Shown here in pieces: positions 1 through 64,000 of a DNA stretch of 64,000 nucleotides. The position numbers and the translations under genes were made by a program. The stretch covers positions 1 to 64,000 of the forward strand of contig JAUCBJ010004223.1 of the NCBI GenBank assembly GCA_032718475.1. Reading direction: 5' to 3'. This DNA is from Nemertoderma westbladi (lineage: Eukaryota; Animalia; Xenacoelomorpha). The notes beneath the pieces were generated by a model, which saw nothing but the letters and a program-made list of their open reading frames with translations, ran no database searches and was not told the origin of the DNA. Within the stretch, counting starts at the first letter, position 1. Every line of letters starts with the position of its first letter.

Positions 1-1132
1 GGCTATAAGAAGACCCTCAGCCCCTAAGAAGGACAGTTTGATTGAGTTATAGCGGCACATATACTTGACCTCCCAACCAGTAAGCTGGCTATAAGAAGAC
101 CCTCAGCCCCTAAGAAGGACAGTTTGATTGAGTTATAGCGGCACATATTATACTTGACCTCTCAACCAGTAAGCTGGCTATAAGAAGACCGTCAGCCCCT
201 AAGAAGGACAGTTTGATTGAGTTATAGCGGCACATATTATACTTGACCTCTCAACCAGTAAGCTGGCTATAAGAAGACCGTCAGCCACTAAGAAGTACAG
301 TTTGACTGAGTTATAGCGGCACATATACTTGACCTCTCAACCAGCAAGCTGGCTATAAGAAGACCCTCAGCCCCTAAGAAGGACAGTTTGATTGAGTTAT
401 AGCGGCACATATACTTGACCTCCCAACCAGTAAGCTGGCTATAAGAAGACCCTCAGCCCCTAAGAAGGACAGTTTGATTGAGTTATAGCGGCACATATTA
501 TACTTGACCTCTCAACCAGTAAGCTGGCTATAAGAAGACCGTCAGCCACTAAGAAGTACAGTTTGACTGAGTTATAGCGGCACATATACTTGACCTCTCA
601 ACCAGCAAGCTGGCTATAAGAAGACCCTCAGCCCCTAAGAAGGACAGTTTGATTGAGTTATAGCGGCACATATACTTGACCTCCCAACCAGTAAGCTGGC
701 TATAAGAAGACCCTCAGCCCCTAAGAAGGACAGTTTGATTGAGTTATAGCGGCACATATTATACTTGACCTCTCAACCAGTAAGCTGGCTATAAGAAGAC
801 CGTCAGCCACTAAGAAGTACAGTTTGACTGAGTTATAGCGGCACATATACTTGACCTCCCAACCAGTAAGCTGGCTATAAGAAGACCCTCAGCCCCTAAG
901 AAGGACAGTTTGATTGAGTTATAGCGGCACATATTATACTTGACCTCTCAACCAGTAAGCTGGCTATAAGAAGACCCTCAGCCCCTAAGAAGGACAGTTT
1001 GATTGAGTTATAGCGGCACATATACTTGACCTCCCAACCAGTGAGCTGGCTATAAGAAGACCGTCAGCCCCTAAGAAGAACAGTTTGACTGAGTTATAGC
1101 GGCACATATACTTGACCTCTCAACCAGTAAGC
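1..1132. repeat. 86/89-bp tandem repeat, ~13 copies, truncated by the window edge (Arp2 intron 6)
   Basis: Unit ggctataagaagaccctcagcccctaagaaggacagtttgattgag...ccagtaagct recurs at 1, 87, 176 and onward, with a 3-bp indel variant. Confidence 0.95.
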
Positions 1133-1685
1133 CCTAACGGTCTTCTAATTAAATGATTGTACATGTACAGTTTGGTGAACTGCATCCAACGATATCATAA
1201 TCCGAATATCGGATGACAGGGTACCGGTGAAATCAGGCTTTACCAAAAAATGTCACGCCAATATCGATGTGCACAAACATACAGATAAACAAAAGATGTT
1301 TTTTGACAGAAATAAGCCCTAAACGGTCTTCTAATAAGCCCTAATGGCATGCTTGGGCCTGGCCGCTTCATTATTAGCTTAAAAATATTCTAGAACCTAA
1401 AACTCACACTCAATTTAGAAGTGTCGCCTTTTAGAACCCGCGCCAAATAAAGTTGTTTTATTTCCCGTTCTAAACGTGACGGTAAACCGGGATACATCGT
1501 AGATCCACCTGAAATTAATCAAATCAAATATAAAATTAATATTGATTTATTATAATATATTATAATTAATATCACTAATTATACAATACCATGACAGTAG
1601 ATTAACTACTTGCTATGACGAACAACGATTAATATATTTCAAGCCAATAAAACTATTTAAATATTTTTACTTCCAGCGTTTTGAC

Positions 1686-2715
1686 CAAGGTGTACTAAAT
1701 AACAGGTCATGCAGCGAGCGGATTGCTGAAATTAGCGGAGGCCGATCGTTTCCCTATTTATGACACTATTTTCATAATATTTCCTTATAAACTTCTTTTA
1801 TGCTACTTTTGTTAGGTGGATATGATGACTATAGGGTTCATAGCAATGTAATAAAATGTCTTTCTGGAATTTTTATCTTGTAGTTGCCAAGGTAACCGGT
1901 TGCAAAGTTCAAACTTTGAGCGCCTGTACTTCAAGACGACAAGGGATTCTGTTCTGGAGATTTGGTATATGAGTAAAGGGAATAAAAGTCGATCAAAATA
2001 TTTTACATTAAAATTTTTTTGCAATCCCGTTTCCATGGTGACGGGAATTACGATAATTTCCCATTATGACCCCCAGATAGAAATTGGGCTACTATTTACT
2101 ACTTATATAATTTTCAACAAACATGCCTGGTGATTGTCCTCAATTACTAATAATTGCTAACCGAAATGTAATATTCTGGAATGTCAAAATCATGCTATAA
2201 CAGTTTATTTGCAAATATTGACTTTTATAAATATGATTCACAATTGACGAATTATAAAATAAAATGTTGGCAATTTTAACTTATTATTTAGACTGACAAA
2301 CCGAATTAAAATGGTGTTTTATAGAATTGGTAGACAATTTTTAAAATTTTTCATTCTACTTATTTCCATGGCAACGGAAATGTAAACAAATTCAAATGTA
2401 AAATATTTTGATAGACTTTTATTTCCATCAATCACCTACCAAATCTCAAAGATAGAATCCATTGTCGCCTTGAAATACAGGCGCGCAAAATTTGAACTTT
2501 GCACCCGGTTACCTTGGAAACTATAAGATAAAAATTACAGAAATACATTTTATTACATTGCTATGAAAACTAGTCATCATATCCACCTAACCAAAGTAGC
2601 ACATAGAAGTTTCTAAGAAAATATTATGAAAATAGTGTCATAAATAGGGAAACGATCGGCCTCCGCTAATTTCAGCAATCCGCTCGCTGCATGACCTGTT
2701 ATTTAGTACACCTTG
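1686..2715. mobile_element. Non-autonomous DNA transposon (MITE) with long TIRs, probably P superfamily
   Basis: Termini CAAGGTGTACTAAATAACAGG.../...CCTGTTATTTAGTACACCTTG, with inverted similarity over ~350 bp. Perfect 8-bp TSD GTTTTGAC at 1678-1685 and 2716-2723. CANRG termini with an 8-bp TSD fit P elements. Confidence 0.85.
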
Positions 2716-2816
2716 GTTTTGACCCAACAAGAGATTTTTCATACAATATGTACGAAACTTTATTTTAACTCCTTCCATAGAAAAGGCGTTAAACAATCAA
2801 CTACTAAATGTAATTC

Positions 2817-2942
2817 AATAATTAATTATTGCATGTTAAACAACGTGGAATATATTTTATACTCGAGATATTTAGTTACCGAGCGTAGCGATGTTAATAA
2901 ATAATCGAGAGCATAGAAAAAATACCGCAATAAATAATTATT
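2817..2942. mobile_element. Short palindromic MITE-like element with central CGAGCGTAGCG
   Basis: Outer inverted pair aataattaattattgc / gcaataaataattatt and inner ctcga / tcgag arms around the central motif. Confidence 0.45.
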
Positions 2943-3061
2943 GTTATATTACGTCAACTTATCTGCGTTTTGCCTGAATGTCGAATAAAATACATTTTTA
3001 GATGAGATGAATGAATATCCATTTGTGAAACTAATAATTTCAGTTCATATAATCCCACGAG

Positions 3062-6000
3062 TATGTAAGGTAAACAATCTCACAGCAACATATAACCAAG
3101 GCGTACTAAGGAACTCACCAGATAGAACTATGTAAGGTAAACAATCTCACAGCAACATATAACCAAGGCGTCCTAAGGAACTCACCAGATAGAACTATGT
3201 AAGGTAAACAATCTCACAGCAACATATAACCAAGGCGTACTAAGGAACTCACCAGATAGAACTATGTAAGGTAAACAATCTCACAGCAACATATAACCAA
3301 GGCGTCCTAAGGAACTCACCAGATAAAACTAAGTAAGGTAAACAATCTCACAGCAACATATAACCAAGGCGTCCTAAGGAACTCACCAGATAGAACTATG
3401 TAAGGTAAACAATCTCACAGCAACATATAACCAAGGCGTCCTAAGGAACTCACCAGATAGAACTATGTAAGGTAAACAATCTCACAGCAACATATAACCA
3501 AGGCGTCCTAAGGAACTCACCAGATAGAACTATGTAAGGTAAACAATCTCACAGCAACATATAACCAAGGCGTCCTAAGGAACTCACCAGATAGAACTAT
3601 GTAAGGTAAACAATCTCACAGCAACATATAACCAAGGCGTCCTAAGGAACTCACCAGATAGAACTATGTAAGGTAAACAATCTCACAGCAACATATAACC
3701 AAGGCGTCCTAAGGAACTCACCAGATAGAACTATGTAAGGTAAACAATCTCACAGCAACATATAACCAAGGCGTCCTAAGGAACTCACCAGATAGAACTA
3801 TGTAAGGTAAACAATCTCACAGCAACATATAACCAAGGCGTCCTAAGGAACTCACCAGATAGAACTATGTAAGGTAAACAATCTCACAGCAACATATAAC
3901 CAAGGCGTCCTAAGGAACTCACCAGATAGAACTATGTAAGGTAAACAATCTCACAGCAACATATAACCAAGGCGTCCTAAGGAACTCACCAGATAGAACT
4001 ATGTAAGGTAAACAATCTCACAGCAACATATAACCAAGGCGTACTAAGGAACTCACCAGATAGAACTATGTAAGGTAAACAATCTCACAGCAACATATAA
4101 CCAAGGCGTCCTAAGGAACTCACCAGATAGAACTATGTAAGGTAAACAATCTCACAGCAACATATAACCAAGGCGTCCTAAGGAACTCACCAGATAGAAC
4201 TATGTAAGGTAAACAATCTCACAGCAACATAAAACCAAGGCGTCCTAAGGAACTCACCAGATAGAACTACGTAAGGTAAACAATCTCACAGCAACATATA
4301 ACCAAGGCGTCCTAAGGAACTCACCAGATAGAACTATGTAAGGTAAACAATCTCACAGCAACATATAACCAAGGCGTCCTAAGGAACTCACCAGATAGAA
4401 CTATGTAAGGTAAACAATCTCACAGCAACATATAACCAAGGCGTCCTAAGGAACTCACCAGATAGAACTATGTAAGGTAAACAATCTCACAGCAACATAT
4501 AACCAAGGCGTCCTAAGGAACTCACCAGATAGAACTATGTAAGGTAAACAATCTCACAGCAACATAAAACCAAGGCGTCCTAAGGAACTCACCAGATAGA
4601 ACTACGTAAGGTAAACAATCTCACAGCAACATATAACCAAGGCGTCCTAAGGAACTCACCAGATAGAACTATGTAAGGTAAACAATCTCACAGCAACATA
4701 TAACCAAGGCGTCCTAAGGAACTCACCAGATAGAACTATGTAAGGTAAACAATCTCACAGCAACATAAAACCAAGGCGTCCTAAGGAACTCACCAGATAG
4801 AACTACGTAAGGTAAACAATCTCACAGCAACATATAACCAAGGCGTCCTAAGGAACTCACCAGATAGAACTATGTAAGGTAAACAATCTCACAGCAACAT
4901 ATAACCAAGGCGTCCTAAGGAACTCACCAGATAGAACTATGTAAGGTAAACAATCTCACAGCAACATATAACCAAGGCGTCCTAAGGAACTCACCAGATA
5001 GAACTATGTAAGGTAAACAATCTCACAGCAACATATAACCAAGGCGTCCTAAGGAACTCACCAGATAGAACTATGTAAGGTAAACAATCTCACAGCAACA
5101 TAAAACCAAGGCGTCCTAAGGAACTCACCAGATAGAACTACGTAAGGTAAACAATCTCACAGCAACATATAACCAAGGCGTCCTAAGGAACTCACCAGAT
5201 AGAACTATGTAAGGTAAACAATCTCACAGCAACATATAACCAAGGCGTCCTAAGGAACTCACCAGATAGAACTATGTAAGGTAAACAATCTCACAGCAAC
5301 ATATAACCAAGGCGTCCTAAGGAACTCACCAGATAGAACTACGTAAGGTAAACAATCTCACAGCAACATATAACCAAGGCGTCCTAAGGAACTCACCAGA
5401 TAGAACTATGTAAGGTAAACAATCTCACAGCAACATATAACCAAGGCGTCCTAAGGAACTCACCAGATAGAACTATGTAAGGTAAACAATCTCACAGCAA
5501 CATATAACCAAGGCGTCCTAAGGAACTCACCAGATAGAACTATGTAAGGTAAACAATCTCACAGCAACATATAACCAAGGCGTCCTAAGGAACTCACCAG
5601 ATAGAACTATGTAAGGTAAACAATCTCACAGCAACATATAACCAAGGCGTCCTAAGGAACTCACCAGATAGAACTATGTAAGGTAAACAATCTCACAGCA
5701 ACATATAACCAAGGCGTCCTAAGGAACTCACCAGATAGAACTATGTAAGGTAAACAATCTCACAGCAACATATAACCAAGGCGTCCTAAGGAACTCACCA
5801 GATAGAACTATGTAAGGTAAACAATCTCACAGCAACATATAACCAAGGCGTCCTAAGGAACTCACCAGATAGAACTATGTAAGGTAAACAATCTCACAGC
5901 AACATATAACCAAGGCGTCCTAAGGAACTCACCAGATAGAACTATGTAAGGTAAACAATCTCACAGCAACATATAACCAAGGCGTCCTAAGGAACTCACC

Positions 6001-9000
6001 AGATAGAACTATGTAAGGTAAACAATCTCACAGCAACATATAACCAAGGCGTCCTAAGGAACTCACCAGATAGAACTATGTAAGGTAAACAATCTCACAG
6101 CAACATATAACCAAGGCGTCCTAAGGAACTCACCAGATAGAACTATGTAAGGTAAACAATCTCACAGCAACATATAACCAAGGCGTCCTAAGGAACTCAC
6201 CAGATAGAACTATGTAAGGTAAACAATCTCACAGCAACATATAACCAAGGCGTCCTAAGGAACTCACCAGATAGAACTATGTAAGGTAAACAATCTCACA
6301 GCAACATATAACCAAGGCGTCCTAAGGAACTCACCAGATAGAACTATGTAAGGTAAACAATCTCACAGCAACATATAACCAAGGCGTCCTAAGGAACTCA
6401 CCAGATAGAACTATGTAAGGTAAACAATCTCACAGCAACATATAACCAAGGCGTCCTAAGGAACTCACCAGATAGAACTATGTAAGGTAAACAATCTCAC
6501 AGCAACATATAACCAAGGCGTCCTAAGGAACTCACCAGATAGAACTATGTAAGGTAAACAATCTCACAGCAACATATAACCAAGGCGTCCTAAGGAACTC
6601 ACCAGATAGAACTATGTAAGGTAAACAATCTCACAGCAACATATAACCAAGGCGTCCTAAGGAACTCACCAGATAGAACTATGTAAGGTAAACAATCTCA
6701 CAGCAACATATAACCAAGGCGTCCTAAGGAACTCACCAGATAGAACTATGTAAGGTAAACAATCTCACAGCAACATATAACCAAGGCGTCCTAAGGAACT
6801 CACCAGATAGAACTATGTAAGGTAAACAATCTCACAGCAACATATAACCAAGGCGTCCTAAGGAACTCACCAGATAGAACTATGTAAGGTAAACAATCTC
6901 ACAGCAACATATAACCAAGGCGTCCTAAGGAACTCACCAGATAGAACTATGTAAGGTAAACAATCTCACAGCAACATATAACCAAGGCGTCCTAAGGAAC
7001 TCACCAGATAGAACTATGTAAGGTAAACAATCTCACAGCAACATATAACCAAGGCGTCCTAAGGAACTCACCAGATAGAACTATGTAAGGTAAACAATCT
7101 CACAGCAACATATAACCAAGGCGTCCTAAGGAACTCACCAGATAGAACTATGTAAGGTAAACAATCTCACAGCAACATATAACCAAGGCGTCCTAAGGAA
7201 CTCACCAGATAGAACTATGTAAGGTAAACAATCTCACAGCAACATATAACCAAGGCGTCCTAAGGAACTCACCAGATAGAACTATGTAAGGTAAACAATC
7301 TCACAGCAACATATAACCAAGGCGTCCTAAGGAACTCACCAGATAGAACTATGTAAGGTAAACAATCTCACAGCAACATATAACCAAGGCGTCCTAAGGA
7401 ACTCACCAGATAGAACTATGTAAGGTAAACAATCTCACAGCAACATATAACCAAGGCGTCCTAAGGAACTCACCAGATAGAACTATGTAAGGTAAACAAT
7501 CTCACAGCAACATATAACCAAGGCGTCCTAAGGAACTCACCAGATAGAACTATGTAAGGTAAACAATCTCACAGCAACATATAACCAAGGCGTCCTAAGG
7601 AACTCACCAGATAGAACTATGTAAGGTAAACAATCTCACAGCAACATATAACCAAGGCGTCCTAAGGAACTCACCAGATAGAACTATGTAAGGTAAACAA
7701 TCTCACAGCAACATATAACCAAGGCGTCCTAAGGAACTCACCAGATAGAACTATGTAAGGTAAACAATCTCACAGCAACATATAACCAAGGCGTCCTAAG
7801 GAACTCACCAGATAGAACTATGTAAGGTAAACAATCTCACAGCAACATATAACCAAGGCGTCCTAAGGAACTCACCAGATAGAACTATGTAAGGTAAACA
7901 ATCTCACAGCAACATATAACCAAGGCGTCCTAAGGAACTCACCAGATAGAACTATGTAAGGTAAACAATCTCACAGCAACATATAACCAAGGCGTCCTAA
8001 GGAACTCACCAGATAGAACTATGTAAGGTAAACAATCTCACAGCAACATATAACCAAGGCGTCCTAAGGAACTCACCAGATAGAACTATGTAAGGTAAAC
8101 AATCTCACAGCAACATATAACCAAGGCGTCCTAAGGAACTCACCAGATAGAACTATGTAAGGTAAACAATCTCACAGCAACATATAACCAAGGCGTCCTA
8201 AGGAACTCACCAGATAGAACTATGTAAGGTAAACAATCTCACAGCAACATATAACCAAGGCGTCCTAAGGAACTCACCAGATAGAACTATGTAAGGTAAA
8301 CAATCTCACAGCAACATATAACCAAGGCGTCCTAAGGAACTCACCAGATAGAACTATGTAAGGTAAACAATCTCACAGCAACATATAACCAAGGCGTCCT
8401 AAGGAACTCACCAGATAGAACTATGTAAGGTAAACAATCTCACAGCAACATATAACCAAGGCGTCCTAAGGAACTCACCAGATAGAACTATGTAAGGTAA
8501 ACAATCTCACAGCAACATATAACCAAGGCGTCCTAAGGAACTCACCAGATAGAACTATGTAAGGTAAACAATCTCACAGCAACATATAACCAAGGCGTCC
8601 TAAGGAACTCACCAGATAGAACTATGTAAGGTAAACAATCTCACAGCAACATATAACCAAGGCGTCCTAAGGAACTCACCAGATAGAACTATGTAAGGTA
8701 AACAATCTCACAGCAACATATAACCAAGGCGTCCTAAGGAACTCACCAGATAGAACTATGTAAGGTAAACAATCTCACAGCAACATATAACCAAGGCGTC
8801 CTAAGGAACTCACCAGATAGAACTATGTAAGGTAAACAATCTCACAGCAACATATAACCAAGGCGTCCTAAGGAACTCACCAGATAGAACTATGTAAGGT
8901 AAACAATCTCACAGCAACATATAACCAAGGCGTCCTAAGGAACTCACCAGATAGAACTATGTAAGGTAAACAATCTCACAGCAACATATAACCAAGGCGT

Positions 9001-10034
9001 CCTAAGGAACTCACCAGATAGAACTACGTAAGGTAAACAATCTCACAGCAACATATAACCAAGGCGTCCTAAGGAACTCACCAGATAGAACTATGTAAGG
9101 TAAACAATCTCACAGCAACATATAACCAAGGCGTCCTAAGGAACTCACCAGATAGAACTATGTAAGGTAAACAATCTCACAGCAACATATAACCAAGGCG
9201 TCCTAAGGAACTCACCAGATAGAACTATGTAAGGTAAACAATCTCACAGCAACATATAACCAAGGCGTCCTAAGGAACTCACCAGATAAAACTAAGTAAG
9301 GTAAACAATCTCACAGCAACATATAACCAAGGCGTCCTAAGGAACTCACCAGATAGAACTATGTAAGGTAAACAATCTCACAGCAACATATAACCAAGGC
9401 GTCCTAAGGAACTCACAAGATAGAACTATGTAATGTAAACAATCTCACAGCAACATATAACCAAGGCGTCCTAAGGAACTCACCAGATAGAACTATGTAA
9501 GGTAAACAATCTCACAGCAACATATAACCAAGGCGTACTAAGGAACTCACCAGATAGAACTATGTAAGGTAAACAATCTCACAGCAACATATAACCAAGG
9601 CGTCCTAAGGAACTCACCAGATAGAACTATGTAAGGTAAACAATCTCACAGCAACATATAACCAAGGCGTCCTAAGGAACTCACCAGATAGAACTATGTA
9701 AGGTAAACAATCTCACAGCAACATATAACCAAGGCGTCCTAAGGAACTCACCAGATAGAACTATGTAAGGTAAACAATCTCACAGCAACATATAACCAAG
9801 GCGTACTAAGGAACTCACCAGATAGAACTATGTAAGGTAAACAATCTCACAGCAACATAAAACCAAGGCGTCCTAAGGAACTCACCAGATAGAACTACGT
9901 AAGGTAAACAATCTCACAGCAACATATAACCAAGGCGTCCTAAGGAACTCACCAGATAGAACTACGTAAGGTAAACAATCTCACAGCAACATATAACCAA
10001 GGCGTCCTAAGGAACTCACCAGATAGAACTATGT
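3062..10034. repeat. 67-bp satellite, ~104 copies; unit = last 15 nt of Arp2 exon 6 plus first 52 nt of intron 6
   Basis: Minus-strand unit ACATAGTTCTATCTG|gtgagttccttaggacgccttggttatatgttgctgtgagattgtttacctt. Period 67, and the terminal copy is the real exon junction. Confidence 0.97.
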
Positions 10035-10197
10035 GTTTATAGAAATCAGCTCGGATATCCATATCAGCCGACTGAATGGTTGTGAATAACAACTCTGCAA
10101 TCCCAAATCCCTCAACGTTTATTAGATGCGGCTGAAATAGCGCTTCTGGGGCTTCGAACCTCTCACCCCCAATCTTAATAACACGCCCGTCAGGAAG
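10020..10197 (-). CDS. ACTR2: Arp2 exon 6, [59 protein letters not shown](G); gene continues beyond window start
   Basis: Manual translation. Acceptor ctcttttag, 178 nt, donor GTGAGT, phase 1. The expected next exon (GSTMYPG...) was not found in 1-10019. Confidence 0.94.
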
Positions 10198-10330
10198 CTA
10201 AAAGAGATTCAATACAATAAACAATATCGAACGATATTCATTAAATACTCAATAGTTAAATACATTAGGTGAAACCAATGGTACAGACTCAGAAAGAAAG
10301 TGATCAAACGAGTTAGTCATTGGGAAGTTG

Positions 10331-10502
10331 TAATAACTATTTACATACTTGTGGTGTGTAAAGTAGCACTTTACAGTGTGATGATCCGAGTGGCTTTGTT
10401 ACACGAACGAACGTAGTGAGTGAGTGAAAATAATGCCACGAGGATCAGAACACTGTAAAGTACTTTGCAAAAAGTATGTATGTAGTTTTATTCCAAAATT
10501 TT
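10331..10502. mobile_element. Palindromic MITE-like element
   Basis: actttacagtgtgatgatccgagtggc is inverted against gccacgaggatcagaacactgtaaagt, and tacatactt against aagtatgta. Loop gaacgaacgtagtgagtgagtg. Confidence 0.55.
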
Positions 10503-10526
10503 AACATTACGAAATGATTGTATATA

Positions 10527-11411
10527 CAGGGTGTCCCAATAAATTTGATCCACTTTTAAAGTTTAATAACTCATCACAATGTACATCAATCGCAGACTTC
10601 TAGGTGTCATACGAAAGCTAATAGGTGAACTTAGAATTTGGGAGTTTTTCTGGTTGTGGTAGTTGCTACTTGCTATGGAAACTAATCAGATAAGTTTACA
10701 TTAAAACTGTATCTTGAGTGTTAGATGTGAAATTTATTCGCGGAAATAAATAAATAATAACTTGTTTCCCTGTGAATAAACAACTATTCTAGAATGCCAT
10801 TTGTAGTTACTAGAGTAGCCAATATCTCTGTAATGTTTACAGACGAACAACAAGTTTTCATTGTTAAAACCTACTACCGAAAGCAGTCTTCCATGCTTAC
10901 AGAGTTAGAATTTTCTTACCAGTTCGTACCGGTAAGTGTTGGGCGTCCTACGAGATCAAACATATCGCGTCTTGTAAGAAAATTTGAGAGTGAAAAATCT
11001 TTGTTATGCAAATCAGGTACTCAAAGGCCTTCAATTAGCCTAGATAAAGTTTCAGTTATTAAAACGGAGCAGGTGGATTGGCAGAGACGGTCCTATACGA
11101 TGGCTAACTCGTTCTGCAGGGTCCTATACGATGGGTAACTCGTTCTGCAGGGTCCTATACGATGGCTAACTCGTTCTGCAGGGTCCTATACGATGGCTAA
11201 CTCGTTCTGCAGGGTCCTATACGGTGGCTAACTCGTTCTGCAGGGTCCTATACGATGGCTAACTCGTTCTGCAGGGTCCTATACGATGGCTAACTCGTTC
11301 TGCAGGGTCCTATACGATGGCTAACTCGTTCTGCAGGGTCCTATACGATGGCTAACTCGTTCTCCCGGTTTACTATTTATGGGGCCATACGATGGCTAAC
11401 TCGTTCTCCCG
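10527..11411 (+). mobile_element. Internally deleted Tc1/mariner transposon fragment (DUF4817-like HTH N-terminus plus RWIGRxGPxxWxxRSPDL remnant)
   Basis: Left end TA|CAGGGTGTCCC. ORF 10794-11138 reads FTDEQQVFIVKTYY...PTRSNISRLVRKFE. Another frame from 11071 reads RWIGRDGPIRWLTRS. No right TIR seen. Confidence 0.75.
11089..11363. repeat. 31-bp tandem repeat, ~9 copies, derived from the mariner coding sequence
   Basis: Unit gggtcctatacgatggctaactcgttctgca. Confidence 0.92.
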
Positions 11412-13797
11412 AGAATTTCTTACTTTGCAGAGGTACGTGTTTATCGAGGATGGACCTGAGAGAAAAGTCATACATTTCCACTAACTCGTCTAAGGTGTAG
11501 TTTGGAGTACTAAACAGGTTGCTGGTACTTAAGTCATTCCAATAATCATCTACATTAATTGACTTCAGTTTTCGGTATAGAGTGCTATTTTGGGTGTTAG
11601 TTGGTTTCTTAATATTGATGTTAAATGAAACCGTGAAGTGATCTGATAAACCGATGTCACTGGTAGATACGTTTTTTAATTAGATGTTCATTTTCAGTAT
11701 GGGTGAGAACCAAGTCCAAGGTATTCCACGATCGGTGGGGGGGTCCACTAACAAACTGTTGTAGACCAAAACACTTGCACATATCTAGAAAATCGGACGC
11801 CAGTCTGTCGTCATTCTTGTTAACATGAAAGTTAAAATCTCCAATTAAAATCAGTTTCCCCGACGTGATGGATATTCGTTCTAAAAAATCAGCAAACTTA
11901 TCAATAAAGAGCCGTGCAGTTAGACCATTTCGACTGGAAGGGCATGTGCGATAAATTATGAATAGGCGCACTAATGTGCCACAACATAGTATTGTTGTCT
12001 CTATAGATACTCAAAGGACGGATAGCTAATTTTGTATTCGATGTAGTTATTGACTTTCAGGCGAGTATTTATAACACAAGCGACACCACCATCGCAACTT
12101 GCAGTTGCTGAAGGAACTCTGGGTTTATTATGCAAACGGTAATTGGAATCTTTGGGACATAAAATGCTCGCAGGTACAATATCTGCAACTGTACCAGTAA
12201 ACAAGTTTCAATTATTGCAACGACATCGAAATCCATCTCCGAAAAATAATCATAAAAGTAGGAAGCCTTGTTATTTATGGATTGTGCATTAATTATACAG
12301 ATACTTATTGAAGCCATTCTTATCCAAACATGACAAAATAGGAGCGGATAAATGTTGAGCTGATCCAGATTCTGAAACTTCAGGAGGAACTGGAATCTGA
12401 ACTGAAATGGAACTGAAATCTAGTCAGTCCATACATTCAGTATTGTCGTCGCGAGGTTCTATGCGTCGGAAAACTCGAGATCGTACCTCGCCGGATGTAG
12501 TTCGAGAATCCAGAAACTCATCTTCCTGGATCTGTGCATCTTTGCTACTAGTACTAGTGTCTTTGTGCGCATTTGAGGAGTCCACCACCAGCGCTCGTTC
12601 AACCACTTCGTTACGACTTATTACCCACTTTTTGCGAGGTTCTTTGGAACGCTTCTTTTTCAGAGCCATTCTAAGCTCCTACTGTTCGTGGGCCTGTGCG
12701 CGAGTATAGTCAGGATTTATGTATACTGCCATAAATTTCACTGAGAACTGTAGATTCTTGGCAGCTTTTAAGAGTTCGAGCCGCTTATCTGGATTTAGAG
12801 TTACTACTATTTTCTGTCCAGGGTTACTCGAACGAGATTCAGGAACCGTTGGACCTATTCTTTTAACACCTACAATCCCTTCAGATAAATTAACACCAAC
12901 TTCTGCAGCAATGTCAACTACAGTCGCTTTATCATTAGTTGTGTCTGGTACGAAACTCCTGGAAATTACCAGGTTATCTATCCTCTCAGATTGAAGGCGA
13001 GTTTCTTTCTGTACTTCCCATGTAATTGCTGCTACTACCGGTACAGGAATATTCCAGGATGTGTTCCTCTCTCCTCAAACGATTCGCCCTCACTTAACCA
13101 CCGAGGACCACGAAGAACCAACTTCCTGAGCCTCGGCGGGTGAATCATCCTCTGAAGATAGGGCAGTTATCGATTCTTTAATAGTCACAACTTCATCAAC
13201 TATATTCTTAGCATCTTCTTTAACTTCATTGATTAAATCATGGAAGTCTGAGCGAACTGATTTAAGGGATGTGGTAACAGACCAACAATCGATTCTTTGT
13301 TGTGTTGTTGCGAGAGCGAGATTTTGTCAATTTCAGCTTGTAGACGAGACTCAACGTCCGATATTTCATCCGCCAACCTCGATATATGTCTGGCGGAACA
13401 CTGTCCACAATAAAACTCTACTTCAGTGAAGTCAATGGACGATTTAGCAATACAGATAATGGCGGTATTGTATTTCTTACCAGAGCAGCTAACCTTGATT
13501 TCTTCGGAGCTAGAATTGGCCACTTGTTGTGCTGCCACTTTCGCCTGCTTCGTCATCGAGTTCTTAGTCACCGGATCTCTTTTAGACCCGAGGCTTGTAA
13601 GCGTTCTGTTCACGCTATCTTTACTAAACTTTTCAAACTTATTGTTAATTGAACAAAAACCCAATTCGTTAATTAAAAGCTACGCAGCAAAGTATTCCAC
13701 CAAGCAACAGTACGATCGGTATATGGTACGTTACCAGTACGTGTGCTTCCGCCACCATATAGCACTAGACGTTGTATGCAATCAGTACTTATACTTA
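11412..13797 (-). mobile_element. Degenerate CR1/L2-group LINE: ORF1 remnants and AP-endonuclease domain, RT portion missing
   Basis: APE motifs split by frameshifts: ICIINAQSINNK...VAIIET (12069-12317), LILIGDFNFH and NTLDLVLT (11657-11971), then SDH. Upstream ORF1-like pieces include a Cys-containing segment (FYCGQC) and a coiled-coil-like stretch. Confidence 0.8.
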
Positions 13798-15669
13798 TAC
13801 GATGACGATGGCTAACTCGTTCTCCCGGATTACTATTTATGGGGCCATACGATGGCTAACTCGTTCTCCCGGTTTACTATTTATGGGGCCATACGATGAT
13901 GGCTAACTCGTTCTCCCGGTTTACTATTTATGGGGCCATACGATGATGGCTAACTCGTTCTCCCGGTTTAGTATTTATGGGGCCATACGATGGCTAACTC
14001 GTTCTCCCGGTTTACTATTTATGGGGCCATACGATGATGGCTAACTCGTTCTCCCGGTTTACTATTTATGGGGCCATACGATGATGGCTAACTCGTTCTC
14101 CCGGTTTAGTATTTATGGGGCCATACGATGATGGCTAACTCGTTCTCCCGGTTTACTATTTATGGGGCTATATGATGGCTAACTCGTTCTCCCGGTTTAG
14201 TATTTATGGGGCCATACGATGATGGCTAACTCGTTCTCCCGGTTTACTATTTATGGGGCTATACGATGGCTAACTCGTTCTCCCGGATTACTATTTATGG
14301 GGCCATACGATGATGGCTAACTCATTCTCCCGGTTTACTATTTATGGGGCCATACGATGGCTAACTCGTTCTCCCGGTTTACTATTTATGGGGCCATACG
14401 ATGATGGCTAACTCGTTCTCCCGGTTTACTATTTATGGGGCCATACGATGATGGCTAACTCGTTCTCCCGGTTTACTATTTATGGGGCCATACGATGATG
14501 GCTAACTCATTCTCCCGGTTTACTATTTATGGGGCCATACGATGGCTAACTCGTTCTCCCGGATTACTATTTATGGGGCTATATGATGGCTAACTCGTTC
14601 TCCCAGTTTACTATTTATGGGGCTATACGATGGCTAACTCGTTCTCCCGGTTTACTATTTATGGGGCTATACGATGGCTAACTCGTTCTCCCGGTTTACT
14701 ATTTATGGGGCTATATGATGGCTAACTCGTTCTCCCGGTTTACTATTTATGGGGCTATACGAAGGCTAACTCGTTCTCCCGGTTTACTATTTATGGGGCT
14801 ATCTGATGGCTAACTCGTTCTCCCGGTTTACTATTTATGGGGCCATACGATGATGGCTAACTCGTTCTCCCGGTTTACTATTTATGGGGCCATACGATGA
14901 TGGCTAACTCGTTCTCCCGGTTTACTATTTATGGGGCCATACGATGATGGCTAACTCGTTCTCCCGGTTGACTATTTATGGGGCTATATGATGGCTAACT
15001 CGTTCTCCCGGTTTACTATTTATGGGGCTATACGATGGCTAACTCGTTCTCCCGGTTTACTATTTATGGGGCCATACGATGGCTAACTCGTTCTCCCGGT
15101 TTACTATTTATGGGGCTATATGATGGCTAACTCGTTCTCCCGGTTTAGTATTTATGGGGCCATACGATGATGGCTAACTCGTTCTCCCGGTTTACTATTT
15201 ATGGGGCTATACGATGGCTAACTCGTTCTCCCGGATTACTATTTATGGGGCTATATGATGGCTAACTCATTCTCCCAGTTTACTATTTATGGGGCTATAT
15301 GATGGCTAACTCGTTCTCCCGGTTTAGTATTTATGGGGCCATACGATGATGGCTAACTCGTTCTCCCGGTTTACTATTTATGGGGCTATACGATGGCTAA
15401 CTCGTTCTCCCGGATTACTATTTATGGGGCTATATGATGGCTAACTCGTTCTCCCGGTTTACTATTTATGGGGCCATACGATGATGGCTAACTCGTTCTC
15501 CCGGTTTACTATTTATGGGGCCATACGATGATGGCTAACTCGTCCTCCTGGTTTACTATTTATGGGGCCATACGATGATGGCTAACTCGTTCTCCTGGTT
15601 TACTATTTATGGGGCCATACGATGGCTAACTCGTTCTCCAGGTTTACTATTTATGGGGCCATACGATGA
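13798..15669. repeat. 44/47-bp satellite, ~41 copies, mariner-derived
   Basis: Unit tac(gat)gatggctaactcgttctcccggtttactatttatggggcca. The same unit occurs at ~11343-11411 on the other side of the LINE. Confidence 0.95.
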
Positions 15670-17372
15670 TATTGGATATCATCAATGGACGAAATCCATT
15701 GATGACATGTGCAGCTTCATTACGAACTTGCTATCAAAGTCGGCTTCTTCGAAGAGTAAGAGGAAATCAAAACCATGGTTCGATAAATCATGCTACAAAC
15801 TCCAACAAGAGGTGCGTACTGCCCGCTCACGGTTAGACTCATGCGATGCGAACAGTTCAAGCTTTGATAATTACAGACGCACTCAGCAGCTATACAAAGC
15901 AACAATCAAAGAAAAGATAAAGTACTTTCAGTATGTTTAGGAGACCCGCTTCCTCGAGCGCTGTGAAGAGGACCAGCATGCGTTTTGGGAAATAACAAAA
16001 TTTAAACCAGCTAAATCAGTGGCTCAGCAAGTTCCGCTAGAAGAATAGTCTACTCATTTTAGCAAGTTGCTTTCTCGGAATGTTGTGCCTGAATTACATA
16101 TTCTTTCAAACAGGACCAACCAGGATCTTGATGCTCCTATAACCCAAGCGGAGGTAACAGCTTCTGTGTCTAGACAAAAATCTGGAAAAGCTGCAGGTCC
16201 GGACAGAGTTTCGAATGAATCCATAAAGTCTGGCTTTGGTCTCCTGTTACCTTTCCTTTGGGTGCTATTCTCAACTTGCTTCGAGTTTGCCTGTCGTCCG
16301 ACAAGTTGGCTGACGTCCATTGTTCTACCCTTGTATAAAGGGAAGGGAGCAAAGGCTTCGCCGGATTCCTACAGGGGCATTGCGTTGCTTAGTTGCCTGC
16401 TAAAAATCTATACAACCATACTTTTCAACCGCCTTTATCATTGGGCGGAATTCATGGAAGTTCTTCCCAACTGCCAATATGGTTTTCGGAAAGGCAGATC
16501 GACAGTAATGGCTGTTCGAAGTCTGCTCTCCTCGGTCACTTCTGCCTTAGCAACCCCTGGAGGACATATGTATTGTGTTTTCATAGATTTCACAAAGGCT
16601 TTCGATTCGGTTGATCGCCGATTGCTATGCTCCAAACTTGAGTTCTTGGGCGTCAGCAGTAAAATGATAAGGGCGATTTGGGCACTGATCGCGTTCAACA
16701 TAATTTGTATCACAGTGGGTGGTAAGGCCCTTTCTCGCAACGATAAACTGACTTACAAGGGTAATCAAATAGACTTTGTGAACTCGTTCTCCTATTTAGG
16801 GGTAGTATTGTCGACGAAAAACACCTCTGGTGCTCCCTTCGACCACCTAAAGAGTCGCGGAGTTTCCTCTAGTTTGCAGATAGCAAGCAAAGTAAATCTA
16901 AAGTGAATCTCACTTGACAGTGCAATCAAACTATGGGCCTATGTCGTCTTCCCAGCAACCGTTTATGGGTGTGAAATTTTTACTGATAGACCCAGAGCAG
17001 AATGGAACACACTACCTCACGTTCATAAAGTACACAGCTTCTACTTTAAACTATGGTGGGGCTGTCAAAGTACAGCTCCACCTCGAGAATCCTCGCTGCC
17101 ATTGATTCACCCCAAAACGCACAGATTAACCTGCGGTACCTCTCTCTCCCACCAATGAAGGCGTGTCCGCACAGTTCCTCTCGAACGCGTTCCACCATAA
17201 GATCTGTTATTCTAGATGCTGGAGGCCCACTCCCTCCTGTTTGTGTCGTCTCTGCAGAGGTTCGGCTGAAGATTTTTTGCACTGTGCTTCCTGCTCGTAT
17301 ATACCCTCAATCGGTAATAATCTACACCTGGCGTTCCACCTACAGGCATTCATATAACACATTTTTTTTTTT
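15670..17372 (+). mobile_element. 5'-truncated, internally deleted non-LTR retrotransposon (RT pseudogene; RTE/RTEX-like, clade uncertain)
   Basis: Motifs KPWFDKSC, GKAAGPD, YRGIALLS, QYGFRKGRST and FIDFTKAFDSV, then a jump to FSYLGV with no QG or YADD block. In-frame stops. C-terminal CRLC...EDFLHC zinc motif. Confidence 0.85.
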
Positions 17373-17422
17373 AAATTATTTAACTAATTGTATTTAGATA
17401 TCTATTACTTAGTCTCTCTTAT

Positions 17423-19200
17423 ATGAACTACCGGTACTTATCTTCTCTATTTATTTATAATTTAAATATTTTAACAAATTTTACATATCCGTTGGATATA
17501 ATAAAGTCTCCATTAATCAATAAACTTGTTATTGTTACGTCACTAGTGTTTAGATTTGTACATAAATTGAAATCGAAAGTATCTGAACGGAAATATAGTA
17601 TTAGTAGAGATAATATTACTCGTATAAAATTGCCGTTCATCCGGGTGTGTGAGTTTAATGAGGCTGAGATGTGGCTAGTTAACCAAGCACAACGTGAGAG
17701 TCATCCTGACGTGTGGGAATATTTGGATGATCCAAAGAGACGTCGAGTGCCTTCTATTGTTAAACAATTACAGCTGGCAATGGTAGACGGCATAATCCGC
17801 AGTATCGGCAGGATACAGAATGCAGATTTACCATGGGAAACAAGATATCCAATATTTCTTACATCCCGCCATTATCTGACTAATCTCATCATTTCGCATG
17901 GTCATAGTGAATTAGTAAAGCATGCAGGTATAGGAGATACTGTACTTTGTCTCAGGCAAAGTCTTTGTCTCAGGTGGTGGATACCTTCTATTAGACAATG
18001 AGTAAAGTCTATACGGCGACATTGTAAGGTCTGTCGTAAAATACAAGGCCCACATTATCCAGTACCTCCACCTCCCCCTTTACCGAGTATTCGTGTTAAA
18101 GAACGTCGACCCTTTAATTGCACTGGTGTCGATTACACAGGTGCTGCGTCGGTAAGAAACCATGCTGAGAAAATAAAGGTATACATTGCTCTATTTACAT
18201 GTAGCGCAAGTCGTGCAGTGCACTTGGAGATTGTAAGTGATAATACCCCAGATACCTTCTTAATGGCACTAAGGCGATTCGTTGGGCGCCGAGGATGTCC
18301 CTCATTAATAATGAGTGATAATGCATCCACCTTTACAGCTGCTAATGGTTGTCTAAGAATAGCTAGAGACAATTTTAAAGTTAGTAAATTCTTATTGACG
18401 AACTTTATTTCATGGGAGTTTATTCCCTCGTCTTCTCCTTGGATGGGCGGTATATGGGAACGCCTTTCTAGGGTTGATGAAGACATTATTGAAGAAGGTA
18501 TTGGGTTGTGCATTAGTGTCCTTGGAAGAGTTACATACTTTTGTCGTAGAAACCGAAACGGTGATGAATGACAGACCGTTAACTTACGTATATGGTAACA
18601 ATGACAACCCTCATCCCTTGACTCCGTCTATGTTGGTTTCAGGCAACCGCATTTCTACCTTGTATAGACCAGTTATTGATAGCGATTTATTTAGTGACCC
18701 CTCTTATGGTCTCCCGACTCGAGAAGATCTCATGGTTCGACATAATCGAATTCATAAATTACTTAGCGATTACTGGAGTCGCTGGTCCTATGACTACTTG
18801 ACCACGTTAAGAGAATTTCATAGATGGAACATTAAGGAACCTAAGGAAATAGTACATGTGGGAGATATCGTTCTAATAGGGGATTCTAATGTACCCAGAG
18901 CACAGTTCCGTATGGGTAAAGTTATTGATTTACATCCATGAAAGGATGGATGGATAAGGTCCGTAACTCTTCGAACTCCAAATGGCCAGATTCGAAGTTT
19001 ATCTCTTGGAGTTTGGTGGTGTTGAAGAAACTTCGAGCGAACTTTTACCATTGAAAGTTGACGAGTGTAATGTTATAAGGTCGTCCAACCCGTAGTGCTG
19101 CCAAGGTAGCAAAAGATAAAATTCTCAAAATCGCACTCAGTGAAACTGAAAGTGTGAGTGAATGAAGTTAAATATTGTTAAGTTGAACGAACATATTTAC
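17423..19200 (+). mobile_element. BEL/Pao LTR retrotransposon pol fragment (integrase plus C-terminal DUF5641-like region), pseudogenised
   Basis: HHCC region (H..HAG..CKVC), PFNCTGVDYTG, AVHLEIV...ALRRFVGRRG...SDNASTF, SPWMGGIWERL, MNDRPL, WSRWSYDYL, VGDIVLI. Stops and a frameshift are present. Confidence 0.9.
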
Positions 19201-19230
19201 TGGTGACATAGTCTACGTAAATTACATTTA

Positions 19231-22200
19231 TATACTTAGAGTATAGGATTCCACAAGGATTGTGGTCTCAATCAACTGTTATACTTACAGTATAGGATTC
19301 CACAAGGACTGTGGTCTCAATCAACTGTTATACTTACAGTATAGGATTCCACAAGGACTGTGGTCTCAATCAACGGTTATACTTACAGTATAGGATTCCA
19401 CAAGGACTGTGGTCTCAATCAACTGTTATACTTACAGTATAGGATTCCACAAGGACTGTGGTCTCAATCAACTGTTTTACTTACAGTATAGGATTCCACA
19501 AGGACTGTGGTCTCAATCAACTGTTGTACTTACAGTATAGGATTCCACAAGGACTGTGGTCTCAATCAACTGTTATACTTACAGTATAGGATTCCACAAG
19601 GACTGTGGTCTCAATCAACGGTTATACTTACAGTATAGGATTCCACAAGGACTGTGGTCTCAATCAACTGTTATACTTACAGTATAGGATTCCACAAGGA
19701 CTGTGGTCTCAATCAACGGTTATACTTACAGTATAGGATTCCACAAGGACTGTGGTCTCAATCAACTGTTTTACTTACAGTATAGGATTCCACAAGGACT
19801 GTGGTCTCAATCAACTGTTATACTTACAGTATAGGATTCCACAAGGACTGTGGTCTCAATCAACGGTTATACTTACAGTATAGGATTCCACAAGGACTGT
19901 GGTCTCAATCAACTGTTATACTTACAGTATAGGATTCCACAAGGACTGTGGTCTCAATCAACTGTTATACTTACAGTATAGGATTCCACAAGGACTGTGG
20001 TCTCAATCAACTGTTATACTTACAGTATAGGATTCCACAAGGACTGTGGTCTCAATCAACTGTTATACTTACAGTATAGGATTCCACAAGGACTGTGGTC
20101 TCAATCAACTGTTATACTTACAGTATAGGATTCCACAAGGACTGTGGTCTCAATCAACTGTTATACTTACAGTATAGGATTCCACAAGGACTGTGGTCTC
20201 AATCAACTGTTATACTTACAGTATAGGATTCCACAAGGACTGTGGTCTCAATCAACTGTTATACTTACAGTATAGGATTCCACAAGGACTGTGGTCTCAA
20301 TCAACTGTTATACTTACAGTATAGGATTCCACAAGGACTGTGGTCTCAATCAACTGTTATACTTACAGTATAGGATTCCACAAGGACTGTGGTCTCAATC
20401 AACTGTTATACTTACAGTATAGGATTCCACAAGGACTGTGGTCTCAATCAACTGTTATACTTACAGTATAGGATTCCACAAGGACTGTGGTCTCAATCAA
20501 CTGTTATACTTACAGTATAGGATTCCACAAGGACTGTGGTCTCAATCAACTGTTATACTTACAGTATAGGATTCCACAAGGACTGTGGTCTCAATCAACT
20601 GTTATACTTACAGTATAGGATTCCACAAGGACTGTGGTCTCAATCAACTGTTATACTTACAGTATAGGATTCCACAAGGACTGTGGTCTCAATCAACTGT
20701 TATACTTACAGTATAGGATTCCACAAGGACTGTGGTCTCAATCAACTGTTATACTTACAGTATAGGATTCCACAAGGACTGTGGTCTCAATCAACTGTTA
20801 TACTTACAGTATAGGATTCCACAAGGACTGTGGTCTCAATCAACTGTTATACTTACAGTATAGGATTCCACAAGGACTGTGGTCTCAATCAACTGTTATA
20901 CTTACAGTATAGGATTCCACAAGGACTGTGGTCTCAATCAACTGTTATACTTACAGTATAGGATTCCACAAGGACTGTGGTCTCAATCAACTGTTATACT
21001 TACAGTATAGGATTCCACAAGGACTGTGGTCTCAATCAACTGTTATACTTACAGTATAGGATTCCACAAGGACTGTGGTCTCAATCAACTGTTATACTTA
21101 CAGTATAGGATTCCACAAGGACTGTGGTCTCAATCAACTGTTATACTTACAGTATAGGATTCCACAAGGACTGTGGTCTCAATCAACTGTTATACTTACA
21201 GTATAGGATTCCACAAGGACTGTGGTCTCAATCAACTGTTATACTTACAGTATAGGATTCCACAAGGACTGTGGTCTCAATCAACTGTTATACTTACAGT
21301 ATAGGATTCCACAAGGACTGTGGTCTCAATCAACTGTTATACTTACAGTATAGGATTCCACAAGGACTGTGGTCTCAATCAACTGTTATACTTACAGTAT
21401 AGGATTCCACAAGGACTGTGGTCTCAATCAACTGTTATACTTACAGTATAGGATTCCACAAGGACTGTGGTCTCAATCAACTGTTATACTTACAGTATAG
21501 GATTCCACAAGGACTGTGGTCTCAATCAACTGTTATACTTACAGTATAGGATTCCACAAGGACTGTGGTCTCAATCAACTGTTATACTTACAGTATAGGA
21601 TTCCACAAGGACTGTGGTCTCAATCAACTGTTATACTTACAGTATAGGATTCCACAAGGACTGTGGTCTCAATCAACTGTTATACTTACAGTATAGGATT
21701 CCACAAGGACTGTGGTCTCAATCAACTGTTATACTTACAGTATAGGATTCCACAAGGACTGTGGTCTCAATCAACTGTTATACTTACAGTATAGGATTCC
21801 ACAAGGACTGTGGTCTCAATCAACTGTTATACTTACAGTATAGGATTCCACAAGGACTGTGGTCTCAATCAACTGTTATACTTACAGTATAGGATTCCAC
21901 AAGGACTGTGGTCTCAATCAACTGTTATACTTACAGTATAGGATTCCACAAGGACTGTGGTCTCAATCAACTGTTATACTTACAGTATAGGATTCCACAA
22001 GGACTGTGGTCTCAATCAACTGTTATACTTACAGTATAGGATTCCACAAGGACTGTGGTCTCAATCAACTGTTATACTTACAGTATAGGATTCCACAAGG
22101 ACTGTGGTCTCAATCAACTGTTATACTTACAGTATAGGATTCCACAAGGACTGTGGTCTCAATCAACTGTTATACTTACAGTATAGGATTCCACAAGGAC

Positions 22201-22651
22201 TGTGGTCTCAATCAACTGTTATACTTACAGTATAGGATTCCACAAGGACTGTGGTCTCAATCAACTGTTATACTTACAGTATAGGATTCCACAAGGACTG
22301 TGGTCTCAATCAACTGTTATACTTACAGTATAGGATTCCACAAGGACTGTGGTCTCAATCAACTGTTATACTTACAGTATAGGATTCCACAAGGACTGTG
22401 GTCTCAATCAACTGTTATACTTACAGTATAGGATTCCACAAGGACTGTGGTCTCAATCAACTGTTATACTTACAGTATAGGATTCCACAAGGACTGTGGT
22501 CTCAATCAACTGTTATACTTACAGTATAGGATTCCACAAGGACTGTGGTCTCAATCAACTGTTATACTTACAGTATAGGATTCCACAAGGACTGTGGTCT
22601 CAATCAACTGTTATACTTACAGTATAGGATTCCACAAGGACTGTGGTCTCA
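19231..22651. repeat. 49-bp satellite, ~70 copies; unit = last 31 nt of Arp2 exon 5 plus first 18 nt of intron 5
   Basis: Minus-strand unit TGAGACCACAGTCCTTGTGGAATCCTATACT|gtaagtataacagttgat. The terminal copy is the real exon 5 junction. Confidence 0.97.
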
Positions 22652-22770
22652 GTAGATAATTGCTGCTCTTGTTCGATATCGTAACCAACGTAACAAAGTT
22701 TCTCTTTGATCATCCGAACTGTCTCGAAATCCGCTGAGTGGTTGAAAGCGTAACCACGGAGAAGTAATAG
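22621..22770 (-). CDS. ACTR2: Arp2 exon 5, [50 protein letters not shown]
   Basis: Lies within ORF 22600-22848. 150 nt, acceptor tttatttcag, donor GTAAGT. Arp2-diagnostic [15 protein letters not shown]. Confidence 0.95.
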
Positions 22771-22883
22771 CTGAAATAAAAACCGAAAAATACCATAAAA
22801 ATATATCGTCAGATCGCTCAGATTCCTCAAGAATTGCCTATCAATCATATAAATTTATATCTGTTTCAGATTCTAAGTGATGT

Positions 22884-23112
22884 GTTTGTAAAAGCAACAT
22901 ATGTTTGTAAAAGCAGCATCTGTTTGTAAAAGCAACATCTGTTTGTAAAAGCAACATCTGTTTGTAAAAAAAAAACTCTGTTTGTAAAAGCAACATCTGT
23001 TTGTAAAAGCAACATATGTTTGTAAAAGCAACATATGTTTGTAAATCTGTTTGTAAAAGCAACATTTCTTTGTAAAAGCAACATCTGTTTGTAAAAGCAA
23101 CATCTGTTTGTA
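22884..23112. repeat. 19-bp minisatellite, ~12 copies, near the intron 4 acceptor
   Basis: Unit aaagcaacatctgtttgta. Confidence 0.9.
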
Positions 23113-23719
23113 CACTAACTATGGGGAATTCTTGTAAAGCTGTGTATGCCATGAGTGAGGGAAAAATAATACCGAGGTCAAATTTTGCATAGGCGGACTG
23201 GAGAGGCACGAAGTACCTGCGAGCAGAGTACATCGGCGCATGCGCCCGAATGTCCCACCGAATAACCGACTATTATCTATTCGGCAGTGCGGAACCATCA
23301 GATGGAAACTGACGGAACCGATCAGGAAGCACAATGCATCCCTAGTTGGATGCACGGACCTCTTGTACAGCAAGGAGGGAACTCTAACACTTATACAACA
23401 ATAAAACTTGTTAACTATCTGCGAGTAATCGGATAATTAAAATTAATTCTGCAAAGCCAATTATAGATTTATGTTAATGAGAGTAACGTAAAATACTTGG
23501 GCAAATAAATTGTATTAATCGGTTTAATATTTTGGCGAATAAATAAAAAAAAATTATATGAACGTGATTATATAGAATACATGGTACATGTGTTGCATGT
23601 TAGGTTAGACTCTGCGTAATCTTGTTGGTCTATATATTTTCTTTAACACGAATATATTATATATTTTTTTTCGTAACCATATCGCTTCTTAGTAGATGGA
23701 TTTTCCTCGAAGGTATTGT

Positions 23720-25607
23720 CTCTGCCAACCCCTAACTCTTCCCCACCCTAACTCTGCCCCTTTCTAACTCTACCCCACCCTAACTCTGCCCCACCCTAAC
23801 TCTGCCCCTTTCTAACTCTACCCCACCCTAACTCTGCCCCACTCTAAATCTGCCCCACCCCTAACTCTGCCCCACCCTAACTCTGCCCCACCCCAACTCT
23901 GCCCCACCCTAACTCTGCCCCACCCTAACTCTGCCCCACCCTAAATCTGTCCCACCCTCAATCTGCCCACCTCTAACTCTGCCCCACCCTAACTCTACCC
24001 CACCCTAACTCTGCCCCTTTCTAACTCTGCTCCACCCTAAATCTGCCCCACCCTAAATCTGCCCCACCCTAACTCTGCCCACCTCTAACTCTGCCCCACC
24101 CTAACTCTGCCCCACCCGAACTCTGCCCCTTTATAACTCTGCCCCACCCTAACTCTACCCCACCCTAACTCTGCCCCACCCTAAATCTGCCCCACCCTAA
24201 ATCTGCCCCTTTCTAACTCTGCCCCACCCTAACTCTGCCCCTTTCTAACTCTGCCCCACCCTAACTCTGCCCACCCTAAATCTGCCCACCCCTAACTCTT
24301 CCCCACCCTAACTCTGCCCCACCCTAACTCTGCCCCACCCGAACTCTGCCCCACCCTAACTCTACCCCACCCTAACTCTGCCCCACCCTAAATCTGCCCC
24401 TTCTAACTCTGCCCCACCCTAACTCTGCCCCTTTCTAACTCTGCCCCACCCTAAATCTGCCCCACCCTAAATCTGCCCCACCCTAACTCTGCCCCACCCT
24501 AACTCTGCCCCACCTAACTCTGCCCCTTTCTAACTCGGCCCCACCCTAACTCTGCCCCTTTCTAACTCGGACCCACCCTAACTCTGCCCCACCCTAAATC
24601 TGCCCAACCCTAACTCTGCCCCACCCTAACTCTGCTCACCCCTAACTCTACCCCACCCCAACTCCGCCCTTTTCTAACTCGGCCCCACCCTAACTCTGCC
24701 CCACCCTAACTCTGCCCCACCCTAACTCTGCGCCACCCTAACTCTGCCCCACCCTAAATCTGCCCCACCCTAAATCTGCCCACCCCTAACTCTGCCCCTT
24801 TCTAACTCTACCCCACCCTAACTCTGCCCCACCCTAAATCTGCCCCACCCTAAATCTGCCCCACCCTAACTCTGCCCCTTTCTAACTCTGCCCCACCCTA
24901 ACTCTGCCCCACCCTAATTCTGCCCCACCCCTAACTCTGCCCCACCCTAACTCTGCCCCACCCGAACTCTGCCCCTTTCTAACTCTACCCCACCCTAACT
25001 CTGCCCACCCTAAATCTGCCCCACCCTAAATCTGCCCCACCCTAACTCTGCCCCTTCTAACTCTGCCCCACCCTAACTCTGCCCCTTTCTAACTCTACCC
25101 CACCCTAACTCTGCCCCACCCTAAATCTGCCCACCCTAAATCTGCCCCACCCTAACTCTGCCCCTTTCTAACTCTACCCCACCCTAACTCTGCCCCACCC
25201 TAAATCTGCCCCACCCTAAATCTGCCCCACCCTAACTCTGCCCCTTTCTAACTCTGCCCCACCCTAAATCTGCCCCACCCTAAATCTGCCCCACCCTAAC
25301 TCTGTCCCTTTCTAACTCTGCCCCACCCTAACTCTGCCCCTTTCTAACTCTGCCCCACCCTAAATCTGCCCCACCCTAACTCTGCCCCACCCTAACTCTG
25401 CCCCACCCTAACTCTGCCCCTTTCTAACTCTACCCCACCCTAACTCTGCCCCACCCTAAATCTGCCCCACCCTAAATCTGCCCCACCCTAACTCTGCCCC
25501 TTTCTAACTCTACCCCACCCTAACTCTGCCCCACCCTAAATCTGCCCCACCCTAAATCTGCCCCACCCTAACTCTGCCCCTTTCTAACTCTGCCCCACCC
25601 TAACTCA
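23720..25607. repeat. 16-bp C-rich satellite, ~115 copies, containing CCCTAA
   Basis: Unit ccccaccctaactctg, with variants cccctttctaactct and ccctaaatctg. Confidence 0.95.
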
Positions 25608-26078
25608 AATGTATACGGGTTTTCGAGGACGCTGACATAACAACTCGTAAAATATCATATGCGGTAACGCAAAACTTCATTTTTGGTGCTTGTCAGGTGG
25701 GACGAAAAATACAAGTAGCAGAAAATTTCAAAAGGCAAAATCGAATTTGGTTGGATAAGACGATATTTTTGAGTGTCATATTCGTGATCAGCGTCCCAGA
25801 AAACCCACAATGGCTATAAAATCAGGTTGATTTGGTAATGAGTTTTCGATTATAAAATTTGTGCTACTTGTATTATTCGTCCAGGAGGGCACATTCAATT
25901 ACGAAATTTTTTTTCGAATAATATATTTTAATTCTATAGTCGTGATCTGTGTCCAAAAAAACCGCTATATACCGCAAATAAATTAATTTTAGTGAGCCAT
26001 ACAAACTTTTGAAAATGTTAGCACAAAAAATACCGGAGATGGGTGCCCGAAAGGGACACCAGCACGAAAACTAACATA

Positions 26079-26905
26079 CCGTATTTACTCGAATAAGAGC
26101 CCACTCGAATAAAAGCCCGGGGCTCGAATTAACGCCCCTCTTACCATCAAATTAGAAACTTAAACGCATTCCCGAATAAAACGCGTTTAATAATATTACA
26201 TTGTGCGGCGTTAACATTGTTTAGAGTTATTGTTAAAACTGAAGGTAAATGGAGTGCGGTGTTGTACCGCCTGGCTGCGTTGTAATAAAGATAATCCTGG
26301 TTTTATTTGACCCACTCGAACCTCACAATTTGGAACTTAAACGCCCTCCTCGAATAAACGCCCCCCTCGAATAAACGCCCCCCCCCTGGAATAAACGCCT
26401 TCCTCGAATAAACGCCCCCCTCGAATAAACGCCCCCTCGAATAAACGCCTTCCCGAATAAACGCCTTCCCCGAATAAACGCACGCTCCGAATACACGCCC
26501 TCCCCGAATAAACGCCCCCCCTCGATTAAACGCCCCCCCCCCCCCCCCGAATAAGCGCCCTCCCCGAATAAACGCCCCTCCCCCCCGAATAAACGCCCTC
26601 CCCGAATAAACGCACGCTCCGAATATAAGCCCTCCCCGAATAAACGCCCCCCTCGATCCCCGAATAAACGCCCTCCCCGAATAAACGCCCCCCTAGAATA
26701 AACGCCCCCCCCGAATAAACGCCCTCCCCGAATAAACGCCTTCCCTCGAATAAACGCCCTCCTCGAATAAACGCCCTCCTCGAATAAACGCCCCCCCCCC
26801 CCGAATAAACGCCCCCCCCCCCGAATCAATGCCCCCTCGAATAAACGCCCTCCCCGAATAAACGCCCTCCTCGAATAAACGCCCTCCCCGAATAAACGCC
26901 CCCCG
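26079..26905 (+). mobile_element. pogo/Tc1-like MITE left end with an expanded ~17-bp CGAATAAACGCCC array (26340-26905)
   Basis: Terminus TA|CCGTATTTACTCGAATAAG followed by subterminal copies of the motif that forms the array. Right end not found. Confidence 0.6.
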
Positions 26906-27380
26906 AGTATTCCCGATAATCTTCTTTGTTCACAATCCACCAAATCGGCTGTACAGCTTTACAAACAATGAGGTAACGCCGATATGTTTCAACTGCAGGC
27001 TCCTCCAGAGAACGAAATTTATTGCAAAATTTAAATCGACGCTAATGTTTAAAATGGTACAATTGCACACAGAAGATAAATAATATTTTTTAACTCTTAA
27101 ACAAAAATACATTTCCAGCAAAATTGGAATTGGAACCTCAGAAAATGTAAGTGTTTGAAAATAAAAATAATAATTCTGACTCAAAAGTTTCAAAGTGCCA
27201 AAAAAATACCCTTTTTGATGACGGTAATACTTGAATGACCCCTTATAAAGTATACTATAAGTCTATTAGTTCAAGGTTCTTCTCATCTTAGAATTTTTAA
27301 CTCTAAAATAAAGATAAAAGTAGTAGATTATTACAAATAAATATACTATATGAGCCTATAGCCCATGAGGTAAGATGATA

Positions 27381-27468
27381 AGAACCGAGGACTACAGCAT
27401 TCCCTTTAATCCTGTTTATATCGCAGAACCGAGGACTACAGCATTCCCTTTAATCCTGTTTATATCGC
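27381..27468. repeat. Perfect 44-bp tandem duplication ~65 nt into intron 4
   Basis: agaaccgaggactacagcattccctttaatcctgtttatatcgc occurs twice. Confidence 0.9.
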
Positions 27469-27533
27469 GGTTTTTTTAGTTCAAATTATAACGAAAAAAC
27501 TGTCCACCTTGTAATTATTCTCAATACTCTCAC

Positions 27534-27743
27534 CTTGATAAGATACTTGGTAATATCGCGGCCGGCAATGTCCAACCGTTTAGTAAGATGGGGTAACGAG
27601 AATCCGTCATACACGGGACATATGTGGGTGACGCCATCCCCTGAGTCAACAACCACACCTGTTAGTAAACCTTGGGCGTAGAGTGTCATTACAGCCTGAA
27701 TGGCAACGTAGACCCCGGCGAATTCAAACTGCTCCAACATAAT
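27534..27743 (-). CDS. ACTR2: Arp2 exon 4, [18 protein letters not shown]...[15 protein letters not shown]...[13 protein letters not shown]
   Basis: Overlaps ORF 27486-27740. Actin phosphate-2 loop DSGDGVTH, 210 nt, acceptor atttcag, donor GTGAGA. Confidence 0.95.
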
Positions 27744-27812
27744 CTGAAATAATCAACCAATGGCGTGCGTGTCCGATAGATATATGTTAATGTCATAACT
27801 AAACTGTCATAA

Positions 27813-30800
27813 GTTCCGATATACTAGATAGAAGGTTCCGATATACTAGATAGAAGGTTCCGATATACTAGATAGAAGGTTCCGATATACTAGATAGAAG
27901 GTTCCGATATACTAGATACAAGGTTCCGATATACTAGATAGAAGGTTCCGATATACTAGATAGAAGGTTCCGATATACTAGATAGAAGGTTTCGATATAC
28001 TAGATAGAAGGTTTCGATTTACTAGATAGAAGGTTCCGATATACTAGATAGAAGGTTCCGATATACTAGATAGAAGGTTCCGATATACTAGATAGAAGGT
28101 TCCGATATACTAGATAGAAGGTTCCGATATACTAGATAGAAGGTTCCGATATACTAGATAGAAGGTTCCGATATACTAGATAGAAGGTTCCGATATACTA
28201 GATAGAAGGTTCCGATATACTAGATAGAAGGTTCCGATATACTAGATAGAAGGTTCCGATATACTAGATAGAAGGTTCCGATATACTAGATAGAAGGTTC
28301 CGATATACTAGATAGAAGGTTCCGATATACTAGATAGAAGGTTCCGATATACTAGATAGAAGGTTCCGATATACTAGATAGAAGGTTCCGATATACTAGA
28401 TAGAAGGTTCCGATATACTAGATAGAAGGTTCCGATATACTAGATAGAAGGTTCCGATATACTAGATAGAAGGTTCCGATATACTAGATAGAAGGTTCCG
28501 ATATACTAGATAGAAGGTTCCGATATACTAGATAGAAGGTTCCGATATACTAGATAGAAGGTTCCGATATACTAGATAGAAGGTTCCGATATACTAGATA
28601 GAAGGTTCCGATATACTAGATAGAAGGTTCCGATATACTAGATAGAAGGTTCCGATATACTAGATAGAAGGTTCCGATATACTAGATAGAAGGTTCCGAT
28701 ATACTAGATAGAAGGTTCCGATATACTAGATAGAAGGTTCCGATATACTAGATAGAAGGTTCCGATATACTAGATAGAAGGTTCCGATATACTAGATAGA
28801 AGGTTCCGATATACTAGATAGAAGGTTCCGATATACTAGATAGAAGGTTCCGATATACTAGATAGAAGGTTCCGATATACTAGATAGAAGGTTCCGATAT
28901 ACTAGATAGAAGGTTCCGATATACTAGATAGAAGGTTCCGATATACTAGATAGAAGGTTCCGATATACTAGATAGAAGGTTCCGATATACTAGATAGAAG
29001 GTTCCGATATACTAGATAGAAGGTTCCGATATACTAGATAGAAGGTTCCGATATACTAGATAGAAGGTTCCGATATACTAGATAGAAGGTTCCGATATAC
29101 TAGATAGAAGGTTCCGATATACTAGATAGAAGGTTCCGATATACTAGATAGAAGGTTCCGATATACTAGATAGAAGGTTCCGATATACTAGATAGAAGGT
29201 TCCGATATACTAGATAGAAGGTTCCGATATACTAGATAGAAGGTTCCGATATACTAGATAGAAGGTTCCGATATACTAGATAGAAGGTTCCGATATACTA
29301 GATAGAAGGTTCCGATATACTAGATAGAAGGTTCCGATATACTAGATAGAAGGTTCCGATATACTAGATAGAAGGTTCCGATATACTAGATAGAAGGTTC
29401 CGATATACTAGATAGAAGGTTCCGATATACTAGATAGAAGGTTCCGATATACTAGATACAAGGTTCCGATATACTAGATAGAAGGTTCCGATATACTAGA
29501 TAGAAGGTTCCGATATACTAGATAGAAGGTTCCGATATACTAGATAGAAGGTTCCGATATACTAGATAGAAGGTTCCGATATACTAGATAGAAGGTTCCG
29601 ATATACTAGATAGAAGGTTCCGATATACTAGATAGAAGGTTCCGATATACTAGATAGAAGGTTCCGATATACTAGATAGAAGGTTCCGATATACTAGATA
29701 GAAGGTTCCGATATACTAGATAGAAGGTTCCGATATACTAGATACAAGGTTCCGATATACTAGATAGAAGGTTCCGATATACTAGATAGAAGGTTCCGAT
29801 ATACTAGATAGAAGGTTCCGATATACTAGATAGAAGGTTCCGATATACTAGATAGAAGGTTCCGATATACTAGATAGAAGGTTCCGATATACTAGATAGA
29901 AGGTTCCGATATACTAGATAGAAGGTTCCGATATACTAGATAGAAGGTTCCGATATACTAGATAGAAGGTTCCGATATACTAGATAGAAGGTTCCGATAT
30001 ACTAGATAGAAGGTTCCGATATACTAGATAGAAGGTTCCGATATACTAGATAGAAGGTTCCGATATACTAGATAGAAGGTTCCGATATACTAGATAGAAG
30101 GTTCCGATATACTAGATAGAAGGTTCCGATATACTAGATAGAAGGTTCCGATATACTAGATAGAAGGTTCCGATATACTAGATAGAAGGTTCCGATATAC
30201 TAGATAGAAGGTTCCGATATACTAGATAGAAGGTTCCGATATACTAGATAGAAGGTTCCGATATACTAGATACAAGGTTCCGATATACTAGATAGAAGGT
30301 TCCGATATACTAGATAGAAGGTTCCGATATACTAGATAGAAGGTTCCGATATACTAGATAGAAGGTTCCGATATACTAGATAGAAGGTTCCGATATACTA
30401 GATAGAAGGTTCCGATATACTAGATAGAAGGTTCCGATATACTAGATAGAAGGTTCCGATATACTAGATAGAAGGTTCCGATATACTAGATAGAAGGTTC
30501 CGATATACTAGATAGAAGGTTCCGATATACTAGATACAAGGTTCCGATATACTAGATAGAAGGTTCCGATATACTAGATAGAAGGTTCCGATATACTAGA
30601 TAGAAGGTTCCGATATACTAGATAGAAGGTTCCGATATACTAGATAGAAGGTTCCGATATACTAGATAGAAGGTTCCGATATACTAGATAGAAGGTTCCG
30701 ATATACTAGATAGAAGGTTCCGATATACTAGATAGAAGGTTCCGATATACTAGATAGAAGGTTCCGATATACTAGATAGAAGGTTCCGATATACTAGATA

Positions 30801-31714
30801 GAAGGTTCCGATATACTAGATACAAGGTTCCGATATACTAGATAGAAGGTTCCGATATACTAGATAGAAGGTTCCGATATACTAGAAAGAAGGTTCCGAT
30901 ATACTAGATACTAGAAGGTTCCGAAATACTAGATAGAAGGTTGCGATATACTAGATAGAAGGTTCCGATATACTAGATAGAAGGTTGCGATATACTAGAT
31001 AGAAGGTTCCGATATACTAGATAGAAGGTTCCGATATACTAGATAGAAGGTTCCGATATACTAGATACAAGGTTCCGATATACTAGATAGAAGGTTCCGA
31101 TATACTAGATAGAAGGTTCCGATATACTAGATAGAAGGTTCCGATATACTAGATAGAAGGTTCCGATATACTAGATAGAAGGTTCCGATATACTAGATAG
31201 AAGGTTCCGATATACTAGATAGAAGGTTCCGATATACTAGATAGAAGGTTCCGATATACTAGATACAAGGTTCCGATATACTAGATAGAAGGTTGCGATA
31301 TACTAGATACAAGGTTCCGATATACTAGATAGAAGGTTGCGATATACTAGAAAGAAGGTTCCGATATACTAGATAGAAGGTTCCGATATACTAGATAGAA
31401 GGTTCCGATATACTAGATAGAAGGTTCCGATATACTAGATAGAAGGTTCCGATATACTAGATAGAAGGTTCCGATATACTAGATACAAGGTTCCGATATA
31501 CTAGATAGAAGGTTGCGATATACTAGATACAAGGTTCCGATATACTAGATAGAAGGTTCCGATATACTAGATAGAAGGTTCCGATATACTAGATAGAAGG
31601 TTCCGATATACTAGATAGGAGGTTCCGATATACTAGATAGAAGGTTGCGATATACTAGATAGGAGGTTCCGATATACTAGATAGAAGGTTCCGATATACT
31701 AGATAGAAGGTTCC
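27813..31714. repeat. 22-bp satellite, ~177 copies, filling ~98% of Arp2 intron 3
   Basis: Unit gttccgatatactagatagaag. Begins 6 nt after the exon 3 donor; the intron is 27744-31720. Confidence 0.97.
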
Positions 31715-31720
31715 ACTGAC

Positions 31721-31901
31721 CTCGAGCATCTTCATCCTATTAGTCAGCGGGTTCATTGGCGGCTCTGTCAGTAGGATTTTGCTGTCCTTGGGGTTTATGT
31801 TAAGTTTTGTTTCACCGAAGGTATATTCCCATAACAACATCTGGTCTTCCCAATTCCTAACCATGCCGTTCTCCATTGGATAACTCAGCTCCAATAACGA
31901 C
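31721..31901 (-). CDS. ACTR2: Arp2 exon 3, (R)[20 protein letters not shown]...[18 protein letters not shown]
   Basis: Lies within ORF 31655-31909. YPMENG and LTEPPMNP motifs, 181 nt, acceptor attag, donor GTCAGT. Confidence 0.94.
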
Positions 31902-32053
31902 CTAATCATGTCAGTTAGATAGTATTAGCTAATTATTTATATAGTCTGTGGATTAATAACGGCTATAATTAACTATAATATTAATATATCACCCAGCTAA
32001 GCCAATATACTCAATGTAAATAATAATTGTGGTCAGGTATTCTAGGTCACTAA

Positions 32054-33910
32054 TCAAGAATACAGGAGCTAATAAACCAACAGGTTGATGCCATCAATGA
32101 TGCTGACGACAGCAGGCAATCATCCCAGGCATGGAAATCGATCAATCTGCTTACTGGGCGGAAAAGCCAACCAATCACCAAGGTTAAGGCTGAATCACCA
32201 GCCGATCGCCTCAATGGTTGGAAAGCCCACTTTGAAAAGCTCCTCAATAATGACAGGTTATTGCCTGATAACTTTATAGAAGTAAAAGTGTCTGAGTCTG
32301 TACTCCCAGATATTCCCATTGGCGATATCTCCTTTGCAGAAGTGAAGGCTGCTGCAAAGAGCATTAAGACCAATCGTGCCAGTGGAGTAGATGGTGTTCC
32401 CCCTGAGGTCTTTAAAATACCTGAGTGTTTAAAGCTCATCTATCCCATCATAGTAGACATGTACCGAACAACAAGAGTCGCACAAGAAATGAAAACAAAT
32501 AAGTTGGTGCCAGTTCCCAAGAAGGGCAACCTAACACTCTACGGTTCTTTTCGGGGAATCTCATTGATCTCGATTGCTGCAAAGCTATACAATAGGATTC
32601 TATTAAATCGCATCAGGGATCCCATTGAGAGACTGCTCCGTGGAAATCAGAATGGGTTCCGTAAAGGTCGTGGGACCATGGAGCCCATTTTGGCACTTAG
32701 AAGGATAATTGAAGAGTTATCAAAAAAGAAAGACAGGCATCTGGCTGTTATCTTTGTTGACTTCTTCAAGGCCTTTGATTCAGTCTCTCGCTCACGTATG
32801 TTCAGCATACTTTCATTATATGGGATTCCTGATGAAATTATTGCAGCAATCAGATCAGTATACGATGGTTCGACAACATTTGTGTCTACTGTTGACGGTG
32901 ACACAGAACCATTTGAAGTGTTATGGGGCGTCCTCCAAGGAGACACACTTGCACCATTCTTGTTCATTATTGTGGTTGACTATGTTCTACGCATGTCCTT
33001 AGATCATCATAATGATGATGGGGTGATGATAACTCCACCTACTGGCTCCAGAAGTCGAGGAAATCCTGCCAAGTACCTAACTGATCTAGACTTTGCTGAT
33101 GACTTAGGAGTACTCTCAGAATCACTAGAGGGAGCCCAACGGCTCCTCAGCTCATTAGAACATGCTGCTTCTAGTGTTGGTCTTTTTATTAACTCCAGAA
33201 AGACCAAAATTCTGACAGTTAACTTTGAAAGTCCTCAGCAAGTCTCTGATCGGATGAGCATAAGCTCAAAGGATGGTATGCTTGAGCATGTGGACGACTT
33301 CTGTTACCTGGGATCATGGATCCGGAAGTCAGGTGAGGACCTTCGAATACGTAAGGGAAAGGCATGGGCAGCCTTGAATAGGCTTTCCATGATTTGGAAG
33401 TCACCGAGAATTAATCGGAAACTTAAGGTCCGATTATTTAGAGCAGCAGTAGTTCCAGTACTCCTCTACGGGAGTCCATGCCGGGCTCTAACTGCTGAGG
33501 ACACCAAATCTCTGGATGGCACATTCACAAGAATGCTACGCCGGGTACATTGTGTCAAGTACAATGCACACATCTCCAACCAGACACTATATAACATTGG
33601 AGGTGTCTCATTGGTTCCCCCAAGCTTGACACTAGAACAAAATCGCCTCGGCTTTGCAGGACATTGCTTTCGCCGTGAGGACCAGCCAGTGCATAATCTT
33701 GTACTTTGGCAGCCTCATGGAGTGAATAAGCATGGTGGACAGCCCATGACTTTCTTGAGACGTATCTTAAAGGACACTGGCCTTAAAGATGCGGATGATC
33801 TAGCAAATGTCATGGGTGATAGGGAGTTGTGGCGGTGCAATTTTGTTGACAAGCCGGCACAGCATTCTTAAAAATGCAGCTGCAATGCAGCATGCCGATC
33901 CTAGTAGTAG
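32054..33910 (+). mobile_element. 5'-truncated RTE-clade LINE with an uninterrupted RT frame, antisense in intron 2
   Basis: ORF 32261-33871, with the frame open back to ~32054. Motifs FRGISLISI, QNGFRKGRGT, FVDFFKAFDSV, GVLQGDTLAPFLF, DLDFADD, FCYLGS, FAGHCFR. Short 3' UTR ending in (TAG)3. Confidence 0.92.
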
Positions 33911-33969
33911 TTGTCTGTTCGAGAACGGAACATACCGATATAATACCTGATGCAAATTAATCTGTATAA

Positions 33970-34077
33970 CTACCCTACCTACAATAGTCCTAACTATACC
34001 CTACCCTACCTACAATAGTCCTAACTATACCCTACCCTACCTACAATAGTCCTAACTATACCCTCAACCCTACCTAC
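33970..34077. repeat. 31-bp tandem repeat, ~3 copies, just inside the intron 2 donor
   Basis: Unit taccctacctacaatagtcctaactataccc. Confidence 0.85.
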
Positions 34078-34103
34078 GACCCCCCTTTAGCTATTTAACC
34101 TAC

Positions 34104-34249
34104 CTAACTTCACTGGCTTCGTCTCCAATCATAATGTCTTTAACTTCAATTCCACCGACTTTAGAAGTTGATCTAATAATTGGCCGACCCACAATCGACG
34201 GGAAAATATATTCTGGAAAATTACTTCCGGCAAATCCACATTTTACGAA
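34104..34249 (-). CDS. ACTR2: Arp2 exon 2, [48 protein letters not shown](R)
   Basis: Acceptor ttcttctttag, 146 nt, donor GTAGGT, phase 2. In frame with exons 1 and 3, with Arp2-like sequence. Confidence 0.94.
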
Positions 34250-34260
34250 CTAAAGAAGAA

Positions 34261-34430
34261 CAATATTTATATATTTGATTATAATTATTTATTATATCAA
34301 TATTTATATATTGATTAGTATTATTTATTATATCAATATTAATATATTGATTAGTATTATTTATTATATCAATATTTATATTTGATTATAATTATTTATT
34401 ATATCAATATTAATATATTGATTATGATTA
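34261..34430. repeat. ~36-bp AT-rich tandem repeat, ~5 copies, adjoining the exon 2 acceptor
   Basis: caatatt(t/a)atatattgatta...ttatttattatat at 34261, 34298, 34334, 34370 and 34405. Confidence 0.85.
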
Positions 34431-35599
34431 GCACTTGAACTGGTAGAAACACAAATTTGTGTTTTCAGAATACAATGTTGACTTGGTCATGTATATATTT
34501 CGTTGTTACTTGGTGAGATGTTTTTTATGAGTTTTATACCACACCTCAGCGTTTTTCTTTGGATATTATAATTATTTAAATGTTCATGTACAAAAATTTT
34601 TCTATTAAAATAAGGAGAAAATTGTTTTTTTTATAAGAAATAAGAACTATAAATAAATAATTAACAATAAATGAAAATAGTAAATAAATAATAATAAATT
34701 AAAATAATAAATAATAATAATAAATTAATAATAATAAATTAAAATAATAAATAAATAATAATAAATTAAAATAATAAATTCATTAATAAATAAGTTAGCG
34801 ATAAAAAAATTACGACCACAGGCGACAACGACGAGGGCAACAGACAACTCGTTAATGAATGGCACCTATATGCTAAGGCTTCGCTCACTTCGTGGCTCGC
34901 CCCAATGAGTAAGTAGAATACTGGAGAGTAGAATATACCGGTATTTCCATTCGTTTGGTCAGTCTCTCAGTTGGTAGGGTAGGCCACCTTGGCCTAGGCC
35001 TAACGGCAGGTGTTCAATAGGCCAGGTTACATCTATACTGTATTATATTATAGGCTAATATTACAAAAATAAAAATACCTTTTACTGGGTTATGAACAGA
35101 TAAAATAGGTAGGCCTAATAGATATGCATGACAAACTGAAAGTATTTAACACAACTGCACAAGGCAGCAATGCACAAAATCTAATTAGTTAAAATTACAA
35201 ATTGACTTTTACAAAGTAGAAGTACGTAAGTTAAAAGCTCGGTAACACAAACAGTAGGCTAACACACTTAGGGTTAAATTACTGCTTTAATTATGGTTTG
35301 TGCCTGACCAAAAAACCCTAACCTAAAAAACACCCCAGTCAGCACCTAAAAAACATTAAGTACCGGTAACCCAAGACAGCCAAGTAAAATAAAGCTGAAT
35401 GCTTTCCATATAAAAAGTGGCGCCTGTAGTCTGATAGTCAAAATGTATGTCAGTGTCAACTAAAATTGTCTGCATTAATTTATTGTCGTTATTTATTGAT
35501 GGTGTATATAGGCCTATATGTGTGTATATTAGCCTCGAGGAATGTCCCCTGAGGTAAAGACCTCGTCTCCGAGGGGGGTCCTCGTTAAAAAGTATTTAA

Positions 35600-37786
35600 A
35601 AATAAAATTGAACTGTCATCTAAATACAGAAATAGTTACTACAGGTGATGATCTTAACACTCATGATCTTAACACGACACTGGTTGCCGATGTGACCTTT
35701 GTGGACAACTTATTCCAAAGACGGGGACCTAGTGCTAGTGATGAAAACGAAGTTTGCCAGAGTTTTGTGTGTCGGTGGGGAATTGTTGGAAAGAAAAAGA
35801 GGAGAAGACCACCCAGGCAATATAGCACTTACGGGGGCCCGAAAATTGAAATTATCGGTCAAAGTGACAAAAATCTTGAAAATCAATATCCATTAATCGA
35901 ACTGAAAAAATATTTGGGGTTGGCGAATCTACTAGAGATTGAGGTAATGAGTTCCATACAGGCACCACCCTATTAGAAAAAAAGTATTTTGAGATTAAAA
36001 GACGTGAATGGGAAACAAGTAATTTGTGAGAATGACCCCTAAGCCCAGGTCTACCTGTATAAGAAAAATATTCATCAAAACACAAATCAACTAAATTTCT
36101 CTCAATTTTATACACCATCTTTAAATCAAAAATTATGCGCCTAACTTCCAATGGTTTTAACTTAAGAAACTGCAGTCGATCTACGTAGGTCATATATGGT
36201 AGTTTGCAACGGGCAAACAATCTGCGGGTGAAGTACTTTTGGACACGTTCGACCAAATCAATTGTACATTTATGATGAGGAGACCAAATGTAAGTACAAT
36301 ATTCCACTAAAGGACGAATATATGCTTTGTAAGCCGTAATAAGGGCAGATCGATTTGCAGTACGGAAGCACCGAAATATCATATTGGTTATTTTATTTGC
36401 TTTGGCGGCTTGCTCCCTACAGTACACATTAAATTTCAAGTCAGGGCACATAATCATTCCTAGATCCTTGCCATCCATGCATTCCAATTTTAAACCACTT
36501 AAAAAGTAAGGGTTTTCAGGGTTATTTAGTCCTAAGTAAAGCACTTGACACTTATGACTAGCTACGTTAAGTTGCCATGTATTAGACCAGGACGACAAAG
36601 CACCCAAAGAATCACATAAATTAATATAATTAGAAGACGGTGCATAAATCTTTACATCATCAGCGTATAATTTACAGCACACACCATTAATTCCAATTAA
36701 ATCAGGTAAGTCGTTTATAAAAATCACGAATAAAATGGGGCCGATAACACTTCCTTGCGGAGTACCTGATTGGACACTCCGGGAAACGGAAAATTCATTA
36801 CCTACTAGCACTTGTTGGCTCCGATTTGATAGAAAAGCTGCAATCCAAGCCAGAAGGTTACCACATATGCCGTATCCGGCAAGTTTACACAATAACTTAC
36901 TATGCACTACTCGATCAAAAGCCTTAGAGAAGTCTATGTACAAAATGTCAATAGAACATTTCTTTTCAGCTAAATTGACCCAATCGTTAATGCATTCCAA
37001 TAACTGAGTACCAGTAGATCGGCGCTTTAAAAAACCATGCTGATGTGTAGTAATTAACTTATGGGCAAAAAGGTAATCAATTAGTTCAGTTTTTATACAG
37101 GATTCCATTATCTTACATGCTACACAAGTTAATGAAACCGGGCGGTAGTTGTACGGGTCTGAGGCATTGCCTTTCTTAAAAATCGGAATAATGTTAGCAG
37201 TTAACCAAATAGAAGGCAGAGCGTGTGTTATAAACGAGACTTGAAAAATAATAGATAAAGGAAGTGCCAATTGACGAGCTAATTTATAAAATATAATGCT
37301 AGGAAAATTATCTGGAGTGTTGCTACGTTTAGGGGTAAGACCTCTCAGCGACGCAAATACCTTATCTACACTGAAATTTATTTCTGACTTCGACACATTT
37401 GAAGGGACTCTTCGTTCAAAAACCGGCACTTCCCCATTATCATTAACATAGTTCTCGGAAAGCACTTTCGAAAATATCTGTGCCTTTGTAATATCATCAA
37501 CTACTGTAGCACCATTAAATTTAAGTGGGGCAATACCTGATTTATTATTACGCTTTGAATTCACATATTTAAAAATGGCCTCAGGGTTATTTGATGAAAG
37601 AATATGGTTTTCACGTATGCAAGCATTTCGCAAAATAGCCCGGGATACTTCTTTTGTGCACCTGTTGTATTCAGTGAAACCTAGCGGGGTGTGTCTCCGC
37701 CGCCAAAGAAGTTTCTTTTTTTGCTGTAGTTTCCTAATATGTTCAGGATGCGCCTTCCTATTGCCTTTCTTTCTGTTGCTTTTGAT
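35600..37786 (-). mobile_element. 5'-truncated CR1-clade LINE with an intact RT ORF (35852-37633), in intron 1
   Basis: Motifs NYRPVSLT, QHGFLKRRST, YIDFSKAFD, GTPQGSVIGPILF, LYADD, RPLVEYCTYIWSP, LRGHSHKL, FFSNRVVPVWNSLP. The 3' boundary is approximate. Confidence 0.93.
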
Positions 37787-38230
37787 TTAGTCGAGTGTCG
37801 TTTCGCAATATTCAATGAGGTCTGTCAGATAGTCAGGTGAAGTTCCACGATATATCTTGTACATGCTGGTCACGATACCTTGGTGAACCCTTTCACGGAT
37901 TGGGAGCCAGTTTATGTTAGAGTAGTGTGAATAATCAATGTGCACTCGATCGCCCAGAAAAATACAGAAGCGAATGCACTTCCGCTGAAGCACATCTATC
38001 TTCTTCCGCCATCTAGCCGTTGTTCCAAAGTGCATAGTCTATATAAGGTTGTATGAGGGGATTACATAGCATTCGCCGCTGTCCCGATTTTAGTACATTA
38101 GCATGACGATATAAAAAAACGTATCCTCTGGTTACCTTTCAGCCTTTCATTGCTACACTTTCGGCCATTTCTTTACAAGACAATGTTTGGTCCAGCTGGC
38201 AAAATACTGACATAGGTAAAGGACTGATGA
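37787..38230 (-). mobile_element. Degraded L2/Crack-type LINE C-terminal fragment
   Basis: KIDVLQRKCIRF...NWLPIRER...MYKIYRGTSPDYL, typical of the post-RT region of CR1/L2-group LINEs. Confidence 0.65.
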
Positions 38231-38441
38231 AGAGACTGGTATTACAGTATTAATCTGTTAATTTCCCATTACGGTGGACCCGGTAGGCGGTAGCTGGGTA
38301 GGCCTACATGTAGGGGGTAGGCCTAAACTTTAATTTTATCATTTAGTCCTAACCTAAATAGGCCCTACAAAACCAGAAAACTGCACAAGAAATCTAGAAA
38401 TATATGAATGTGATTACTGGATTACTGGATTATGAACTTAC

Positions 38442-38489
38442 CCCGGTTCCGTTGTCACAAACAATTACTTTTTTCCCGCTACTATCCAT
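38442..38489 (-). CDS. ACTR2: Arp2 (actin-related protein 2) coding exon 1, MDSSGKKVIVCDNGTG
   Basis: Manual translation matches the Arp2 N-terminus (VVCDNGTG motif). ATG at 38489, 48 nt, followed by donor GTAAGT. Not in the ORF track. Confidence 0.93.
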
Positions 38490-39255
38490 GACTGTTTATC
38501 GGTAGATCCAGAGATCAGTAGTTGGAGTTGGCAGTTGGTAGACTGGCTGTCAGGGCCTGGGGTTATACGTACAAATTCACTTTACAATCTCCTGATCTCG
38601 TCAATTTTATGTAATAATTAGGCCACCGACAGACCGGTTAGTCAGGTAGTAGGCTCGTAGTACCGGTATATAGTACTAGAGGTCTATTCTGTCTGTCTCG
38701 TCTGTCTGTATTGCTGTCAGCTGTACCTACCTGTCAGGGTCAGCCTGTAGCCTACTGTCTGACTGTATACTGACAGACTGATGTACCTGCCTATTCCAGT
38801 ATTCTGCTAGTCACCTTTCAGCCTTTAGCTGTTTCCGATTGAGGCGATGAGGCGTAGATGCGTATATCAGTCAGTCAGCATGTAGTACGTAGTACCTACT
38901 GCATGAATGATGTATTGCAGTGCAGTAGGCTGGTAGGCCTGCCCTACTACCATACTGCCATAGGCAGATAGGCCTAGCAATGCCTAGTGTAGTAGGCCTA
39001 TAATACTATCCTACTGTCTGACTGTCAGACTGTAATATCAGAATATACAGACTGACAGATATAATATACAGACAAATATCAGAATATAGGCCTCTAAACT
39101 AAAACTGACCGTCAGACCGTTGTGTTGTTCTGTAGCTGTGTAGTGAATGAATTCAAAATCACAAGAAGAAGGAAGTGATTGTCTGATTGGTGTACAGGCT
39201 ACCAGTACAGTACAGCCAGACCCAGGTTGGAATTTATGTAGAGTTTGCTCAACAT

Positions 39256-39378
39256 GTGTGGCGCGGATTAAGGATCCTGGCGCGTAGTGACAGGGGCGTG
39301 TGGCGCGGATTAAGGATCCTGGCGCGTAGTGACAGGGGCGTGTGGCGCGCATTGAGGATTCTGGCGGTCCTGGCGCGA
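39256..39378. repeat. 42-bp tandem repeat, ~2.5 copies
   Basis: Unit gtgtggcgcggattaaggatcctggcgcgtagtgacaggggc. Confidence 0.8.
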
Positions 39379-40309
39379 ATATGGATGTAGGGTTAGGTTA
39401 GGACAGTAGGAGGTAGCGTCGCAGTGCACTGGCAACACATCCCACTCTACAGTTCTATTTGAAATTATTCCATAGGTTTAAAAAGATTGAAAAATGTCCG
39501 CTCGCTTCGCTCGCGTTTATACTGTCAGACTGTAAGCCTACTCTTAGCACTGTCTAGCTGTGGACAAATGGAAACGACAGATTGAGCATGACCATTAAAA
39601 ATATGACTTGTTTCAAAAGTTTTTCAATTGTCAGATTCTTCAAACCAATAAAATCATGACAGCCTGCATGATTCAGCAGAATTTCCGTGCTCGCTACACT
39701 CAGACACTCGCCAGCTCGGAATTTAATGACATCTGCATTTCTGCATTTGAAAACAGCCGGTTTGCCTACTTTAAATGCTGAAATGTTAAAATTTTCGTGC
39801 TCGCTACGCTCGCATCTTGATCACGTCTGCATTTAAAAACAGTCAGTTGACTACTACTACTACCTGACTACCACGACTACTAGTAACTACAACTACAGCA
39901 CTGTCTGACTATTACTGTCAGACTGTATTTATGTTAACATAATTCAGTAATTGGAAAATTTCCTTGCTCGCTACGCTCGCATTTTATTGTTAAAATACTG
40001 TAGGGCTACAGCATTATAAACTGATAAATTATTACAATTAAGCAATTCAGCAATTACTGCAAAATTTCATAGTCAATTGTTGGCTTGGCGCGCATTAGAT
40101 ATCATGGCTGGCGCGATTTTCGTTTAACCAGAACGCGTGTGGCGCGCTTTTTGTCAGTATTCCATATAGGAGCCAGACCAGCAGACAGCAGTACAGCACT
40201 TTTATACAGATAAATCCCAAAGTCAGTCAGACAATCGATGATACAAGATGATACAAACCATGTCCTGTAGCCTGTAGGCTGTTGATACATGGCAGTGAAA
40301 CAACTAGGA

Positions 40310-40935
40310 GGCATTAGAACATCGTAATTTCAAGCAGTCTCTGTCTCTGATTGGACGGGGCACGGGGGCGTTAGAACATCGTAATTTCAAGCAGTATCTG
40401 TCTCTGATTGGACGGGGGCGTTAGAACATCGTAATTTCAAGCAGTCTCTGATTGGACGGGGCGTTAGAACATCGTAATTTCAAGCAGTCTCTGTCTCTGA
40501 TTGGACGGGGGCGTTAGAACATAGTAATTTCAAGCAGTCTCTGATTGGACGGGGCGTTAGAACATCGTAATTTCAAGCAGTCTCTGTCTCTGATTGGACG
40601 GGGGCGTTAGAACATCGTAATTTCAAGCAGTCTCTGTCTCTGATTGGACGGGGGCGTTAGAACATAGTAATTTCAAGCAGTCTCTGATTGGACGGGGCGT
40701 TAGAACATCGTAATTTCAAGCAGTCTCTGTCTCTGATTGGACGGGGGCGTTAGAACATCGTAATTTCAAGCAGTCTCTGTCTCTGATTGGACGGGGGCGT
40801 TAGAACATAGTAATTTCAAGCAGTCTCTGATTGGACGGGGCGTTAGAACATCGTAATTTCAAGCAGTCTCTGTCTCTGATTGGACGGGGCGTTAGAACAT
40901 CGTAATTTCAAGCAGTCTGTGTCTCTGACTGGACG
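40310..40935. repeat. 43/50-bp tandem repeat, ~13 copies, containing CTGATTGG and GGGGCG
   Basis: Unit ttagaacatcgtaatttcaagcagtctctg(tctctg)attggacgggg(g)cg. Confidence 0.93.
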
Positions 40936-41000
40936 ATTAAAATATTTGAATATTAAACCAATAATAAAGCGCTTGAAGTAGGTGGTTCTAATGACAATAA

Positions 41001-43442
41001 AAAAGGCATTAGAGATTTCTAATTAATATTAAAGGCGTTAGAGATTTCTAATTAATAATAAAGGCATTAGAGATTTGTATAGATAGATTTATTTATACAT
41101 TATGTAAAAACAATAACAAATACACCAAACAATGTACCGGTATAAAGGTATTGTCCAACATAACATATAGGATTACCCCTAAAGCTTTGCAGCTTATTTC
41201 CAAGGGGGTCCTTTATGTTACTTGGTTACAAATACAATATTACACTACCTAACCTAAAACCAATATAAAACGTAATTACACTATGTACATGTACAACTTT
41301 ACCGAGAGCGTGACAATGCCCGACTCAACGATAAAGATGTAATGTACAGAACAATTTATTATAAAACGTAATTACAGTATAAATAGTAAATAATTAATAA
41401 ACTAATAACTTACTGTAGGACTATTGTACCTATTTTTACATTGCACACGGAGATGAGATTTAACTGCAGATTTAAAAGAATGTTGATTATCTAGGTTTTT
41501 AATTTCATTAGGCAGAGCGTTCCAATTTTTAATGCCGTTAAAAAAGAAAGTATAAGATTCAAAGGATTTACAATTCGGGAGGTAGAAGTTTGAAGCACTA
41601 GCTCTGGTACTGTAAGAGTGTATATCGCGTACTCTGTTGAATTTTTGTTTTAGGTAATTGGGACATTTACCATTATACACTTTATGCACATGGTTAAGGC
41701 GTAGCTGCTTAACTCTACTATCTAAGTTAAGTAGTCCAGATTCAGAAAAGTCATCTGGAGTTAGGTGGTGCCTAGGTTTGTAGTCTTTAATAAATCGTAC
41801 TACTTTATTCTGAGCTACTTGTAATTTACATTTAAGCTGTTTGGTTAAGCCTTCATACCTAGAAGAGCACGCATAGTCCATGTGACACTGTATTAAAGAA
41901 GAGCAAAGTAACTTGCGGGAGTCGGTGTTCAAACTATTTTTATTTCTGTATAGAAACCTAAGCCTACTGTTAACTTTCGAGAAAATATTTTTCACTGTAC
42001 TTTCTCCTGATAAGCAGTTATCCAATGTGGCGCCTAAATATTTAATATTTGTAATTAATAATAAAGGCGTTAGAGATTTCTAATTAATAATAAAGGCATT
42101 AGAGATTTCTAATTAATAATAAAGGCATTAGAGATTTCTAATTAATAATAAAGGCGTTAGAGATTTCTAATTAATAATAAAGGCATTAGAGATTTCTAAT
42201 TAATAATAAAGGCGTTAGAGATTTTTAATTAATAATAAAGGCATTAGAGATTTCTAATTAATAATAAAGGCATTAGAGATTTCTAATTAATAATAAAGGC
42301 ATTAGAGATTTGTAATTAATAATAAAGGCAATAGAGATTTCTAATTAATAATAAAGGCATTAGAGATTTCTAATTAATAATAAAGGCATTAGAGATTTCT
42401 AATTAATAATAAAGGCATTAGAGATTTCTAATTAATAATAAAGGCATTAGAGATTTCTAATTAATAATAAAGGCATTAGAGATTTCTAATTAATAATAAA
42501 GGCATTAGAGATTTCTAATTAATAATAAAGGCATTATAGATTTTTAATTAATAATAAAGGCGTTAGAGATTTCTAATTAATAATAAAGGCATTAGAGATT
42601 TCTAATTAATAATAAAGGCATTATAGATTTTTAATTAATAATAAAGGCATTAGAGATTTCTAATTAATAATAAAGGCATTAGAGATTTCTAATTAATAAT
42701 AAAGGCATTAGAGATTTCTAATTAATAATAAAGGCATTAGAGATTTCTAATTAATAATAAAGGCATTAGAGATTTCTAATTAATAATAAAGGCATTAGAG
42801 ATTTCTAATTAATAATAAAGGCATTAGAGATTTCTAATTAATAATAAAGGCATTAGAGATTTATAATTAAAAATAAAGGCATTATAGATTTTTAATTAAT
42901 AATAAAGGCGTTAGAGATTTCTAATTAATAATAAAGGCATTAGAGATTTGTAATTAATAATAAAGGCGTTAGAGATTTCTAATTAATAATAAAGGCATTA
43001 GAGATTTATAATTAAAAATAAAGGCATTATAGATTTTTAATTAATAATAAAGGCGTTAGAGATTTCTAATTAATAATAAAGGCATTAGAGATTTGTAATT
43101 AATAATAAAGGCGTTAGAGATTTCTAATTAATAATAAAGGCATTAGAGATTTCTAATTAATAATAAAGGCATTAGAGATTTCTAATTAATAATAAAGAAA
43201 TTATAGATTTTTAATTAATAATAAAGGCGTTAGAGATTTCTAATTAATAATAAAGGCATTAGAGATTTTTAATTAATAATAAAGGCATTAGAGATTTCTA
43301 ATTAATAATAAAGGCATTATAGATTTTTAATTAATAATAAAGGCGTTAGAGATTTCTAATTAATAATAAAGGCATTAGAGATTTGTAATTAATAATAAAG
43401 GCATTAGAGATTTCTAATTTAATAATAAAGGCATTAGAGATT
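41001..43442. repeat. 29-bp AT-rich satellite, proximal blocks (interrupted by the LINE)
   Basis: Unit aaaggcattagagatttctaattaataat. Confidence 0.95.
41080..42046 (-). mobile_element. 5'-truncated L2/Crack-like LINE 3' end inserted in the 29-bp satellite, with a 7-bp TSD
   Basis: ORF 41402-42025 (KLQVAQNKVVRFI, CPNYL, HSYSTR, WNALP). The 3' end reads AATAAA followed by tctatcta. ATTTGTA flanks it at 41073-41079 and 42047-42053. Confidence 0.85.
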
Positions 43443-45217
43443 ATTGGAAGAGACGGTAACAATACCTGCAATATCCTACTGTAAAGTTTGTGAATCAAAT
43501 CATAAATCCGACCTTCTCACCAAAACAGTAAACTCTAAGTAAGCGAATATATTGCAGTATCGATCTCTTATAACCGGTGAGGCAGAAAACAGTCTACGAG
43601 CAGACAAACTTCGATAAAACAAAATCCCGCGCAGCGAATCCTAAAATCAGGCTGACTCACTGACGGACTAAGGGGCTCGTATACTTTGCCGCGGTGTGAT
43701 TTATATGGTTGGGCGAAGGGACGCTAGCTAGGTACAGAGGCAGAGATTTGGAGATGTCTAACTAGCGGGCAAAGCACAGTACGGACAAAGTTAATTTTAT
43801 ATATTTTGAGGTGTAAATAATTTCTAACGCGCGTGTGTTAATTCTGAACGGTCAAAAGCAGTTTTGCTCCTTCACATATATAATTACTGGGTACGGTGTG
43901 CATTTTACGAATATTCTAATTTTGTAACTTGTAGGTCCAATACTCACGAATAATAAGGTTCCTTCCCCTCTTGCGTATTTCCAGGACTCAAATTCAGGCA
44001 TAAGGTTAATGCTACGCCCAGAATTCGGCAATTTTAGGTACCAGGTCCCTGATACTAAGAAGAGATGTGTTAGTTTACTACTGTAGGCGTACAGTTACTA
44101 ATAGCTATCCTGGCGTCCTATCTAGAATTTTAGTCACCCAGGTAGGCTGGGTAACTTCCTATCAGGGCGTTGGCGGGGACACGGTAGATGTTAGTATATC
44201 CCTAATAGCCTCAATTTATTTGCGCCTAGTTGTAAACTGCCCTACCGCCTGAACGGTACAATCCCAATTCAGGTGAAAACACAGCAACCCTCCTAGCCTA
44301 CAAGTTCTGATGCAATGGACACCGTTGTACTGCAAATAGTCACAGACGCACCCGTACTTAGCAAGAGTTAGGCGTACAGTTTGCTGCACCCTACCAATTT
44401 GTATGCTGCGTACCGGTGTGCCTACGTCCTATCTGCGTACTAGTATCTGCCTGCTCTCTCCCCCCCCCGTAGGAATGTGAAGGTCTACTGTGGTTCTTTC
44501 CTGAATCAAGACAGTACAGTCCCTAAGATGTAATTTTAGGCTCACAGCGTGTCACTACTTCTACCTTTTGATCTTTGGTCTTACGCTTAGGTAGCGAGGC
44601 GTCGAACGCTGTCTAACCTTTCAGGCGATGGGCGAATAACTCAAGATGGTATTGCGGGTTGTCTCTTGTCTACATTCCCGTGATGTTCCCGTTCATTGCT
44701 GCGGCCCGATCTCTAGCCGGCCATCCTGTCCCTTAGGTTTGTTCACCGTAGTGAATCATGGTAAAACAGATAGAAAAGGCAGATTAGCGATAATTCTGAC
44801 TTTATTACAGAAGATATAATTATAATACAATGTAATCTGAAATAAACTAAGCACGACAGAATATTGATAAGATAAGATAATCTGAGAAGTATATGTGTAT
44901 AATAGAAAGATAACTAATGAACGAAATCGCACCTTTATATAGCAAATTTGTGCTGCAATCAATCGAGAACATTCTATAATTATATTGGGTTTTTAAAGAT
45001 AACCATTGGTCCAGCTAATGTATAACTTGCACGACATTGGATACAATCTAATAACTGCAGTCTCATTGGTTAATCTAGGTACAAACGAATGCAATTTAAT
45101 TTGTAGCGGTCAATTTAAATGAGTTGAAATTCTGCACAAAAAATAATTCGCACTTACTAGGATTCGAACTCAATACCTACTACACATATAATTTCCAACG
45201 CTCTACCGACTGAGCTA

Positions 45218-46203
45218 GGGCTGGGGTAAAACAGACTGTAAACAAGGGGGGAAAAGAATTACGTAAAGAATTACTTAAGTAGAGATAATTAATTATTTGC
45301 GTATCAACAACAACAGTAACAATCTCACACCTCACAATTCACATAATAGTAATATCCACACCCCCCCCCCCCCCCCTCCCCCTTTTTTTGCAAACACTGC
45401 ACACCACCGCTACCTGCCTGGCACTCCCAGACAATACATTGGGCTATAATACTAGCCACGTCATTGTCCAAAGTATTATTGTTACTTAACTTTTAATATT
45501 GCAATTATACAATATACTGTATATAATACTCTATATGTGCAATGTGAGTATCGGATTACCAAATAACAATAAATTTTAAACAATTGTCTTCTTTAGTCTA
45601 AAATTCGCAACTGTTCGGTGGTCCACCCACACGATCAACACTATGTAGTACTAAAACCTAGGCCTACAACTACATGCTCTAAAATCCCCAAAAATGACCC
45701 CCCCCCCCCCCCCGCTAAATGGCAGGCCTCCGTTTGCTAATTCCCGTATCAAAACACGGTACTCGTGGATGCATTTGAAGTCATGACACATTATTGAAAG
45801 TTTATTATTTACTCATAAGTCTAGAAATAATATATAATATAGAAATAATAATATATTTGTTAATTTAGCTACACGAGTAACTGATACTCGTTTAATTAAA
45901 CGTAAACCTTTGATGAAATTAAAAAATTCCTTACTAATCCTTGCCTGTAATCAATAATTAATTAAAAGCTTAGTTGTTTTGCTGGGTTAGCCTATACCAG
46001 TACATGATTTCCCATCTCCTCAACCAGGGGAACTACTATTATAGTTTAAACTATGTAAGCTATTTATAGCAGCCAATAGAAAGCCGGGTTTTCCCTACCA
46101 TCCACCTAAGCAAGCTACTCCCTTCCTCACCTCCATGCTACTCGCGACCTTAGCTCCAGCCTACTCTCAACCTTAGATTTACCACAGTCCTTAGGTATTC
46201 TGC
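45218..46203. mobile_element. 986-bp non-coding TIR-less insertion, copy 1
   Basis: Flanked by CTGAGCTA at 45210-45217 and 46204-46211. Confidence 0.7.
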
Positions 46204-46211
46204 CTGAGCTA

Positions 46212-47197
46212 GGGCTGGGGTAAAACAGACTGTAAACAAGGGGGGAAAAGAATTACGTAAAGAATTACTTAAGTAGAGATAATTAATTATTTGCGTATCA
46301 ACAACAACAGTAACAATCTCACACCTCACAATTCACATAATAGTAATATCCACACCCCCCCCCCCCCCCTCCCCCTTTTTTTGCAAACACTGCACACCAC
46401 CGCTACCTGCCTGGCACTCCCAGACAATACATTGGGCTATAATACTAGCCACGTCATTGTCCAAAGTATTATTGTTACTTAACTTTTAATATTGCAATTA
46501 TACAATATACTGTATATAATACTCTATATGTGCAATGTGAGTATCGGATTACCAAATAACAATAAATTTTAAACAATTGTCTTCTTTAGTCTAAAATTCG
46601 CAACTGTTCGGTGGTCCACCCACACGATCAACACTATGTAGTACTAAAACCTAGGCCTACAACTACATGCTCTAAAATCCCCAAAAATGACCCCCCCCCC
46701 CCCCCCCGCTAAATGGCAGGCCTCCGTTTGCTAATTCCCGTATCAAAACACGGTACTCGTGGATGCATTTGAAGTCATGACACATTATTGAAAGTTTATT
46801 ATTTACTCATAAGTCTAGAAATAATATATAATATAGAAATAATAATATATTTGTTAATTTAGCTACACGAGTAACTGATACTCGTTTAATTAAACGTAAA
46901 CCTTTGATGAAATTAAAAAATTCCTTACTAATCCTTGCCTGTAATCAATAATTAATTAAAAGCTTAGTTGTTTTGCTGGGTTAGCCTATACCAGTACATG
47001 ATTTCCCATCTCCTCAACCAGGGGAACTACTATTATAGTTTAAACTATGTAAGCTATTTATAGCAGCCAATAGAAAGCCGGGTTTTCCCTACCATCCACC
47101 TAAGCAAGCTACTCCCTTCCTCACCTCCATGCTACTCGCGACCTTAGCTCCAGCCTACTCTCAACCTTAGATTTACCACAGTCCTTAGGTATTCTGC
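46212..47197. mobile_element. 986-bp non-coding TIR-less insertion, copy 2 (apparently identical to copy 1)
   Basis: Period 994 bp. Flanked by CTGAGCTA at 46204-46211 and 47198-47205. Confidence 0.7.
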
Positions 47198-47335
47198 CTG
47201 AGCTACTGAACCACTTGACCAATAGGCGTACAAATGATAGAACAAATACGAATGAGAACTCAAAGCAATCTTTACAAAGTTAATTCGAATAAAAATAAAA
47301 TTTTGAAAATCCACGGCATTTGGAGAATATAATTC

Positions 47336-50300
47336 TATAGAGATTTCTAATTAATAATAAAGGCATTAGAGATTTCTAATTAATAATAAAGGCGTTAGAG
47401 ATTTCTAATTATTAATAAAGGCATGAGAGATTTCTAATTAATAATAAAGGCATTAGAGATTTCTAATTAATAATAAAGGCATTAGAGATTTGTAATTAAT
47501 AATAAAGGCATTAGAGATTTCTAATTAATAATAAAGGCATTAGAGATTTCTAATTAATAATAAAGGCGTTAGAGATTTCTAATTATTAATAAAGGCATGA
47601 GAGATTTCTAATTAATAATAAAGGCATTAGAGATTTCTAATTAATAATAAAGGCATTAGAGATTTGTAATTAATAATAAAGGCATTAGAGATTTCTAATT
47701 AATAATAAAGGCATTAGAGATTTCTAATTAATAATAAAGGCATTAGAGATTTCTAATTAATAATAAAGGCGTTAGAGATTTCTAATTATTAATAAAGGCA
47801 TGAGAGATTTCTAATTAATAATAAAGGCATTAGAGATTTCTAATTAATAATAAAGGCGTTAGAGATTTCTAATTATTAATAAAGGCATGAGAGATTTTTA
47901 ATTAATAATAAAGGCGTTAGAGATTTCTAATTAATAATAAAGGCATTAGAGATTTCTAATTAATAATAAAGGCGTTAGAGATTTGTAATTAATAATAAAG
48001 GCATTAGAGATTTCTAATTAATAATAAAGGCATTAGAGATTTCTAATTAATAATAAAGGCGTTAGAGATTTATAATTAATAATAAAGGCATTAGAGATTT
48101 CTAATTAATAATAAAGGCATTAGAGATTTCTAATTAATAATAAAGGCATTATAGATTTCTAATTAATAATAAAGGCATTAGAGATTTCTAATTAATAATA
48201 AAGGCATTAGAGATTTCTAATTAATAATAAAGGCACTAGAGATTTCTAATTAATATTAAAGGCATTAGAGATTTCTAATTAATAATAAAGGCATTATAGA
48301 TTTCTAATTAATAATAAAGGCATTACAGATTTCTAATTAATAATAAAGGCATTAGAGATTTCTAATTAATAATAAAGGCATTAGAGATTTCTAATTAATA
48401 ATAAAGGCATTAGAGATTTCTAATTAATAATAAAGGCGTTAGAGATTTCTAATTATTAATAAAGGCATGAGAGATTTCTAATTAATAATAAAGGCATTAG
48501 AGATTTCTAATTAATAATAAAGGCATTAGAGATTTCTAATTAATAATAAAGGCATTAGAGATTTCTAATTAATAATAAAGGCATTAGAGATTTATAATTA
48601 ATAATAAAGGCATTATAGATTTTTAATTAATAATAAAGGCGTTAGAGATTTCTAATTAATAATAAAGGCATTAGAGATTTATAATTAATAATAAAGGCAC
48701 TAGAGATTTCTAATTAATAATAAAGGCATTAGAGATTTCTAATTAATAATAAAGGCATTATAGATTTCTAATTAATAATAAAGGCATTAGAGATTTCTAA
48801 TTAATAATAAAGGCATTAGAGATTTCTAATTAATAATAAAGGCATTAGAGATTTCTAATTAATAATAAAGGCGTTAGAGATTTCTAATTAATAATAAAGG
48901 CATTATAGATTTCTAATTAATAATAAAGGCATTAGAGATTTCTAATTAATAATAAAGGCATTAGAGATTTCTAATTAATAATAAAGGCATTAGAGATTTC
49001 TAATTAATAATAAAGGCATTAGAGATTTCTAATTAATAATAAAGGCATTAGAGATTTCTAATTAATAATAAAGGCGTTAGAGATTTCTAATTATTAATAA
49101 AGGCATTAGAGATTTCTAATTAATAATAAAGGCATTAGAGATTTCTAATTAATAATAAAGGCGATAGAGATTTCTAATTAATAATAAAGGCATTAGAGAT
49201 TTCTAATTAATAATAAAGGCGTTAGAGATTTCTAATTAATAATAAAGGCATTAGAGATTTCTAATTAATAATAAAGGCAATAGAGATTTCTAATTAATAA
49301 TAAAGGCATTAGAGATTTATAATTAATAATAAAGGCATTATAGATTTTTAATTAATAATAAAGGCGTTAGAGATTTCTAATTAATAATAAAGGCATTAGA
49401 GATTTATAATTAATAATAAAGGCACTAGAGATTTCTAATTAATAATAAAGGCATTAGAGATTTCTAATTAATAATAAAGGCATTATAGATTTCTAATTAA
49501 TAATAAAGGCATTAGAGATTTCTAATTAATAATAAAGGCATTAGAGATTTCTAATTAATAATAAAGGCATTAGAGATTTCTAATTAATAATAAAGGCATT
49601 AGAGATTTCTAATTAATAATAAAGGCGTTAGAGATTTCTAATTATTAATAAAGGCATTAGAGATTTCTAATTAATAATAAAGGCATTAGAGATTTCTAAT
49701 TAATAATAAAGGCGTTAGAGATTTCTAATTAATAATAAAGGCATTAGAGATTTCTAATTAATAATAAAGGCATTAGAGATTTCTAATTAATAATAAAGGC
49801 ATTAGAGATTTCTAATTAATAATAAAGGCATTAGAGATTTCTAATTAATAATAAAGGCATTATAGATTTTTAATTAATAATAAAGGCGTTAGAGATTTCT
49901 AATTAATAATAAAGGCATTAGAGATTTATAATTAATAATAAAGGCACTAGAGATTTCTAATTAATAATAAAGGCATTATAGATTTCTAATTAATAATAAA
50001 GGCGTTAGAGATTCTAATTAATAATAAAGGCATTAGAGATTTATAATTAATAATAAAGGCACTAGAGATTTCTAATTAATAATAAAGGCATTATAGATTT
50101 CTAATTAATAATAAAGGCGTTAGAGATTTGTAATTAATAATAAAGGCATTAGAGATTTCTAATTAATAATAAAGGCGTTAGAGATTTCTAATTAATAATA
50201 AAGGCATTAGAGATTTCTAATTATTAATAAAGGCATTAGAGATTTCTAATTAATAATAAAGGCGTTAGAGATTTCTAATTAATAATAAAGGCGTTAGAGA

Positions 50301-53300
50301 TTTCTAATTAATAATAAAGGCATTAGAGATTTCTAATTAATAATAAAGGCAATAGAGATTTCTAATTAATAATAAAGGCATTAGAGATTTCTAATTAATA
50401 ATAAAGGCATTACAGATTTTTAATTAATAATACAGGCATTAGAGATTTATAATTAATAATAAAGGCATTAGAGATTTCTAATTAATAATAAAGGCATTAG
50501 AGATTTCTAATTAATAATAAAGGCATTAGAGATTTCTAATTAATAATAAAGGCAATAGAGATTTCTAATTAATAATAAAGGCATTAGAGATTTATAATTA
50601 ATAATAAAGGCATTATAGATTTTTAATTAATAATAAAGGCGTTAGAGATTTCTAATTAATAATAAAGGCATTAGAGATTTATAATTAATAATAAAGGCAC
50701 TAGAGATTTCTAATTAATAATAAAGGCATTATAGATTTCTAATTAATAATAAAGGCGTTAGAGATTCTAATTAATAATAAAGGCATTAGAGATTTATAAT
50801 TAATAATAAAGGCACTAGAGATTTCTAATTAATAATAAAGGCATTATAGATTTCTAATTAATAATAAAGGCGTTAGAGATTTGTAATTAATAATAAAGGC
50901 ATTAGAGATTTCTAATTAATAATAAAGGCGTTAGAGATTTCTAATTAATAATAAAGGCATTAGAGATTTCTAATTATTAATAAAGGCATTAGAAATTTCT
51001 AATTAATAATAAAGGCGTTAGAGATTTCTAATTAATAATAAAGGCGTTAGAGATTTCTAATTAATAATAAAGGCATTAGAGATTTCTAATTAATAATAAA
51101 GGCAATAGAGATTTCTAATTAATAATAAAGGCATTAGAGATTTCTAATTAATAATAAAGGCATTACAGATTTTTAATTAATAATACAGGCATTAGAGATT
51201 TATAATTAATAATAAAGGCATTAGAGATTTCTAATTAATAATAAAGGCATTAGAGATTTCTAATTAATAATAAAGGCATTAGAGATTTCTAATTAATAAT
51301 AAAGGCAATAGAGATTTCTAATTAATAATAAAGGCATTAGAGATTTCTAATTAATAATAAAGGCATTATAGATTTCTAATTAATAATACAGGCATTAGAG
51401 ATTTCTAATTAATAATAAAGGCATTATAGATTTCTAATTAATAATAAAGGCATTAGAGATTTCTAATTAATAATAAAGGCATTAGAGATTTCTAATTAAT
51501 AATAAACGCATTAGAGAATTCTACTTAATAATAAAGGCATTAGAGATTTCTAATTAATAATAAAGGCATTAGAGATTTCTAATTAATATTAAAGGCGTTA
51601 GAGATTTCTAATTAATAATAAAGGCATTAGAGATTTGTAATTAATAATAAAGGCAATAGAGATTTCTAATTAATAATAAAGGCATTAGAGATTTCTAATT
51701 AATAATAAAGGCATTAGAGATTTCTAATTAATAATAAAGGCAATAGAGATTTCTAATTAATAATAAAGGCACTAGAGATTTCTAATTAATAATAAAGGCA
51801 TTAGAGATTTCTAATTAATAATAAAGGCATTAGAGATTTCTAATTAATAATAAAGGCATTAGAGATTTCTAATTAATAATAAAGGCATTAGAGATTTCTA
51901 ATTAATAATAAAGGCATTAGAGATTTCTAATTAATAATAAAGGCAGTAGAGATTTCTAATTAATAATAAAGGCGTTAGAGATTTCTAATTAATAATAAAG
52001 GCATTAGAGATTTCTAATTAATAATAAAGGCATTAGAGATTTCTAATTAATAATAAAGGCATTATAGATTTTTAATTAATAATACAGGCATTAGAGATTT
52101 CTAATTAATAATAAAGGCATTAGAGATTTCTAATTAATAATAAAGGCATTATAGATTTTTAATTAATAATAAAGGCATTAGAGATTTCTAATTAATAATA
52201 AAGGCAATAGAGATTTCTAATTAATAATAAAGGCGTTAGAGATTTCTAATTAATAATAAAGGCGTTAGAGATTTCTAATTAATAATAAAGGCATTAGAGA
52301 TTTCTAATTAATAATAAAGGCATTAGAGATTTCTAATTAATAATAAAGGCATTATAGATTTTTAATTAATAATACAGGCATTAGAGATTTCTAATTAATA
52401 ATAAAGGCATTAGAGATTTCTAATTAATAATAAAGGCATTATAGATTTTTAATTAATAATAAAGGCGTTAGATATTTTTAATTAATAATAAAGGCATTAG
52501 AGATTTCTAATTAATAATAAAGGCATTAGAGATTTCTAATTAATAATAAAGGCATTAGAGATTTCTAATTAATAATAAAGGCATTAGAGATTTCTAATTA
52601 ATAATAAAGGCATTATAGATTTTTAATTAATAATACAGGCATTAGAGATTTCTAATTAATAATAAAGGCATTAGAGATTTCTAATTAATAATAAAGGCAT
52701 TAGAGATTTCTAATTAATAATAAAGGCATTAGAGATTTCTAATTAATAATAAAGGCATTAGAGATTTCTAATTAATAATAAAGGCATTAGAGATTTCTAA
52801 TTAATAATAAAGGCATTAGAGATTTCTAATTAATAATAAAGGCATTATAGATTTTTAATTAATAATACAGGCATTAGAGATTTCTAATTAATAATAAAGG
52901 CATTAGAGATTTCTAATTAATAATAAAGGCATTATAGATTTTTAATTAATAATAAAGGCATTAGAGATTTCTAATTAATAATAAAGGCAATAGAGATTTC
53001 TAATTAATAATAAAGGCGTTAGAGATTTCTAATTAATAATAAAGGCGTTAGAGATTTCTAATTAATAATAAAGGCATTAGAGATTTCTAATTAATAATAA
53101 AGGCATTAGAGATTTCTAATTAATAATAAAGGCATTATAGATTTTTAATTAATAATACAGGCATTAGAGATTTCTAATTAATAATAAAGGCATTAGAGAT
53201 TTCTAATTAATAATAAAGGCATTATAGATTTTTAATTAATAATACTGGCATTAGAGATTTCTAATTAATAATAAAGGCATTAGAGATTTTTAATTAATAA

Positions 53301-56300
53301 TACAGGCATTAGAGATTTCTAATTAATAATAAAGGCATTATAGATTTTTAATTAATAATAAAGGCATTAGAGATTTCTAATTAATAATAAAGGCATTAGA
53401 GATTTTTAATTAATAATACAGGCATTAGAGATTTCTAATTAATAATACAGGCATTAGAGATTTTTAATTAATAATACAGGCATTAGAGATTTCTAATTAA
53501 TAATAAAGGCATTAGAGATTTTTAATTAATAATACAGGCATTAGAGATTTCTAATTAATAATACAGGCATTAGAGATTTCTAATTAATAATAAAGGCATT
53601 AGAGATTTTTAATTAATAATACAGGCATTAGAGATTTCTAATTAATAATAAAGGCATTATAGATTTCTAATTAATAATAAAGGCATTATAGATTTTTAAT
53701 TAATAATACAGGCATTAGAGATTTCTAATTAATAATAAAGGCATTATAGATTTTTAATTAATAATAAAGGCATTAGAGATTTCTAATTAATAATAAAGGC
53801 ATTAGAGATTTCTAATTAATAGTAAAGGCATTAGAGATTTCTAATTAATAATAAAGGCATTAAAGATTTCTAATTAATAATAAAGGCATTAGAGATTTCT
53901 AATTAATAATAAAGGCATTATAGATTTTTAATTAATAATACAGGCATTAGAGATTTCTAATTAATAATAAAGGCATTAGAGATTTCTAATTAATAATAAA
54001 GGCATTAGAGATTTCTAATTAATAATAAAGGCATTAGAGATTTCTAATTAATAATAAAGGCATTAGAGATTTCTAATTAATAATAAAGGCATTAGAGATT
54101 TCTAATTAATAATAAAGAAATTATAGATTTCTAATTAATAATAAAGGCATTAGAGATTTCTAATTAATAATAAAGGCATTAGAGATTTCTAATTAATAAT
54201 AAAGGCATTAGAGATTTCTAATTAATAATAAAGGCATTAGAGATTTCTAATTAATAATAAAGGCATTAGAGATTTCTAATTAATAATAAAGGCAATAGAG
54301 ATTTCTAATTAATAATAAAGGCGTTAGAGATTTCTAATTAATAATAAAGGCATTAGAGATTTCTAATTAATAATAAAGGCATTAGAGATTTCTAATTAAT
54401 AATAAAGGCATTATAGATTTTTAATTAATAATACAGGCATTAGAGATTTCTAATTAATAATAAAGGCATTAGAGATTTCTAATTAATAATAAAGGCATTA
54501 GAGATTTCTAATTAATAATAAAGGCATTAGAGATTTCTAATTAATAATAAAGGCATTAGAGATTTCTAATTAATAATAAAGGCATTAGAGATTTCTAATT
54601 AATAATAAAGGCATTATAGATTTCTAATTAATAATAAAGGCATTAGAGATTTCTAATTAATAATAAAGGCATTAGAGATTTCTAATTAATAATAAAGGCA
54701 TTAGAGATTTCTAATTAATAATAAAGGCATTAGAGATTTCTAATTAATAATAAAGGCATTAGAGATTTCTAATTAATAGTAAAGGCATTAGAGATTTCTA
54801 ATTAATAATAAAGGCATTAGAGATTTCTAATTAATAATAAAGGCATTAGAGATTTCTAATTAATAATAAAGGCATTAGAGATTTCTAATCAATAATAAAG
54901 GCATTAGAGATTTCTAATTAATAATAAAGACATTAGAGATTTCTAATTAATAATAAAGGCATTAGAGATTTCTAATTAATAATAAAGGCAATAGAGATTT
55001 CTAATTAATAATAAAGGCATTAGAGATTTCTAATTAATAATAAAGGCATTAGAGATTTCTAATTAATAATAAAGGCATTAGAGATTTCTAATTAATAATA
55101 AAGGCATTAGAGATTTCTAATTAATAATAAAGGCATTAGAGATTTCTAATTAATAATAACAAAGGCAATAGAGATTTCTAATTAATAATAAAGGCATTAG
55201 AGATTTCTAATTAATAATAAAGGCATTAGAGATTTCTAATTAATAATAAAGGCATTAGAGATTTCAAATTAATAGTAAAGGCATTAGAGATTTCTTTAAT
55301 AATAAAGGCATTAGGTATTTCTAATTAATAATAAAGGCATTCGAGATTTCTAATTAATAACAACAAAGGCATTAGAGATTTCTAATTAATAATAAAGGCA
55401 TTAGAGATTTCTAATTAATAATAAAGGCGTTAGAGATTTCTAATTAATAATAACAAAGGCAATAGAGATTTCTAATTAATAATAAAGGCATTAAAGATTT
55501 CTAATTAATAATAACAAAGGCAATGGAGATTTCTAATTAATAATAAAGGCATTAGAGATTTCTAATTAATAATAACAAAGGCATTAGAGATTTCTAATTA
55601 ATAATAAAGGCATTAGAGATTTGTAATTATTAATAAAGGCATTAGAGATTTCTAATTAATAATAAAGGCATTAGAGATTTCTAATTAATAATAAAGGCAT
55701 TAGAGATTTCTAATTAATAACAAAGGCATTAGAGATTTCTAATTAATAATAAAGGCATTAGAGATTTCTAATTAATAATAAAGGCATTAGAGATTTCTAA
55801 TTAATAGTAAAGGCATTAGAGATTTCTAATTAATAATAAAGGCATTAGAGATTTCTAATTAATAATAAAGGCATTAGAGATTTCTAATTAATAATAAAGG
55901 CATTAGAGATTTCTAATTAATAATAAAGGCATTAGAGATTTCTAATTAATAATAAAGGCATTAGAGATTTCTAATTAATAATAAAGACATTAGAGATTTC
56001 TAATTAATAATAAAGGCAATAGAGATTTCTAATTAATAATAAAGGCATTAGAGATTTCTAATTAATAATAAAGGCATTAGAGATTTCTAATTAATAATAA
56101 AGGCAATAGAGATTTCTAATTAATAATAAAGGCATTAGAGATTTCTAATTAATAATAAAGGCATTAGAGATTTATAATTAATAATAAAGGCATTAGAGAT
56201 TTCTAATTAATAATAAAGCCATTAGAGATTTCTAATTAATAATAAAGGCATTAGAGATTTCTAATTAATAATAAAGGCATTAGAGATTTCTAATTAATAA

Positions 56301-59300
56301 TAAAGGCATTAGAGATTTCTAATTAATAATAAAGCCATTAGAGATTTCTAATTAATAATAAAGGCATTAGAGATTTCTAATTAATAATAAAGGCAATAGA
56401 GATTTCTAATTAATAATAAAGGCATTAGAGATTTCTAATTAATAATAAAGGCATTAGAGATTTCTAATTAATAATAAAGGCGTTAGAGATTTCTAATTAA
56501 TAATAAAGGCATTAGAGATTTCTAATTAATAATAAAGGCATTAGAGATTTCTAATTAATAATAAAGGCATTAGAGATTTCTAATTAATAATAAAGGCATT
56601 AGAGATTTCTAATTAATAATAAAGCCATTAGAGATTTCTAATTAATAATAAAGGCATTAGAGATTTCTAATTAATAATAAAGCCATTAGAGATTTCTAAT
56701 TAATAATAAAGGCATTAGAGATTTCTAATTAATAATAAAGCCATTAGAGATTTCTAATTAATAATAAAGGCATTAGAGATTTCTAATTAATAATAAAGGC
56801 GTTAGAGATTTCTAATTAATAATAAAGGCATTAGAGATTTCTAATTAATAATAAAGGCAATAGAGATTTCTAATTAATAATAAAGGCATTAGAGATTTCT
56901 AATTAATAATAAAGGCATTAGAGATTTCTAATTAATAATAAAGGCATTAGAGATTTCTAATTAATAATAAAGGCATTAGAGATTTCTAATTAATAATAAA
57001 GGCATTAGAGATTTCTAATTAATAATAAAGGCAATAGAGATTTCTAATTAATAATAAAGGCATTAGAGATTTCTAATTAATAATAAAGGCATTAGAGATT
57101 TCTAATTAATAATAAAGGCATTAGAGATTTCTAATTAATAATAAAGGCAATAGAGATTTCTAATTAATAATAAAGGCATTAGAGATTTCTAATTAATAAT
57201 AAAGGCATTAGAGATTTCTAATTAATAGTAAAGGCATTAGAGATTTCTAATTAATAATAAAGGCATTAGAGATTTCTAATTAATAATAAAGGCATTAGAG
57301 ATTTCTAATTAATAATAAAGGCATTAGAGATTTCTAATTAATAATAAAGGCATTAGAGATTTCTAATTAATAGTAAAGGCATTAGAGATTTCTAATTAAT
57401 AATAAAGGCATTAGAGATTTCTAATTAATAATAAAGGCATTAGAGATTTCTAATTAATAATAAAGGCATTAGAGATTTCTAATTAATAATAAAGGCATTA
57501 GAGATTTCTAATTAATAATAAAGGCATTAAAGATTTCTAATTAATAATAAAGGCATTAGAGATTTCTAATTAATAATAAAGGCATTAGAGATTTCTAATT
57601 AATAATAAAGGCATTAGAGATTTCTAATTAATAATAAAGGCATTAGAGATTTCTAATTAATAATAAAGGCATTAGAGATTTCTAATTATTAATAAAGGCA
57701 TTAGATATTTCTAATTAATAATAAAGGCATTAGAGATTTCTAATTAATAATAAAGGCATTAGAGATTTCTAATTAATAATAAAGGCAATAGAGATTTCTA
57801 ATTATTAATAAAGGCATTAGAGATTTCTAATTAATAATAAAGGCATTAGAGATTTCTAATTAATAATAAAGGCATTAGAGACTTCTAATTAATAATAAAG
57901 GCATTAGAGATTTCTAATTAATAATAAAGGCATTAGAGATTTCTAATTAATAATAAAGGCATTAGAGATTTCTAATTAATAATAAAGGCATTAGAGATTT
58001 GTAATTAATAATAAAGGCATTAGAGATTTCTAATTAATAATAAAGGCATTAGAGATTTCTAATTAATAATAAAGGCGTTAGAGATTTCTAATTAATAATA
58101 AAGGCGTTAGAGATTTGTAATTAATAATAAAGGCATTAGAGATTTCTAATTAATAATAAAGGCATTAGAGATTTCTAATTAATAATAAAGGCGTTAGAGA
58201 TTTCTAATTAATAATAACAAAGGCAATAGAGATTTCTAATTAATAATAAAGGCATTAGAGATTTCTAATTAATAATAAAGGCATTAGAGATTTCTAATTA
58301 ATAATAAAGGCATTAGAGATTTCTAATTAATAATAAAGGCATTAGAGATTTCTAATTAATAATAAAGGCATTAGAGATTTCTAATTAATAATAAAGGCAT
58401 TAGAGATTTCTAATTATTAATAAAGGCATTAGAGATTTCTAATTAATAATAAAGGCATTAGAGATTTTTAATTAATAATAAAGGCATTAGAGACTTCTAA
58501 TTAATAATAAAGGCAATAGAGATTTCTAATTAATAATAAAGGCATTAGAGATTTCTAATTAATAATAAAGGCATTAGAGATTTCTAATTAATAATAAAGG
58601 CATTAGAGATTTCTAATTAATAATAAAGGCAATAGAGATTTCTAATTAATAATAAAGGCATTAGAGATTTATAATTAATAATAAAGGCATTAGAGATTTC
58701 TAATTAATAATAAAGGCAATAGAGATTTCTAATTATTAATAAAGGCATTAGAGATTTCTAATTAATAATAAAGGCATTAGAGATTTCTAATTAATAATAA
58801 AGGCATTAGAGATTTTTAATTAATAATAAAGGCATTAGAGATTTCTAATTAATAATAAAGGCATTAGAGATTTCTAATTAATAATAAAGGCATTAGAGAT
58901 TTTTAATTAATAATAAAGGCATTAGAGATTTCTAATTAATAATAAAGGCATTAGAGATTTCTAATTAATAATAAAGGCATTAGAGATTTTTAATTAATAA
59001 TAATGGCATTAGAGACTTCTAATTAATAATAAAGGCAATAGAGATTTCTAATTATTAATAAAGGCATTAGAGATTTCTAATTAATAATAAAGGCATTAGA
59101 GATTTTTAATTAATAATAAAGGCATTAGAGACTTCTAATTAATAATAAAGGCAATAGAGATTTCTAATTAATAATAAAGGCATTAGAGATTTCTAATTAA
59201 TAATAAAGGCATTAGAGATTTCTAATTAATAATAAAGGCATTAGAGATTTCTAATTAATAATAAAGGCAATAGAGATTTCTAATTAATAATAAAGGCATT

Positions 59301-62300
59301 AGAGATTTATAATTAATAATAAAGGCATTAGAGATTTCTAATTAATAATAAAGGCAATAGAGATTTCTAATTATTAATAAAGGCATTAGAGATTTCTAAT
59401 TAATAATAAAGGCATTAGAGATTTTTAATTAATAATAAAGGTATTAGAGACTTCTAATTAATAATAAAGGCAATAGAGATTTCTAATTAATAATAAAGGC
59501 ATTAGAGATTTCTAATTAATAATAAAGGCATTAGAGATTTCTAATTAATAATAAAGGCATTAGAGATTTCTAATTAATAATAAAGGCGTTAGAGATTTGT
59601 AATTAATAATAAAGGCACTAGAGATTTCTAATTAATAATAAAGGCATTAGAGATTTCTAATTAATAATAAAGGCATTAGAGATTTCTAATTAATAATAAA
59701 GGCGTTAGAGATTTGTAATTAATAATAAAGGCACTAGAGATTTCTAATTAATAATAAAGGCATTCGAGATTTCTAATTAATAATAAAGGCGTTAGAGATT
59801 TGTAATTAATAATAAAGGCATTAGAGATTTCTAATTAATAATAAAGGCATTAGAGATTTCTAATTAATAATAAAGGCGTTAGAGATTTGTAATTAATAAT
59901 AAAGGCACTAGAGATTTCTAATTAATAATAAAGGCATTAGAGATTTCTAATTAATAATAAAGGCATTAGAGATTTCTAATTAATAATAAAGGCGTTAGAG
60001 ATTTGTAATTAATAATAAAGGCACTAGAGATTTCTAATTTAATAAAGGCATTCGAGATTTCTAATTAATAATAAAGGCGTTAGAGATTTGTAATTAATAA
60101 TAAAGGCACTAGAGATTTCTAATTAATAATAAAGGCATTAGAGATTTCTAATTAATAATAAAGGCATTAGAGATTTCTAATTAATAATAAAGGCATTATA
60201 GATTTTTAATTAATAATAAAGGCATTAGAGATTTCTAATTAATAACAACAAAGGCATTAGAGATTTCTAATTAATAATAAAGGCATTAGAGATTTCTAAT
60301 TAATAATAAAGGCATTCGAGATTTCTAATTAATAATAAAGGCGTTAGAGATTTGTAATTAATAATAAAGGCATTAGAGATTTGTAATTAATAATAAAGGC
60401 ATTAGAGATTTCTAATTAATAATAAAGGCGTTAGAGATTTCTAATTAATAATAAAGGCAATAGAGATTTCTAATTAATAATAAAGGCAATAGAGATTTCT
60501 AATTATTAATAAAGGCATTAGAGATTTCTAATTAATAATAAAGGCATTAGAGATTTTTAATTAATAATAAAGGCATTAGAGACTTCTAATTAATAATAAA
60601 GGCAATAGAGATTTCTAATTAATAATAAAGGCATTAAAGATTTCTAATTAATAATAAAGGCATTAGAGATTTTTAATTAATAATAAAGGCATTAGAGACT
60701 TCTAATTAATAATAAAGGCAATAGAGATTTCTAATTAATAATAAAGGCATTAGAGATTTCTAATTAATAATAAAGGCATTAGAGATTTCTAATTATTAAT
60801 AAAGGCATTAGAGATTTCTAATTAATAATAAAGGCATTAGAGATTTTTAATTAATAATAAAGGCATTAGAGACTTCTAATTAATAATAAAGGCAATAGAG
60901 ATTTCTAATTAATAATAAAGGCATTAGAGATTTCTAATTAATAATAAAGGCATTAGAGATTTCTAATTAATAATAAAGGCATTACAGATTTCTAATTAAT
61001 AATAAAGGCATTAGAGATTTCTAATTAATAATAAAGGCATTAGAGATTTCTAATTAATAATAAAGGCATTAGAGATTTCTAATTAATAATAAAGGCATTA
61101 GAGATTTCTAATTAATAATAAAGGCATTAGAGATTTCTAATTAATAATAAAGGCATTAGAGATTTTTAATTAATAATAAAGGCATTAGAGATTTCTAATT
61201 ATTAATAAAGGCATTAGAGATTTCTAATTAATAATAAAGGCATTAGAGATTTCTAATTATTAATAAAGGCATTAGAGATTTCTAATTAATAATAAAGGCA
61301 TTAGAGATTTTTAATTAATAATAAAGGCATTAGAGATTTCTAATTATTAATAAAGGCATTAGAGATTTCTAATTAATAATAAAGGCATTAGAGATTTTTA
61401 ATTAATAATAAAGGCATTAGAGATTTCTAATTATTAATAAAGGCATTAGAGATTTCTAATTAATAATAAAGGCATTAGAGATTTCTAAGTATTAATAAAG
61501 CATTAGAGATTTCTAATTAATAATAAAGGCATTAGAGATTTTTAATTAATAATAAAGGCATTAGAGATTTCTAATTATTAATAAAGGCATTAGAGATTTC
61601 TAATTAATAATAAAGGCATTAGAGATTTCTAATTAATAATACAGGCATTAGAGATTTCTAATTAATAATAAAGGCATTAGAGATTTCTAATTAATAATAC
61701 AGGCATTAGAGATTTCTAATTAATAATAAAGGCATTAGAGATTTCTAATTAATAATACAGGCATTAGAGATTTCTAATTAATAATAAAGGCATTAGAGAT
61801 TTTTAATTAATAATAAAGGCATTAGAGATTTATAATTAATAATAAAGGCATTAGAGATTTCTAATTAATAATAAAGGCATTAGAGATTTCTAATTAATAA
61901 TAAAGGCATTAGAGATTTCTAATTAATAATAAAGGCATTAGAGATTTCTAATTAATAATAAAGGCATTAGAGATTTCTAATTAATAATAAAGGCATTAGA
62001 GATTTCTAATTAATAATAAAGGCATTAGAGATTTCTAATTAATAATACAGGCATTAGAGATTTCTAATTAATAATAAAGGCATTAGAGATTTCTAATTAA
62101 TAATACAGGCATTAGAGATTTCTAATTAATAATAAAGGCATTAGAGATTTCTAATTAATAATACAGGCATTAGAGATTTCTAATTAATAATAAAGGCATT
62201 AGAGATTTTTAATTAATAATAAAGGCATTAGAGATTTCTAATTAATAATAAAGGCATTAGAGATTTCTAATTAATAATAAAGGCATTAGAGATTTCTAAT

Positions 62301-64000
62301 TAATAATAAAGGCATTAGAGATTTCTAATTAATAATAAAGGCATTAGAGATTTCTAATTAATAATAAAGGCATTAGAGATTTCTAATTAATAATAAAGGC
62401 ATTAGAGATTTCTAATTAATAATAAAGGCATTAGAGATTTCTAATTAATAATAAAGGCATTAGAGATTTCTAATTATTAATAAAGGCATTAGAGATTTCT
62501 AATTAATAATAAAGGCATTAGAGATTTTTAATTAATAATAAAGGCATTAGAGATTTCTAATTAATAATACAGGCATTAGAGATTTCTAATTAATAATAAA
62601 GGCATTAGAGATTTCTAATTAATAATACAGGCATTAGAGATTTCTAATTAATAATAAAGGCATTAGAGATTTTTAATTAATAATAAAGGCATTAGAGATT
62701 TCTAATTAATAATAAAGGCATTAGAGATTTCTAATTAATAATAAAGGCATTAGAGATTTCTAATTAATAATAAAGGCATTAGAGATTTCTAATTAATAAT
62801 AAAGGCATTAGAGATTTCTAATTAATAATAAAGGCATTATAGATTTCTAATTAATAATAAAGGCAATAGAGATTTCTAATTAATAATAACAAAGGCAATA
62901 GAGATTTCTAATTAATAATAAAGGCATTAGAGATTTCTAATTAATAATAAAGGCGTTAGAGATTTCTAATTAATAATAAAGGCATTAGAGATTTCTAATT
63001 AATAATAAAGGCAATAGAGATTTCTAATTAATAATAACAAAGGCAATAGAGATTTCTAATTAATAATAAAGGCATTAGAGATTTCTAATTAATAATAAAG
63101 GCATTAGAGATTTCTAATTAATAATAAAGGCATTAGAGATTTCTAATTAATAATAAAGGCAATAGAGATTACTAATTAATAATAACAAAGGCAATAGAGA
63201 TTTCTAATTAATAATAAAGGCATTAGAGATTTCTAATTAATAATAAAGGCGTTAGAGATTTCTAATTAATAATAAAGGCATTAGAGATTTCTAATTAATA
63301 ATAAAGGCAATAGAGATTTCTAATTAATAATAACAAAGGCAATAGAGATTTCTAATTAATAATAAAGGCATTAGAGATTTCTAATTAATAATAAAGGCAT
63401 TAGAGATTTCTAATTAATAATAAAGGCATTAGAGATTTCTAATTAATAATAAAGGCATTCGAGATTTCTAATTAATAATAAAGGCAATAGAGATTTCTAA
63501 TTAATAATAAAGGCATTAGAGATTTCTGATTAATAATAAAGGCATTAGAGATTTCTAATTAATAATAAAGGCATTAGAGATTTCTAATTAATAATAAAGG
63601 CATTAGAGATTTCTAATTAATAATAAAGGCATTAGAGATTTCTAATTAATAATAAAGGCATTATAGATTTTTAATTAATAATACAGGCATTAGAGATTTC
63701 TAATTAATAATAAAGGCATTAGAGATTTCTAATTAATAATAAAGGCATTAGAGATTTCTAATTAATAATAAAGGCATTAGAGATTTCTAATTAATAATAT
63801 AGGCATTAGAGATTTCTAATTAATAATAAAGGCATTAGAGATTTCTAATTAATAATAAAGGCAATAGAGATTTCTAATTAATAATAAAGGCATTAGAGAT
63901 TTCTAATTAATAATAAAGGCATTAGAGATTTCTAATTAATAATAAAGGCAATAGAGATTTCTAATTAATAATAAAGGCAATAGAGATTTCTAATTAATAA
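47336..64000. repeat. 29-bp AT-rich satellite, main array, ~575 copies, runs off the window
   Basis: Same unit as 41001-43442, with recurring point variants (ggcgtt, ggcaat, tatagattttt, aatacagg, +aac). Confidence 0.98.

Follow-up and report, generated by a model that had tools for sequence, protein, structure and literature searches.

Tandem repeat arrays close to the splice sites of a Nemertoderma westbladi Arp2 gene: two donor-spanning minisatellites in probably once-small introns

Minisatellites whose units span exon–intron boundaries are described in amphioxus as mirages, in Adh3, the globin genes BflGb6 and BflGb9, troponin C and PGBD5 (PMC3087553; PMC3902484); the account in PMC3087553 states that the mechanism generating them is unclear. 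For human genes, PMC1557585 lists splice-donor minisatellites in F7 intron 7 (37 bp, 5–9 copies), 6-16 (25 pseudo-sites), CBS intron 13 (15–20), LAMIN B2 (100 bp) and PDGF (81 bp), and reports that in 6-16 and CBS the second or third donor is also used to a minor extent. The Haber–Louis model, as summarised in PMC6947457, places minisatellite birth between direct repeats of 5–10 bp. PMC2812944 and PMC4039745 deal with repeats at the boundaries of human exons and with a C. elegans minisatellite close to alternative exons, and neither takes up seeding at junctions. Nothing on point was found, in main texts and few subscription journals, on whether arrays are enriched at splice sites genome-wide or on exon-anchored repair.

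The window analysed here is a stretch of 64,000 nt (contig JAUCBJ010004223.1, positions 1 to 64,000; assembly GCA_032718475.1). It carries an Arp2 gene on the minus strand, with seven exons inside the window.

38442..38489, minus strand: Arp2 coding exon 1 (gene model; matched by the loose end of an X2 contig at exon 2)
34104..34249, minus strand: exon 2 (gene model and contigs)
31721..31901, minus strand: exon 3 (gene model, contigs and homologue search)
27534..27743, minus strand: exon 4 (gene model and match to solved Arp2)
22621..22770, minus strand: exon 5 (X2 and X3 contigs stop at its first donor)
10020..10197, minus strand: exon 6 (gene model; loose ends of X2 and X3 contigs)
1408..1508, minus strand: exon 7 (gene model; nearest array 275 nt from its donor)

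GT starts all seven donors, AG ends all six acceptors, and the frame is open over 338 codons. Solved Arp2 matched exon 4 at E = 4.6e-37, as compared with 1.5e-24 for actin. The homologue search found no close Arp2 relative, the best match being 77% identity over exon 3, and ARAGORN found no tRNA gene. Introns 1–5 are backed by spliced-type contigs, intron 2 through a joint and introns 1, 3, 4 and 5 through loose ends. Runs X2 and X3 are labelled 'DNA?' yet behave as spliced transcripts, and their contigs drop rare forms; X1, a DNA run, and X4 are two runs of one sample.

Only two of the eight junction-near repeats have a unit that spans the exon–intron boundary.

19231..22651, minus strand: 49-mer x70 across the exon 5 donor; unit of ~30 nt of exon 5 and 19 nt of intron
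3062..10034, minus strand: 67-mer x104 across the exon 6 donor; unit of 15 nt of exon 6 and 52 nt of intron

Intact donor copies stand head to tail, 69 in the 49-mer array and 103 in the 67-mer array. Because the units contain Arp2 exon sequence, both arrays are, as judged from the units themselves, amplified local sequence. The initial annotation had claimed this of the two largest arrays; it holds for the 49- and 67-mer, but in length the 49-mer ranks third among the intronic arrays, after the 67-mer and the 22-mer. When variant units were mapped along the 67-, 49- and 22-mer arrays, they were concentrated at the array ends, around homogenised cores, the expanded arrays being 99.4–99.8% uniform. 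The maps gave no support to rolling-circle amplification, since variant units did not recur in any long periodic pattern, although uniform cores would be compatible with it. At exon 5, the X2 and X3 contigs, which come from two studies, cover only 22621–22772 and continue into exons 6 and 4. The first donor alone is used in these contigs and normal splicing is kept, contigs of this kind being unable to reveal minor use of a second or third donor. In-frame isoforms made stepwise from the later donors were ruled out, as donors 2–5 of both arrays lead to a frameshift or a stop; in the 49-mer array each later donor brings in an in-frame stop.

The Arp2 49- and 67-mer belong to a known type of repeat, the mirage or splice-donor minisatellites. 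As in the amphioxus mirages described, their units span exon–intron boundaries, several unit lengths occur in one gene (10–72 bp in Adh3), normal splicing is kept (seen in Arp2 for the 49-mer) and edge units escape homogenisation. The copies number 70 and 104 in Arp2, as compared with the 3–6 given for BflGb6, and, unlike in the mirage descriptions, boundary-spanning is limited to two of the eight junction-near repeats, each at a donor. The human examples in PMC1557585 resemble the 49-mer in that the array opens with a unit straddling the donor, the donor therefore recurs in identical copies, and splicing takes the one furthest upstream. They are presented there as one array per gene, whereas Arp2 has two donor-spanning arrays in consecutive introns, of 3–7 kb each.

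The other six junction-near repeats do not span a boundary and are ordinary intronic repeats.

38412..38432, minus strand: 8-bp unit x2.6, 9 nt past donor 1 (exact short-repeat search)
34261..34424, unstranded: 36-mer x4.6, ~11 nt from acceptor 1 (TRF; depth near single-locus level)
33970..34077, unstranded: 31-mer x3.4, 26 nt past donor 2 (TRF)
27813..31714, unstranded: 22-mer x177, filling intron 3, 6 nt past donor 3 (TRF)
27381..27468, unstranded: exact 44-bp duplication, 65 nt past donor 4 (TRF and end comparison)
22883..23112, unstranded: 19-mer x12, 112 nt from acceptor 4 (TRF)

The nearest repeats to donors 1–6 lie at 9, 26, 6, 65, 0 and 0 nt. This confirms the earlier observation of unrelated repeats near almost every donor, a different repeat standing within 65 nt of each of these six, and the 36- and 19-mer bear out the arrays reported near two acceptors. 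That survey was accurate for donors 1–6 but did not extend to exon 7, the nearest array to its donor being an 86-mer 275 nt away. Under a search threshold set to fit it, the 8-mer is the sole such exact short repeat in 23,320 non-array bases (shuffle mean 0.05). Outside the big arrays, only two exact intronic duplications of at least 8 nt were found, both within 65 nt of a donor and both already listed in the initial annotation. An identical 5-nt word stands at both ends of the 67-mer array, and likewise of the 22-mer array, which fits the Haber–Louis model as summarised. The 44-bp duplication, which lacks end microhomology, does not fit, and the distal junction of the 49-mer array is uninterpretable for microhomology.

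The eight junction-near repeats of the initial list were thus recovered, but seven of the 14 intronic TRF arrays, far from junctions, had been omitted from it. After collapsing, these seven (86-mer, 31/44-mer, 44-mer, 16-mer, 16x2, 17-mer and AT-rich 27-mer) lie 274–3316 nt from any splice site. The main far arrays and the transposon-like elements are as follows.

1..1132, unstranded: 86-mer x13 or more, intron 7, cut by the window start (TRF)
1684..2717, unstranded: MITE-like element with ~355-nt inverted arms, intron 6 (inverted-arm search)
11089..11412, unstranded: 31-mer x9 and 44-mer unit, intron 5, between a DUF4817 fragment and a LINE endonuclease-like fragment (TRF)
13807..15670, unstranded: 44-mer x41, intron 5, between transposon fragments, of one family with the preceding array (TRF)
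16049..16906, plus strand: broken LINE reverse-transcriptase fragment, intron 5 (RVT_1 5.8e-15)
18002..18941, plus strand: broken LTR-retrotransposon integrase and DUF5641 fragment near the distal end of the 49-mer (rve 1e-5, below the Pfam cut-off; DUF5641 6.9e-14)
23730..25606, unstranded: 16-mer x118, mid intron 4 (TRF)
26338..26901, unstranded: 17-mer array, mid intron 4 (TRF; motif recurs at 26087-26140)
32030..33911, plus strand: very high-copy LINE, most of intron 2, 605-codon open frame (RVT_1 8.2e-29)
34652..34805, unstranded: AT-rich 27-mer array, intron 1, away from junctions (TRF)
35855..37786, minus strand: LINE reverse-transcriptase frame, intron 1, 644 codons open (Pfam RVT_1 1.7e-30)

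The LINEs of introns 1 and 2 are likely young, since their frames of 644 and 605 codons are still open. Summed depth on the intron-2 LINE was 1–2.6 million, as compared with ~30 on exons. Several kilobases of intron 5 consist of older, broken transposon sequence in which arrays are confined to the borders of fragments. The arrays themselves appear no older than the LINEs, so that age may account for only part of the contrast. Extra array copies make up ~53% of introns 1–6, in agreement with the claim that arrays enlarge introns. Per collapsed kilobase, array density was 1.2/kb upstream of the gene (8 in 6.8 kb) and 0.8/kb in the introns (14 in 17.2 kb). Also upstream, and away from the Arp2 junctions, is a tandem duplication of 994 bp whose ends share 8 nt.

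The recurrence of the 31/44-mer at two places in intron 5, that of the 17-mer motif and the possibility that some mid-intron arrays are transposon-borne, as the 17-mer array likely is, would suit the import of dispersed satellites. Depth ratios for the 22-mer, of at most ~34 (X1) and ~63 (X4) as compared with 177 in the window, would suit array lengths that are assembly artefacts, although summed depth is no copy number; under the same reservation, the two runs gave ~39 or 88 copies of the 49-mer (70 in the window), these ratios being also those considered for a possible length polymorphism between alleles or individuals, a feature of mirage or splice-donor minisatellites. Import or artefact is nevertheless most improbable. 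It is refuted for the 49- and 67-mer by the Arp2 exon sequence that they carry. In run X1 no depth excess of the dispersed-family kind was seen for the 22-, 31-, 36- and 49-mer, and these four arrays are therefore likely private to the locus. The 49- and 22-mer arrays were found in X1 and X4 short-read contigs at depths of hundreds to thousands, against millions for the LINE. No convincing match to a junction-near unit was found elsewhere in the window, the best being chance-level or AT-rich and 11–20 nt long; for the 67-mer, the 44-bp duplication, the 19-mer and the 8-mer, the search for other copies covered the window only. The proposal of private units is thus supported for the depth-tested units.

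Closeness to splice sites was assessed against a null in which arrays were collapsed to one unit and all junction-spanning positions were allowed, for a single gene in a window picked for its repeat pattern; for the donor-only test, the side was chosen after seeing the data. With arrays collapsed, closeness was non-random (p about 0.001–0.004). The signal persisted when tool-supported transposons were removed (within-intron p = 0.005–0.018; gene-wide 0.0002–0.001), but faded to a two-sided within-intron p of 0.057–0.15 when all transposon-like blocks were removed under a wide annotation, made partly by eye, that could remove true host sequence. Assuming a uniform residual intron, a signal was absent for lengths up to 300 nt (p = 0.17) but present at 500 nt (p = 0.019). 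Intron 3 shrinks to ~97 nt when the 22-mer array is counted as one unit, and the closeness of that array to the junction is therefore forced; intron 2, with arrays collapsed, is about 240 nt (243 nt) without its LINE. Ancestrally tiny introns, which the initial annotation had named as an explanation that would undo its own, are thus largely indicated by these lengths. A splicing-coupled process is not established, because closeness fades under the wide annotation, small introns force proximity and the evidence comes from one hand-picked gene; no result pointed to R-loops or to polymerase pausing.

These intron lengths, the fading signal and an upstream array density no lower than the intronic one lead us to favour another account. 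The arrays are probably locus-private minisatellites produced by ordinary slippage or unequal exchange in introns of probably 100–500 nt, their closeness to exons being likely for the most part a by-product of transposons that later filled the intron middles. Against this stand the signal that persists with only tool-supported transposons removed and the donor-only signal, which stays even under the wide annotation (p = 0.00015 with arrays collapsed, 0.004 with tool-supported transposons removed and 0.034 under the wide annotation with seven donors, or 0.009 with six). The apparent youth of the arrays, the donor-proximal exact duplications and the lack of microhomology in the 44-bp duplication also count against it. 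The donor-only values, the repeats within 65 nt at six of seven donors and the donor-proximal position of both exact intronic duplications would be consistent with lesions that are linked to transcription or splicing, occur immediately 3' of exons and seed duplications, which then expand. We regard such a mutational bias as unlikely: one gene was picked for its pattern from a very large scan and the donor side chosen afterwards, no array lies near donor 7, seven of the 14 intronic TRF arrays stand well away from junctions, and upstream arrays are equally dense. Selection against acceptor arrays, combined with tolerance at donors, would give the same asymmetry. A weak donor bias may nonetheless exist besides the small-intron effect.

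Should the middles of introns frequently be hemizygous for insertions, allelic recombination or gene conversion could begin in the conserved exons and halt where these end, so that arrays would be seeded and expanded there without splicing taking part. In favour are the extreme abundance of one LINE family in the genome, the transposon mosaics that occupy the intron middles, the occurrence of arrays at donors, acceptors and transposon-fragment borders alike, and the proposal in PMC3087553 of unequal or intra-strand exchange for mirage instability. Among the joints listed in DNA run X1, however, none skips the intron-2 LINE, and the mechanism is our own suggestion; we consider it quite improbable.

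Under the favoured small-intron account, a short stretch would first be duplicated, in at least two cases between the 5-nt direct repeats observed, possibly as in the Haber–Louis model. The seed would then expand to a uniform array, leaving the variant units at its edges. Units that copy an exon end and donor would be tolerated because the first donor remains in use, as seen for the 49-mer; by computation, use of donors 2–5 would add a frameshift or stop in both arrays. Finally, LINEs, LTR fragments and inverted-repeat elements would land mid-intron and push old host sequence and arrays against the exons, insertions that are evident for blocks with Pfam, depth or inverted-arm support and presumed for the rest. 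The copy numbers may represent stages of one process.

It is conceivable but doubtful that, in this animal, damage linked to transcription or splicing, or repair anchored in exons, favours tandem duplication immediately 3' of exons, that the duplications grow to kilobases and that private donor-side satellites are thereby a genome-wide route of intron growth. Among examples of this known repeat class the locus is unusual in its size and density: amplified repeat makes up about half of introns 1–6 of a conserved gene, and one donor is repeated ~70 times and another ~104 times, far more than the copies given in the accounts of PMC1557585 and PMC3087553. If the donor bias proved true genome-wide after masking, it would supply a mechanism for mirage formation and tie transcription or splicing to the birth of repeats. 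The genome would then be a natural test bed for mirage formation and for how the spliceosome chooses one donor among 100 identical ones.

Arp2 is coded on the minus strand, and seven exons with GT donors and AG acceptors, spanning 338 open codons, were located in the window; the final exon lies beyond the window edge.

Arp2 exons located in the window
38489-38442, minus strand, exon 1
34249-34104, minus strand, exon 2
31901-31721, minus strand, exon 3
27743-27534, minus strand, exon 4
22770-22621, minus strand, exon 5
10197-10020, minus strand, exon 6
1508-1408, minus strand, exon 7

Exon 4 matched solved Arp2 at E=4.6e-37, as compared with 1.5e-24 for actins, while relatives of exon 3 above 77% identity were absent from the best 120 of 497 matches. 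Splicing was assessed in X2 and X3, runs from two studies that are labelled 'DNA?' and whose contigs act like spliced transcripts. In both, intron 2 (2202 nt) was precisely spliced out and exon 5 was linked to exons 4 and 6; loose ends of X2 contigs led from exon 2 to exon 1 and from exon 3 to exon 4. For introns 6 and 7 the evidence was translation only. At donors 2 and 6 (CDS 194 and 913; window positions 34104 and 10020) the intron positions differ from those of human ACTR2, which suggests that introns may have been gained and lost in this lineage. Part of exon 5 (22723-22758) was also matched, with four differences in 36 nt, by a second X2 contig of 394 nt, which may stem from a paralogue or from some other organism in the sample.

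All eight repeats reported in the initial annotation were present at their places. The distances from donors 1-6 to the nearest repeat were 9, 26, 6, 65, 0 and 0 nt; on the acceptor side, the 36-mer lay at ∼11 nt and the 19-mer at 112 nt. The claim of arrays at almost every donor held for donors 1-6, all within 65 nt, but exon 7 had been overlooked, and the array nearest to its donor is 275 nt away. Once collapsed to one unit each, 7 of the 14 merged intronic TRF arrays lay 274–3316 nt from the closest junction. Extra array copies make up ∼53% of introns 1-6. Upstream of the gene there were 8 arrays in 6.8 collapsed kb, and inside it 14 in 17.2 kb; as upstream arrays are as dense as intragenic ones, arrays formed freely in this genome.

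Upstream, an array of 43–50-nt units (40310-40935), ∼1.8 kb from the start codon, contains 12 words of the CCAAT type and 12 of the GC-box type, and could be an amplified promoter-like element. A 994-bp tandem duplication (45210-47205; 99.8% identical, 8-nt shared end) reads by eye as putatively housed in a tRNA-derived SINE; ARAGORN found no tRNA gene there. An AT-rich 29-mer satellite of more than 570 copies occupies three pieces (40996-41076, 42047-43442 and 47338-64000) with other sequence between them, and extends past the window end.

The 67-mer unit of intron 6 comprises 15 nt of exon and 52 nt of intron. In the 49-mer unit of intron 5, ∼30 nt come from exon 5 and 19 nt are intronic, ∼9 of the latter being unmatched in either flank; the distal end of its array is close to a broken LTR-retrotransposon fragment. 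An identical 5-nt word stands at the start and end of the 67-mer, and likewise of the 22-mer; shared end words of this kind are what would be expected if a minisatellite arose as the Haber-Louis model describes (PMC6947457). The 44-bp duplication, in contrast, has blunt ends. The three large arrays were 99.4–99.8% uniform, with variant units clustered at one or both ends.

Intact donor copies numbered 103 in the 67-mer array and 69 in the 49-mer array, and use of donors 2-5 of either would give a frameshift or stop. In exon 5, X2 and X3 contigs ran up to the first donor, and the repeat past it was covered by none of them; as contigs lose rare forms, this is compatible with minor use of later donors. 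A CAG lies 36 nt 5' of each donor copy in the 49-mer units (19231-22620). An in-frame 12-codon mini-exon from this unit is conceivable, and was seen in no X2 or X3 contig.

Donor-spanning minisatellites, with the first donor dominant, are known in human F7, 6-16, CBS, LAMIN B2 and PDGF (PMC1557585). Amphioxus 'mirages', whose unit spans an exon–intron boundary, occur in Adh3 (units of 10–72 bp in this gene alone), globins, troponin C and PGBD5, and how they are generated is unclear according to their authors (PMC3087553, PMC3902484). Of the features that define this type, a boundary-spanning unit, a reiterated donor and a uniform core with variant edge units were present in the 49-mer and 67-mer, and splicing through the first donor in the 49-mer; the other six repeats are ordinary intronic repeats. 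A literature search with thin coverage of subscription journals found no genome-wide test for junction enrichment.

Proximity was compared with a null in which arrays were collapsed to one unit and units placed randomly, junction-spanning seeds being allowed. Within introns, p was 0.0009–0.004 for 14 of 14 arrays and 0.005–0.018 for 12 families when removal was limited to transposon blocks with tool support from Pfam frames, depth or inverted arms. It rose to 0.057–0.15 for the 9 arrays left when every block judged transposon-like, in part by eye, was removed, and 5 arrays with them. This wide annotation left residual introns of 97–1149 nt and a gene-wide p of 0.019–0.069 (9 arrays). With uniform residual length there was no proximity signal at ≤300 nt, and a signal emerged at 500 nt. 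The signal thus hinges on how much intron counts as host sequence. A donor-only test including the 8-mer gave p = 0.00015, 0.004 and 0.034 across the three annotations, and 0.009 under the wide one with donor 7 omitted. Because a very large scan had singled out the window for this very pattern, p values between 0.01 and 0.05 weigh little. Both exact intronic duplications of at least 8 nt outside the large arrays were near a donor; when a single mismatch was tolerated, four of the five intronic duplications lay far from junctions. The proposed process that would seed arrays at splice junctions is unproven.

In the DNA run X1, where single-copy depth was ∼26–34, depth was 1111 for the 49-mer core contig, 602 for the 22-mer bin, 70–109 for the 36-mer bins and 29 for the bin on the exon-side half of the 31-mer. 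The intron-2 LINE (32030-33911) reached a summed depth of 1–2.6 million as compared with ∼30 for single copy. Summed depth, according to the tool, is not copy number, but a difference of this size speaks against the four arrays being dispersed families, and the short reads confirm that the 49-mer and 22-mer arrays really exist. The LINE, which is extremely abundant in the genome, was also present in X2 and X3 contigs, deepest toward its 3' end. By rough depth ratios in two runs of one sample, the 49-mer array would have 39 or 88 units (70 in the window) and the 22-mer array no more than 34 or 63 (177 in the window), a weak hint that array length varies. The 31/44-mer pair of intron 5 and the 17-mer of intron 4 were repeated within the window, amid transposon-like sequence. 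Within 11089-15670, one 31/44-mer family stands on either side of a LINE-like block that is truncated and on the minus strand, so these arrays lie at transposon-fragment borders, not splice sites.

The arrays probably reflect ordinary duplication followed by expansion in introns that would then have been small. Donor-spanning units would have been tolerated since splicing takes the first donor, and the intron middles would later have filled with transposons. Less likely origins are a true mutational bias on the donor side and, with slightly lower probability, recombination or repair anchored in exons. We conclude that the locus is real and striking, and that it represents a known type of repeat at unusually high copy numbers.

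What the first reader, a model, noticed from the sequence alone, without database searches (positions are those of the whole stretch)
3062..10034. ~104 copies of the exon 6 5' splice site; each unit reads as a 58-nt GT-AG intron plus a 9-nt in-frame microexon
Seen: on the gene strand the unit is gtgagt...gattgtttaccttacatag|TTCTATCTG|gtgagt. The duplication junction, with 5-bp microhomology ACATA, places a pyrimidine-rich tract before an exon-derived AG. The 9-nt piece keeps phase 1 and would add Val-Leu-Ser. The variants noticed (acgtag, acttag) keep the AG, and no GT loss was noticed. Read-through to a downstream donor gives a frameshift or a TGA. Inference: the spliceosome must pick the first of ~104 identical donors in an essential gene. 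The array could act as recursive-splicing stepping stones, a U1 snRNP sink, an NMD-coupled rheostat, or a snapshot of intron gain by tandem duplication.
Basis: partly seen in the sequence, partly recalled or inferred. Interest (0 to 1): 0.85.

Follow-up and report, generated by a model that had tools for sequence, protein, structure and literature searches.

The report
Splice-donor "mirage" minisatellite in Arp2
In an animal's Arp2 gene, a 67-base piece holding the end of exon 6 and its splice signal is repeated 104 times into the next intron, yet the one spliced transcript that covers this junction uses only the first signal, so this is likely a harmless, unusually long case of a repeat type already known from lancelet and human genes.

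Summary
The array is real: 104 donors at exact 67-nt spacing. Its entry and internal junctions are in DNA contigs of 2 of 2 DNA samples and its exit in one. Depth ratios of about 50 and 11 suggest variable length.

The functional readings are not supported. A spliced contig (run X4) joins exons 5, 6 and 7 with no +9 or +67 insert. Contigs drop rare forms, and that sample's array length is unknown. The unit AG scores like a random intronic AG (56th percentile of 895). Intact GT/AG needs no selection (chance 0.65). AG and GT lie 9 nt apart, so it is no ratchet point. The exon 5 donor carries a parallel 70 x 49-nt array whose pieces are too short to be introns.

This is a 'mirage' / F7-type splice-junction minisatellite (PMC3087553, PMC1557585), probably silent through first-donor choice. 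The scan noted the same kind in at least 8 other genes of this genome (unreviewed). What remains open is why arrays crowd at exon edges (5 of 13 within 35 nt; 0.66 expected).

The parts
3062..10034 (-). Minisatellite, 104.1 x 67 nt. Unit = last 15 nt of exon 6 + first 52 nt of intron 6; 83 of 103 complete units are identical
   Evidence: junction contigs in X1, X2, X3
10020..10197 (-). Arp2 exon 6 (178 nt, ends in phase 1)
   Evidence: X4 contig matches with 0 differences
10014..10019 (-). Authentic exon 6 donor, the first of 104
   Evidence: X4 loose end before 10017 is the start of exon 7 (compared)
9962..10019 (-). First 58-nt GT..AG piece (candidate mini-intron; use not seen)
9953..9961 (-). 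First 9-nt exon-derived piece (candidate microexon, Val-Leu-Ser; inclusion not seen)
10030..10034 (-). Microhomology ACATA, exon copy
3062..3066 (-). Microhomology ACATA, intron copy at the array exit
   Evidence: exit junction in X3 contig
9417..9417 (-). Exon -1 G changed to T in unit 9, weakening donor 10
1408..1508 (-). Arp2 exon 7 (101 nt), the partner of the first donor
22621..22770 (-). Arp2 exon 5
   Evidence: joined to exon 6 in X4 and X5 contigs
19231..22651 (-). Second donor array, 69.8 x 49 nt (31 nt of exon 5 end + 18 nt starting GTAAGT); 69 intact donors, last copy has GT changed to CT
27813..31714 (-). 177 x 22-nt array starting 6 nt after the exon 3 donor; intron 3 is 75 nt without it; holds no donor copy
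27534..27743 (-). Arp2 exon 4
31721..31901 (-). Arp2 exon 3
34104..34249 (-). Arp2 exon 2
38442..38489 (-). Arp2 exon 1, coding part

Best explanation
The array is a splice-junction ('mirage') minisatellite made of 104 copies of the Arp2 exon 6 end and donor, likely seeded by one microhomology-guided 67-bp duplication and likely expanded by ordinary repeat turnover, and it is likely near-silent because the spliceosome likely pairs the first donor with the real upstream acceptor and removes all other copies with intron 6. Shown: the anatomy, the 5-bp microhomology, presence in two DNA samples, and a canonical exon 5-6-7 transcript. Inferred: the seeding mechanism, slippage or unequal exchange as the engine, exon definition or 5'-to-3' first-donor choice as the reason for silence, and the lack of a selected function. 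The AG in each unit is likely an accident: it belongs to the Ile-Val codons of the copied exon end. A small leak to donors 2-3, as in human CBS and 6-16, is possible and would give stop-containing messages.
For: (1) X4 contig, 1292 nt, depth 4459: covers 10017-10197 with 0 differences; its loose ends are the exon 7 start and the exon 5 end; depth is 0 over 9925-10015 and 10198-10310. (2) DNA contigs hold the unit junction in X1 (depth 1524-1634 against 30.5 on unique flank), X2 (317 against 28.5) and X3 (310-380 against 14.1 for one haplotype); X3 also holds the exit junction. (3) Variants sit at the array edges: 54 identical units in a row, reached by 0 of 100,000 shuffles; this matches the turnover pattern described for mirages (PMC3087553, passages). 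(4) The unit AG scores at the 46th-67th percentile of 895 intronic decoy AGs; 5 of 6 real acceptors score at the 94th-99.6th in leave-one-out. (5) The exon 5 donor has a 70-copy array whose GT..AG pieces would be only 13, 22 or 29 nt, and one copy lost GT, so donor arrays arise here without a mini-intron layout. (6) 100 of 120 fetched homologs carry the motif, and none of the 100 has the three residues repeated. (7) Precedents with first-donor use: F7, LMNB2, PDGF (PMC1557585); lancelet globins, Adh3, TnC.
Against: The splicing evidence is one contig from one sample (S3) whose array length is unknown. X5, from array-bearing sample S2, stops at 10062, before the donor. Logan contigs drop rare variants, so no upper limit on leak can be given. 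X4 and X5 are labelled 'DNA?' by the tool; I call them RNA because they are spliced and lack intron cover. One real acceptor (exon 3) scores as poorly as the unit AG (61st against 67th percentile), and the matrix rests on 5-6 sites. All 103 AGs, all 104 GTs and the Val-Leu-Ser reading are intact, which fits selection as well as chance (chance 0.65 for 7 changes to miss the 4 positions). 104 copies is well above the 5-25 in the human cases, so their behaviour may not carry over.
Confidence: 0.8

Rival explanations
1. NMD-coupled rheostat: downstream donors are used often enough that copy number would tune Arp2 dosage through stop-containing messages.
For: Donors 2-4 all give a premature stop. 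Copy number appears to differ about five-fold between samples. Human CBS and 6-16 use two pseudo-donors besides the real one (as cited in PMC1557585).
Against: No X4 contig holds the intronic part of the unit (depth 0 at 9925-10015). In the known cases only the nearest copies leak, so 11 or 104 copies should matter little. The +67 stop lies 7 nt from the next junction, a poor trigger under the 50-nt rule (recalled). No sign of selection.
Confidence: 0.07
2. Microexon ladder or intron gain in progress: some units would be spliced as 58-nt introns, adding Val-Leu-Ser once or several times.
For: GT..AG spacing is 58 nt, and intron 3 of this gene is 75 nt without its array, so short introns are plausible here. 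The insert is in frame in all variants. Mirages were proposed as intron-gain seeds (PMC3087553).
Against: Not seen in X4. The acceptor is decoy-like; no YTRAY branch motif is in the unit, and YTNAY occurs only at -11 and -6. The insert falls just before the conserved Gly-Gly motif, where none of 100 homologs has it; that this strand leads into the nucleotide site of the actin fold is recalled. Unlike the Rogers/Hellsten route, the peptide would change.
Confidence: 0.05
3. U1 snRNP sink or telescripting aid: the donors would bind U1 and either titrate it or shield the 8.5-kb intron from early cleavage.
For: 104 intact donors with fair U1 complementarity (sequence); predicted accessibility is like that of the real donor. 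Many genes of this genome carry such arrays (unreviewed notes).
Against: A few nascent transcripts give hundreds of sites against roughly 10^5-10^6 U1 per cell (recalled). The array itself creates most of the intron length. All 5 AATAAA of intron 6 lie downstream of the array, within 1.3 kb of exon 7. A sample with about 11 copies exists.
Confidence: 0.03
4. Recursive-splicing stepping stones: the intron would be removed unit by unit.
For: Regular alternation of acceptor-like and donor motifs in a long intron.
Against: Ratchet points are juxtaposed acceptor and donor (PMC8605326, search listing). Here each step would leave 9 nt in the message, and the X4 junction has none.
Confidence: 0.02
5. 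Assembly artefact: the array does not exist, or is only a few copies long.
For: 54 central units are identical. Depth ratios give about 50 copies per haplotype in X1 and about 11 in sample S2, both below 104. No laid record spans the array.
Against: Entry, internal and exit junctions are in independent DNA contigs at many-fold depth. Variant units recur in ordered patterns. About 50 per haplotype also fits one long and one short allele. The exact figure of 104 is unverified, but a long array is not in doubt.
Confidence: 0.03

Closest known systems
Lancelet 'mirage' minisatellites (globins BflGb6 and BflGb9, Adh3, troponin C, PGBD5). Seen: 6 passages of PMC3087553 and 4 passages of PMC3902484; the Adh3 and TnC papers only as cited there. 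Name first met in earlier scan notes.
   Same: Tandem copies of an exon-intron boundary; unit within the reported 10-160 bp; length differs between haplotypes; edge units escape homogenisation; normal splicing; proposed as seeds of intron gain.
   Different: About 104 copies (7 kb) against 2-7 in the passages read. The host is another animal, whose Arp2 is at most 82.5% identical to any fetched protein. Each unit also holds an exon-derived AG 9 nt before the donor.
Human F7 intron 7 37-bp VNTR, with CBS, 6-16 (IFI6), LMNB2 and PDGF. Seen: abstract, introduction and 12 passages of PMC1557585; the other four genes only as cited there.
   Same: First monomer spans the donor; identical pseudo-donors follow; the most upstream donor is used; length is polymorphic.
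   Different: 5-25 copies there, 104 here. Scanning was shown by mutagenesis for F7 and is untested here. CBS and 6-16 leak to two pseudo-donors; leak here is unknown.
Intron gain by tandem duplication (Rogers model; vertebrate ATP2A1). Seen: abstract and Discussion of PMC3265369.
   Same: A short intragenic duplication brings a GT and an AG into intron-like order.
   Different: There an exonic AGGT is duplicated and the peptide is unchanged. Here an existing donor is duplicated, use of the AG would add three codons, and no such splicing was seen.
Recursive splicing at ratchet points / RS-exons. Seen: search listing only (PMC8605326, bioRxiv 10.1101/006163).
   Same: Acceptor and donor motifs repeated inside a long intron.
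   Different: AG and GT are 9 nt apart, so no donor is regenerated at the junction and each step would add sequence.

Membership tests
Mirage / F7-type splice-junction minisatellite | Tandem unit spans an exon-intron boundary, so the splice site is reiterated in the intron | tested here: met
   15 nt exon + 52 nt intron, 104 donors
Mirage / F7-type splice-junction minisatellite | Minisatellite-sized unit (10-160 bp in PMC3087553) | tested here: met
   67 nt
Mirage / F7-type splice-junction minisatellite | Main mRNA is spliced at the site next to the exon | tested here: met
   One contig of one sample (X4), array length in that sample unknown
Mirage / F7-type splice-junction minisatellite | Length differs between alleles or individuals | tested here: inconclusive
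   Depth ratios 50-54 (X1) and 11 (X2) against 104 in the window; the tool warns that contig depth is no copy number
Mirage / F7-type splice-junction minisatellite | Concerted turnover with edge units left out | tested here: met
   20 of 103 units vary, none in units 16-69; 0 of 100,000 shuffles. Polishing of the assembly could mimic this.
Mirage / F7-type splice-junction minisatellite | Pseudo-donors work when the first is mutated (F7 scanning) | not testable with these tools
   Needs a minigene
Recursive splicing ratchet point | Acceptor AG directly followed by a donor, leaving no sequence behind | tested here: not met
   9 nt between AG and GT in 103 of 103 units
Recursive splicing ratchet point | Stepwise intermediates in nascent RNA or lariats | not testable with these tools
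   Only contigs were held for the 7 runs listed
Intron gain by tandem duplication (Rogers/Hellsten) | Duplicated exonic AGGT; new intron leaves the peptide unchanged | tested here: not met
   Use of the unit AG adds three codons
Microexon | Very short in-frame exon flanked by AG and GT | tested here: met
   9 nt, phase 1-1; sequence layout only
Microexon | Usable acceptor and branch point | tested here: inconclusive
   56th percentile of 895 decoys, no YTRAY; matrix from only 6 sites, and one real acceptor also scores low
Microexon | Inclusion in mRNA | tested here: inconclusive
   Absent from the main X4 contig; contigs drop rare forms

The most novel reading that the evidence does not exclude
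The exon-derived AG makes each unit a working 58-nt intron plus 9-nt microexon in some tissue, so a variable-length minisatellite sets a ladder of Arp2 messages (Val-Leu-Ser added n times, or stop-containing +67n forms): a copy-number-tuned splicing switch, and a living intermediate of intron gain from a mirage, in a genome where such arrays are seeded at exon edges.
Probability: 0.07. Interest if true: 0.75.

Novelty: new member of a known kind. Interest (0 to 1): 0.2.

Why it matters
As a single locus it is an oversized example of a described repeat type. It does extend the range over which first-donor choice appears to hold, from 5-25 identical donors in human genes to about 100, and it offers a natural test of scanning against exon definition. 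The more useful question is genome-wide. In this gene 5 of 13 arrays begin or end within 35 nt of an exon edge (0.66 expected), two of 7 donors are inside arrays, and earlier scan notes list at least 8 more genes. The origin of mirages is called unclear in PMC3087553, and this genome could settle whether a mutational process targets splice junctions or whether once-short introns explain the crowding. Four searches (listings only) showed no paper on genome-wide giant arrays of this type; the library lacks most subscription papers.

Tried and rejected
No whole genome is held, so no genome-wide count, paralog search or genome-trained splice model was possible. No RNA holder was listed as such. 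X6 ('RNA?', organism B) lay only on the high-copy element at 10333-10526 and says nothing on Arp2. In one search the tables were crowded by that element (365 loose ends and 3153 pieces not shown), so one search used a narrower stretch and listed all 10 records. X5 ends at 10062 and does not reach the donor. RNA structure as a silencer of the inner donors was rejected: three units fold no better than shuffles (z 0.50, 139 of 200 shuffles as good), and predicted accessibility of donor 1 and inner donors is alike in 2 of 3 window sizes. Selection on GT/AG was not detected, with little power (7 distinct changes). One search printed 23 nt for the distance from the +67 stop to the exon end by matching the wrong hexamer; one search corrected it to 7. 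Arp2 did not place the host in a phylum (best full-length identity 82.5% to both a brachiopod and a starfish protein); no tree was built. The second Arp2-like transcript in X4 (10 differences in 80 nt, depth 137) is not a splice variant; no matching DNA contig was laid in X1 or X3, so I did not count it as a paralog. A word search of earlier findings for the microexon idea and a 'near' search returned nothing. Supplements of the papers were not opened; the BflGb6 alignments there may show whether lancelet units also hold AG plus GT.

Full report
What was checked. The finding claims about 104 copies of the Arp2 exon 6 donor, each unit reading as a 58-nt intron and a 9-nt microexon. Tandem Repeats Finder gives 3062-10034, period 67, 104.1 copies, 99% matches. 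On the minus strand there are 104 GTGAGT donors and all 103 spacings are 67 nt; 83 of 103 complete units are identical. All 103 keep the AG at positions 57-58 and all 104 keep GT; unit 9 has lost the exon -1 G. The unit is the last 15 nt of exon 6 plus the first 52 nt of intron 6, bounded by the same 5-mer on both sides.

The gene. Seven coding exons lie on the minus strand between 38489 and 1408, with the rest beyond the window start. Joined in a script they give 337 residues without a stop, 82.5% identical at best to fetched animal Arp2 proteins. The host is an animal not closely represented among them; no genome is held. Tandem arrays make up 62% of the window and 53% of the gene span.

Is the array real? 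In DNA run X1 the unique contig over exon 6 (depth 30.5, 0 differences) stops at 10005, exactly 30 nt into the repeat, as expected where a graph enters a tandem array. Contigs over the unit junction have depth 1524 and 1634. In X2 the figures are 28.5 and 317. X3, the same sample as X2, gives 310-380 against 14.1 for one haplotype and also holds the exit junction. X1 may be the source of the assembly, so only sample S2 counts as independent. The ratios (50-54 and 11) are not copy numbers by the tool's own warning, but they suggest a variable-length repeat. The figure 104 itself is unverified.

What is spliced? X4 is labelled 'DNA?' but behaves as RNA: a 1292-nt contig at depth 4459 covers 10017-10197 with 0 differences, has no cover on either flanking intron, and runs on into the exon 5 end on one side and the exon 7 start on the other (exon 7). 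The three bases 10017-10019 match both the donor and the exon 7 start. There is no +9 or +67 insert. On the narrow stretch X4 laid 2 contigs. The second (depth 137, 10 differences in 80 nt) is another Arp2-like message with a canonical junction too. X5 shows the exon 5-6 junction only. Three limits apply: one sample, unknown array length in that sample, and contigs that drop rare forms.

Is the unit a mini-intron? Its acceptor ends ACATAG; 5 of 6 real acceptors have T at -5 and end TTTCAG, TTTTAG or CTTTAG. With a matrix from the real sites, the unit AG falls at the 46th-67th percentile of 895 intronic decoys (56th with all six), while 5 of 6 real sites reach the 94th-99.6th in leave-one-out; exon 3's reaches only the 61st. 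No YTRAY is in the unit. Seven distinct changes would miss the four GT/AG positions by chance with probability 0.65. The insert would repeat Val-Leu-Ser just before the conserved Gly-Gly motif; 100 of 120 fetched homologs have the motif and none of these has the repeat (the other 20 were not examined). In favour of the idea: a 58-nt intron is not too short in principle, since intron 3 is 75 nt without its array, and all variants keep the frame and the residues.

An internal control. The exon 5 donor lies in a 69.8 x 49-nt array (19231-22651), with 31 nt of exon end per unit and 69 intact donors; the last copy has lost GT. Its GT..AG pieces would be 13, 22 or 29 nt, and read-through stops in the first unit. 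So donor arrays form in this gene with or without a mini-intron layout. Arrays also crowd at exon edges: with arrays collapsed to points, 5 of 13 lie within 35 nt of an edge (0.66 expected, 4 of 20,000 random placements), 6 within 70 and 7 within 120. I merged overlapping repeat rows by hand and set the thresholds after seeing the data. Transposons were not removed, so introns that were once short would give the same pattern.

Mechanism. Most likely one 67-bp duplication, guided by the 5-bp microhomology, copied the exon end and donor; slippage or unequal exchange then expanded it. Variants sit at the edges and 54 central units are identical (0 of 100,000 shuffles), the turnover pattern reported for mirages. 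The first donor is the only one that follows a complete exon with a good upstream acceptor, so exon definition or first-come choice would select it and the rest leave with the intron. These steps are inferred. RNA folding does not explain the choice.

Comparison. PMC1557585 (abstract, introduction, 12 passages) describes the human F7 VNTR, whose first unit spans the exon 7 donor, and shows upstream-first selection. It cites LMNB2 and PDGF (first donor only) and CBS and 6-16 (two pseudo-donors also used), with 5-25 copies. PMC3087553 and PMC3902484 (passages) describe lancelet 'mirages' with normal splicing and length instability, and the first proposes them as seeds of intron gain. The array meets the mirage features I could test, and fails the defining features of ratchet points (listing only) and of peptide-neutral intron gain (PMC3265369 abstract and Discussion). 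Earlier scan notes on this genome (8 of 19 shown, unreviewed) report the same kind in CstF-77, PRPF8, RhoGEF, a channel gene, BRSK, beta-catenin, CUL3 and TFCP2, with up to about 840 copies. I took the name 'mirage' and two paper ids from them and checked the papers; I did not check their loci.

Verdict. Real, correctly described, and a new member of a known kind. It is longer than the published cases I read but not long for this genome. Silent array 0.80; rheostat 0.07; microexon or intron gain 0.05; U1 role 0.03; artefact 0.03; recursive splicing 0.02. Interest 0.2. The part worth pursuing is the genome-wide crowding of arrays at splice junctions.

Noticed in passing
window 19231-22651: A second donor array in the same gene: about 70 x 49 nt from the exon 5 end and donor. 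Nine bases of each unit have no match in the flank after the last copy, so the seed was not a plain duplication of today's sequence or the flank changed later.
   Followed up: partly
window 27813-31714: 177 x 22-nt array starts 6 nt after the exon 3 donor and fills all but 75 nt of intron 3, suggesting once-short introns inflated by repeats.
   Followed up: partly
window 33970-34077, 34261-34424, 27381-27468, 22883-23112: Small arrays 26 nt after exon 2, 11 nt before exon 2, 65 nt after exon 4 and 112 nt before exon 5.
   Followed up: partly
window 10019-10098, run X4 record 9: A second Arp2-like transcript (10 differences in 80 nt, 3% of the depth) with no matching DNA contig in X1 or X3; another organism in the sample or a paralog.
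   Followed up: partly
window 10330-10526: Short element with an internal inverted repeat and very high summed depth in DNA runs (up to about 630,000 against 28), likely a MITE family with many thousands of copies.
   Followed up: no
window 1684-2717: About 1-kb element with long nested inverted arms (113 nt at 98%, 207 nt at 86%) in intron 6, likely a foldback or MITE insertion.
   Followed up: no
window 32054-33868 (+), 35855-37786 (-), 16049-16903 (+), 18002-18568 (+), 11660-12010 (-): Reverse transcriptase, integrase and endonuclease frames of retroelements inside introns 2, 1 and 5.
   Followed up: no
window 11089-11411 and 13807-15670: Two arrays (31 nt and 44-47 nt units) share a core sequence, at the two ends of a LINE-like stretch in intron 5.
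   Followed up: no
window 1-1132 and 47338-64000: An 86-88-nt array with higher-order structure in intron 7, and a 29-nt satellite of over 570 copies upstream of the gene that runs off the window.
   Followed up: no
window 34104/31901 and 10020/1508: Introns 2 and 6 are followed by exons that start with GT, and exon 2 ends in AG (proto-splice-site context). From memory these two positions are not those of human ACTR2; not tested.
   Followed up: no

What the first reader, a model, noticed from the sequence alone, without database searches (positions are those of the whole stretch)
19231..22651. ~70 copies of the exon 5 end and donor; each unit holds a potential 36-nt in-frame cassette
Seen: the gene-strand unit is gtaagtataacag|TTG ATT GAG ACC ACA GTC CTT GTG GAA TCC TAT ACT|gtaagt. 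That is a 13-nt GT..AG spacer plus 12 stop-free phase-0 codons ([12 protein letters not shown]). Donor read-through gives VSITVD-stop. The array is homogeneous next to the exon and matches it exactly. Variants lie at the distal end, where the last copy has GT changed to CT and a few copies lose the AG. This is a second, independent exon-end amplification in the same gene, again frame-preserving. Inference: array conversion could homogenise or mutate 10 Arp2 codons. The 13-nt spacer is too short to splice and the pyrimidine tract is poor, so only non-adjacent copies could be included.
Basis: partly seen in the sequence, partly recalled or inferred. Interest (0 to 1): 0.8.

Follow-up and report, generated by a model that had tools for sequence, protein, structure and literature searches.

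The report
Splice-donor minisatellite in Arp2 intron
The last 31 bases of exon 5 of an animal's Arp2 gene, with its splice signal, are repeated about 70 times into the next intron, but the two assembled transcript-like sequences join exon 5 straight to exon 6 at the first signal, so this is likely a tolerated, large example of a repeat type already known from lancelets and human genes.

Summary
Arp2 exon 5 (22770-22621, minus strand) ends inside a 49-bp array of 69 units. Each unit is 18 intronic nt plus the exon's last 31 nt, giving one true donor and 68 copies. In two public runs that behave as spliced RNA (two studies), one contig joins exon 5 directly to exon 6 at the first donor with no 36-nt insert; contigs cannot exclude rare isoforms. 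An in-frame, stop-free AG-to-donor stretch arises in 20-65% of simulated duplications of this gene's array-free donors. The 36-nt acceptor is weak. One sample carries a synonymous exon allele (22639) that its dominant repeat unit lacks, and the ten amplified codons match the Arp2 majority. The structure matches lancelet 'mirage' minisatellites and the human F7/CBS boundary VNTRs, where the first donor wins (PMC1557585, PMC3087553). It has more copies than those published cases (5-25). This scan's unchecked notes report many such arrays, some far larger, on other pieces of this genome and in other genomes. Verdict: new member of a known kind, low interest.

The parts
22621..22770 (-). Arp2 exon 5 (150 nt, phase 0-0; Arp2 residues 196-245)
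   Evidence: phmmer to PDB Arp2; seven-exon open frame; X2 and X3 contigs cover exactly this stretch
22615..22620 (-). Authentic intron 5 donor GTAAGT (first unit), the one used
   Evidence: X2 contig letters 414/415 and X3 contig letters 573/574 join exon 6 to exon 5 here
19231..22651 (-). 49-bp minisatellite: last 31 nt of exon 5, then 69 units (18 intronic + 31 exon-like nt), then a 9-nt partial copy
   Evidence: high-depth unit contigs in X1 and X7
19877..22620 (-). Units 1-56, all identical
19240..19876 (-). Units 57-69, holding all 8 variant units (4 lose the AG)
19231..19239 (-). Terminal partial copy with dead donor (CT for GT)
22572..22607 (-). Putative 36-nt in-frame pseudo-exon of unit 1 (repeated in each AG-bearing unit); not seen in transcript-like contigs
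   Evidence: direct exon 5-6 join
22600..22602 (-). In-frame TGA met by any transcript that uses a downstream donor by extending exon 5
   Evidence: translation
22639..22639 (-). Synonymous exon-5 allele (Val GTC to GTA) in sample S1; not in any of the window's 70 copies, nor in X1's dominant unit contig
   Evidence: X3 loose end; X1 records 4 and 8
10020..10197 (-). Arp2 exon 6, the splice partner of exon 5
3062..10034 (-). Second boundary array: 67-bp unit (52 intronic + 15 exon-like nt), 103 full units plus a partial, starting in exon 6
   Evidence: X2 joins exon 6 to exon 7 at its first donor
1408..38489 (-). Arp2 gene exons 1-7 (38489-38442, 34249-34104, 31901-31721, 27743-27534, 22770-22621, 10197-10020, 1508-1408); the gene runs on past the window start

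Best explanation
This is a minisatellite whose unit spans the Arp2 exon 5/intron 5 junction; it likely arose by tandem duplication and grew by slippage or unequal exchange, and it is likely tolerated because splicing uses the first donor, as the transcript-like contigs show. Shown: unit anatomy (exon -31 to intron +18), 69 donors, presence in two DNA-like samples, and a direct exon 5-6 join in two RNA-like runs. Inferred: origin by duplication in a genome prone to intronic tandem repeats; choice of the most upstream donor by the 5'-to-3' priority shown for human F7; destruction by nonsense-mediated decay of any product from a downstream donor, since it would carry the TGA six codons into unit 1; and the 36-nt in-frame stretch as a by-product of copying coding sequence next to a chance AG, not a selected cassette.
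For: The same X2 contig (1,292 nt, depth 4,459) lies on exon 6 with letters 234-414 and on exon 5 with letters 415-566. The same X3 contig (709 nt, depth 6.6) lies on exon 5 with letters 422-573 and on exon 6 with 574-709. Neither has inserted letters; their loose ends are exon 4, exon 6 and, for X2, exon 7. Tandem arrays make up 20,752 of 38,489 bp (54%) of the gene span and 62% of the window, and 11 of the 13 arrays tabulated in the gene do not include a donor. Chance level for an open in-frame pseudo-exon is 0.20-0.65. The first YAG ends at +13 also in intron 2, which has no boundary array. The only YTRAY branch-like motif in the unit (positions 14-18) is followed by two nearer AGs before the cassette AG. 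The segment has fixed length in 80 of 82 matched Arp2 proteins. Precedent: F7, LMNB2 and PDGF use only the first donor; CBS and 6-16 also use two pseudo-sites; lancelet mirages do not disturb splicing (PMC1557585, PMC3087553, PMC3902484).
Against: Contigs drop rare variants, and decay-sensitive products would be depleted, so low-level use of other donors or of the cassette is not excluded. X2 and X3 are not on record as RNA; that they are spliced transcripts is inferred from intron-less joins. X3 shares sample S1 with X1, a possible source of the window. 5 of 8 AG sites in the two units give 3n pseudo-exons. 56 consecutive units equal the exon end exactly, which fits recent growth but also ongoing exchange with the exon. 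In human CBS and 6-16, two pseudo-donors are used besides the authentic one (PMC1557585 introduction). An unchecked note reports use of an internal variant donor in this genome's GALNS array.
Confidence: 0.8

Rival explanations
1. The array yields real minor isoforms. Copies from the second or third unit onward would be spliced in as 36-nt cassettes, adding 12 residues after Arp2 residue 245, or nearby pseudo-donors would be used and tune Arp2 level through NMD.
For: 65 of 69 units keep GT and AG with an open 36-nt frame. Introns of 62 or 111 nt to units 2 and 3 are plausible lengths (inference). Pseudo-donor use is reported for CBS and 6-16 (PMC1557585). An unchecked note reports internal donor use in this genome.
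Against: Direct exon 5-6 joins in both RNA-like runs, one at depth 4,459. Weak acceptor and competing nearer AGs. Segment length fixed in 80 of 82 Arp2 proteins. Chance level of 0.20-0.65.
Confidence: 0.1
2. The array and the exon evolve in concert. Gene conversion from 69 copies would homogenise or mutate the last ten codons of exon 5.
For: Units 1-56 equal the exon end exactly; X7's exon and unit contigs both match the window. Concerted evolution within mirage clusters is reported (PMC3087553). An unchecked note mentions hints of exchange at HBS1L.
Against: Sample S1 has a synonymous exon allele at 22639 that its dominant unit contig lacks. This is one allele, and 28 further records were not shown, so minor copies with it are not excluded. 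The ten residues equal the Arp2 majority. In the 67-bp array the first two units differ from the exon, and variants sit at both ends, so exon-anchored homogeneity is not general. Identity is equally explained by a young array.
Confidence: 0.07
3. The array is an assembly artefact (a stutter or over-expanded repeat).
For: 56 identical units; copy number in the reads could not be measured.
Against: Unit contigs at depth about 1,100 against 28.5 and 11.7 for flanks in two samples from two studies; structured variants at the distal end.
Confidence: 0.02

Closest known systems
Human F7 intron 7 37-bp VNTR, with the CBS intron 13, interferon-inducible 6-16, LMNB2 and PDGF intron 4 minisatellites it cites (PMC1557585; seen: abstract, search passages incl. 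introduction and results, Discussion section)
   Same: The first monomer spans the exon-intron boundary, identical donor copies are reiterated downstream, and the most upstream donor is used.
   Different: 5-25 copies there against 69 here; 31 exonic nt per unit against 4 in F7; two such arrays in one gene; no mutational test of pseudo-donor function here.
Human CBS 31-bp VNTR c.1444_1467+7(16_21) (PMC2630376, passages; Lievers 2001 seen only as a citation)
   Same: The unit is mostly coding exon end (24 nt) plus the first intronic bases with the donor.
   Different: 16-21 copies; two pseudo-sites reported in use (per PMC1557585), whereas none was seen here at contig level.
Lancelet 'mirage' minisatellites: Adh3, globins BflGb6/BflGb9, troponin C, PGBD5 (PMC3087553 abstract and passages; PMC3902484 one passage)
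   Same: Invertebrate tandem repeats of exon-intron boundaries with AG/GT signals in many units, regular splicing, homogeneous interior with diverged boundary units, and a proposed route to exon or intron gain from internal units.
   Different: Globin mirages have 3-6 units of 150-160 bp; here 69 and 103 nearly identical units of 49 and 67 bp. Length instability is shown there and only suggested here.

Membership tests
Exon-intron boundary minisatellite (mirage / F7-type), donor class | Head-to-tail tandem unit whose first monomer spans a real exon-intron boundary | tested here: met
Exon-intron boundary minisatellite (mirage / F7-type), donor class | Splice-site sequence reiterated identically in downstream copies | tested here: met
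   GTAAGT intact in 69 of 69 units; exon-like part exact in 68 of 69
Exon-intron boundary minisatellite (mirage / F7-type), donor class | Regular mRNA made from the authentic, most upstream donor | tested here: met
   2 of 2 RNA-like runs laid, dominant contig only
Exon-intron boundary minisatellite (mirage / F7-type), donor class | Homogenised interior with diverged boundary units | tested here: met
   49-bp array: variants only in units 57-69; 67-bp array: variants in units 1-15 and 70-104, none in 16-69
Exon-intron boundary minisatellite (mirage / F7-type), donor class | Copy-number variation between alleles or individuals | tested here: inconclusive
   Array present in samples S1 and S5; contig depth is not a copy number
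Exon-intron boundary minisatellite (mirage / F7-type), donor class | Pseudo-donors become active when the first donor is inactivated | not testable with these tools
   Needs a minigene; shown for F7 in PMC1557585
Alternative cassette-exon array (exonised repeat) | Junction evidence for inclusion of a unit | tested here: inconclusive
   Dominant contigs join exon 5 to exon 6 directly; contigs cannot show rare forms
Alternative cassette-exon array (exonised repeat) | Acceptor with pyrimidine tract comparable to the gene's real acceptors | tested here: not met
   8 of 17 pyrimidines against 9, 11, 11, 12, 12, 14 of 17; a narrow margin over the weakest real acceptor
Alternative cassette-exon array (exonised repeat) | Frame preservation above chance | tested here: inconclusive
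   Chance 0.20-0.65 per unit; 5 of 8 AG sites are 3n; two arrays are too few and no genome is held

The most novel reading that the evidence does not exclude
In this lineage splice-donor junctions preferentially seed large satellites, and those that persist are biased to open 3n units. They would act as reservoirs of low-level in-frame cassettes and as conversion donors for exon ends, so repeat turnover would feed directly into the coding sequence of core genes such as Arp2.
Probability: 0.07. Interest if true: 0.65.

Novelty: new member of a known kind. Interest (0 to 1): 0.2.

Why it matters
As found, it is a natural demonstration that first-donor priority holds against 68 identical decoy donors in an essential cytoskeletal gene of an invertebrate, extending a rule tested on 5-9 copies in human F7. 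The locus alone changes little. Its value would be as one data point in a genome-wide test of whether junctions seed such arrays and whether 3n units are favoured. If cassette inclusion or array-to-exon conversion were shown, it would make the mirage model of exon/intron gain (PMC3087553) directly testable.

Tried and rejected
No whole genome is held, so the genome-wide 3n test was not possible. The run search with exon 4 listed 8 runs, none on record as RNA: 'no RNA holder listed' is no evidence. Four of the 8 runs were laid (X1, X2, X3, X7); X4, X5, X6 and X8 were not. X2 and X3 had no cover on the first intronic unit (22572-22620), which is not counted as evidence of absence. Depth ratios of unit to flank differ between X1 and X7, but contig depth is no copy number, so length polymorphism is not claimed. 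No reads were laid across the whole array or on its distal end. A probability for the distal clustering of variants used a wrong count (9, the true count is 8) and a post-hoc window on non-independent variants, and was discarded; notebook entry 1 has the same miscount. The exon coordinates were off by a few bases and were corrected. In one search the motif matched 82 of 120 proteins; 38 were dropped (unmatched, not inspected), and the two length exceptions (51 and 16 residues) look like gene-model errors (inference). The simulation used only donors 1, 2, 4 and 7 (6,572 heavily overlapping units); donors 3, 5 and 6 were left out because arrays adjoin them. The shared '+13 AG' of both arrays was rejected as special because intron 2 has it too. 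Paper searches with no hits: (acoelomorph + intron + minisatellite + splice); two searches gave nothing closer than the papers cited. PMC10078293 (passages) covers repeat-length effects on splicing but added no boundary-spanning case in the passages seen. The library lacks most subscription papers, and no supplements were opened.

Full report
Observation. TRF finds a 49-bp array of 69.8 copies, 99% matched, at 19231-22651. On the minus strand it starts 31 nt inside a 150-nt exon (22770-22621) that matches Arp2 residues 196-245 (E 4.8e-25). This is the fifth of seven exons forming an open Arp2 frame in the window. Cut at the donor, the array has 69 full units (22620-19240) and a 9-nt partial copy beginning CT. 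Units 1-56 are identical. Eight variant units lie among units 57-69, and four of them lose the AG. Each unit is 18 intronic nt plus 31 exon-like nt, so there are one authentic donor and 68 copies.

Is it real DNA? In two DNA-like runs from different samples and studies (X1, a possible source; X7), unit contigs lie at depth about 1,100 against 28.5 and 11.7 for flanking contigs. Depth is not a copy number, but the repeat is plainly multi-copy in both.

Context. Tandem arrays cover 54% of the gene span and 62% of the window. Of 13 arrays tabulated in the gene, two include a donor (exon 5, 49 bp; exon 6, 67 bp), and several others lie within about 100 nt of exon ends without copying a site. The best named relatives on exon 4 are animal Arp2s at up to 90% identity. 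Earlier scan notes suggest an acoelomorph worm; I did not test this.

Splicing. Four of the 8 listed runs were laid on exon 5 plus one unit and on exon 6 plus one unit. X2 and X3 are not on record as RNA, but their contigs cover exons only and jump between them, so I read them as spliced transcripts. One X2 contig (1,292 nt, depth 4,459) lies on exon 6 with letters 234-414 and on exon 5 with letters 415-566. One X3 contig (709 nt, depth 6.6) lies on exon 5 with letters 422-573 and on exon 6 with letters 574-709. Both joins are at the first donor with no inserted letters. X2 also joins exon 6 to exon 7 at the first donor of the 67-bp array. X2 is a different sample and study from the possible source; X3 is the same sample as X1. 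Contigs drop rare forms, so minor isoforms are not excluded.

Is the 36-nt cassette more than chance? I simulated 6,572 duplications across the four array-free donors. At least one in-frame, stop-free AG-to-donor stretch appeared in 0.65 of units (any AG, 9 nt or more), 0.43 (YAG, 9 or more), 0.33 (any AG, 24 or more) and 0.20 (YAG, 24 or more); per site, 0.32-0.41 were 3n. The units overlap, so these are rough figures. Against my reading, 5 of 8 AG sites in the two real units are 3n (binomial p about 0.09 by hand). However, the 67-bp unit's +13 option carries a stop, and a YAG ending at +13 occurs in intron 2 as well. The cassette acceptor has 8 of 17 pyrimidines against 9-14 at real acceptors. 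The unit's one YTRAY motif is followed by two nearer AGs. The segment from the KE.LCY motif to LPDGR is 21 residues long in 80 of 82 matched Arp2 proteins (38 of 120 unmatched), so a 12-residue insert would be unusual.

Conversion. X3's copy of the exon end differs from the window at 22639 (Val GTC to GTA). X1 record 8 has one other letter and extends into the repeat to 22610, which requires an exon-specific letter in 22621-22640 (inference from 31-letter words). X1's dominant unit contig (depth 1,111) has no difference over 22572-22614, which includes the equivalent site, and all 70 window copies carry the window letter. So this exon allele is not shared with the bulk of the array. It is one allele, X3's depth is low, and 28 records were not shown. 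The ten amplified residues equal the Arp2 majority at all ten positions. In the 67-bp array the first two units differ from the exon and variants sit at both ends, the ordinary pattern of a homogenised interior.

Mechanism. Shown: anatomy, presence in two samples, first-donor splicing in the dominant contigs. Inferred: a 49-nt duplication across the junction grew by slippage or unequal exchange; the most upstream donor wins, as shown by mutation for human F7; any exon extension to a later donor meets a TGA six codons into unit 1 and would be an NMD target. The F7 study found that position, not a stop codon, explained its pseudo-site silence (Discussion), so the stop here is a fail-safe at most. 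Confidence 0.8; minor isoforms 0.10; meaningful conversion 0.07; artefact 0.02.

Known systems. PMC1557585 (abstract, passages, Discussion) describes the F7 37-bp VNTR (5-9 copies) and lists 6-16 (25 pseudo-sites, two used), CBS (15-20 units, two pseudo-sites used), LMNB2 (10-15) and PDGF (16-18), the last two using only the authentic donor. PMC2630376 (passages) gives the CBS unit as 24 exonic plus 7 intronic nt. PMC3087553 (abstract and passages) and PMC3902484 (one passage) describe lancelet mirages that do not disturb splicing, and the former proposes that internal units could become exons. I found F7 and CBS by my own searches; the mirage term and paper came from earlier scan notes. Those unchecked notes report donor arrays of hundreds to about 2,100 copies elsewhere in this genome and similar arrays in other genomes. 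My searches found no paper on such arrays in this group, in a library that lacks most subscription journals.

Verdict. Observation confirmed; interpretation partly supported. A new member of a known kind, larger than the published cases I read but modest beside the larger arrays the scan notes report in this genome. Interest 0.2. The most novel reading not excluded, that such arrays are biased to open 3n units and feed cassettes or conversions into core genes, has probability about 0.07 and would merit 0.65.

Noticed in passing
window 3062-10034 (-): 67-bp donor array at exon 6: 103 full units plus a partial, with variants at both ends and none in units 16-69. Present in X1 and X7; X2 splices exon 6 to exon 7 at the first donor.
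   Followed up: yes
window 27813-31714: 22-bp array (177 copies) fills 3.9 of the 4.0 kb of intron 3, starting 7 nt after the donor and ending 70 nt before the acceptor, without copying either site.
   Followed up: partly
window 34261-34424, 33970-34077, 27381-27468, 22883-23112: Several small arrays sit within 12-113 nt of exon ends, suggesting tandem repeats cluster near junctions whether or not they copy a splice site; not tested against random placement.
   Followed up: partly
window 16049-16906 and 17384-18941 (+): Retroelement fragments in intron 5, antisense to Arp2: an RT frame (PF00078, E 5.8e-15) and an integrase (PF00665, below its cut-off) followed by DUF5641 (E 6.9e-14), an order I recall as BEL/Pao-like, ending about 290 nt from the distal end of the array.
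   Followed up: partly
window 11089-11410 and 13807-15670: A 44-47-bp array seems to resume about 2.4 kb away and grade into a related 31-bp array. The insert between them has degenerate frames; the one scanned had no Pfam match.
   Followed up: partly
window 47338-64000, 42047-43442, 40996-41076: AT-rich 29-bp satellite of at least 574 copies upstream of Arp2, running off the window end, with shorter blocks separated by other sequence.
   Followed up: no
run X2, record 10 and record 4: A second Arp2-like intron-less sequence under 90% identical (depth 125-137), probably from another organism in the sample or a paralogue.
   Followed up: no
window 32060-33900 and 35850-37780: Stretches in introns 2 and 1 that look by eye like LINE reverse-transcriptase remnants; not scanned.
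   Followed up: no
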